Shown piece by piece: positions 1 through 21,680 of a stretch of 21,680 nucleotides of DNA. This stretch comes from a virus (lineage: Duplodnaviria > Heunggongvirae > Uroviricota > Caudoviricetes). The notes under the pieces are model-generated. The model was not told the origin of the DNA and did no database searches. It saw only the letters and a program-made list of their open reading frames with translations. The position numbers were made by a program, and so were the translations under genes. The stretch lies in the IMG/VR virus record IMGVR_UViG_2974628062_000001, positions 108,794 to 130,473 of that record; one strand, given 5' to 3'. Position 1 is the first letter of the stretch; each line of letters opens with the position of its first letter.

Positions 1-120
1 GACCCCGGTACTCCTATCAGTCATATCAGGCAAGGAGTTAAATAACAGTCGGCAGTTATGCCGGGGTCCCCTCACAATCGAATAGCTATGATACTATGAC
101 ACTACGTGAAGGAGAAAGAC

Positions 121-237
121 ATGCCTGAGGTTTACGACTACGATGACGAGACCGGTGACGTTGAGATTCTGGACGACGTTCCTGAGCAGCGTACTTTCCC
201 GGACTACGTCTTTGAACTTGAGTTTCCGACTCGATAG
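121..237 (+). CDS. small acidic hypothetical protein (38 aa)
   Basis: AAGGAG SD then ATG at 121; MPEVYDYDDETGDVEILDD...FPTR; below ORF-track cutoff, translated by hand. Confidence 0.7.
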   Translation: MPEVYDYDDETGDVEILDDVPEQRTFPDYVFELEFPTR

Positions 238-245
238 GATGTAAT

Positions 246-479
246 ATGCGTACCGGACTTGAGCACACTACGCCAGAGGCATTGGAATTGTTGGTGAATA
301 ACCTCAAGTCCGGTACCTTTTTGGCTATAGAAAAGACTGACTCTGCCGCATTCGAACTTGACATGACACTGCTTCAAATCTTTGAGGCGGAGTTCCTGCG
401 GCGGGATATGGATTTTGATGGCTTTATTGGAGATAAACTCCGAACCATCATAGATAACTGGCTTGAAGCAAGAGAATAG
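246..479 (+). CDS. hypothetical protein (77 aa)
   Basis: ORF track; packed in + strand array with SD-like AGGA upstream. Confidence 0.75.
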   Translation: MRTGLEHTTPEALELLVNNLKSGTFLAIEKTDSAAFELDMTLLQIFEAEFLRRDMDFDGFIGDKLRTIIDNWLEARE

Positions 480-488
480 GAAATAACC

Positions 489-713
489 TTGATTGTTCGT
501 ATTAGTACCACTCAGAAGCGTGCTTCTCTCGTTGACGTTCAGGCTTGCCTTTATGGCGTTGAGTCTGAAATTCTGGAAGCGGTTGACCCTGCCGATATCA
601 AGATTGAATTGATGGGTGACCCTGAGAAGATTGCTTATGTAGTTGGTCGCACAGGTTCGCGTATCGTGTCTGTTCTTGACAAGGTGAAGCGTACCGACAC
701 TGCCACGGTTTAA
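489..713 (+). CDS. hypothetical protein (74 aa)
   Basis: TTG start after AGGAA; codon style matches neighbours. Confidence 0.75.
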   Translation: MIVRISTTQKRASLVDVQACLYGVESEILEAVDPADIKIELMGDPEKIAYVVGRTGSRIVSVLDKVKRTDTATV

Positions 714-727
714 GGCAGGCTGCTAGG

Positions 728-757
728 TTGACAGACCTAGCAAGCTTCGTGTAAGGT
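728..757 (+). promoter_or_regulatory. sigma70/HrdB-type promoter
   Basis: TTGACA-18-TAAGGT; -35 in hairpin loop. Confidence 0.7.
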
Positions 758-784
758 GTTCTTACACAACGACAAGGAGTGACA

Positions 785-1021
785 ATGGGTACTGGTCTTG
801 TAGCTTACGACACCGTTTATTCTTACCAGGTTGAGGCTGAGGATTATGTGCGATTCACCATTGATGGTGAAGTTCATGAGGGCACTGTCCTGAATGTGGA
901 TGACACCATTGATGGTGTTCACATTACCCTCTCTGATGACACTGAGGGAGATGCCGACATTTTCGTTCTTACTGACGATGATGAGGTTGAGCTTCTTACT
1001 CGGGAAACTGTCGAGATTTAA
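785..1021 (+). CDS. very acidic hypothetical protein (78 aa)
   Basis: AAGGAG SD puts start at ATG 785; D/E-rich. Confidence 0.8.
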   Translation: MGTGLVAYDTVYSYQVEAEDYVRFTIDGEVHEGTVLNVDDTIDGVHITLSDDTEGDADIFVLTDDDEVELLTRETVEI

Positions 1022-1040
1022 GAAATGCCAATGGGGCGGG

Positions 1041-1070
1041 TTGACAAACCCGCCCCAAGCTTGTTAGTCT
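1041..1070 (+). promoter_or_regulatory. sigma70/HrdB-type promoter
   Basis: TTGACA-18-TAGTCT; -35 in hairpin loop. Confidence 0.75.
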
Positions 1071-1116
1071 TCTTTTAACGACCTTAAACGAAGGGAGTAT
1101 TAGACAGGAGAAGACT

Positions 1117-1500
1117 ATGAAGAAGGAATTTATTTGGGGTTCGATTGTTGCGGCCCTATTTGGTGCTGTGCTATTGGTGGTCATGCTATTGGCTTCCCAT
1201 AAGGAACAGCCGACTACGTTTGAGCGATACAAGGAGTACGCTGAGCAGGTAAATGTTGTTGATTGGACTATCAGCAAGGATACTGCCGAAAGTTTTGCTG
1301 ATGCCAATTGCGATAAGCTGGCACAAGGAGAAATGCCTGCCATTGCTTTTCAGAATGGTGAGCATGTAAAGTCCAGTGGTGCTGTTATTGCAGCTTACTG
1401 CCCAGAGTCTTTTGACAATTTCTTGGCGGGTATTGCAATGAAGTACCCTGAGTATATCGAAACAGCCAAGTACCTGAACTACAGGATTAAGGTTTACTGA
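1117..1500 (+). CDS. membrane-anchored protein, DUF732-like
   Basis: N-terminal TM/signal segment; C..L..G...A..YCP pattern resembles DUF732 (recognised by eye). Confidence 0.55.
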   Translation: MKKEFIWGSIVAALFGAVLLVVMLLASHKEQPTTFERYKEYAEQVNVVDWTISKDTAESFADANCDKLAQGEMPAIAFQNGEHVKSSGAVIAAYCPESFDNFLAGIAMKYPEYIETAKYLNYRIKVY

Positions 1501-1604
1501 TGATTGTTGTAAGGGCTCTGATTCTCTTCGTCGTGGGAATTCTCGGCGGGATTCTGGGACTTTACCTTGGCTTTCTAATGGCTATCAATGGATGGTTGGG
1601 ATGA
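1500..1604 (+). CDS. small membrane protein (34 aa)
   Basis: MIVVRALILFVVGILGGILGLYLGFLMAINGWLG; TGATG overlap with upstream stop. Confidence 0.7.
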   Translation: MIVVRALILFVVGILGGILGLYLGFLMAINGWLG

Positions 1605-1744
1605 AGAAGCGGGAATATCAAGACCCAGCAGAAGAGCTAATCATTGGTTGTCTTGGTAGAATTCTTCTCATTGGAATTCTGCTGGGAGCAGTCTTTGTCG
1701 GAGCAATCTGGGGATTGGTAGAACTCTTTCAATGGGCTATCTAG
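1601..1744 (+). CDS. small membrane protein (47 aa)
   Basis: ATGA overlap; MKKREYQDPAEELIIGCLGRILLIGILLGAVFVGAIWGLVELFQWAI. Confidence 0.7.
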   Translation: MKKREYQDPAEELIIGCLGRILLIGILLGAVFVGAIWGLVELFQWAI

Positions 1745-1758
1745 ACAGGGACAGTAAC

Positions 1759-1950
1759 ATGGAAAAGCACGAAACTCTTCGGGTGTTCATCGTTGGTGCG
1801 TTCATCACCATCGTCCTGCTTGGCATCATCGGAGGCATGGTGTATGCTGGTCACCAGAACAACGTCAAGGACCAGAAGATGACCGTTGAGTGTCTGAAGA
1901 ACGGCGGAGAGACAAAGTACAGCAGCAACATGCTGGTCTGCGACAAGTAG
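1759..1950 (+). CDS. small membrane protein (63 aa)
   Basis: ATG 1759 after AGGGA; one TM helix, two C-terminal Cys. Confidence 0.75.
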   Translation: MEKHETLRVFIVGAFITIVLLGIIGGMVYAGHQNNVKDQKMTVECLKNGGETKYSSNMLVCDK

Positions 1951-1961
1951 GCCAGAGGGGG

Positions 1962-1990
1962 TTGACACCCCCAAGCTAGCAAGGTAGATT
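1962..1990 (+). promoter_or_regulatory. sigma70/HrdB-type promoter
   Basis: TTGACA-17-TAGATT. Confidence 0.8.
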
Positions 1991-2016
1991 GGTTCTCACA
2001 AGGAAGGGGAACGGAC

Positions 2017-2412
2017 ATGCAGTCCACCGAAGGTTTCAAGATTCGACTCACCGCTCATGCACATCAGCAGATGCTTGCAAAGCAGATGTCACCTGTAAAG
2101 ATTCAGGAGGTTTTTGACAACCCTGAGAAGCTTTATCCCAACAAGAAGTACGAAGGTCAATTCCGCGTAGTGGGCAATGGCATTTGCCTTGTCGGTAAGC
2201 CTGAGGGTGATACCTTCTTGGTGTTTACTCTTTACGAGGATGGCATTCTTACGCCACCCCGACCGGACCAGCTTGAGACTCCTGAGGGTCAGGAGTATGC
2301 TAAGCGTTATCAGCGTGCCATCACGACTGGTAATGTCCGGAGGGAAAACGAGTACTGGGGACGTGTTCATGCACGGAACCGAAGTGATTCACGTCACAAC
2401 TATATCCGGTAA
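2017..2412 (+). CDS. DUF4258/RelE(BECR)-like putative ribonuclease-fold protein
   Basis: N-terminal IRLTAHAHQQM...IQEVFDNP and later beta-strands ending VFTLY resemble DUF4258; the ORF itself is solid, the fold call is tentative. Confidence 0.5.
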   Translation: MQSTEGFKIRLTAHAHQQMLAKQMSPVKIQEVFDNPEKLYPNKKYEGQFRVVGNGICLVGKPEGDTFLVFTLYEDGILTPPRPDQLETPEGQEYAKRYQRAITTGNVRRENEYWGRVHARNRSDSRHNYIR

Positions 2413-2439
2413 TTAAATTCATGGTACTCTAGTGAAATC

Positions 2440-2461
2440 CGCTACCCCAAATGGGGTAGCG
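2440..2461 (+). terminator. hairpin without AAGCT tail upstream of NlpC/P60 gene
   Basis: CGCTACCCC-AAAT-GGGGTAGCG, 9 bp; no U tract. Confidence 0.45.
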
Positions 2462-2488
2462 CGTAATAAACTGAGGAGTTATTGTTTC

Positions 2489-2959
2489 ATGTATAAGAAG
2501 ACTGCGGCTATCGGAACGCTTCTTGTCTCTTCCGCTATGGTTATCGGCATTGCACCTAATGCTGAAGCTGCTACAACACAGGAAAAGGCTGCAAGCGTTG
2601 CAAAGGCTCAAATTGGGGACCCATACAAGTGGGGAGCAAAGGGGCCAAATGCATTCGATTGCTCAGGTCTTGTTTGGTATTCCTTTAATAAGGCTGGTAA
2701 GGCTTGGAGTTATAAGCCTACCAATGGAATGCGAAAGTATCAGACCAATGACATTACGGTGAGTCAGCGAAAGGTCGGAGACCTTATCTTCTTCCGTCGC
2801 AAGGGTTCATCTGATTGGAGCCATGTAGGAATCTATGTAGGTAGTGGATACATGGTTAATGCGGTAAATGGTAACACGTATAAGGGTGTTCGCAAGGGTA
2901 AGATAGTTGATGGGTACTGGAATAAGTACTACAGCGCTGACTACCGCCGCGTAAAGTAA
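2489..2959 (+). CDS. secreted NlpC/P60 peptidoglycan endopeptidase
   Basis: GAGGAG SD, ATG 2489; signal peptide ending AEA-A; GDPYKWGAKGPNAFDCSGLV (catalytic Cys) and SHVGIY (His). Confidence 0.9.
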   Translation: MYKKTAAIGTLLVSSAMVIGIAPNAEAATTQEKAASVAKAQIGDPYKWGAKGPNAFDCSGLVWYSFNKAGKAWSYKPTNGMRKYQTNDITVSQRKVGDLIFFRRKGSSDWSHVGIYVGSGYMVNAVNGNTYKGVRKGKIVDGYWNKYYSADYRRVK

Positions 2960-2993
2960 GACCTCAAAATCAGAAATACGCGGGGTGTTTCCC

Positions 2994-3022
2994 TTGACAC
3001 CCCGCAAGCTTCGCACTATAAA
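2994..3022 (+). promoter_or_regulatory. sigma70/HrdB-type promoter
   Basis: TTGACA-17-TATAAA. Confidence 0.6.
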
Positions 3023-3031
3023 AGGAGAACC

Positions 3032-3184
3032 TTGATTCGCATCGTAACAGGTATTGTGTTGGTGGTTCTTGGTGTGGTAGTCTCGTGCCTGTCTGAGCAA
3101 CAGAACATGGCAGTGATGATGGGTGTGGTTGGCGTAGGATTTTTGTTCGTGGGTATGCTTGACAAGCCCGAACCTACAGAGTAA
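3032..3184 (+). CDS. small 2-TM membrane protein (50 aa)
   Basis: AAGGAG SD, TTG start; MIRIVTGIVLVVLGVVVSC...PEPTE. Confidence 0.7.
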   Translation: MIRIVTGIVLVVLGVVVSCLSEQQNMAVMMGVVGVGFLFVGMLDKPEPTE

Positions 3185-3231
3185 GTTAGTCATCACAAGG
3201 CGGGAACACCCGCCAAGCTGAAGGGGTGAAA

Positions 3232-3594
3232 ATGAACGAGCTTCTGTACCACTTCGAAATCGGTCTCCCTGAGGGCTTCCAGAAGCCTGAGCAGCGTGTT
3301 AGAATCAACTACGGCAGGCACGCACGGAAGGAAGCATTTCAGGACCGCTACGGGCGCATCAAGCTCCCTTCGTTCGTCACCCTTGGTCGCTTTCAGGTCA
3401 TTGAGGTTGGCATGGTTGGCGACAAGGTTTCCAAGATTCTGTTTCGTGGTAGGCTCGATGAGACGCGAGACCTGTGCATCGTACTGATTCCGGGGGTTGA
3501 CAACCAGCCCTGGTTCTGCAAGACTGTCTGGGTAAACAAGAACAACGACAAGCACAAGACGCTTGACACCACCCGATACGAGACGGTAAGCTAG
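3232..3594 (+). CDS. phage hypothetical protein, possible BECR-fold nuclease
   Basis: YGRHA...DRYG.I.LP and KTVWVN..DKHKTL motifs; H-A helix start and terminal TVW strand reminiscent of RelE/DUF4258-type folds (tentative). Confidence 0.4.
   Translation: MNELLYHFEIGLPEGFQKPEQRVRINYGRHARKEAFQDRYGRIKLPSFVTLGRFQVIEVGMVGDKVSKILFRGRLDETRDLCIVLIPGVDNQPWFCKTVWVNKNNDKHKTLDTTRYETVS
3563..3592 (+). promoter_or_regulatory. sigma70/HrdB-type promoter inside gene end
   Basis: TTGACA-18-TAAGCT. Confidence 0.55.
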
Positions 3595-3618
3595 CATCAC
3601 CCAAACAAGGAGAATAAC

Positions 3619-3843
3619 ATGAACGGCTCGATTCGCTTCGGTACCTTCTTCACCTTCCTTGGTGGTAGCGCTGTTGCCAATGGTTTCTTCCGAATGGAAG
3701 AGAACATGACTCTGGGAATCATCCTCATTGTCTGTGGTGTCGCTATCGACATCATGGGTCTCAACTACGTTGAGAAGGGTGTGAAGGAGACCCTTCGGGT
3801 TCGTGACCTTGAGCGCAAGGCTGGTGTTCGCAAGAACGTCTAA
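3619..3843 (+). CDS. small 2-TM membrane protein
   Basis: AAGGAG SD; hydrophobic segments, basic tail. Confidence 0.8.
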   Translation: MNGSIRFGTFFTFLGGSAVANGFFRMEENMTLGIILIVCGVAIDIMGLNYVEKGVKETLRVRDLERKAGVRKNV

Positions 3844-3893
3844 GCAGTACCGGCCCTTCGGGGCCAAGCTTCCCATCAATCAAGGATGTGGGT

Positions 3894-4079
3894 ATGAAGT
3901 TTAACGGTCACATCGTTGCCGGGTTTGTTTCTCTGGGATTCTGTCATGGAATTGCAGAAGGGGCAATCGAATTCTTTAAGGCTGGAGATTATTTTCTGAG
4001 CATCATGTTCACTGTATTGGCGATGACAATATTCAGTCTTGGCTTTCATCTTCTCCAGTTCGGTTTCACCAAGAAGTAG
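3894..4079 (+). CDS. small 2-TM membrane protein
   Basis: AAGGA SD; hydrophobic. Confidence 0.75.
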   Translation: MKFNGHIVAGFVSLGFCHGIAEGAIEFFKAGDYFLSIMFTVLAMTIFSLGFHLLQFGFTKK

Positions 4080-4094
4080 CAGATAGGAATAGAA

Positions 4095-4667
4095 ATGACC
4101 AGGTTCTTTACTTCTGACACGCACTTCGGTCATGCTCGAATCATCGAGCTTTGCAATCGTCCTTTCTCTTCAGTTGAAGAGATGAATGAGGAAATGATTG
4201 CCCGATGGAATGCAGTTGTTAAGCCAACGGATACTGTCATTCATTTCGGAGATGTTGCACTGGGAAAGATTGCCGAGTCTCTGCCTCTCATTGAGAGGCT
4301 GAATGGAATCAAGTCTCTGATTCCTGGCAATCATGACCGAATCTTCTCGGGAGAGAAGGAGAAGCAGCGGATTCGATTCATGGAGAATTACGAGTGGGTT
4401 TTCAATGGCGGCATTATGCCTGAGACCTCTCGATTCAAGATTGACGGTAAGCTGGTCATGGGAAGTCATTTCCCATACAGCGGGGATTCTCATGGTGAGG
4501 ATAGGCACGCTGATAAGCGACCGAATGATGAGGGTCTGCCTCTGATTCATGGACATGTTCACGATAAGTGGAAGTTCAATGGTCGCATGTTCAACGTTGG
4601 TGTGGACGTGAACAACTTTACTCCGGTTTCTGAGGATGAAGTGGTTGCGTGGCTGCGTAGCCTGTAG
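4095..4667 (+). CDS. calcineurin-like metallophosphoesterase
   Basis: All five motifs present: SDTH, GD, GNHD, SH, HGHVH. Confidence 0.92.
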   Translation: MTRFFTSDTHFGHARIIELCNRPFSSVEEMNEEMIARWNAVVKPTDTVIHFGDVALGKIAESLPLIERLNGIKSLIPGNHDRIFSGEKEKQRIRFMENYEWVFNGGIMPETSRFKIDGKLVMGSHFPYSGDSHGEDRHADKRPNDEGLPLIHGHVHDKWKFNGRMFNVGVDVNNFTPVSEDEVVAWLRSL

Positions 4668-4728
4668 TAAAGTGGGGGTTGTTCGAGAGAGCAACCCCCA
4701 AGCTTCCCAAATCAACAAGGAGAAGAAA

Positions 4729-4959
4729 ATGTCTGCTCGTTCTGACAAGGCTGCTTTCGGTATGGCCCTTAACCTTGGCCTGTGCATTCTGAATGTGGTG
4801 TGTGCAATTCATTACCATGACGAGTCGGATGCTTACCTTCTGAATGCGGGTGCTGCGGTCTTCTGTGGATTCTTCTTTATTCTCAACATGTTCAGCTATT
4901 TCGCTGCCAAGTTCGATGAGGATGTTGAACGGACTTACCGCCGGATTTCGGGTAAGTAG
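4729..4959 (+). CDS. small 2-TM membrane protein (76 aa)
   Basis: AAGGAG SD; start MSARSDK. Confidence 0.8.
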   Translation: MSARSDKAAFGMALNLGLCILNVVCAIHYHDESDAYLLNAGAAVFCGFFFILNMFSYFAAKFDEDVERTYRRISGK

Positions 4960-5011
4960 TAATACCGCCCGCGAAAGTGGGCAAGCTTCCATAACTAACA
5001 AGGAGAATGTT

Positions 5012-5188
5012 ATGCGAGAGTCTACCATGTACTTCATTGCCGCTGTTGTCGCCCTCTTTGCGGTGATTGCGAATGCTGCAAGCAATGTCGGTGGATTTTG
5101 GGGTGGCCTTGTAATTGCCATGATTGTCGGCGCTGCAATGGGTCACTTCTTTGCTAAGGGTCTTATCCTTCGGGGTCGTAACCGTTAG
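5012..5188 (+). CDS. small 2-TM membrane protein (58 aa)
   Basis: AAGGAG SD; start MRESTMYF. Confidence 0.8.
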   Translation: MRESTMYFIAAVVALFAVIANAASNVGGFWGGLVIAMIVGAAMGHFFAKGLILRGRNR

Positions 5189-5236
5189 TGAAAGGCGGGG
5201 TTCGCCCCGCAAGCTTCCCAACTATAGGAGTAACAA

Positions 5237-5440
5237 ATGTTCGACTTTCTTCTGACTTCCAAGTTCAGCTTCATTCTTGCTGTGACTTGGACCTTCCTCG
5301 CCATTGTCAGCTTTACTGATGGTGAGTATTGGGTCGGTTGGCTTCAGCTCATCATCGCTATTCATGACCTGAATGAGGGAATGCAGACCCGGCTTATTGA
5401 GACTGGTTACTACGTCAAGGCTTCTAGCCTGGTCAAGTAG
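5237..5440 (+). CDS. small membrane protein (67 aa)
   Basis: AGGAG SD; hydrophobic N-terminal half. Confidence 0.8.
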   Translation: MFDFLLTSKFSFILAVTWTFLAIVSFTDGEYWVGWLQLIIAIHDLNEGMQTRLIETGYYVKASSLVK

Positions 5441-5487
5441 TAACATGGGGCTTCGGCCCCAAGCTTCCTCTGAATAAGGAGATAATT

Positions 5488-5940
5488 GTGGACCTGTTTA
5501 CCGCAGAGCGAAATGCAAAGCTTCTTATGGCTGCTCATGGATTGGTCGGGTGGCGTTTCGAATGGGATAATGCTGCAAGGCGATTCGGTCGGTGCACGTA
5601 CTCTACTCGTACCATTTCAATGTCTAGGCAATTGACTGTTCAGCGGACAGAGATGGCAGTCCGGAATACAATGCTTCATGAAATCGCACACGCTCTTGTT
5701 GGTCCTGGCCATGGTCATGATGCCGTTTGGCGGGCTAAGGCAATTTCAATCGGTTGTGATGGAAAGCGTTGTTCTGCTGACAAGGTAGAGGTTAATTACA
5801 AGTACGTAGCAAAGTGTCCTAATGGACATATCTCAAGGAAGTATCTTCGTAAGCCTCGCGCATCGGCAAGGGGGCGTTCCTGCCCCATTTGCAGCCCGGT
5901 TTACAATGCCAAGTATGCAATTAGGGTGGTGGCTATTTAA
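5488..5940 (+). CDS. SprT-like zinc metalloprotease domain protein
   Basis: RRFGRC; HEIAH (HExxH) followed by HGHDAVW; C-terminal CxxxH/CxxC. Confidence 0.88.
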   Translation: MDLFTAERNAKLLMAAHGLVGWRFEWDNAARRFGRCTYSTRTISMSRQLTVQRTEMAVRNTMLHEIAHALVGPGHGHDAVWRAKAISIGCDGKRCSADKVEVNYKYVAKCPNGHISRKYLRKPRASARGRSCPICSPVYNAKYAIRVVAI

Positions 5941-6119
5941 TGAGGGATACAGTTCCTTTCACTATCTACAAGGAACATGCAAAGACGGGTCATCAGTGGA
6001 GAGACAAGACTGATGATAACGAGAGGCGTAATATCGACACGGTAAGCAAGAGATTGTACATTTGCTCTTGTGGTTGGCTTGGTTGGTTTGCCACTGCTGA
6101 CTTGAATACTGTGAATTGA
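5940..6119 (+). CDS. hypothetical protein (59 aa), His/Cys possible Zn ligand set
   Basis: TAATG overlap; MRDTVPF...HAKTGH...ICSCGW. Confidence 0.65.
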   Translation: MRDTVPFTIYKEHAKTGHQWRDKTDDNERRNIDTVSKRLYICSCGWLGWFATADLNTVN

Positions 6120-6202
6120 TTTGGGTGGGGGATTACTCCCCCACCAAGCTTGCTACAACAGTCAGTACAAAGGTTGGCTGTGTGGCTCTCTAAGGAGGAA
6201 AC

Positions 6203-6496
6203 ATGAGGGTCTGGCTCGATGACCTCAGGGAGGCTCCAAGCGGTTGGCTCTGGCTCACCAGTAGCCGTACAGCCATCAATTGGCTTGAGTGGGCAAAGAT
6301 GCTGAACGCCCCTCCGCAAGCCTGGTCATTTGACCATGACCTAGGTGGTGACGACACCTCCCGTGCTGTGGTACTGTGGATGTGTGAGAACGAGTTCTGG
6401 CCGGATGAGTGTTATGTTCATAGCGCCAATCCAGTTGGAATCGAATGGCTTCGTGGTATGATTCAGCGATACGCTCCGGAAGGGACACTGAAGTGA
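6203..6496 (+). CDS. cyclic-phosphate-processing receiver (cREC)-like domain protein
   Basis: VWLDDLR, SFDHDLG, VHSANPVG motifs typical of this divergent REC family. Confidence 0.75.
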   Translation: MRVWLDDLREAPSGWLWLTSSRTAINWLEWAKMLNAPPQAWSFDHDLGGDDTSRAVVLWMCENEFWPDECYVHSANPVGIEWLRGMIQRYAPEGTLK

Positions 6497-6861
6497 GTCA
6501 CGGCAAGGTAGTCTGCAAGTGTGGTAAGGTAATTCAGCAGTGCCGCTGCATGGAAGGCCACAAGAACATTACCTACACTGATAGGTGTGAGCACGAGTGG
6601 TGGACTGAGCTTGAGAACGAGCTTGACAAGGAATATGACGTTGCGTCATACTGGGACAAGGAGAATCGTTATCTGGAGATTGACCTCCCTGTAGGTCGTC
6701 ACACACTTGAGGTGGCTCTCACCAACGTGTACGGTTTTGTGATTTCATTGGTGATTACCGATGAAACCGGCGGTATGATGGTGGAAAAGGACCTTCACAG
6801 TTGTGTGAAGCGTGAGCATCTTGCAGATACGATTCACAGCCTGTACACTAGCTATGAATGA
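6493..6861 (+). CDS. hypothetical protein with N-terminal Cys cluster (122 aa)
   Basis: GTGA overlap; CKC...CRC...C. Confidence 0.75.
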   Translation: MSHGKVVCKCGKVIQQCRCMEGHKNITYTDRCEHEWWTELENELDKEYDVASYWDKENRYLEIDLPVGRHTLEVALTNVYGFVISLVITDETGGMMVEKDLHSCVKREHLADTIHSLYTSYE

Positions 6862-6869
6862 GGGGTAAC

Positions 6870-7058
6870 ATGCCTGGTGCAAATTGGAATGACCTGACTC
6901 CCCAGGAAAAGGCGGATTGGTTCGACAATTCAATTCGCAAGTGGGAGAATCTGTCTGCTGAGCAAAAGCAGAAGGCAGCGGATGAAATTCGTAGGGCGCG
7001 TTCTGATTCTCGTAAGGGTCAGAAGCGCCACAAGAAGAAGCATTGGTGGAACCACTGA
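6870..7058 (+). CDS. hypothetical protein, basic C-terminus (62 aa)
   Basis: GAGGGG SD; MPGANWNDL. Confidence 0.75.
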   Translation: MPGANWNDLTPQEKADWFDNSIRKWENLSAEQKQKAADEIRRARSDSRKGQKRHKKKHWWNH

Positions 7059-7117
7059 TGTTCCGGCGGGTTTGAAATATAACCCGCCAAGCTTCCCTAA
7101 TTAAACAAGGAGTCGTA

Positions 7118-7303
7118 ATGACTAAGGGTATGACTGTCTTTCTCGCCAGTCTCGGATACTTCCTTTGCTTTGTGTGGTTCATGATTGCCAGTGCCAAGGT
7201 CGCTGCTGGACAAACTGACTGGACAGTGTACCTGAACTATGGTACATCTGTTATCTGGTCCGTTACGGGTACCATTTGGATGTGCAACACTAGGAACTTC
7301 TAG
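7118..7303 (+). CDS. small 2-TM membrane protein
   Basis: AAGGAG SD; hydrophobic. Confidence 0.8.
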   Translation: MTKGMTVFLASLGYFLCFVWFMIASAKVAAGQTDWTVYLNYGTSVIWSVTGTIWMCNTRNF

Positions 7304-7332
7304 TTGACACATCGAGTCTAGTTCGCTAGACT
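7304..7332 (+). promoter_or_regulatory. sigma70/HrdB-type promoter
   Basis: TTGACA-17-TAGACT. Confidence 0.75.
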
Positions 7333-7362
7333 CAAGCTTGTAAGACCAACCAAGGAGGAAAC

Positions 7363-7725
7363 GTGCACGTCAACACGTCTCAGCTTCGCAAGAACGATGT
7401 CGTTCACTGTCATGGTATGCAGTTGCTCATTGACCAGGACATTAAGGAGTACACTGGTCATGGTCCTAACCGACCGACTGTTTACCACACTTCCGCCAAG
7501 GTGATTAACCTTGAGGAATGCAAGCTCAATGGCACCATCGCTTGGCGAGAAGATGACGATACCTTCCATGATGGTCTGATTCCTCTTTCCTGGCTTTACC
7601 CCGATGTATTTCGTGGTGGTTGGGTTAAGGATTGGGATGCTGACCCGCGATGGGTAATTCAGGGTAATGAACTCGCTATGTGGCGAGTTTCCCGAAGGGA
7701 CGAAGCTAATGAGGATGCTGGGTAA
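7363..7725 (+). CDS. hypothetical protein (120 aa)
   Basis: AAGGAGG SD, GTG start. Confidence 0.8.
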   Translation: MHVNTSQLRKNDVVHCHGMQLLIDQDIKEYTGHGPNRPTVYHTSAKVINLEECKLNGTIAWREDDDTFHDGLIPLSWLYPDVFRGGWVKDWDADPRWVIQGNELAMWRVSRRDEANEDAG

Positions 7726-7840
7726 GCGTGGACAGCCGTTCTGCGGTAGCAAGTGCTGCGGAGAGAAGCGGGCAAAGAAGGCTCACACGCGTAGGATGAA
7801 GCGTCGGGAGCGGGGAAACCGTGCGTGGCGTAGCTTCTGA
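7715..7840 (+). CDS. small basic Cys-containing protein (41 aa)
   Basis: MLGKRGQPFCGSKCCGEKRAKKAHTRRMKRRERGNRAWRSF; stop lies just before a cassette hairpin. Confidence 0.65.
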   Translation: MLGKRGQPFCGSKCCGEKRAKKAHTRRMKRRERGNRAWRSF

Positions 7841-7858
7841 GAAAGTCGGTCGGGGGTG

Positions 7859-7887
7859 TTGACAAGGGTCGCACCCCCGACTAAGCT
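7859..7887 (+). promoter_or_regulatory. sigma70/HrdB-type promoter
   Basis: TTGACA-17-TAAGCT. Confidence 0.75.
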
Positions 7888-7917
7888 AGCACCATCAACA
7901 ACAACGAAGGGCATGAA

Positions 7918-8244
7918 ATGAACTTCCGAATCGACGTTCTTGCCGAGAATGGTGTCCCCTTCCGCGCGGTGTTCTTCCCGTTCGGTAAGAGTGAGAACTA
8001 CCCGGCGGTTGACACTGGTGAAGCTATGGTAGAGTTCTATGACTACCGTTACGCTAAGGGTGGGCGCTTCACTCCTGATGGTCAGTTCACTGGAGCACGA
8101 TACAACCTCTCCGACCTTCTTGAGGACCGTAAGCCTTTCACTGGACTTATCCTTGACGGTGGTGTAGAGTCGTGGCGTATCGATGGTGACACGTTCGAGA
8201 TGATTGTGCGTTGGCTGAAGAGCTTTGAGATTCTTCCTGGTTGA
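7918..8244 (+). CDS. phage hypothetical protein (108 aa)
   Basis: VEFYD.RY...GQF...GL.LDGG..SW; downstream of promoter. Confidence 0.8.
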   Translation: MNFRIDVLAENGVPFRAVFFPFGKSENYPAVDTGEAMVEFYDYRYAKGGRFTPDGQFTGARYNLSDLLEDRKPFTGLILDGGVESWRIDGDTFEMIVRWLKSFEILPG

Positions 8245-8269
8245 CAGGGAATCCGGGCGGGTGTAACAT
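8241..8269 (+). promoter_or_regulatory. sigma70/HrdB-type promoter
   Basis: TTGACA-17-TAACAT. Confidence 0.75.
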
Positions 8270-8350
8270 GGGGTTAATCCAGAAGGGGAAGGGAGTGGAA
8301 AGTCCCTCCCAACCCTTCTGGTCCCCAAGCTTCTCAACTTAAGGATGGAT

Positions 8351-8536
8351 ATGGACATCGCAAGCATTCGAAAGCTTGGATATGCACTGCTTCTTTCCTC
8401 CGCTGCTTTGATGTATGCTGGCAATGAAGCGCTGGAAATGAATGCAGTTGTCCTGGCAAACTTCGAATTCTTCGTGAGCATGATTTGCTTCACGAATGGT
8501 GGACTGGCTATCTACATGACCAATGGACTTAAGTAG
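8351..8536 (+). CDS. small 2-TM membrane protein
   Basis: AAGGA SD; hydrophobic. Confidence 0.75.
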   Translation: MDIASIRKLGYALLLSSAALMYAGNEALEMNAVVLANFEFFVSMICFTNGGLAIYMTNGLK

Positions 8537-8541
8537 GGATT

Positions 8542-8790
8542 ATGGAGTACATTAAGTACGAAGCTGGGTTCTTCTTCACCCCGGTTGAATCTACTGGACT
8601 GCTTGACCAGTACGACTGCTACGTGGTACACTCAAGCCTCAAGTACCAAAGAGGTCTGGGATATCCGGGAAGGCTGGAAAGGTTCAGCAGGCTCGGTGAG
8701 GTTCACGTAATCGTACACGCAAGAAACCGGCGCGTTGCTGAAAAGAAGGTTCGTCGCCTTCTCCGTAAGCATTACAGAAAGAACCGATAG
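8542..8790 (+). CDS. hypothetical protein, basic C-terminus (82 aa)
   Basis: ORF track; packed after previous gene. Confidence 0.75.
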   Translation: MEYIKYEAGFFFTPVESTGLLDQYDCYVVHSSLKYQRGLGYPGRLERFSRLGEVHVIVHARNRRVAEKKVRRLLRKHYRKNR

Positions 8791-8819
8791 ACTGCCAATG
8801 ACCCCGAAAGGGCGAGGAC

Positions 8820-8894
8820 AGCCCCAATAGCATAAAATGGCGAATGTACCTAGTTTATAATAGGTGATTGCAGGTTCGAATCCTGCTGGGGTTG
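8820..8894 (+). tRNA. tRNA-like gene with non-canonical anticodon arm (possibly degenerate Ile-TAT)
   Basis: Acceptor AGCCCCA/TGGGGTT, D arm GCAT/ATGT with GG in loop, perfect T arm GCAGG-TTCGAAT-CCTGC; anticodon arm ACCTA-GTTTATAA-TAGGT has an 8-nt loop; no encoded CCA. Confidence 0.65.
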
Positions 8895-9058
8895 CGGAGA
8901 CAATTCATATATTAGAATATGTCTCTATAAAAGAATAAATATAATGAACAGCAGGTCGAATTGCCTCTCGGTAATGAGTCCGTGGCTACAATACCTTGCG
9001 AGGGATAAAGATGGCAATGGTGAGTGCGGCTAACCTGCTAATATAATCTGGAGTTCTT

Positions 9059-9340
9059 ATGCGGCTTAAGGAAGTTGACCTTACTGGTTGGAAGTTCGAG
9101 ACGGAAAAGCACATGGGTTTCCGTGTCATGGGCCAGAATCAGTATTGGTGCTACGTTACTAAGCCTGATGGTGAGCGACTGAAGTTTGTTAGCTTCCAGT
9201 TTGGCCTGATGGTCAATGACCATCTGAGCACGTATGCTTGGACCGACAAGGGCGCTGAACGAAAGTTCATCAAGAGGGTGCGCAAGATGGTTCGAGATGA
9301 TATCGTGGAAGCAGAAAGCAAGACGACTAAGACTCTCTGA
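9059..9340 (+). CDS. hypothetical protein (93 aa)
   Basis: GGAG SD. Confidence 0.8.
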   Translation: MRLKEVDLTGWKFETEKHMGFRVMGQNQYWCYVTKPDGERLKFVSFQFGLMVNDHLSTYAWTDKGAERKFIKRVRKMVRDDIVEAESKTTKTL

Positions 9341-9354
9341 AGGAGACAGCCAAC

Positions 9355-9540
9355 ATGATGATGATTCCCGCTCCGCGTGTTGAGGTTGAGTTCCCGTGCA
9401 CTGAGAAGGGCTGTGATGGTTTCTACGTGCCTTACAGCGATGGTCTGATGGTCTGCTACGACGGACACGTTTCCAGCCTCTCTGTGGACGATGTAGAGCT
9501 TCCGGTTGGCGCACTTGTGCCAGTGCTGGAAGAGTGCTAA
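9355..9540 (+). CDS. small Zn-ribbon-like protein
   Basis: AAGGAG SD; C-x4-C...C-x3-H. Confidence 0.75.
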   Translation: MMMIPAPRVEVEFPCTEKGCDGFYVPYSDGLMVCYDGHVSSLSVDDVELPVGALVPVLEEC

Positions 9541-9598
9541 GGTTGTTCCAACGGCGGGGGAAACCCCGCCAAGCTTCCCAACAAAACAGGAGAATGAA

Positions 9599-10024
9599 AT
9601 GAACAAGAAGAACGTTGCTCTCGCTGTCGGTGCTGTTGTTCTGCTTACTGGTGGTCTGACTGCCTGTAACGATGACGATGCAAAGGTTGCTTCTGAGAAT
9701 GTGTCCAAGGCTGCTGACAACTTTGAGGTCAACCGCCGGATTACATTCATCAATGGTATCACTGACAAGTATCTTGTTGTTGTTACCGGCGCTTGTTCGA
9801 TTGAGGCTGAGTCTAAGCAGCTTGAGGTCATTTGCAAGACTGGTAAGGATGAGTACAAGAAGTTGATGCTTGGCCTTTCTGACAATGTCACGTACACTGT
9901 TGAGCAGGGTGAGCCTGTAAAGGCTAGTGCTTACCACTACCGTATGACCTTCAAGCCTCAGTCGATTCTTCCGGATGTTGATTTCCGGGGCTCTACTGAT
10001 GATGGTCCGCGTAACCAGGATTAA
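9599..10024 (+). CDS. lipoprotein (141 aa)
   Basis: AGGAG SD; signal peptide with lipobox LTAC. Confidence 0.85.
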   Translation: MNKKNVALAVGAVVLLTGGLTACNDDDAKVASENVSKAADNFEVNRRITFINGITDKYLVVVTGACSIEAESKQLEVICKTGKDEYKKLMLGLSDNVTYTVEQGEPVKASAYHYRMTFKPQSILPDVDFRGSTDDGPRNQD

Positions 10025-10072
10025 TATCCTGGGGCCGGGAAACCGGCCAAGCTTGCAATATCCATAACTAAC

Positions 10073-10297
10073 ATGGGGTTGACCGTGAAGAAGATTGTTG
10101 CTAAGCTCCGTCGTAACAAGGACCTGAACACCTTCGTTGTCTACATGACGAATGGCAAGAAGTTCAAGGTCAAGGCTAAGAATGCAACGCTTTGGTACAA
10201 GACAGGAACTGGAATTTGCTGTGACATTAAGTGGGAGGGGCGAGTTACCGACTTCTCTCCTGCCCCTGCCTCTGTTGCCGCTCTGGTTAAGAAGTAA
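10073..10297 (+). CDS. basic hypothetical protein
   Basis: ORF between two cassette elements; start could be GTG 10085. Confidence 0.75.
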   Translation: MGLTVKKIVAKLRRNKDLNTFVVYMTNGKKFKVKAKNATLWYKTGTGICCDIKWEGRVTDFSPAPASVAALVKK

Positions 10298-10354
10298 GCA
10301 ATACCGGGCGAGAAATCGCCCAAGCTTCCCAGCAATCTACCAAGGAGAATTAAA

Positions 10355-10636
10355 ATGCTGGTTGTTCTTGTCAATGACGCTTCTGACCTTCCCTGGTCTT
10401 TCAAGGGATGGAAGGTGAATTACAAGCGGATTGGTCAGACGACTTACGGCTACCAGTTTGTTGACCCGTCTGGTACTGTTCACTCGAATGCGTGCGACGC
10501 TTCTGGATTCTACAAGCAGTACAATGTGAAGTCTGTTGAGCATCTTCTCACTGAGGCTGTGAATTCCTCTAACGCTCGATATGCAATGGAGAAGTACCTT
10601 CTCAAGCACGGTGAGGTTGAGACTGTAGAACTGTAG
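10355..10636 (+). CDS. hypothetical protein (93 aa)
   Basis: AAGGAG SD. Confidence 0.8.
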   Translation: MLVVLVNDASDLPWSFKGWKVNYKRIGQTTYGYQFVDPSGTVHSNACDASGFYKQYNVKSVEHLLTEAVNSSNARYAMEKYLLKHGEVETVEL

Positions 10637-10684
10637 TAAACGGGCGGGTTTTCCCGCCCAAGCTTCCCAACTAAGGAGAATGAA

Positions 10685-10867
10685 ATGCGTACTTACGACA
10701 TCGAAATCTTTTTCATGGATGGCACGTCTCGTAAGTTCAATGGTTGCAAGCGTCCTGTAGATGCTGAAGAGAGCAGCTATGGGGTTATGGAGAATGACGG
10801 AAAGACGGTTCATATCTACCCGATTCACAGGGTTTGCGAGATTGTTCAGGTCCGTCACGATTCGTAA
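10685..10867 (+). CDS. hypothetical protein (60 aa)
   Basis: AAGGAG SD. Confidence 0.8.
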   Translation: MRTYDIEIFFMDGTSRKFNGCKRPVDAEESSYGVMENDGKTVHIYPIHRVCEIVQVRHDS

Positions 10868-10917
10868 GAATCGGCCCGGTTTACCGGGCAAGCTTCCCTA
10901 CTAAGATTGGATACGCA

Positions 10918-11121
10918 ATGTCTCGGAAGACTGAAGCTTTCCGGCGGGATATGATGATGGGTACCATTACTCCTCATATTCCTGCTCAGATTCCCGATTG
11001 GGAGCCATACGTAATCGCAGAGAAGAAGGTTCCTTGCCCACGATGCGGCAAGTCGGTTAAGCTCAATGGAAAGGCTGTTGAGCAGCATTATGCAGCAACT
11101 TCAAATTACATCTGCCACTAG
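10918..11121 (+). CDS. Zn-finger-like protein (67 aa)
   Basis: CPRCGKSV...QH...IC. Confidence 0.7.
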   Translation: MSRKTEAFRRDMMMGTITPHIPAQIPDWEPYVIAEKKVPCPRCGKSVKLNGKAVEQHYAATSNYICH

Positions 11122-11596
11122 AATCGGCAACAGAGAAGACGCACAAACTGTAGCTGAGTGGGATTGGAACGACAATGAGTTCCCCGAAGGATGGTATTAT
11201 CTAGGGGAAGGTGCTCAAAGACTGGTTCTTCTCAGCCCCGATGGTGTAGTCTACAAAAAGGAAAAGCCGGGCGAACATCAGGTCAATGAAGATGAGTTCG
11301 TAAATTACTTCAAGGCCAGTAGGATTCCGGTGAAAAACTGGCGGGTTCCAAAGACTGGCTTGTATGTGATAGGCTTTGAACCAGTAATTGCAATGGAGTA
11401 CGTTGAAGGAAAGTACGACATTGAATGCAGGCGATATGGAGTAGGATTCAATGAGGGTTGTACCTGCTTGCAAACGCCTTGTACTGCATGGGAATGGGAA
11501 AAGCCAACGACTCTATGGGATATCATTGACCTATCAGAGACAAACATTCTGATAGAGGAAGATGGTACGCGAGTTCTGATTGACATTGTGGCCTAA
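11090..11596 (+). CDS. minimal protein-kinase-like protein
   Basis: LGEGAQR (Gly loop), VVYK (Lys), NEDE (helix C), IAMEYVEG (hinge), DLSETNILI (catalytic loop), VLID; start 11066 or 11090. Confidence 0.7.
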   Translation: MQQLQITSATRIGNREDAQTVAEWDWNDNEFPEGWYYLGEGAQRLVLLSPDGVVYKKEKPGEHQVNEDEFVNYFKASRIPVKNWRVPKTGLYVIGFEPVIAMEYVEGKYDIECRRYGVGFNEGCTCLQTPCTAWEWEKPTTLWDIIDLSETNILIEEDGTRVLIDIVA

Positions 11597-11646
11597 CGGT
11601 CAGCGGACGAAAGTCCGCAAGCTTCGTACAATAGAAGGAGAAACAC

Positions 11647-11793
11647 ATGGCTAAGTCGGTTCGTCGCATTCAGTCTCAGAAGATTCAGACTCCCCGGAGC
11701 AAGAAGACGCGAGACTATCGCAACGGAAATGACTTCTCCAACTTCAAGGGTCCTCGCTACACTCGTAAGGCTAAGTACTCTCAGGAGTGGTAA
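11647..11793 (+). CDS. small very basic protein (48 aa)
   Basis: AAGGAG SD; MAKSVRRIQSQK...RKAKYSQEW. Confidence 0.75.
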   Translation: MAKSVRRIQSQKIQTPRSKKTRDYRNGNDFSNFKGPRYTRKAKYSQEW

Positions 11794-11966
11794 TGGAATA
11801 TGTTGCTAGGGTATGTAGCTTCCTGTTTGGTGTGGGAGTGTTTCTACTAATGGCATGGAATTCTCACAACCACCTTTATGGCATTGAGCCTAATATCGGT
11901 GCATGGGGATTCATTGGGATTCCAGTTTCTTCACTGGCTATGGCAGCAGCCATCCATAAGAAGTGA
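11793..11966 (+). CDS. small 2-TM membrane protein (57 aa)
   Basis: TAATG overlap; MEYVARVCSFLFGVGVFLLMAW... Confidence 0.7.
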   Translation: MEYVARVCSFLFGVGVFLLMAWNSHNHLYGIEPNIGAWGFIGIPVSSLAMAAAIHKK

Positions 11967-12032
11967 ATTCCGGCGGGTTACTAAACATCGTAACCCGCAA
12001 GCTTCATCATTAAATACAATTAAGGAATAACA

Positions 12033-12266
12033 ATGGAGCGGTTTCTTCAGGCACTCTTCACGGGCATCATCGGCTTCTTCATTGAGGGATGGATGCTGAT
12101 GCTTTTCCTTGGTGGTGTGCATCACGAGGTTCTTTCCTCAGTCAATCCGATTGGTTACTGGACTGCCTGTCTCCTTTCGGTTCCGCTTGACATCATGATT
12201 GTCTCGTACTTCTCTCTCACGTCGAATCGTGTTGATGAGATTCACAAGGCAGTGGTGATTAAGTAA
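12033..12266 (+). CDS. small 2-TM membrane protein
   Basis: AAGGA SD; hydrophobic. Confidence 0.8.
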   Translation: MERFLQALFTGIIGFFIEGWMLMLFLGGVHHEVLSSVNPIGYWTACLLSVPLDIMIVSYFSLTSNRVDEIHKAVVIK

Positions 12267-12329
12267 AACTCTGGGCAATTACGAGAGCATCGTAATTGCC
12301 CAAGCTTGTCTATAAAGGAGAATGATACA

Positions 12330-12476
12330 ATGAAGCAGGGAAGCGACAAGAAGACCGTTGCGGGCATCGTCGCCTTTGGCGGTTGCTGGCTCGTGGGAGC
12401 CCTTCTGAGCCTCGCAACGACTGTCCTGGTCATCTGGGGACTCTGGGAGGGTATCCAGTGGCTACAGCGCCACTGA
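12330..12476 (+). CDS. small membrane protein (48 aa)
   Basis: AAGGAG SD; MKQGSDKKTVAGIVAFGG...WLQRH. Confidence 0.75.
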   Translation: MKQGSDKKTVAGIVAFGGCWLVGALLSLATTVLVIWGLWEGIQWLQRH

Positions 12477-12538
12477 GAGCTTTTCCGGCGGGTGTGCGTG
12501 TGACCCGCCAAGCTGTGATACAGTAAGGAGGCAAGACA

Positions 12539-12601
12539 ATGAGGCAAGTTTGTCCGTTCTGTCATCGTATGAGATGCATCTGTCGTCATATATTCTCTTA
12601 G
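12539..12601 (+). CDS. Cys-rich micropeptide (20 aa)
   Basis: AAGGAGG SD; MRQVCPFCHRMRCICRHIFS. Confidence 0.6.
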   Translation: MRQVCPFCHRMRCICRHIFS

Positions 12602-12609
12602 GATGAATC

Positions 12610-12777
12610 ATGAAGAAGAGTTCAAAGCTACGCCTGTTCCTCTTGACCAGTCTTGGCGGATTGGTTATACTGGCGATGATGTTCGGGCTGATGATGGGTA
12701 TCCTGATGCTTGACAACAGCCCGAACAAGTGTGCATCCAAGGTAGCAGCAAAGGTCTACGACCCTGCTTGTTTCTGA
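12610..12777 (+). CDS. small membrane/secreted protein (55 aa)
   Basis: AGGA SD; MKKSSKLRLFLL... one TM, C-terminal Cys pair. Confidence 0.65.
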   Translation: MKKSSKLRLFLLTSLGGLVILAMMFGLMMGILMLDNSPNKCASKVAAKVYDPACF

Positions 12778-12779
12778 GG

Positions 12780-12808
12780 TTGACAGCCACACGCAAGTGT
12801 GGCAAGCT
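12780..12808 (+). promoter_or_regulatory. possible sigma70-type promoter
   Basis: TTGACA-17-CAAGCT. Confidence 0.5.
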
Positions 12809-12839
12809 TGCAGCAACGGAACGAACCTGAGAGGTTGAA

Positions 12840-13235
12840 ATGAAGCTCTTCGGTAAGAAGCTTGACAAGGTGCCAGACCAGCGTAAGATTGAGGAACTGG
12901 AGATTGAGCTTGGTCTTACTCCTATCGTAACTGAGGAGAATTTCGAGCGGGAGTTTGACAGGGCTATCATCAATGACTACCGTGAGAAGTACGGTAAGAC
13001 ATGGATTGAAGCTCAGGCATACGAGAGGACTTACTACAATCGTCACAATCATTTTCGTGATGACCCTGAAGAGCGACAGTTGAAGAGGGAATGGGAAGAG
13101 AAGGGTTCAGAGGCTGAGCTTGCTTTTGACGAGACCCGCTCTTTGCTGACTCAGGAATCAAGTCGGGAGGAGTTCGAAAAGGAATTCAACCCGAGTCATG
13201 AGAACAACTACCGCTCTTGGCACTCGTATTACTAA
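12840..13235 (+). CDS. charged hypothetical protein (131 aa)
   Basis: GAGG SD; E/R-rich. Confidence 0.8.
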   Translation: MKLFGKKLDKVPDQRKIEELEIELGLTPIVTEENFEREFDRAIINDYREKYGKTWIEAQAYERTYYNRHNHFRDDPEERQLKREWEEKGSEAELAFDETRSLLTQESSREEFEKEFNPSHENNYRSWHSYY

Positions 13236-13292
13236 AATTGAATAGGGGCTATGGCCCCAAGCTGACGGGTCCTCCGGAAACATGGAGCTGAA

Positions 13293-13655
13293 GTGAAGAT
13301 TCGGATTCGTAACTCTGCCATCGTAAACCCGCGCAAGCCTGATTACGATGCAATCAAGAAGATGGAGAAGGAACTTCTTGGTGAGTTTCCTTCATTCGAA
13401 ATCAATTACAATGAGATGTTGATTAAGGATTTCGAGAATCGTAAGAGGGATGGCAATTGGCCTGCACGTCAGACCATGCTTGAGCTTGGGTACTTGAGCG
13501 AAGAGCTTTACAATACCCCGCAACGATTCGATATCCTTCGTAAGTATTCCATGTGGAGAAAGGCTTACTACGAAAGCAGGATGAACGACCCTGAGAATCG
13601 TAAGCGATATGACGCTCTTCGTTCTCGCATGATGCGTGGAAGGCAGTGGCGTTAA
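13293..13655 (+). CDS. hypothetical protein (120 aa)
   Basis: GGAG SD, GTG start; N-terminus (P.Y..IK.ME.EL) loosely like that of 12840. Confidence 0.75.
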   Translation: MKIRIRNSAIVNPRKPDYDAIKKMEKELLGEFPSFEINYNEMLIKDFENRKRDGNWPARQTMLELGYLSEELYNTPQRFDILRKYSMWRKAYYESRMNDPENRKRYDALRSRMMRGRQWR

Positions 13656-13720
13656 ATTCGCGGGGGTTGAAAAACCCCCAAGCTGTATTACCCCATCGTA
13701 AATAACATAAGGAATGTATT

Positions 13721-14020
13721 ATGAAGCGCATTGCTGCTCTCACTGCCTCTGTCGTTGCTGGCTCGGTTCTTCTGACTGGCTGCGGTTCTCTGGGAAGCGG
13801 AGAGAAGGTCAATCCGCCTGCCAAGGGAATGGTGTACAAGCGTGAGCAGTCGCTTGACAGTACTGGTCATGTGGTTTATGAGCTGAGTCTCACGACTGAC
13901 CGTAAGGCCATTCGTCGTAAGGCTTCTCGTGCCACCCCTTCTAAGCAGAAGGACATCACGGTTTCTGCGAGTGTCTACAAGAGCTGTGAGCTTAAGGAAA
14001 TGTACCCTGCTTGTAAGTAA
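13721..14020 (+). CDS. lipoprotein (99 aa)
   Basis: AAGGA SD; lipobox LTGC. Confidence 0.82.
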   Translation: MKRIAALTASVVAGSVLLTGCGSLGSGEKVNPPAKGMVYKREQSLDSTGHVVYELSLTTDRKAIRRKASRATPSKQKDITVSASVYKSCELKEMYPACK

Positions 14021-14078
14021 GGGTATGGGGCGAAAGCCCCAAGCTTCAAAAACTCTGGGCTAAAAAGGAGCCATCGTA

Positions 14079-14276
14079 ATGGCAGTTCTCACGTACACTG
14101 TTGGCCGCCTTCGTCGCAAGGAATTCCGAGCGACCCTTTCTGAATTCAGCATGAAGGGAAAGGTTGACAATTACGAAGAGGTAAAGGGATTTCTCGATTC
14201 CCGATTCGTAATTGATGCCAGCATTGACAATCATGTGGAAATCATCAAGAGTCTTGATGTGAACTTGGAAGAGTAA
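14079..14276 (+). CDS. hypothetical protein (65 aa), last gene of left array
   Basis: AAGGAG SD. Confidence 0.8.
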   Translation: MAVLTYTVGRLRRKEFRATLSEFSMKGKVDNYEEVKGFLDSRFVIDASIDNHVEIIKSLDVNLEE

Positions 14277-14371
14277 AAACTCTGGGCTGATTTCTAGCCA
14301 TCGTAAAGGCAAAAATTCTGGGTGTTTTTTGGACCATCGTAAATGGGTCCCCGGCGGTTAGGCTGCCTAAA

Positions 14372-14670
14372 TGTACCACGGTTTGTACCGTGGTACAAAG
14401 CTTGCTACAAACCAGGGTCGTTGAATGTTCAACCATTCAACCCTCAAAGGTTGAACGTTGAACTATCCAGCGGGTTGAATGTTGAAAGTTGAACAACCTG
14501 TGCCGACTGGGATTGTACCAACCACTGTAGCAATACAAACGTTGATACAATCCGGGATTGTTGAAAGCTCAACAATCAAGGTCTAAGAGGTTGAACGTTA
14601 AACTACTTCTGTAGCATCGATTGTAGCAATACAAAGCGTGGTACAAAGCCGGTCGGCCAGAGTTGTTGAA
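14372..14670. repeat. non-coding cluster of GTTGAA/TTCAAC and TACAA-type repeats
   Basis: GTTGAA at 14420, 14450, 14457, 14474, 14481, 14488, 14560, 14590, 14665; TTCAAC at 14428, 14436; CGTGGTACAAAGC x2 (14389, 14637); TGTAGCAATACAAA x2 (14526, 14622). Confidence 0.85.
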
Positions 14671-14676
14671 TCCCGC

Positions 14677-14697
14677 ACATCCACACCCTGTGGATAA
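14677..14697. promoter_or_regulatory. DnaA-box pair (perfect TGTGGATAA plus inverted 2-mismatch box, 3-bp gap)
   Basis: ACATCCACA-CCC-TGTGGATAA; TGTGGATAA is the reverse complement of TTATCCACA. Confidence 0.55.
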
Positions 14698-14943
14698 CTT
14701 CGCTACTCTGCGCAATGTTACTTCACAGTATGTGAGAAAAGCTCTGTACGCCTCTCTGAGCGCCTTTCAGGGGTTGGCACGTCCAACCACCCTAGGACCC
14801 TCACGAAAGGCCGTTAGACGCGAATTTCACGCTGTGTAGTATCTGACGGACCGTTGGGAAACCATGGAAAACAGCAGGTCAGACAGCGTTTCGCTATATA
14901 TGCAAGGTTGTTGAATAACTCCGGGCTGTCACTCTCTGGTGAC

Positions 14944-14952
14944 TGTGGATAA
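14944..14952 (-). promoter_or_regulatory. perfect DnaA box
   Basis: TGTGGATAA in the repeated 13-mer CTGTGGATAACTT. Confidence 0.5.
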
Positions 14953-15238
14953 CTTCTTTTACCAAGTCGTTACCAAAACACGCCGACACAGGGGTTGACA
15001 TTCTTTAAAAATCATGCTCCCAGGGAGAAGCCGGCCAATTAGGTAAAATTTTGGTAAAGAACTTCAGAAAAGCTTGACACTGCTAGAGAGTTCCTGTATT
15101 TCGCGCACACTCGCACTCGCTCCGTGTGATGGGAGCGGCCCAAAAGCTACGCTGAGTAGCGACACGCCGAAGACATGCTAACTAAAAGTAGTTTTAGGCC
15201 GCTGACCTGCGGAAACGTACTTTTTCGGGGTTAGGGGG

Positions 15239-15268
15239 TTCCGAGCACTCGGAAACGTCGCCTAATGT
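15239..15268 (+). promoter_or_regulatory. promoter P1 of right block
   Basis: TTCCGA-18-TAATGT followed by GTCGGAAC. Confidence 0.5.
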
Positions 15269-15329
15269 TCTCTGTGTCGGAACGGAACGGCGGAACGGGA
15301 AACCGGGAAGTTGGGAAGGGAAGACAAGC

Positions 15330-15358
15330 TAGACACGCAAGACCGACTCTGATACAGT
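15330..15358 (+). promoter_or_regulatory. promoter P2 of right block
   Basis: TAGACA-17-TACAGT followed by CGGAAAC. Confidence 0.6.
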
Positions 15359-15433
15359 CGGAAACGCGCCGGAGGAAAACCCGAAAGGGCCAGTACAAAG
15401 GAACGCACTGGCAACACATTGAGAACTAAACAG
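15335..15433 (+). promoter_or_regulatory. rRNA-operon-leader-like segment (boxB-like hairpin plus boxA-like motif)
   Basis: CTGATACAGTCGGAAAC, CCGGAGGAAAACCCGAAAGGG..AGTACAAAGGAA, TTGAGAACTAAACAG match blocks I recall from Streptomyces rrn leaders; needs BLAST confirmation. Confidence 0.7.
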
Positions 15434-15781
15434 TGGGATTCAGAAACACATTACGCACCTAGAGCGCTAAAGCGTCCCTTGCCTGAACTTTGGGGAATAC
15501 GCCAATACATTGTTAGCGCGAATCGGTATTCTCGGCACTTTGCCAGAATTAGCGAAAAGACATTCTCTCCCTGCGCAGTGTGAGCGCATATCGAATGTGG
15601 CGGATATCCGGGCGGTAGACCGGGTGTGAATATCCAATCCGAGTAGCGAAATTCAGCGGGTGTTTTGTTTATTGGTCAATGGTGCGCCGTGTCCCGATTA
15701 TCTAGGGACTGTGGCTTTAGACGCTTACCCTTTCGAGCGTCTAGTGTCCACAAAGGAATTAGGGAAGAAAGTCAGGAAATC

Positions 15782-16117
15782 ATGACCACTGCCAAGGTTG
15801 CCAAGACTGCCACCCGCGCCCCCCGCAAGACTGCGGCGCGAAAGGCTGTCAGTGCCTCTCAGACGACCGTTTCCACGGTTGAGGTAGACGACCCGCAGAA
15901 CACGGCCGGTTGGACGTTCACGCGCCCCGTGGGGGCCGCTGAGTTCGTCTCTACGGGTGAGGGTCCCAAGCTGGAAAAGCTCACCCCCCGCGCGCTGGAG
16001 AACCTTACGGAACTCGCAACGGAAGGAAACACGGACTCCGCGCGGAAGTACTGGATTCGCGTGCTGTCCCGGTACGGCGTCACGGTGCCTTTCGTGCCGG
16101 TTGCCGATTCCGAGTAA
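15782..16117 (+). CDS. first gene of right block; Lys/Ala/Arg-rich histone-like N-terminal tail (111 aa)
   Basis: AGGA SD, ATG 15782; TTAKVAKTATRAPRKTAARKA; GC-rich host-like codons. Confidence 0.8.
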   Translation: MTTAKVAKTATRAPRKTAARKAVSASQTTVSTVEVDDPQNTAGWTFTRPVGAAEFVSTGEGPKLEKLTPRALENLTELATEGNTDSARKYWIRVLSRYGVTVPFVPVADSE

Positions 16118-16204
16118 TCGCATTCCGCAAAACAACTGAATAGCAATTCCACCCAAAACAAAACCTCCCTAATTCCTCTGCGGACACTAGAAAGGAGAAA
16201 ACAA

Positions 16205-16699
16205 GTGTTCCGACTTTCGGTGAATGGCAAAACCTACAATCCGACTTCCGTTAAGGACTTTTGGCCGCGTGCCAATCGTTCGGACGGATACGACGGAAGT
16301 TGGGTCGAATTCCCGGATTTCTATTACTGCGTTTGGATGACCATTGACGGTAAGAGTTACGCCGTTGACGGTCGCGCTACGCGGTATGAACTCGCAAAGC
16401 ACATTCGGAACGGTCGCAAGATTGCGGCCCAACATCCGGACGTGCCGTTTTCCATTGGCTATCAGAAGATTTGGACAACCCGCCGGGAATTGCTTTGTCC
16501 GTGGTGTGGTGTCCGGCCGGACCAATGGGAATGGGACTGTGACGGACAGTTCCCCATGTCCACATGTGGCAGCGAACAGTGCGACAAGTTGAATCGCTGC
16601 CAAGGGTGCGGACGTGACGGGGAAGCGCACATTAACCACTTGTGCGATTCCTGCTATGAATCGGAATACAACCGGCCCGTTCCGGGGCGGCGAAAGTAA
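16205..16699 (+). CDS. hypothetical protein with C-terminal multi-Cys Zn-binding region
   Basis: AGAAAGGAG SD, GTG start; CPWC, C-x4-C, CQGC, H-x4-CDSC. Confidence 0.8.
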   Translation: MFRLSVNGKTYNPTSVKDFWPRANRSDGYDGSWVEFPDFYYCVWMTIDGKSYAVDGRATRYELAKHIRNGRKIAAQHPDVPFSIGYQKIWTTRRELLCPWCGVRPDQWEWDCDGQFPMSTCGSEQCDKLNRCQGCGRDGEAHINHLCDSCYESEYNRPVPGRRK

Positions 16700-16777
16700 T
16701 TCCAAGCTGTAGGGATACCGGGCCGGTAGGGAAGAAATTCCCTACCGTGCCCGTATCCACACAGAAGGGAAAGCACA

Positions 16778-17254
16778 ATGCGTGGATTCAACCCGACCAA
16801 ACCGATTACGTGGGACAACTACGCGGTAAAGGTCGATTTCTTCACAAGCGACCGGCCGAATCTCGAAAGGACAGAGTATTTCGGTTCGGCCGGTGAGTTC
16901 GCCGAATGGTTGGACGCATTCGACTACGGAAACGGTGACGTTTTCGGATGGACGGGTGACAGTGCAACCATGGAAGCTGTGGAGAGTTTCAGAAAGGAAA
17001 GTGAGTACGTGGCAATTCCGGAGTTCATCACGGAATACAACACGAACGACGGTTCTTCGGAAATCATCGGGGCAGACCAGTTTCACAATCTGCGCCGGAT
17101 GTTCGCAAAGGACCGTGCGAATTACCGGATTCACCGCCACTTTGCGGATAACGCAAAGGTCTATTCGGTAATGTTCATCGGAAACGGTGAGCCGACACTT
17201 TCAACCTACGTTTGGCACGTGCCGTTTGGTGCCGACGAATTGCCGATTTCCTGA
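16778..17254 (+). CDS. hypothetical protein (158 aa)
   Basis: AGAAGGGA SD. Confidence 0.82.
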   Translation: MRGFNPTKPITWDNYAVKVDFFTSDRPNLERTEYFGSAGEFAEWLDAFDYGNGDVFGWTGDSATMEAVESFRKESEYVAIPEFITEYNTNDGSSEIIGADQFHNLRRMFAKDRANYRIHRHFADNAKVYSVMFIGNGEPTLSTYVWHVPFGADELPIS

Positions 17255-17288
17255 AAGGGAAGTCACAAGCGAAAGGGGGTGAGTACCT

Positions 17289-17321
17289 ATGCGGCGTAAG
17301 CGTAGGCGCAAATTACCCTAG
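17289..17321 (+). CDS. Arg/Lys-rich micro-ORF MRRKRRRKLP (10 aa)
   Basis: SD GAAAGGGGGTGA is one mismatch from full anti-SD complement GAAAGGAGGTGA; Leu is encoded by TTA. Confidence 0.55.
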   Translation: MRRKRRRKLP

Positions 17322-17409
17322 GCATTAAGCCAAGCTAGCGGGATTTCAGTTCCGGGCATTCTCTGAAAAGGGAATGTCCGGGCGAATGTCCAACTAGAAA
17401 GGTGGCGCT

Positions 17410-17595
17410 ATGCGTCAAACGGTTAAGTACGCCCGTGTTCGTGCAATTCAGGACCCGGACCGTACTAAGGACAATCCCGGTATTCATTACGGGGACAATG
17501 CGGCGGGGGCATTTCGTTTGCCTCTTGACGCGTGGCTTTCTCTGTTCTTCAACACTCGCACCACTCGGGGCGCAATTGTCCGGGCGGGTGAGTAA
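17410..17595 (+). CDS. hypothetical protein (61 aa)
   Basis: AGAAAGGTGG SD. Confidence 0.8.
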   Translation: MRQTVKYARVRAIQDPDRTKDNPGIHYGDNAAGAFRLPLDAWLSLFFNTRTTRGAIVRAGE

Positions 17596-17960
17596 TGGAG
17601 TTCAGGCGACGCGCATACGGCATTGTTGGCTATCTAGCCAATTGGGAGGGTTACGGAACTTCCCACGGGCACTACACAGAACATGCGGAATTCTTCGCAA
17701 ATCTGAGTGGCGCAAAGCTTGAAATGTATACCCGCTCAAGAGGTTACGGGTATCTCTACCCGCTCACGTTCAATGACTTTGAAGAAATTACCGGGGTCAA
17801 GGAACGTGAGTACGTCGAAACTCCCGGAACGTGGGATGAGCAATACATGACTCTGCGAGTGATGTATTACGACGATTCGGGAAAGCTCACATACTCCGAT
17901 GAACCTAAGTACACGCTGACAATCGGTCCGCGTGGCGGAGTAAGGACGAATGACGGTTAA
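17595..17960 (+). CDS. Tyr-rich hypothetical protein (121 aa)
   Basis: TAATG overlap. Confidence 0.8.
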   Translation: MEFRRRAYGIVGYLANWEGYGTSHGHYTEHAEFFANLSGAKLEMYTRSRGYGYLYPLTFNDFEEITGVKEREYVETPGTWDEQYMTLRVMYYDDSGKLTYSDEPKYTLTIGPRGGVRTNDG

Positions 17961-18040
17961 TGCGTCAAGTCGTTGTCAGTGCGGAGTCTGACAGCGGCCT
18001 AATGCATTGAAAGTCTCAATGCAGGAAAGGGGAACACATC

Positions 18041-18220
18041 ATGCGTACCGCTACGGTCAACGGTCGTCCGGGCATCATCGTTGCTCAGAACGGCGGTAAG
18101 GACGTTCCGGCTACCCGCGTGTTCGTTCTGTTCGATGGTGACGACTCCGCCGAGTCTTCCGCCGGTTGGTTCGACGTTCACAGCGTGCTGCCTACGGGCA
18201 TCGTTGCCGTGACGTTCTGA
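18041..18220 (+). CDS. small beta-rich hypothetical protein (59 aa)
   Basis: GAAAGGGG SD; MRTATVNGRPGIIVAQ...VAVTF; host-like codons; missed by ORF track. Confidence 0.8.
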   Translation: MRTATVNGRPGIIVAQNGGKDVPATRVFVLFDGDDSAESSAGWFDVHSVLPTGIVAVTF

Positions 18221-18324
18221 CGCGTCTAGGGGAGGGTCTGAGCGACTTTCAGACCCTCCCCGGCCCGGTTGCCCAACCAAGCTGAGAACGGCCGTTAGAA
18301 CGGCACTGAGAGGATTTTTGTACC

Positions 18325-18549
18325 ATGGCACGTACCAAGTGGGAGATTCTGGAAGCGCGGGCCGAAAAGCTGCGTAAGGAATTGACCGAATTGGAAGACT
18401 ATATGCGGGGAATGGAAAACACCCCGGATAACGTCAAGTGTTCGGGGTGTGGTGAACAGTTCCGCGTGAATGCCGATTTCGCGCGGCATTTCAAGATTCC
18501 AAATGAGCAATTGCTCAATACGGGATACTGCCCGAACAACCCGCGATAA
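18325..18549 (+). CDS. coiled-coil plus Zn-finger-like protein (74 aa)
   Basis: GAGG SD; CSGC...FARH...C. Confidence 0.78.
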   Translation: MARTKWEILEARAEKLRKELTELEDYMRGMENTPDNVKCSGCGEQFRVNADFARHFKIPNEQLLNTGYCPNNPR

Positions 18550-18559
18550 GGGGCGGGTA

Positions 18560-18802
18560 ATGGAAAAGTGCAAGAATTGCGGTGAGTCGATTACCTACGC
18601 TTACCGTGAATGGTGGGATGAGAACGACGATAATGCGTGCCCTAAGGGTGAAACGCATTTCCCGTTCTTCCGTACAACGCTTGCGCCTACTCCGGTCGTT
18701 CCGACAATGGGACCGGTTGCTAAGTGGCGCAAGAATGGTTCGGGACGATTGGTTCCCCTAAAGGGGAAGCGTTCCGCTCCGCGCAAGCTAGTTACAGACT
18801 GA
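18560..18802 (+). CDS. Zn-finger-like protein with basic tail (80 aa)
   Basis: AAGGGG SD; CKNC...C-x5-H. Confidence 0.75.
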   Translation: MEKCKNCGESITYAYREWWDENDDNACPKGETHFPFFRTTLAPTPVVPTMGPVAKWRKNGSGRLVPLKGKRSAPRKLVTD

Positions 18803-18882
18803 CGCTTATTCGTCCGGGCATTTTCAGTGGGGAGTCTGAAAGTGTCCGAATGCTCTAAGGGTTAGGGCAGGAAAGGGAAACA

Positions 18883-19317
18883 ATGGAGATTCGCAACGTG
18901 ACCAATCCGAGCAACATCGGAACGGCCATTCTCCGGACTTCCGAAAAGTGGGGAGACAACATCACTTCCCGTGGCATCACTTCCAACATGCGCCGGAATG
19001 GTGCCTACAACGCGCGTGTAAGGCTTGTCGCGCATTCTTCCTTTGGGGAGGGTGTTCGGGAGTCTGCAAGCGGTAGGCGCGGCCCGTGGGTTTGCTGGCA
19101 CGCGCAGCGGGATTTCTTCCGCGCGCTTTTCGAGATTGAGCCGAACGCAACGGTTCGAACGGGTCTCGGAAAGGGTGGCGTTACCTATACCGCCCGGAAT
19201 TTCGAAAGCACGTTTCCGGGCACGTACAACACGAATGCGGGAAGTCTGTATTACCCGCGTGAGTTCGGCTCACTGTGTGGTCATGGTGGCCGGGAAGCTG
19301 TAGCCGGTACTTACTGA
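18883..19317 (+). CDS. phage hypothetical protein (144 aa)
   Basis: GAAAGGGA SD. Confidence 0.82.
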   Translation: MEIRNVTNPSNIGTAILRTSEKWGDNITSRGITSNMRRNGAYNARVRLVAHSSFGEGVRESASGRRGPWVCWHAQRDFFRALFEIEPNATVRTGLGKGGVTYTARNFESTFPGTYNTNAGSLYYPREFGSLCGHGGREAVAGTY

Positions 19318-19396
19318 GTGCCGAATGTCATTAGGGAACTACCGGGCAAGCAATTGTCCGGCCCTATTGGCATTCCCCGCTTAGAAAGGCGACGCA

Positions 19397-19648
19397 ATGG
19401 CCATTGTCCGAATCATTGACGTTCCGGAGAATCGACGGGACGCGCATACGGATGTGGAAATGGAAGTAAGGGGATTCCGTGGCGCTACTGCGGTAATCGC
19501 AAAGGATTTGCGGCGTAGCGCTTCCGACAGTTTCCGTCAAGAGGTTATGCGACTTTGGGCGGAACACGGAAAGTCCGGCGGATTTGCCGTGAGAAACGGT
19601 AAGCACACGGATTCATGGGTTATGTTCGAATACTCGGAAGGGAAGTAA
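19397..19648 (+). CDS. hypothetical protein (83 aa)
   Basis: AGAAAGG SD. Confidence 0.8.
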   Translation: MAIVRIIDVPENRRDAHTDVEMEVRGFRGATAVIAKDLRRSASDSFRQEVMRLWAEHGKSGGFAVRNGKHTDSWVMFEYSEGK

Positions 19649-19652
19649 TACA

Positions 19653-19910
19653 ATGCGGGAAGTCATGAGGGTCTGTCTTTCTGAGGACGGAACGGAATTC
19701 CTGCTGTATTCCGAGAATGGCGAGACTCTGGAAAGGGTCATTGCCGTTAAGGACTTTGCCGCTGTAGGCGAATCGGCAAAGGAAGCTGCGGAAATCGCGT
19801 TTCGTGACGACTACGCGGAGCGCAATGGACGGGATTTCATGTCTTGCATGGGATATCAGGACTGCCGTCCGGGTCTGTGTGATGAGCATTACGAAGGGCA
19901 GGAATTCTGA
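19653..19910 (+). CDS. hypothetical protein, C-terminal C-x5-C-x4-C-x2-H (85 aa)
   Basis: GGAAGGGA SD. Confidence 0.78.
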   Translation: MREVMRVCLSEDGTEFLLYSENGETLERVIAVKDFAAVGESAKEAAEIAFRDDYAERNGRDFMSCMGYQDCRPGLCDEHYEGQEF

Positions 19911-19911
19911 T

Positions 19912-20277
19912 ATGCGCTGGATTCCCCTTGGCTTGAATGCGTTCCGAGAGATTCAGTCGGGCGCAACGGAAACCGTGACGGACGATTTCGACGGAACGAC
20001 CCTGTATTTCGGGGAAGTCATTTCGGCCGTCCGGCGCATGGGTGACCGAATGTACATTTTCGAAACGTGCTTTCGGGAAGCGCTCGAAAATGTGGACGTG
20101 ACGGAAATTCGGCCGGGTGACGTTATCTGGCATTGCTTGGATGACGGACCGGTTAAGAGTCACGAACCGTATTGCGCATATCCGGAAACCGAAGAACTCG
20201 TTTCTTGGGAATCCGGAATGTCGGACCGATTCGGAAAGCCTCAAAAGCTGGAAATCCTTCGGGGTGGTCAGTTCTGA
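19912..20277 (+). CDS. hypothetical protein (121 aa)
   Basis: AGGA SD, ATG one base after upstream stop. Confidence 0.78.
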   Translation: MRWIPLGLNAFREIQSGATETVTDDFDGTTLYFGEVISAVRRMGDRMYIFETCFREALENVDVTEIRPGDVIWHCLDDGPVKSHEPYCAYPETEELVSWESGMSDRFGKPQKLEILRGGQF

Positions 20278-20387
20278 GATTGTGCAATCTCGGGGGGTAC
20301 ACATACGTTGGTACAAAAAACGGCTGTGTGCTCCTCAGACTGTCCAATCAAGCGGGTTGGGTAGTTGGCCTAGGGAAGGGTCTAAAA

Positions 20388-20810
20388 GTGTCTCAGACAC
20401 GCACACACGGGCACGGCGGGTACTTTGGGTGCCGTGACGCAAGTTGCCCGAACGTTCCGGCCGTTCATGGTTCCCGCACGCGTTGCCGTTGTGAGGGATG
20501 GCAGACACAGAACAAGGGGAAGTGCACGGCTTGTGATTCCCCCGTTTTGGCGGATTGGGAATGGGACCTCTTGACGGGCGGGCAGGAAAACGGCGGGTTT
20601 GTGGAGAGTGAGGGAATAAAGGAATACCCCATTACCATTATCGCCTATAGGGGAAAGAACAAGGTAACGGTAAGCGGTATTCGGGAAGACTCGGTAAGCG
20701 CAAAGGTGGATAGGGAGGGTAATTGCAATCTGTCCTTTGAGTTCAGGGATTACCCGGACCGAATCGGATACATTCCGTGCATCGATTGGTACGAAACGGA
20801 GTGCGAATAG
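20388..20810 (+). CDS. Cys/His-rich hypothetical protein (about 140 aa)
   Basis: GGAAGGG SD before in-frame GTG; multiple C/H pairs; start uncertain. Confidence 0.65.
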   Translation: MSQTRTHGHGGYFGCRDASCPNVPAVHGSRTRCRCEGWQTQNKGKCTACDSPVLADWEWDLLTGGQENGGFVESEGIKEYPITIIAYRGKNKVTVSGIREDSVSAKVDREGNCNLSFEFRDYPDRIGYIPCIDWYETECE

Positions 20811-20941
20811 ACTACCTACTTTCTGCAAGAAAGCACTAACTAATAGTTAGTGTTCTAGATGGGTAATGGTTGGGCTATTCAGGCCCAATCTGGCCGCATT
20901 TCCATTAGAATTCGCGCAAAAACAAAGGAAAAGGGGCAGAA

Positions 20942-21025
20942 TTGAAGGCTTTTCTGTTCATTACCGGGCTTTTCCTTATCTCTGCCTATATGGTGGGGGT
21001 ATTGCCCGGCGGTATTCAGTGGTAA
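20942..21025 (+). CDS. possible hydrophobic micropeptide (27 aa)
   Basis: AAGGGG SD, TTG; MKAFLFITGLFLISAYMVGVLPGGIQW. Confidence 0.45.
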   Translation: MKAFLFITGLFLISAYMVGVLPGGIQW

Positions 21026-21073
21026 CCCATATACGGGTACCCCTATATAGGGGGTATATAGAAGGGGGTATGC

Positions 21074-21367
21074 ATGAACCTTGCATATCAGTATATCGAT
21101 AGGCCCAATAGCAAGAGTGGCACTGTATATGGTGCATATCTCTTGTATATGGGTACGGATACAGTGGTTGTCCCCGCAATGGGTAGGGATATCCATAAGC
21201 TGTGGGCATATGTGGGTAATGGCAATATGGGTATTGGCAAGGAAAGGCTTACTCACTTCCTGCAATTGCCTGCATTCACCTTGAACCCCGCCCAATACAA
21301 CACCACAGTTACACAATACGTTATGAGTAAGGATAAGCCTTTCAATATGCCTAGCGTGAAAGGATAG
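21074..21367 (+). CDS. hypothetical protein (97 aa), AT/TA-rich coding
   Basis: GAAGGGGG SD. Confidence 0.7.
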   Translation: MNLAYQYIDRPNSKSGTVYGAYLLYMGTDTVVVPAMGRDIHKLWAYVGNGNMGIGKERLTHFLQLPAFTLNPAQYNTTVTQYVMSKDKPFNMPSVKG

Positions 21368-21398
21368 CGAGGAAATTCCCGAAGAAATTACGCGGGAT

Positions 21399-21554
21399 TT
21401 GAATAGCGATATAGTGCAGGGTACTGCCCTTACTCTAAAGGGTGTCCTTTGTCTAATCGTTGTTATTCCCGTCGTGATTGCCGTCATTTTCTTTGTCGGT
21501 TTCGGGGCTTTCGCAATTCTCGGTGGAATTCTTCAGGCAATTGGAGCGCTGTAG
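21399..21554 (+). CDS. small membrane protein (about 51 aa)
   Basis: long hydrophobic run VLCLIVVIPVVIAVIFFVGFGAFAILGG; start uncertain. Confidence 0.55.
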   Translation: MNSDIVQGTALTLKGVLCLIVVIPVVIAVIFFVGFGAFAILGGILQAIGAL

Positions 21555-21680
21555 AAAGGAATTCTTTTAGGGGACCCGGCGATTAAATTCAATGGGTCCC
21601 CCGGAATTATTTTCAATTGCGATTGCAATTGTTTATGGGCGCACTATTTGCGAATGCGAATTCGATTTGCCGGCCCATAT

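Follow-up and report, generated by a model that had tools for sequence, protein, structure and literature searches.

Early genes of lytic phages can be separated by intercistronic processing hairpins, as at the RNase III sites of T7 early mRNA and the Bs-RNase III sites of the Bacillus phage SP82. Those stems are long and irregular, about 20 bp or more, and an enzyme specific for double strands cuts within the helix. In T4-type phages, small accessory genes of hyperplastic regions are bordered by the PeSL (promoter-early stem-loop) cassettes that Arbiol et al. reportedly described in 2010, which are defined by a sigma-70 early promoter. T4 also encodes RegB, an endoribonuclease that cuts GGAG in early mRNAs, destroying ribosome sites and shutting early genes off. 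The early region of the Streptomyces phage phiC31 is said, in the title of a 1995 paper by Ingham, Hunter and Smith, to carry U-less Rho-independent terminators, for which we know of no AAGCU motif. In E. coli, intergenic REP-type hairpins, whose stems are conserved in sequence, guard upstream mRNA from 3' exonucleases. Mycobacterial RNase E cuts single-stranded RNA with the preference RR↓CNU (arrow, cut), with an over-representation of sites in the gaps between co-transcribed genes (PMC10641625; PMC6448022). In S. coelicolor, cleavage of CCA-encoding tRNAs separates the two Cs, immediately past the 3' end of a helix (PMC4681348).

At the end of nearly all its small early genes, the Streptomyces phage examined here (Loccivirinae, cluster BE2-like) carries a stable RNA hairpin with AAGCU(U) directly behind it. 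As in T7 and SP82, early genes of a lytic phage are separated by recurring hairpins, and we propose that one long transcript yields hairpin-ended, stabilised mRNAs; unlike there, the stems are 5-13 bp and free in sequence, and a single-stranded 5-6-mer outside the helix is conserved in about 60 copies. The likeness to T7 RNase III drawn by the first-pass annotation thus holds as logic but not for the enzyme, because such stems are too short for RNase III. As in PeSL cassettes, a stem-loop flanks the small accessory genes of a hyperplastic region, forms seams of modular exchange and is in some copies fused to a host-type early promoter, but only about 8 of the 29 copies in the window (the whole stretch of DNA analysed, 21,680 nt) have one, and AAGCU at the stem foot is what defines the element. 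With RegB it shares a short, strict RNA signal recurring between early genes, possibly with a lineage-specific reader, although the ribosome sites that follow AAGCU are intact, a RegB homologue is not known from this phage and the sole candidate is a speculative RelE-fold protein. Early intergenic hairpins without poly-U recall the title description of phiC31, but in the present phage the element stands apart from ordinary U-tract terminators, which occur in the same genome. The proposed guarding of upstream mRNA resembles REP, with the difference that stem sequence varies freely and the 5-mer beside it does not. AAG↓CUU would match the actinobacterial RNase E preference exactly, being single-stranded, intergenic and beside structure (PMC10641625; PMC6448022); that preference is loose, whereas five letters are invariant here, the consensus does not come from Streptomyces RNase E, and one strict hairpin+AAGCU pattern was not found in 81 Streptomyces genomes searched. 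We found no published description of the element, which is an undescribed, lineage-specific signal.

All 29 hairpin-AAGCT copies listed by the first-pass annotation were recovered (Table 1), with the same hexamers (AAGCTT 23, AAGCTG 4, AAGCTA 2), four UUCG loops (AAGCT at 3866, 5211, 5461 and 7334), nine GNRA loops, G-U pairs in the stems beginning at 4674, 4967 and 7849, and no U-tract in any copy. The array reaches beyond 721-14403: in the genome of 130,473 bp, about 53-63 copies, depending on stringency, extend from about 47 to 123 kb, all on the + strand, and one copy outside the window array lies 3' of the major capsid gene. The excess is far beyond chance. Both strands of the window together hold 120 AAGCT, where shuffles gave 42 ± 7.6. 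An unbiased scan of the genome found AAGCT after 47 of the 312 perfect hairpins on the + strand (33, plus 14 with the first A paired), any other pentamer followed at most three, and no AAGCT-type preference was seen after 315 - strand hairpins. AAGCU is near-invariant (216 copies, compared with about 6 in which one letter is changed), and the stem foot touches it, at zero spacing, in about 97% of copies. The C reported to precede AAGCT is present, but it belongs to the stem, whose closing G-C pair it completes on the 3' side, in 185 of 190 distinct copies.

Table 1. Elements and associated features in the window; the number after AAGCT is its position.
Feature	Coordinates	Strand	Stem, loop and motif	Remarks
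Element, AAGCT 742	722..747	+	8 bp, TTGACA in loop, AAGCTT; dG -11.0	
Host-type promoter		+	TTGACA-18-TAAGGT	Overlaps element 722..747
Element, AAGCT 1057	1033..1062	+	10 bp, TTGACA in loop/arm, AAGCTT; dG -21.3	Stem covaries in Annadreamy
Element, AAGCT 1973	1957..1978	+	6 bp, TTGACA, AAGCTA	Promoter-like TTGACA-17-TAGATT
Speculative candidate reader, 131 aa	2017..2412	+	RelE/YoeB/YafQ-like fold	Link to element purely speculative
Element, AAGCT 3006	2980..3011	+	10 bp with G-U, AAGCTT	TTGACA-17-TATAAA; conserved in 6 relatives
Element, AAGCT 3215	3199..3220	+	6 bp, AAGCTG	SD begins 1 nt past AAGCT
Element, AAGCT 3866	3852..3871	+	5 bp, UUCG, AAGCTT	Homology to relatives stops here; loop GAAA in Beuffert/Annadreamy; 3872-4091 skipped in a metagenome contig
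Element, AAGCT 4700	4674..4705	+	11 bp with U-G, GAGA loop, AAGCTT	Compensatory stem changes in 8 relatives
Element, AAGCT 4983	4967..4988	+	6 bp with G-U, GAAA, AAGCTT	
Element, AAGCT 5211	5195..5216	+	6 bp, UUCG, AAGCTT	
Element, AAGCT 5461	5447..5466	+	5 bp, UUCG, AAGCTT	G-C to A-U swap in stem in relatives
Element, AAGCT 6146	6124..6151	+	9 bp, AAGCTT	Beuffert/Annadreamy homology resumes 2 nt before AAGCT
Element, AAGCT 7089	7065..7094	+	8 bp, 8-nt loop, AAGCTT	
Element, AAGCT 7334	7314..7339	+	8 bp, UUCG, AAGCTT	Junction duplicated in Beuffert
Promoter-type sequence		+	TTGACA-17-TAGACT	Just upstream of or overlapping element 7314..7339
Element, AAGCT 7883	7849..7888	+	11+ bp with G-U, TTGACA inside, then U + AAGCTA	Contains TTGACA-17-TAAGCT
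Element, AAGCT 8327	8270..8332	+	Long composite hairpin, -35.7 kcal/mol, foot touching AAGCTT	
Element, AAGCT 9571	9553..9576	+	7 bp, GAAA, AAGCTT	Four different covarying stems across relatives
Element, AAGCT 10049	10033..10054	+	6 bp, GAAA, AAGCTT	
Element, AAGCT 10322	10306..10327	+	6 bp, GAAA, AAGCTT	
Element, AAGCT 10660	10642..10665	+	7 bp, AAGCTT	
Element, AAGCT 10890	10874..10895	+	6 bp, AAGCTT	Homology resumes 2 nt before AAGCT
Element, AAGCT 11619	11603..11624	+	6 bp, GAAA, AAGCTT	
Element, AAGCT 11999	11973..12004	+	9 bp, AAGCTT	Rare variant GAGCTT in Annadreamy orthologue
Element, AAGCT 12302	12273..12307	+	12 bp, AAGCTT	
Element, AAGCT 12510	12487..12515	+	7 bp, 9-nt loop, AAGCTG	
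Element, AAGCT 12804	12786..12809	+	7 bp, GCAA, AAGCTT	TTGACA 17 nt before CAAGCT
Element, AAGCT 13259	13245..13264	+	5 bp, AAGCTG	
Element, AAGCT 13680	13662..13685	+	7 bp, GAAA, AAGCTG	
Element, AAGCT 14041	14027..14046	+	5 bp, GAAA, AAGCTT	Stem covaries in Beuffert
Last element, AAGCT 14398	14373..14403	+	11 bp, AAGCTT	

The hairpin is under selection for its fold in + strand RNA. Among 156 distinct copies, GNRA and UUCG loops abound (GAAA 40, UUCG 13, GCAA 6), mismatches inside stems are G-U in 24 cases and A-C in 2, and in comparison with relatives orthologous stems show compensatory double changes and loops exchange UUCG for GAAA while AAGCU stays constant; these features place the action of the hairpin in RNA. 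The median dG is -12 kcal/mol, and the predicted openness of AAGCUU is 0.48, compared with 0.32 for control hexamers. Hairpin and motif form one unit that belongs to the upstream gene, since the distance from the stop codon to the stem is fixed (median 6 nt, mostly 4-8 nt) and that from AAGCU to the next SD is variable (0-48 nt). The element always sits on the coding strand, and the late operon lacks it. In about 70% of copies the stretch ahead of the next SD is too short to hold a promoter, which means that the downstream genes depend on read-through.

Among the functions previously suggested, processing into hairpin-protected products appears to fit best with the tetraloops, the predominance of G-U over A-C, the covariation, the anchoring to the upstream stop codon and the zero spacing. 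We infer from the sequences, with about an even chance of being right, that the element is an endonucleolytic processing site combined with a 3' stabiliser. Long early and middle transcripts would begin at a few host-type promoters, some built into hairpins, and transcription would pass through the U-less hairpins. Each hairpin would close a cistron, and the single-stranded AAGCU(U) at its 3' foot would be the endonuclease signal, cut most plausibly as AAG↓CUU. The upstream product would then end in the hairpin and a tail of about 3 nt, too short for a 3' exonuclease to grip, and the downstream product would start a few nt ahead of a strong ribosome-binding site. The putative cutter could be host RNase E or a nuclease particular to the phage lineage. 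Several points speak against this reading: the invariance of AAGCU is stricter than any RNase E consensus, the element was not found in 81 Streptomyces genomes searched with one strict pattern, a 5'-monophosphate product would normally be more, not less, exposed to RNase E and RNase J, and the minimal-tail logic does not account for the places where AAGCTT lies 13-17 nt downstream of three canonical terminators, off the stem.

It is unlikely, but worth weighing, that the hairpin and AAGCUU instead stop or pause RNA polymerase without a U-tract, perhaps with host NusG or a phage factor, so that expression falls stepwise along the array. A GC-rich tetraloop hairpin past a stop codon, at zero spacing to a fixed sequence, has the geometry of a terminator, the copies fused to host-type promoters resemble terminator-promoter junctions, and the phiC31 title reports U-less terminators. 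The same strand of the phage genome, however, carries 12 canonical hairpin and U-tract terminators, from which the U-less class is therefore distinct, and one of the canonical kind also closes the host rrn operon. In vitro, an actinobacterial (mycobacterial) RNA polymerase required the U-tract, and U-less 3' hairpins in mycobacteria have been proposed as stabilisers (PMC3993855). Moreover, the RNA:DNA hybrid of AAGCUU is not weak, a terminating ribosome would melt a hairpin starting 5-6 nt past the stop codon, the form was not found in the 81 host genomes searched, and efficient stops would silence most of an array in which about 70% of copies have no promoter before the next gene. A stabiliser without cleavage, in which the hairpin only keeps off 3' exonucleases once transcription has ended distally, while a lineage-specific RNA-binding protein, such as a translational regulator or a chaperone for the next ribosome site, attaches to AAGCUU, would account for RNA-level selection, for a strictly invariant single-stranded motif beside a helix and for the confinement to one lineage. 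We consider it improbable: an exonuclease would trim back to the hairpin regardless, so that the motif is lost from the stabilised product, some 60 sites before unrelated genes would share one regulation, and a candidate RNA-binding protein was not identified.

The proposal that (C/T)AAGCT is the -10-like element of a phage-modified host RNA polymerase, with the hairpin ending the previous unit, fared poorly and now has a low probability. AAGCTT does have A at position 2 and T at 6, as in TAnnnT, TTGACA stands 17-18 nt before (C/T)AAGCT at 3588 (outside the 29 copies and without a hairpin), 7883 and 12804, the three AAGCTT past canonical terminators would suit a promoter, and the phage encodes WhiB-, Lsr2- and MerR-like regulators. 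But the SD begins within 6 nt of AAGCT in 29 of 201 copies (14%), for example AAGCTTAGGAGG, and within 3 nt in 13; transcripts starting about 7 nt downstream would lack the SD, and AAGCU is thus not generally a -10. Nothing is conserved beyond +6, independent modules would not hold zero spacing to the stem, and the fixed distance is that to the stop codon, not to the next gene. In the overlapping TTGACA-N17/18-TAnnnT promoters AAGCTT lies in the spacer, mostly with the real -10 2-6 nt past it in variable register. The phage genome gave no match to Sigma70_r2, and neither a sigma factor nor an RNA polymerase was found or is annotated in relatives. A DNA-level element for cassette shuffling, with a cruciform or single-stranded + strand hairpin and the palindrome AAGCTT on which a phage nickase, HNH enzyme or recombinase would act, seems highly improbable. 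These phages have many HNH genes, genes have been gained and lost with breakpoints on the element and duplicated junctions, and an excess of G-T over A-C is also expected for single-stranded + strand DNA. Against this, UUCG loops are extra-stable in RNA and not in DNA, the palindrome is not extended (G at +7 in 33% of copies only), the element keeps to the coding strand just past the stop codon and out of the late operon, and any shared intergenic sequence of 20-27 nt would yield the same seams.

The element is restricted to one phage lineage. It was not found at host rRNA processing sites and is absent from Mildred21, a sister-subfamily phage infecting the same hosts; the host machinery therefore has no need for it. 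This absence, like the near-invariance of AAGCU and the negative search of the 81 Streptomyces genomes, speaks against a host reader, and the reader of the proposed processing signal may be phage-encoded, which is as possible as a host reader. Among related phages, gains and losses of gene cassettes are bounded by the element and carry signatures of duplicated junctions. This supports the earlier idea of recombination anchors as an evolutionary consequence but not as the primary function, because it leaves the RNA-level constraints unexplained. Each gap shares roughly 20-27 nt (CAAGCUU, linker, AAGGAG), and the elements therefore act as microhomology for gain and loss of whole genes, doubling as seams for their exchange between related phages. 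Downstream (3') of the last element in the window lie about 600 nt of non-coding, iteron-like repeats.

The window (108,794-130,473) forms the right end of a virus record that is complete at 130,473 bp and has a terminal repeat of 788 bp. The nearest named relatives, the Streptomyces phages Beuffert, Annadreamy, and Limpid, are about 87% identical across two thirds of the first 12 kb and are placed in Stanwilliamsviridae, Loccivirinae, cluster BE2. The first-pass annotation had described 29 copies of a hairpin with AAGCT at its 3' foot between 721 and 14403 (window positions here and below, unless marked as genome). All 29 were recovered by listing AAGCT with its flanks, by a foot-anchored hairpin finder, and by RNA folding. 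Their split into 23 AAGCTT, 4 AAGCTG, and 2 AAGCTA, the 4 UUCG and 9 GNRA loops, the 3 stems with G-U pairs, and the lack of a U-tract in every copy were found as described; the observation is right and robust. The copies are not confined to that stretch, as a genome scan recovered 53 to 63 of them depending on stringency, on the + strand only, between 47 and 123 kb of the genome. By the Beuffert annotation this region holds the replication genes, the tRNA region, and the long right arm, which is made up of small genes. Between 10 and 42 kb, in the late structural module, the element is missing except for one copy behind the major capsid gene.

AAGCT occurs 120 times in the window against 42 ± 7.6 expected, a three-fold excess. 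In an unbiased test, hairpins were taken first, and the motif was not the starting point. The + strand of the genome has 312 perfect GC-rich hairpins; AAGCT directly followed 33 of them and, where the first A of the motif pairs, AGCTT followed 14. No other pentamer stood behind more than 3, and the 315 hairpins of the - strand had no pentamer preference. The only Rfam match within the window was a tRNA, and our literature search found no published description of the element.

The anatomy was defined by an alignment, on the stem foot, of 190 distinct copies taken from the present genome and from eight related loci. AAGCU is fixed, preceded by C at -1 in 97% and followed by U at +6 in 86%; past this a weak preference for C at +7 and +8 gives way to A-rich sequence with no further conserved position. 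C(-1) closes the stem by pairing with G, so that no nucleotide lies between hairpin and motif. The stems are GC-rich and 5-13 bp long, with a median hairpin dG of -12 kcal/mol, and even the long composite hairpin of copy 8327 (-35.7 kcal/mol) has its foot touching AAGCUU. Among stop-proximal hairpins in all related sequences, AAGCT followed 216 and one-letter variants (GAGCT, TAGCT, AAGCC, AAGCG) only about 6. Counted from the upstream stop codon, the stem starts at a median of 6 nt (in most copies 4-8 nt), whereas anything between 0 and 48 nt lies between AAGCU and the next Shine-Dalgarno sequence (SD); this assigns the unit to the end of the upstream gene.

Several observations establish that the hairpin works in RNA. 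The commonest loops among 156 distinct copies are GAAA (40), UUCG (13), and GCAA (6). When only positions with two pairs on either side were counted, the internal non-Watson-Crick positions were 24 G.U/U.G, 2 A.C, and 1 G.A; after collapsing obvious orthologues, G.U outnumbered A.C by about 17 to 2 (p ~4e-4). A transition from a pair gives G.U and A.C equally often, so that only a + strand fold explains the bias. At orthologous sites the hairpin is maintained through compensatory double changes: the site after the phosphoesterase gene has five distinct stems across eight phages and site 9571 has four among relatives, and orthologous loops swap between UUCG and GAAA while AAGCU(U) stays constant. 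The element is thus an RNA-level gene-end signal, conserved across the whole phage subfamily, in which the expression of most early and middle genes is organised by a single invariant signal present about 60 times per genome. This subfamily includes many Streptomyces phages from teaching and research programmes. The element offers a clean, easily mutated handle on how mRNAs are processed and stabilised in Streptomyces, a genus whose RNase specificities are almost unknown, and might be used as an insulator or stabiliser part in Streptomyces synthetic operons.

An atypical terminator or attenuator is an unlikely identity for such a gene-end hairpin. It shares the GC-rich stem of a canonical intrinsic terminator, but in place of the 7-9 nt U-tract 3' of the stem it has AAGCUU followed by C/A-rich sequence. 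Mycobacterial RNA polymerase needs the U-tract in vitro, and U-less 3' hairpins have been suggested to be RNA stabilisers or markers of processed ends (PMC3993855). The window holds no convincing + strand hairpin with a U-tract, whereas the same genome has 12 canonical ones on the + strand; the phage has textbook terminators where they are wanted, which makes the AAGCU hairpins a second class. Moreover, in about 70% of copies AAGCUU and the next ribosome site lie just 10-17 nt apart, and since no promoter fits there the next gene would have to rely on read-through transcription. The elements lie between co-oriented genes, whose co-transcription we infer from the lack of promoters.

It had also been proposed that (C/T)AAGCT is the -10 element of a promoter. 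This does not hold in general, given SDs that lie too close in 29 of 201 copies and the lack of downstream conservation, and we consider a promoter quite improbable. The SD starts within 6 nt of AAGCT in those 29 copies and within 3 nt in 13 (the closest include AAGCTTAGGAGG at genome 84198 and 89990), so that a start about 7 nt past the -10 would delete the ribosome site and leave the next gene no usable leader; these copies nevertheless carry the full consensus. No match to Sigma70_r2 was found in the genome and neither a sigma factor nor an RNA polymerase is annotated in Beuffert; a search with PF00940 (T7-type RNA polymerase) was silent, but uninformative as its controls were equally silent. 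The phage may encode a factor of a novel kind. On the other side, about 8 of the 29 window copies overlap a host-type promoter whose TTGACA lies within the loop or the 3' arm and whose TAnnnT stands 2-6 nt past AAGCTT in variable register, and (C/T)AAGCT itself lies 17-18 nt behind TTGACA at copies 7883 and 12804 and at the hairpin-less site 3588. A promoter scan of the window gave 20 sites against 15.9 in shuffles, which is no excess. An N4-type hairpin promoter, a DNA hairpin with a 3-nt loop used by a virion RNA polymerase, was rejected, as the loops are mostly RNA-type tetraloops and no RNA polymerase gene was found. In the late module, canonical terminators at 11427 and 18047 of the 130-kb genome (G000:C1) have a U-tract overlapping TTGTCG-N17-TATA(A/C)T promoter-like sites, and may form a separate late terminator-promoter module. 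A DNA-level site is highly improbable. One anomaly favours a reading at the DNA level: at three of the 12 canonical terminators (G000:C1 10244, 47828, and 99528), where about 0.6 would be expected by chance, G-AAGCTT lies 13-17 nt past the stem without touching it, and it is retained at the orthologous sites of 10244 and 99528 in Beuffert.

The reading we put first, with an even chance of being right, is that of a processing site combined with a 3' stabiliser, with host RNase E and a phage factor about equally likely as its reader; a stabiliser bound by protein without any cut has a low probability. In its stem the element differs from a T7-type RNase III site, whose extended helix runs to about 20 bp or longer, frequently carries an internal loop, and is itself the place of the cut, whereas 28 of the 29 stems here are 5-12 bp. 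The literature offers one concrete host candidate, RNase E: the mycobacterial enzyme cleaves single-stranded RNA at RR|CNU, and about 90% of its sites have C at +1 (PMC10641625; PMC6448022). AAG|CUU matches this at every specified position. AAGCUU had a predicted unpaired probability of 0.48 against 0.32 in control hexamers. The CCA-encoding tRNAs of S. coelicolor are cleaved between the two Cs (PMC4681348), likewise 5' of a C and just past a helix. A cut at AAG|CUU would leave a stable hairpin with a 3-nt tail, which would explain the zero spacing between stem and motif.

The motif, however, is far stricter than RR|CNU, and this strictness, the negative results in host genomes, and the absence of the element from Mildred21, a phage of the sister subfamily, argue against a purely host reader. 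A copy of a host genomic signal was rejected for the strict form, as SSSSSGAAASSSSSAAGCT gave 9 matches against 4 for controls in 81 Streptomyces genomes and none was a hairpin. Mimicry of host rRNA processing sites was likewise rejected: no hairpin-AAGCU was found bordering 16S, 23S, or 5S in a Streptomyces rrn operon, which is terminated by an ordinary UUCG hairpin with a U-tract. A lineage-specific protein is as plausible a reader as RNase E, and if phage-encoded it would be a new sequence-specific RNase or RNA-binding protein.

The sole candidate noticed for such a protein is the predicted RelE-fold product listed in the table below.

Features in and around the array (window coordinates)
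Feature	Position	Strand	Description
131-aa protein	2017-2412	+	First 80 residues predicted to have a RelE/YoeB/YafQ mRNA interferase-like fold
Duplicated junction	4696-4722		Aligns twice in Beuffert, flanking an extra gene
Duplicated junction	7314-7357		Aligns twice in Beuffert, flanking an extra gene
tRNA-like gene, unannotated	8820-8895	+	Rfam tRNA, 38.2 bits
Iteron-like repeats, non-coding	14394-15000		Right after the last element
rrn-leader-like region	15239-15433		Noted separately in the first-pass annotation; just right of the array

The match of the 131-aa protein to DUF4258 was weak and below threshold, and no solved structure matched it by sequence. The structural model had pLDDT >90 over residues 1-70, and Foldseek returned RelE, YoeB, and YafQ at borderline significance (E 1e-3, target TM ~0.6). 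The protein is conserved in 36 phage records of the lineage, some of which annotate it as a BrnT-like toxin, and no antitoxin partner is evident. The gene is present in every element-bearing phage checked (Loccivirinae-type phages, Ankus, and Byblos) and absent from Mildred21; this co-occurrence carries little weight, since Mildred21 likewise lacks 11 of the 12 window proteins that were tested, and the contrast is a single one. That the reader is a sequence-specific endoribonuclease private to this lineage, cutting AAG|CUU beside the hairpin, is distinctly unlikely. A RelE-fold reader would leave 2',3'-cyclic-phosphate and 5'-OH ends, as other RelE-fold RNases do, and such ends would be poor substrates for host PNPase and for RNase E and RNase J, which sense a 5'-monophosphate. 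The phage would then punctuate and armour its own messages by a private code, as a constructive counterpart of T4 RegB, alongside the polynucleotide kinase and two RNA ligases encoded in its genome.

The elements had further been proposed as recombination anchors. Breakpoint enrichment and duplicated junctions were both found, but because the element fills nearly every gap the enrichment is inseparable from breakpoints simply being intergenic. Homology to Beuffert and Annadreamy breaks off internally at about 36 points, of which 16 lie within 25 nt of AAGCT (such windows make up only 9% of the sequence), several of them at -2 to -4 or +8 to +11 relative to it. The two duplicated junctions are the trace that recombination between two elements leaves. 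A search for RNA runs of this phage returned none. Four wastewater runs labelled 'RNA-Seq' but probably DNA, informative on breakpoints only, yielded contigs of related phages: one skips 3872-4091 from right after AAGCTT, replacing a 63-codon gene by 28 nt, and others diverge just past AAGCTT at 12006 and 14047. Each gap supplies about 20-27 nt of homology (CAAGCUU-linker-AAGGAG). As in the PeSL cassettes of T4-type phages, a stem-loop borders variable small ORFs at exchange breakpoints; those cassettes have a sigma-70-type early promoter per unit, whereas here only about 8 of 29 copies have TTGACA and a spaced TAnnnT. The element shows how a regulatory punctuation mark can also provide the microhomology that drives the exchange of cassettes in a large phage's hypervariable arm.

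Loccivirinae-type phages all carry the element, as do the distantly related Ankus and Byblos, and it is wholly absent from Mildred21 (Boydwoodruffvirinae, BE1), which has the same hosts. No such element was found in Rhodococcus phage Weasels2 or in some 70 metagenomic phages with the same phosphoesterase. The 11-kb terminal repeats of Mildred21 (loci L100, 2567-7600, and L106) carry another repeat motif, TGTCC-hairpin-CGAAGG, which is confined to them. A 142,323-bp contig of Streptomyces sp. NPDC057253 (L093) encodes a ribonucleotide reductase 58% identical to that of the phage; the size of the contig suggests a co-assembled large phage or prophage-like element.

For the tRNA-like gene, ARAGORN gave an enlarged anticodon loop with the four-base anticodon 'ttat', and the homologous spot in relatives is labelled 'tRNA-OTHER'. 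The iteron-like repeats consist of GTTGAA(C/T)GTT units, with TGTAGCAATACAAA and CTGTGGATAACTTC each present twice, the latter with the DnaA-box-like TGTGGATAA; the region is a candidate replication origin or regulatory hub.

Follow-up and report, generated by a model that had tools for sequence, protein, structure and literature searches.

The middle promoters of phage T4 consist of a MotA box at -30 and a sigma-70 -10 element, and they serve the T4 tRNA genes as well as oriF and oriG. The primary origin of phage T7 contains the tandem phage promoters phi1.1A and phi1.1B. T4-type PeSL (promoter-early stem-loop) cassettes carry ordinary sigma-70 early promoters, and the start-associated sequences of cluster K mycobacteriophages are located at a fixed distance from start codons. 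The Streptomyces phages considered here have genomes of 125-134 kb with a G+C content of ~50% (vs. ~72% in their hosts) and dozens of tRNAs, and we know of no MotA- or AsiA-like gene in them. Among the bacterial ECF promoters, the sigma-W sites of Bacillus subtilis combine an AAC -35 core, a -35-proximal T tract and a CGTA -10 element (PMC5758882). Streptomyces sigma-ShbA has a measured -10 preference of C-12 G-11 N N R-8 A-7, and its promoter hrdBp1 reads CGTAAC-N16-CGATGA (PMC12019637).

The window analyzed in this study is a stretch of 21,680 nucleotides (positions 108,794 to 130,473 of IMG/VR record IMGVR_UViG_2974628062_000001). A pattern search of the window with zero mismatches returned four exact matches to AAAAYTCTGGGY-N11-CATCGTAA, all on the plus strand, which bears out the four full copies with 11-nt spacers reported in an initial annotation. 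The full pattern was found 0 times in 100 dinucleotide shuffles, and the same four are the only full exact copies in the whole 130,473-bp phage genome. The sites and their neighboring elements are as follows (window coordinates).

11980-11993, plus strand: right half only, AACATCGTAA, within a hairpin-AAGCTT cassette and below the threshold of the cross-genus matrix; a weak member or a chance occurrence
12265-12295, plus strand: bipartite site 1, left half beginning on the stop codon of gene 12033-12266
13319-13326, plus strand: CATCGTAA in gene 13293-13655, in frame as Ile-Val-Asn, with no left half (mismatches at 4 to 5 of 12 positions)
13687-13705, plus strand: right-half-only site ACCCCATCGTAAAT, 9 nt 3' of a hairpin-AAGCTG and 8 nt 5' of an SD, gene 13721-14020
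14049-14079, plus strand: bipartite site 2, with AAGGAG in the spacer; its last base is the first base of the ATG start codon of gene 14079-14276
14276-14306, plus strand: bipartite site 3, the 5' member of the tandem pair, beginning on the last stop-codon base of the array's last gene (14079-14276)
14312-14342, plus strand: bipartite site 4, the 3' member of the tandem pair; its spacer contains a T6 tract
14372-14403, plus strand: 11-bp hairpin followed by AAGCTT, the array's last cassette, 30 nt past the tandem pair
14404-14680, no strand assigned: origin-like field of GTTGAA-type and TACAA-type repeats, into which the tandem pair points
14688-14956, plus strand: two CTGTGGATAACTTC copies 255 bp apart, each with a perfect DnaA box TGTGGATAA

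The tandem pair with its 36-bp period right after the final gene and the copy across an SD and start codon (14049) are as first described, and so is the copy within a cassette hairpin: the right half of the 12265 copy occupies the loop and 3' arm of a hairpin with a 13-bp stem that is followed by AAGCTT (fold z -5.8). On its own, CATCGTAA occurs eight times on the plus strand of the window (3040, 11986, 12288, 13319, 13694, 14072, 14299, and 14335) and once on the minus strand (13343-13350), against a chance expectation of 0.5; the extra positions 11986, 13319, and 13694 had been given correctly, and the copy at 3040 and the minus-strand copy had been missed. The copy at 13319 does lie inside a gene, but Limpid has TATCGTAA at the equivalent position and the copy is judged a coding coincidence outside the motif family. 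A fifth AAAAYTCTGGGY is found at genome position 98191, followed after 11 nt by TTTCGTAA, and all five genomic copies of the left 12-mer (5/5) have NNTCGTAA after 11 nt. The plus to minus strand ratio of TCGTAAAG in the phage genome is 14:1, with 9 out of the 14 plus-strand sites being intergenic.

A matrix was built from 33 sites of other genera only and applied to the phage genome. It identified nine sites on the plus strand and none on the minus strand, with scores of 14.8-36.9 bits compared with a best score of 14.3 bits in 20 shuffles. The window copies score 20.7 bits (12265), 20.8 bits (14049), 25.9 bits (14276), and 36.9 bits (14312, the top-scoring site of the genome), and the other five sites are located upstream of the window, 96-105 kb into the genome. 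The reported concentration toward the junction applies only to the CATCGTAA subtype. The original consensus was also too restrictive: TCGTAA and its flanks form the constant part, lineages differ in the left half, and the genome contains nine members rather than four. A consensus derived from 48 distinct sites in 15 genomes consists of an A/T run, TYTGG, a T tract, ACC(A/T)TCGTAA, and AGGG. Within this set the TCGTAA core is constant and the left 7-mer is lineage-specific (TCTGGGC, TGTGGCA, TCCGGCA, TTTGGAG, or TCGTGAG) at a fixed spacing, a pattern that would be expected of a DNA box co-evolving with a protein. Moab and Phredrick differ from each other in both boxes.

The strand bias of TCGTAAAG extends to ten relatives, a set that includes Jay2Jay from another subfamily, with plus to minus ratios of 8:1 to 17:1 in seven genomes and of 9:2, 14:4, and 13:4 in three. 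The 12265 copy is kept in Limpid and Annadreamy and carries two changes in Beuffert, and the 14049 copy has the same sequence in Limpid and Beuffert. Faust, Sham, and TunaTartare keep the right half, SD, and ATG of the 14049 site, and the gene behind them has another annotation and N-terminus. Both halves of the tandem sites are unchanged in the Limpid and Beuffert orthologues while most spacer positions have changed. The layout at 13687 (hairpin-AAGCT, 8-10 nt, CATCGTAA, 7-10 nt, SD) is also found in Limpid, Beuffert, Faust, Phredrick, Kenrey, Forrest, and Stigma. The tandem period ranges from 34 to 47 bp across lineages, which is too short for two polymerases together and resembles the side-by-side packing of a smaller protein; Kenrey contains three motif copies in a row. 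The motif is conserved in relatives and not private to one phage, and the general idea of an oriented protein site with two half-sites on one DNA face stands: the halves are conserved at a constant spacing, and the sequence between them is variable. The motif, its conservation, orientation, geometry, and positions are established, as part of a larger one-directional TCGTAA signal shared by the family of large Streptomyces siphoviruses (Stanwilliamsviridae); that the four window copies are local members of a promoter-like class of such sites is a reading held with about equal confidence and doubt.

The surroundings of the sites were compared among relatives. A stem-plus-T-run terminator is located directly 5' of the tandem pair in Phredrick, Moab, BillNye, Muntaha, DekoNeimoidia, and Jay2Jay, and each of these six lineages, including the BE1 phage Jay2Jay from the other subfamily, has a repeat field 3' of the pair. 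In Jay2Jay the pair faces convergent genes after ~220 bp. Relatives carry another repeat set (CGGACAT) in place of the 14404-14680 repeats, and the two copies at 14688-14956 lie in the most conserved non-coding stretch (74-81% identity across genera). The region of the last cassette (14336-14410) folds at z -2.8, and the stem covaries in Faust. In four genera a site ends 7-9 nt 5' of the first base of tRNA-Gln, each with the left box of its own lineage, and other tRNAs of the phage have TTGACA-N17-TANNNT at the equivalent place. Sigma-70-type sites in the phage genome show a ratio of 57:7 (plus to minus), with only two past window position 8241, both intragenic, and the CATCGTAA sites cluster in this same stretch.

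The motif shares several features with the ECF promoters (sigma-W and sigma-ShbA hrdBp1), namely two boxes 16 nt apart, a -10 box beginning with CG(T), a T tract in the spacer, and a purine-rich stretch after the -10 box. Furthermore, its CGTAAA matches the C-12 G-11 N N R-8 A-7 preference of sigma-ShbA. In contrast to these promoters, the -35 box of the phage motif is TYTGG rather than AAC-type or CGTAAC, its T tract is 3-4 nt further from the -35 box, and no cognate sigma factor was found in the phage. The likeness to T4 middle promoters lies in a phage-specific upstream box ~11-13 bp from the downstream box and in copies within early gene arrays, before tRNA genes, and beside an origin-like region; however, the downstream box is not TANNNT and the host is an actinomycete. 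As with phi1.1A and phi1.1B of T7, two close co-oriented sites are located ahead of a non-coding, repeat-rich, A/T-richer region, and the right half with its flanks (e.g., TTTGACCCTTTCGTAAAGGG at genome position 105439) resembles a T3/T7 promoter ending in TAAAGGG, but no single-subunit RNA polymerase gene was found and the left box lies beyond the span of a T7-type promoter. PeSLs and start-associated sequences are likewise short, repeated regulatory modules between small genes, sometimes with a hairpin and a promoter-like box, that are kept before different genes in different relatives. Unlike in start-associated sequences, the distance from the motif to the start ranges from an overlap with the ATG to 19 nt (TCGTAA-ATG), and tandem copies occur without a gene behind them.

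Of the functions originally offered for the motif (phage-specific promoter, operator, or packaging signal), the promoter fits best, based on the ECF-like geometry, the terminator-then-site layouts in relatives, and the conserved site before a tRNA; an operator may also apply. The sites may, with the case evenly balanced, be promoters of ECF-sigma-like geometry (TYTGG-N16-CGTAA), with the tandem pair firing into the origin-like region. TYTGG (here TCTGGG) would act as the -35 box and, after a gap of 16 nt, CGTAA(A) would act as the -10 box; transcription would be predicted to start ~12 nt past the C of CGTAA, in the window near 12303, 13709, 14087, 14314, and 14350. TYTGG and CGTAA are separated by 16 nt in each of the four window copies and in the majority of the 48 sites, with deviations of 1-2 nt in a few, in line with the rigid 15-17 nt spacing between the two boxes of ECF-type promoters. 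The ECF-type -10 box beginning with CG(T/A) is likewise present, with CGTAA in 48/48 aligned sites, but these sites were picked on TCGTAA and the independent check is the cross-genus matrix scan. With regard to the sigma-ShbA -10 rule, A is found at -7 in 31 of the 48 sites, and the -35 box CGTAAC is absent. The AAC core of the ECF -35 box was not found, the box being TYTGG; an AAAAC in the genus of the window phage lies 21 nt from the CGT and is absent in other genera. A search for TTGACA-N16-18-TANNNT (sigma-70/HrdB) at the four copies gave no match. Several features count against the promoter reading, namely a -35 box without the AAC core, a -10 box that is not TANNNT, a tandem period too short for two polymerases, and the convergent genes that the pair faces in Jay2Jay. 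Some copies cannot serve the next gene because the predicted starts lie too far in, 8 nt inside the gene at 14049 and within or past the SD at genome position 102564.

If the sites are promoters, the reader would be the host RNA polymerase with a host ECF-type sigma factor or with an unrecognized phage factor. Pfam profile searches of the phage gave no match to Sigma70_r2 and a single weak match to Sigma70_r4_2 (13.9 bits). T7-type RNA polymerase (PF00940) had no match in the phage, but neither did it in the control genomes, and the large ORFs included no unexplained one of a size suitable for a single-subunit RNA polymerase. Pfam and PHROGs searches of nine large, ten right-end, and nine motif-neighboring ORFs revealed no family of DNA-binding proteins or polymerases, the WhiB-like protein of the phage lacks an AT-hook, and the annotations of the closest relative list no sigma factor or RNA polymerase. 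For a phage-encoded reader, the Sigma70_r2, Sigma70_r4_2, and T7-type polymerase searches gave nothing usable.

Several other assignments were rejected. Sigma-54 (GG/GC boxes) fails with the GC out of register in two of the four copies, and to our knowledge actinomycetes lack RpoN. The WhiG/FliA type (TAAA-N15-GCCGATAA) resembles the right halves at the ends but does not fit in lengths and spacing. Sigma-I, which is known from Bacilli and Clostridia (PMC10575876), recognizes an A tract and CGWA with the A tract on the opposite side of the specificity region. The right half does not serve as a sigma-ShbA -35 box (CGTAAC), with no CGAT-type box 16 nt downstream in any copy, and a minus-strand reading with CGATGG as the -10 box lacks conservation at the would-be -35 position. 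Genes 12840-13235 and 13293-13655 show no similarity and were rejected as paralogues. An IMG/VR pattern scan for tandem CCATCGTAA was left aside, as it returned mostly chance matches in unrelated contigs. A search of public runs for RNA reads of this phage group yielded only metagenome contigs, and four wastewater runs labeled RNA-Seq contained only short, low-depth contigs of related phages, and a literature search found no paper describing promoters or the TCGTAA motif in these phages.

As promoters, the dispersed copies would restart transcription along an extended array of rightward-oriented small genes and tRNAs, for the most part downstream of the region rich in sigma-70-type promoters. 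The tandem pair behind the last gene would produce short transcripts into the region of repeats and DnaA boxes, which could activate or prime replication like the phage promoters at the T7 and T4 origins. Initiation by RNA polymerase at the sites, the sigma factor that would read them, and any link to replication are inferred. A more speculative scenario, to which we give little weight, is that phages without a sigma factor of their own write a second promoter class for an always-active host ECF sigma. The best candidate would be sigma-ShbA, which transcribes hrdB, the gene for the principal sigma factor of the host, because its measured -10 preference (CGNNRA) fits CGTAAA. In this scenario, the tandem pair would use this polymerase to prime or open the origin, and the left box would track host-range differences in the sigma factor or in a small phage adaptor protein.

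The main alternative, though less probable, is that the sites are bound by a sequence-specific DNA-binding protein other than a sigma factor, either a regulator of the phage or a protein that initiates or assists replication. Such a protein would have two DNA-reading parts, would occupy individual sites along the gene array as well as adjacent sites next to the repeat field, and would control read-through, timing, or origin firing. The asymmetric, bipartite site with fixed spacing and lineage-specific halves suits such a protein; the tandem period of 34-47 bp corresponds to one 31-bp site plus a short linker, with three consecutive sites in Kenrey; the tandem pair always adjoins a repeat field; and the 14049 copy, which covers a ribosome-binding site together with a start codon, is better placed for control than for initiation. 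However, none of the sites is overlapped by a sigma-70-type promoter that an operator could control, and the neighboring and early genes contain no DNA-binding domain detectable with Pfam or PHROGs. Copies spread over 27 kb, one of them directly before a tRNA, are also unlike origin repeats. Origin iterons would be near-identical repeats at one locus; here the spacers are unrelated, five of the nine sites are located 18-27 kb off, and only the tandem pair adjoins the repeat field.

It is improbable that the motif acts in RNA, as a hairpin showing UCGUAA in its loop or as a linear tag for a nuclease or RNA-binding protein, in which case it would be a specialized variant of the intergenic hairpin-AAGCU punctuation. 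TCGTAA is found in the loop or 3' arm of several hairpin-AAGCT cassettes (window 11986 and 12265, genome 98215, 99274, 101100, and 104611), the stems around it differ in sequence yet pair, including before tRNA-Gln (G000 vs. Muntaha), and the motif is strictly sense-strand. Several copies sit in hairpins, and at these an RNA role and a DNA role are confounded. However, only the 12265 copy folds beyond shuffles, whereas the tandem pair and the 14049 copy do not (z 0.07 and -0.41), and TCGTAA lies in the loop at some copies and in the stem at others. A stable fold common to all copies, as expected of a structured RNA or terminator, was not found, and an Rfam search of 11500-16000 returned two sub-threshold microRNA matches and no family at the gathering score. 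The strong terminator before the pair in six lineages would leave the pair poorly transcribed from upstream, and a spacer that is fixed at 11 nt and unrelated in sequence is more readily explained by double-stranded DNA than by flexible RNA. Another of the original suggestions, a signal for packaging or the genome end, is very unlikely. Within the long terminal repeat of the BE1 phage Jay2Jay, the pair does lie 636-680 bp from the physical left end. In the window phage, however, the 788-bp terminal repeat starts 6.5 kb to the right of the sites (window 20893) with no site nearby, the five other sites are 18-27 kb upstream, and the non-coding region at the junction is no physical end. The subfamilies also differ in where the ends lie relative to the pair.

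A conserved, oriented second signal beside the sigma-70-type promoters provides a concrete handle on the timing of gene expression in these phages. The promoter reading predicts nine start sites in the genome of the window phage, an origin linked to transcription, and a protein that co-evolves with the left box. Should a host ECF sigma factor prove to be the reader, the sites would represent a novel means of phage takeover of host transcription and would provide compact orthogonal promoter parts for Streptomyces engineering.

The genome of 130,473 bp, whose final 21,680 bp form the window, has nearly all genes directed rightward and carries a direct terminal repeat of 788 bp starting at window 20893. 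Over the region of interest it shares 84-85% identity with two Streptomyces phages of the Loccivirinae (Stanwilliamsviridae), Limpid and Annadreamy. The four exact copies of the bipartite motif described in the initial annotation (window 12265, 14049, 14276, and 14312) were all recovered on the plus strand, against 0 in dinucleotide shuffles and none elsewhere in the whole genome. Their reported settings were also confirmed: the 12265 copy forms a strong hairpin followed by AAGCTT, the spacer of the 14049 copy includes AAGGAG and the copy's final base is the A of an ATG, and the last two copies lie 36 bp apart, the first starting on the last stop-codon base of the final gene. A partial copy at 13319 was rejected because it is coding sequence and absent from Limpid. 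In the window, CATCGTAA occurs nine times (0.5 expected), and each of the five left 12-mers found genome-wide has NNTCGTAA 11 nt downstream.

The wider motif family is strongly oriented. The TCGTAAAG sites show a strand bias (+:-) of 14:1 in this genome, where 9 of the 14 are intergenic or at gene borders (the genome is an estimated 90% coding), and of 8:1 to 17:1 in seven of ten relatives and 9:2, 14:4, and 13:4 in the rest; one of the ten, the BE1 phage Jay2Jay, belongs to the other subfamily. When 33 sites of other genera, excluding the window's own genus, were used to train a position matrix, it identified nine plus-strand sites and 0 on the minus strand, scoring 14.8-36.9 bits (shuffle maximum 14.3):

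Window 12265, 14049, 14276, and 14312, plus strand: the four initially annotated copies
Genome 96376, 98215, 101100, 102564, and 105439, plus strand: further cross-genus matrix sites

Site 105439 has a neighbor with the right half only at genome 105402, 37 bp upstream. As the five further sites lie far upstream, the proposed concentration toward the junction holds for the CATCGTAA subtype only and not for the wider family.

All four window sites are present at equivalent places in Limpid, Annadreamy, and Beuffert. Between genomes, both halves of the tandem sites are unchanged and the 11-nt spacer differs at most positions, the mark of selection acting on the halves and their spacing and not on the spacer sequence. 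More distant genera keep the right half and a tandem pair after the last gene (a triplet in Kenrey), and the left 7-mer varies by lineage:

TGTGGCA: most Gilsonviruses
TCCGGCA with AATCGTAA: Moab
TTTGGAG with CTTCGTAA: BillNye
TCGTGAG with TTTCGTAA: DekoNeimoidia
TTTTCT plus four variable bases: Faust, Sham, and TunaTartare

Since the left 7-mer changes while the right half persists across genera, the constant core is TCGTAA. Copies within one genome are more alike than copies from different genera, a pattern that a co-evolving reader protein would produce. Taken together, 48 distinct sites in 15 genomes give a five-part consensus: an A/T run, then T-Y-T-G-G-S, four positions further along a T tract, then A-C-C-(A/T)-TCGTAA, and finally A-G-G-G. 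The spacing between the last G of TYTGG and the C of CGTAA is 16 nt.

The simplest reading of this arrangement is a second promoter class. Sites of the form TTGACD-N16-18-TANNNT number 57:7 (+:-) in the whole genome, mostly at 60-118 kb, several of them 10-28 nt upstream of tRNA genes, and look like an ordinary host-type promoter class that is heavily used in the right arm. In the window they lie within 728-8241; past 8241 only two occur, both intragenic, and there the CATCGTAA sites take over. One motif site ends 7-9 nt upstream of the first base of tRNA-Gln in this phage and Limpid, Faust, Phredrick, and Muntaha, with a left box particular to each lineage (the site is lost in Moab); other tRNAs of this phage have TTGACA-N17-TANNNT at the equivalent position. 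ARAGORN additionally places a tRNA of undetermined identity at window 8820-8895, with a four-base anticodon (ttat) in an enlarged loop.

The two boxes, rigid 16-nt spacer, CGT-initial -10 box, and T tract in the spacer resemble group IV (ECF) sigma promoters, such as the Bacillus subtilis sigma-W sites, whose -10 box is CGTA and whose T tract lies close to the -35 box (PMC5758882), but the -35 box lacks the AAC of ECF promoters. For sigma-ShbA, the ECF factor responsible for hrdB transcription in Streptomyces, the measured -10 rule is C-12 G-11 N N R-8 A-7 (PMC12019637); CGTAAA fits this rule, a lead that may point toward sigma-ShbA. Transcription would then start near window 12303, within the AAGCT behind the hairpin, at about 13709, just upstream of the next gene's SD, at about 14314 and 14350 for the tandem pair, and one base ahead of tRNA-Gln. 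Hairpins followed immediately by AAGCT(T/G) number 59 on the plus and 11 on the minus strand (window 721-14403 and genome 68-123 kb); six carry TCGTAA in the loop or 3' arm, and the start predicted there falls on AAGCT. Between two cassette genes, at window 12540-12602, lies an ORF of 20 codons, five of them for cysteine (MRQVCPFCHRMRCICRHIFS), with a good ribosome-binding site upstream.

Several observations count against a promoter and make binding by a non-sigma protein (a regulator or initiator accessory) a serious rival. At 14049 and genome 102564 the predicted start falls within or beyond the next gene's translation signals, the tandem period of 34-47 bp leaves no room for two polymerases and suggests a smaller protein packed side by side, and the Jay2Jay pair meets convergent genes after about 220 bp. 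The missing AAC favors the same rival, as does the search of the phage genome for a phage sigma factor or polymerase, which found none; the Limpid annotations likewise list no sigma factor or RNA polymerase and include WhiB-like and Lsr2-like proteins. Action at the RNA level is weakened by the lack of a common fold among copies, by the varying register of TCGTAA between loops and stems, and by canonical terminators (GC stem and T run) immediately upstream of the tandem pair in Phredrick, Moab, BillNye, Muntaha, DekoNeimoidia, and Jay2Jay, which also indicate that the pair is not meant for read-through from upstream. The packaging signal initially proposed is not supported in this phage, given the 6.5 kb between the sites and the terminal repeat, even though in Jay2Jay about 650 bp separate the pair from the physical left end.

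In Jay2Jay, the beginning of the long terminal repeat (locus L139, positions 200-700, inside the genome's first 700 bp) carries a tandem pair with a 36-bp period together with a terminator and several TCGTAA sites; annotated gene 2 (536-808) is doubtful because it spans the terminator and the pair. Directly past the tandem pair of this phage (window 14336-14410, z -2.8), the first 60 nt form two hairpins; AAGCTT follows the second, whose 11-bp stem covaries in Faust. They may represent a terminator or a short RNA. A repeat field always lies downstream of the pair: GTTGAA and TACAA repeats in this phage, with two DnaA boxes behind them, and CGGACAT repeats in other genera. Farther on, non-coding window 14716-14884, which has no Rfam match, shows 72-76% identity over about 130-170 bp to Forthebois, RickRoss, and WheeHeim (97.6% over 42 bp in WheeHeim), 18-kb Streptomyces scabiei phages that have no other relationship to the 130-kb phages and carry no annotation under the match. 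In two relatives the otherwise non-coding region holds an endonuclease gene inserted 230-490 bp past the pair:

L121 2536-2961 (Forrest): HNH endonuclease gene
L122 2552-2977 (TunaTartare): endonuclease VII gene

As promoters, the tandem pair of this phage would fire short transcripts into the origin-like region and, purely by inference from the T7 and T4 origins, these could open or prime the origin. No published description of the signal was found in papers on these phages. Conserved across both subfamilies sampled, the signal belongs to a known kind of element, either a class of phage-specific promoters or a class of sites bound by a protein.

Follow-up and report, generated by a model that had tools for sequence, protein, structure and literature searches.

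A diverged copy of the Streptomyces rRNA-operon promoter and leader in phages and other mobile elements: a candidate antitermination signal

Positions 15239-15433 of the window (the whole stretch of DNA analyzed here, the last 21.7 kb, positions 108794-130473, of a 130,473-bp virus record) are, on comparison of sequences, a diverged, phage-borne copy of the promoter-proximal part of a Streptomyces rrn operon. By the same kind of comparison, the leader module within it is not peculiar to this phage but common to several kinds of Streptomyces mobile element, which probably borrow the cell's rRNA transcription machinery. An earlier note on this DNA had proposed that the phage copies or mimics the host's rrn promoter and leader, and the proposal is upheld by homology, by conservation in related phages and by the hairpins found in downstream intergenic gaps.

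Homology to host rrn promoters and leaders

The closest relatives of the virus are lytic Streptomyces phages of the Stanwilliamsviridae/Loccivirinae (Annadreamy, Limpid, Gilson, Faust and others). The element sits inside a gap of some 1.4 kb in which no genes are annotated, and the first gene downstream begins at 15782. GC content shifts near 15 kb of the window from 0.47-0.49 to 0.53-0.55; that of the phage is 49%. A tRNA at 8821-8893 is the sole Rfam match within the window, and in the gap itself Rfam returned nothing except a chance microRNA match. The Rfam search of the whole window thus placed no rRNA downstream of the module, where protein genes begin at 15782 instead, and we therefore regard the element as a leader copy and not an rrn operon; that no 16S follows had been noted before. 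The element was also considered as part of a long terminal repeat, which we rejected, the record's direct repeat being only 789 bp and the element single-copy. Every motif listed in the earlier note was found in its place in the window, and the features of the element are as follows.

15239-15268, plus strand: promoter P1 (predicted), with -35 TTCCGA at 15239-15244, an 18-nt spacer and -10 TAATGT at 15263-15268
15239-15254, plus strand: near-perfect palindrome TTCCGAG-CA-CTCGGAA over the P1 -35, read from the sequence
15261-15283, plus strand: P1 -10 and initial transcribed block, CCTAATGTTCTCTGTGTCGGAAC
15284-15329, plus strand: GGAA-rich spacer between P1 and P2
15330-15367, plus strand: promoter P2 (predicted), with -35 TAGACA at 15330-15335, a 17-nt spacer and -10 TACAGT at 15353-15358
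within 15330-15367, plus strand: host-like discriminator and start region of P2, GTCGGAAACGC
15366-15379, plus strand: GCGCCGGAGGAAAA
15369-15403, plus strand: leader block 1 (CCGGAGG, small hairpin, AGTACAAAGGAA), by alignment to host CCCGGAGG-hairpin-AGTACAAAGGAA
15380-15389, plus strand: hairpin CCC-GAAA-GGG, with a 3-bp stem and a GAAA loop
15392-15403, plus strand: AGTACAAAGGAA
15404-15418, plus strand: spacer before the 15-mer, 15 nt long against 11 nt in host leaders and ending in ACACA (15414-15418)
15419-15433, plus strand: core 15-mer TTGAGAACTAAACAG, made up of the 3' half of a boxA equivalent and a boxC-like stretch

The Streptomyces leader blocks given in the earlier note proved to be real: the upstream blocks occur word for word, in the same order, in actual 16S leaders. 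In a set of host sequences fished with a degenerate form of the phage 15-mer, the motif precedes the 16S 5' end by 164-204 nt. Because that set had been chosen with the motif itself, a second was collected through the first 286 nt of 16S, from three complete Streptomyces genomes and 30 further genomes of the genus. Enough flank upstream of the 16S 5' end was available for 29 leaders from 14 genomes, and all 29 carried the full module (CCCGGAG, hairpin, RAAGGAA, about 11 nt and TTGAGAACTCAACAG) in the same block order, 124-212 nt upstream of 16S.

When the 130,473-bp genome was searched on both strands with an nhmmer profile of 13 of these unbiased leaders, one significant match was obtained, at 15346-15433 (27.5 bits, E 1.9e-7), so that the comparison with Streptomyces 16S upstream regions suggested earlier gives a significant result. 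A profile without the 15-mer still matched, at 15346-15403 (E 5.2e-6; all others E > 1), and a profile built from the earlier host set found the same single site. Aligned with one host leader, the phage sequence was identical at 69 of 82 positions (84%), with a 4-nt insertion and a 17-nt deletion that falls after the start region. Since the profile matches one site only and pairwise identity is 84%, we take the resemblance to be homology and not chance. The extended 15-mer motif likewise has a single occurrence in the 130-kb genome.

Phage and host share the block order TCTGATAnAGTCGGAAACGC, CCGGAGG, hairpin, AGTACAAAGGAA and TTGAGAACTnAACAG; the Streptomyces rrn leader differs in that rRNA follows it, the 17-nt deletion is absent, the spacer is 11 nt long and the 5' half of boxA is intact. 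The host succession of CCCGGAG, hairpin and RAAGGAA appears in the window at 15369-15403 with a short hairpin (3 bp). Where the host has the 11-nt GCGTCCGTTCC and then TTGAGAACTCAACAG, the phage 15-mer agrees at 14 of 15 positions (one mismatch), but the spacer is 15 nt long and diverged in sequence. The core 15-mer recurs in the host 16S-23S spacer, before the 23S 5' end, and boxA is likewise present before 23S in the rrn operons of Escherichia coli and Bacillus subtilis (PMC13753749). Past AACAG, the phage TGGGA resembles the TGGAC of the host 16S-23S spacer copy, whereas the host 16S leader has CGTGCC; the spacer copy is thus the probable origin of the TGGA that follows the module.

No strict sigma-70-type promoter other than P2 was found on the plus strand of 14000-21680. 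The P2 -10 is TG-extended (TG at 15350-15351), and the start is predicted near 15364-15366. Of the 20 positions of TCTGATAcAGTCGGAAACGC, 19 agree with the last rrn promoter of the host. At 15353-15367 the phage has TACAGT followed by CGGAAACGC, which we counted as the counterpart of the host arrangement, a -10 of TAGAGT followed by CGGAAACGC; in most relatives the P2 -10 is the host's own TAGAGT, and the full host-identical stretch there is CTGATAGAGTCGG. The -35 of P1 is weak in the window's phage. Its hexamers (TTGCAx; TAnnGT/GAGAGT) are kept in relatives with a variable spacer sequence, a pattern like that of a genuine promoter. The palindrome over its -35 is a possible operator, and a palindrome in the -35/spacer region is likewise found in prophage-like elements that share P1. 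The 23-nt P1 block at 15261-15283 is identical in four such elements (L152, L249, L274 and L290; 61-65% GC), in which it runs directly into the leader module.

The spacer at 15284-15329 is kept in the relatives that bear P2, while Sham is without it. It resembles the purine-rich, GGAA-rich spacers that part the tandem promoters of host rrn operons; as this is low-complexity sequence, we did not count it as homology. The element had also been described as two tandem promoters, each followed by GTCGGAA. Both promoters and both copies (15277-15283 and 15357-15363) are present, but not in the same register, because GTCGGAA overlaps the -10 of P2 and starts 9 nt past that of P1.

Conservation of the leader blocks and the boxA-equivalent region

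The element is kept in nine Loccivirinae of three genera; where they can be aligned, Gilson-type copies and the host share 90-93% identity. The 17-nt deletion is common to all Loccivirinae copies and suggests a single, ancient capture by the ancestor of the group. P2 and the spacer between the promoters are missing from Sham, but its hairpin, AGUAC.AAAGGAA and 15-mer remain; in Faust and Beuffert, hairpins of other sequence stand in the same place. Across 73 distinct copies of the module the hairpins have 39 different stem sequences, and the segment from CCGGAG to AAGGAA forms a more stable fold than shuffled versions of itself (mean z -2.2; p ≤ 0.05 in 62% of copies), the window's own hairpin giving z -1.9 and p 0.057. 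These statistics come from folds of each sequence against shuffles. A MAFFT alignment of 36 copies, in which unequal stems fall out of register, yielded no consensus structure with RNAalifold. In rrn leaders a boxB hairpin precedes boxA, and the hairpin of the phage leader occupies the matching place; a hairpin kept with varied stems is the pattern to be expected of a structural RNA element at the rrn boxB position. From the loss of P2 in Sham, the exchanged hairpins and the 39 stems in 73 copies we argue that selection would act on the RNA elements rather than on the promoter.

We next considered the boxA equivalent, which our own alignment to the boxA sequences of E. coli and B. subtilis places at about 15414-15424. 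Host GUUCCUUGAGAAC agrees with B. subtilis boxA AUGAUCUUUGAAA at 10 of 13 positions in this alignment, and on the same basis we read GUUCCUUGAGAAC as the host boxA equivalent and the adjoining CUCAACAG as a boxC-like part. Against the E. coli boxA consensus GYTCTTTAANA (PMC5725501), host GTTCCTTGAGA agrees at 8 of the 10 specified positions and phage ACACATTGAGA at 6 of 10. We found no published definition of an actinobacterial boxA consensus in the literature. The 15-mer had earlier been taken as a whole for the boxA-like motif; its first part does correspond to the 3' half of the boxA equivalent, while the rest, at 15423-15433, is boxC-like.

In the window's phage, ACACA stands in place of host GUUCC in the 5' half of the boxA equivalent, a divergence that makes NusB-S10 binding there uncertain. 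Kenrey and Emma1919 keep the host-identical GTTCC (GGTTCC) at this place, the full host-identical stretch being GGTTCCTTGAGAA, and the region is variable in conjugative-element copies also. The conserved stretch of the Mycobacterium tuberculosis rrn leader, which we take to include GAACUCAAUAG as part of a nut-like site, has its counterpart in the phage as GAACUAAACAG; Gilson-type relatives have GAACUCAAUAG itself. By this analogy GAACUAAACAG (15423-15433) may correspond to the boxC of the mycobacterial literature, and the boxC region of M. tuberculosis rrn is a specific NusA site according to Arnvig 2004 and Beuth 2005 as cited in PMC2724277. Since UUGAGAACUnAACAG is what the phage has retained, the module might bind NusA in place of NusB-S10, or another factor.

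Distribution among Streptomyces mobile elements

With a real host leader as the query, matches were found in 85 Streptomyces phage records from two subfamilies. Outside the Loccivirinae these were the Arquatrovirinae, with genomes of about 50 kb (Hydra, Caliburn, Lannister, Danzina, Joe and others), in which the copy lies on the minus strand, 0.6-0.7 kb from the right genome end. The Hydra copy stands at the front of a 13.6-kb early/replication block of 26 leftward genes that include those for DNA polymerase III alpha, dNMP kinase and ThyX. The Arquatrovirinae copies are without the 17-nt deletion and therefore represent a separate lineage. In both phage groups homology to the host stops at ...AACAG, and the sequence continues as TGG(G/A)A.

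A scan of bacterial genomes for the motif followed by TGG returned the host 16S-23S spacer copy together with many full modules at chromosomal sites outside rrn. The operons behind these copies encode DUF6284, small membrane proteins (PycTM-like or DUF6303), DUF2637 and DUF6251; NUDIX and ArdA genes lie close to them, and large FtsK/SpoIIIE TraB-like proteins occur at the copies and are homologous between three loci. On Pfam matches at a handful of loci, we read these as conjugative or integrated elements; NCBIfam searches of the conjugative-element proteins gave nothing. The core motif is also present in 56 IMG/VR contigs, and in several of the high-GC ones it lies shortly behind a consensus promoter. 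In Likavirus and the conjugative elements the promoters are other ones and the leader RNA blocks persist, with a different, shorter sequence downstream.

One reading of this distribution, which covers the large lytic Loccivirinae, the Arquatrovirinae of about 50 kb, prophage-like elements and TraB-type conjugative elements, is that the module is a portable, N-independent antitermination cassette, captured more than once, exchanged among Streptomyces mobile elements and placed behind the first promoter of the longest operon. We advance it tentatively, as somewhat short of an even chance. In the literature searched, we found no rrn-like leader described from phages or conjugative elements of Streptomyces, and the motif strings matched only unrelated primers.

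A candidate antitermination signal and its alternatives

Downstream of the module, the plus strand carries a conserved untranslated leader and a block of small genes, with the following features.

15434-15781, plus strand: untranslated structured leader RNA, 348 nt, conserved in nine relatives
15454-15459/15681-15686, plus strand: helix H1, long-range, closing about 220 nt and beginning 20 nt past the module
15522-15565/15593-15676, plus strand: helix H3
15602-15611/15620-15635, plus strand: helix H4
15691-15695/15705-15709, plus strand: helix H5
15710-15726/15735-15752, plus strand: helix H6, an invariant 17-bp hairpin ahead of the ribosome-binding region
15782-21680, plus strand: right-end block of small genes, the first at 15782-16117, running to the end of the record
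16700-16777 (-47 kcal/mol), 17255-17401, 17961-18040, 18221-18324 and 19318-19396: intergenic gaps with hairpins

The RNAalifold consensus of the leader in nine phages has 76 pairs and an energy of -59.1 kcal/mol, and compensatory changes occur in 27 of the pairs. In 100 column shuffles the energy was -31.0 +/- 4.2 kcal/mol, none of the 100 being as good as the real leader (z -6.75). Because the nine sequences are a small and closely related sample, several being nearly identical, and the single-sequence fold is unexceptional (z -0.45), we treat the fold as a lead. The 348-nt leader has no match in Rfam, and no terminator was found between it and the first gene.

The right-end block is collinear with Annadreamy genes 251-265. 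None of ten downstream proteins gave an informative Pfam or PHROG match or resembled lambda N, and a PDB sequence search with the first-gene product gave no match. Many downstream hairpins had been mentioned earlier, and stable ones indeed occur in most of the intergenic gaps that were folded: very stable hairpins are present in the five gaps listed, mostly without U-tracts. In the source consulted (PMC3993855), mycobacterial RNA polymerase is reported to require a U-tract for intrinsic termination; as U-tracts are mostly absent here, these hairpins may be stabilizers or processing sites and not terminators.

We consider it reasonably likely that the module acts as a cis-acting, N-independent, rrn-type antitermination signal. 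Host RNA polymerase would initiate at P1 or P2, and the boxA/boxC-like RNA would emerge about 55 nt into the P2 transcript, counted from the predicted, promoter-proximal start. The emerging RNA would load the host's rRNA antitermination factors (NusB-S10, NusA, NusG and associated proteins), and the polymerase would become fast and resistant to termination. It could then cross the 348-nt structured untranslated leader, an obvious target for Rho, and transcribe about 6 kb of small genes parted by strong hairpins, to the end of the genome. The working part of the signal would, with similar confidence, be a nut-like module of CCGGAGG, hairpin, AGUACAAAGGAA, boxA equivalent and boxC-like stretch, acting in cis on the nascent transcript. 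From the sequence we infer the promoter activity, start site, Nus-factor binding, antitermination and early timing that this course of events would involve. We favor rrn-type antitermination because the hairpin, boxA and boxC elements stand in rrn order behind host-like promoters, on a transcript that needs processivity. That need follows from the structured leader, the five hairpin gaps and the absence of another strict plus-strand promoter up to the genome end. Antitermination also gains from the presence of the module in all 29 host 16S leaders and from its repeated placement in front of long operons, such as the 26-gene Hydra block and the TraB-type transfer operons of chromosomal elements. 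The diverged half of the boxA equivalent, the 3-bp hairpin, the weak P1 -35 and the scarcity of U-tracts count against it.

The steps have models in other bacteria. In E. coli, boxA RNA transcribed from the leader and spacer of rrn recruits NusB-S10 to polymerase that carries NusG, and polymerase with NusB-S10, NusA and other factors resists Rho (PMC13753749, PMC2724277). In B. subtilis a hairpin is followed by the boxA-like AUGAUCUUUGAAA, which binds NusB (PMC13753749). For Streptomyces, we found neither a description nor a demonstration of rrn antitermination in the literature.

Among phages the concept has precedent, as both lambda and T7 already use host Nus factors; for lambda this exploitation is textbook knowledge. 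Like lambda nutL and nutR, the module would be a promoter-proximal RNA signal for host Nus factors in an early phage transcript; unlike it, a lambda nut site has boxA before boxB and requires N, whereas the phage hairpin precedes the boxA equivalent, as in rrn operons (PMC2724277), and no site of the lambda type was recognized here. In T7, a functional boxA lies behind the early host-polymerase promoters A0-A3 (Savalia et al. 2010, as cited in PMC3709561). T7 is likewise a lytic phage with an rrn-type signal behind strong early host promoters, and that account describes no lambda-N-type protein for it; as described there, it differs in having a short E. coli-type boxA only, whereas here the start region, hairpin, spacer and boxA/boxC parts are all homologous to the leader. 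The host of T7 is E. coli and that of the window's phage an actinomycete, in which function is here read from sequence.

If antitermination is what the module does, phage use of host Nus factors would extend from E. coli (lambda, T7) to Actinobacteria. On the more tentative reading of a portable cassette, hijacking of the rRNA antitermination complex would be a general strategy of actinobacterial mobile DNA, and in the family of the window's phage the cassette would in addition drive a conserved structured RNA of about 300 nt. Such a signal could account for the expression of long, hairpin-punctuated operons from a single promoter, and would offer a compact part for processive expression of long Streptomyces gene clusters. 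The copies would form a natural mutant series for studies of rrn antitermination in Streptomyces, and the 1.4-kb "empty" gap in the genomes of these phages would be marked as regulatory RNA and not junk.

The strongest competitor dispenses with Nus factors: the element would be a promoter and 5'-UTR cassette, with a strong, rrn-like, growth-coupled promoter and a leader RNA serving stability, processing by RNase III/E or another host factor. It would explain why the -10 and discriminator are almost identical to those of the host and why the window's phage and many mobile-element copies do not keep the 5' half of the boxA equivalent, and the long-range helix just past the module recalls by its arrangement the leader-trailer helix of rRNA that RNase III cuts. 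However, between lineages it is the promoter that is conserved least: Likavirus and the conjugative elements have other promoters and Sham is without P2, but all retain the blocks of the leader RNA. Moreover, the best-conserved stretch is the one common to both rrn copies, at the place of the antitermination box in other bacteria. We therefore regard this cassette as unlikely, though it deserves to be kept in mind.

We think it improbable that the structured RNA of about 300 nt is the main product, with the protein genes secondary, a reading that overlaps with antitermination. It draws on the consensus fold (z -6.75, unequalled in 100 shuffles), with compensatory pairs in several helices, and on the closing long-range helix that begins right behind the module. 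Set against this, the fold comes from nine related sequences, some near-identical, with a single-sequence z of -0.45 and no Rfam match; downstream sequences in other lineages are shorter and different, and no terminator precedes the first gene.

Less probable still is a decoy, in which abundant leader RNA would titrate NusB-S10 or NusA off host rrn operons and so contribute to host shut-off. The phage is lytic and has tandem promoters before a copy of a putative factor-binding region. There is, however, one copy per genome, and the module is also used by temperate phages and conjugative elements, which could not afford a crippled host; its fixed position at the heads of operons argues for action in cis instead. 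That the element is a functionless relic of host DNA gained by illegitimate recombination is strongly disfavored, for although the sequence is clearly of host origin, it is conserved motif-selectively in three genera with compensatory changes in the hairpin, the shared 17-nt deletion marks an old capture, no 16S or other host sequence flanks it, and other lineages made a similar capture.

Three short open reading frames overlap the element, a minus-strand one at 15231-15419 and two plus-strand ones at 15265-15429 and 15419-15583. A hidden gene is unlikely, all of them being short and the region being kept at the nucleotide level in relatives. Four wastewater runs labeled "RNA-Seq cDNA" were rejected as evidence of expression; they are probably DNA, with contigs on both sides of the gap. 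Among the phages, a CDS overlapping the element is annotated in Beuffert only.

Sequences flanking the rrn-like module

Upstream of P1, the first promoter of the rrn-like module (window 15239-15433), lie two more TTGACA promoter-like sites (14995-15102). The second of these (15074-15102) is also kept in Sham, a related Loccivirinae phage that lacks P2, and window 14940-15139 is conserved even among relatives without the module (matches H21-H26). Because of these extra sites and this conservation, the gap that holds the module may carry three or four tandem rightward promoters.

14995-15000, TTGACA of the first promoter-like site
15074-15102, second promoter-like site: TTGACA (15074-15079), 17-nt spacer, TATTTC (15097-15102)

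Between the module and the first gene lies a conserved untranslated RNA of 348 nt. Its consensus fold scores a z of -6.75 against column shuffles, and by this modeling the RNA is apparently structured; a comparison with Rfam returned no family match for it.

15434-15781, conserved untranslated RNA
15454-15459 with 15681-15686, long-range helix within it
15710-15752, invariant 17-bp hairpin within it

Farther downstream, the hairpins described in the earlier note find support in the right block, the small plus-strand genes from 15782, where five intergenic gaps between 16700 and 19396 contain very stable hairpins, mostly without U-tracts. Those in intergenic gaps include the following.

16700-16777, hairpin of -47 kcal/mol
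near 17352-17381, 13-bp stem capped by GAAA
18229-18261, 14-bp stem

The module in prophage-like elements and chromosomal operons

A set of prophage-like elements, made up of three chromosomal loci (L152, L249 and L133) and four IMG/VR contigs of 63-95 kb and 61-65% GC (L259, L265, L274 and L290), has in common the leader module and, downstream of it, the same continuing sequence (TGGATATAGACGCACGG...); one of these elements has an ArdA antirestriction gene. The 23-nt P1 block of the 49% GC phage, comprising the -10 element and start, has an identical copy in L152, L249, L274 and L290, and a diverged block takes its place in L133, L259 and L265. The identical copies therefore suggest that the promoter-leader cassette has been exchanged among unrelated elements.

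At ten other Streptomyces chromosome loci (L132, L141, L143, L147, L153, L157, L158, L170, L175 and L205), the full rrn-leader module heads an operon, and ahead of it lie palindromes, which are possible operators. These operons encode DUF6284, PycTM-like or DUF6303 membrane proteins and DUF2637, with FtsK/TraB-like translocases farther downstream. They resemble operons for conjugative (AICE-type) transfer or spread that have acquired an rrn-type leader.

The core motif in other settings

In another phage group, represented by six IMG/VR contigs of ~52 kb and 61-63% GC (L275, L278, L286, L267, L295 and L300), the core motif is apparently used on its own, with the upstream block missing. Here, TTGAGAACTAAATAGTGG, the CAATAG variant of the mycobacterial type, lies ~25 nt past a consensus promoter (TTGACA...TAGAGT), and a GC-rich hairpin comes next, so that boxA precedes the hairpin as in lambda. 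The core motif also lies directly 3' of tRNA genes in some actinomycete genomes (L136 and L140, Actinoplanes) and on viral contigs L257, L294 and L296, where it may represent boxA-type signals within tRNA or rRNA transcription units.
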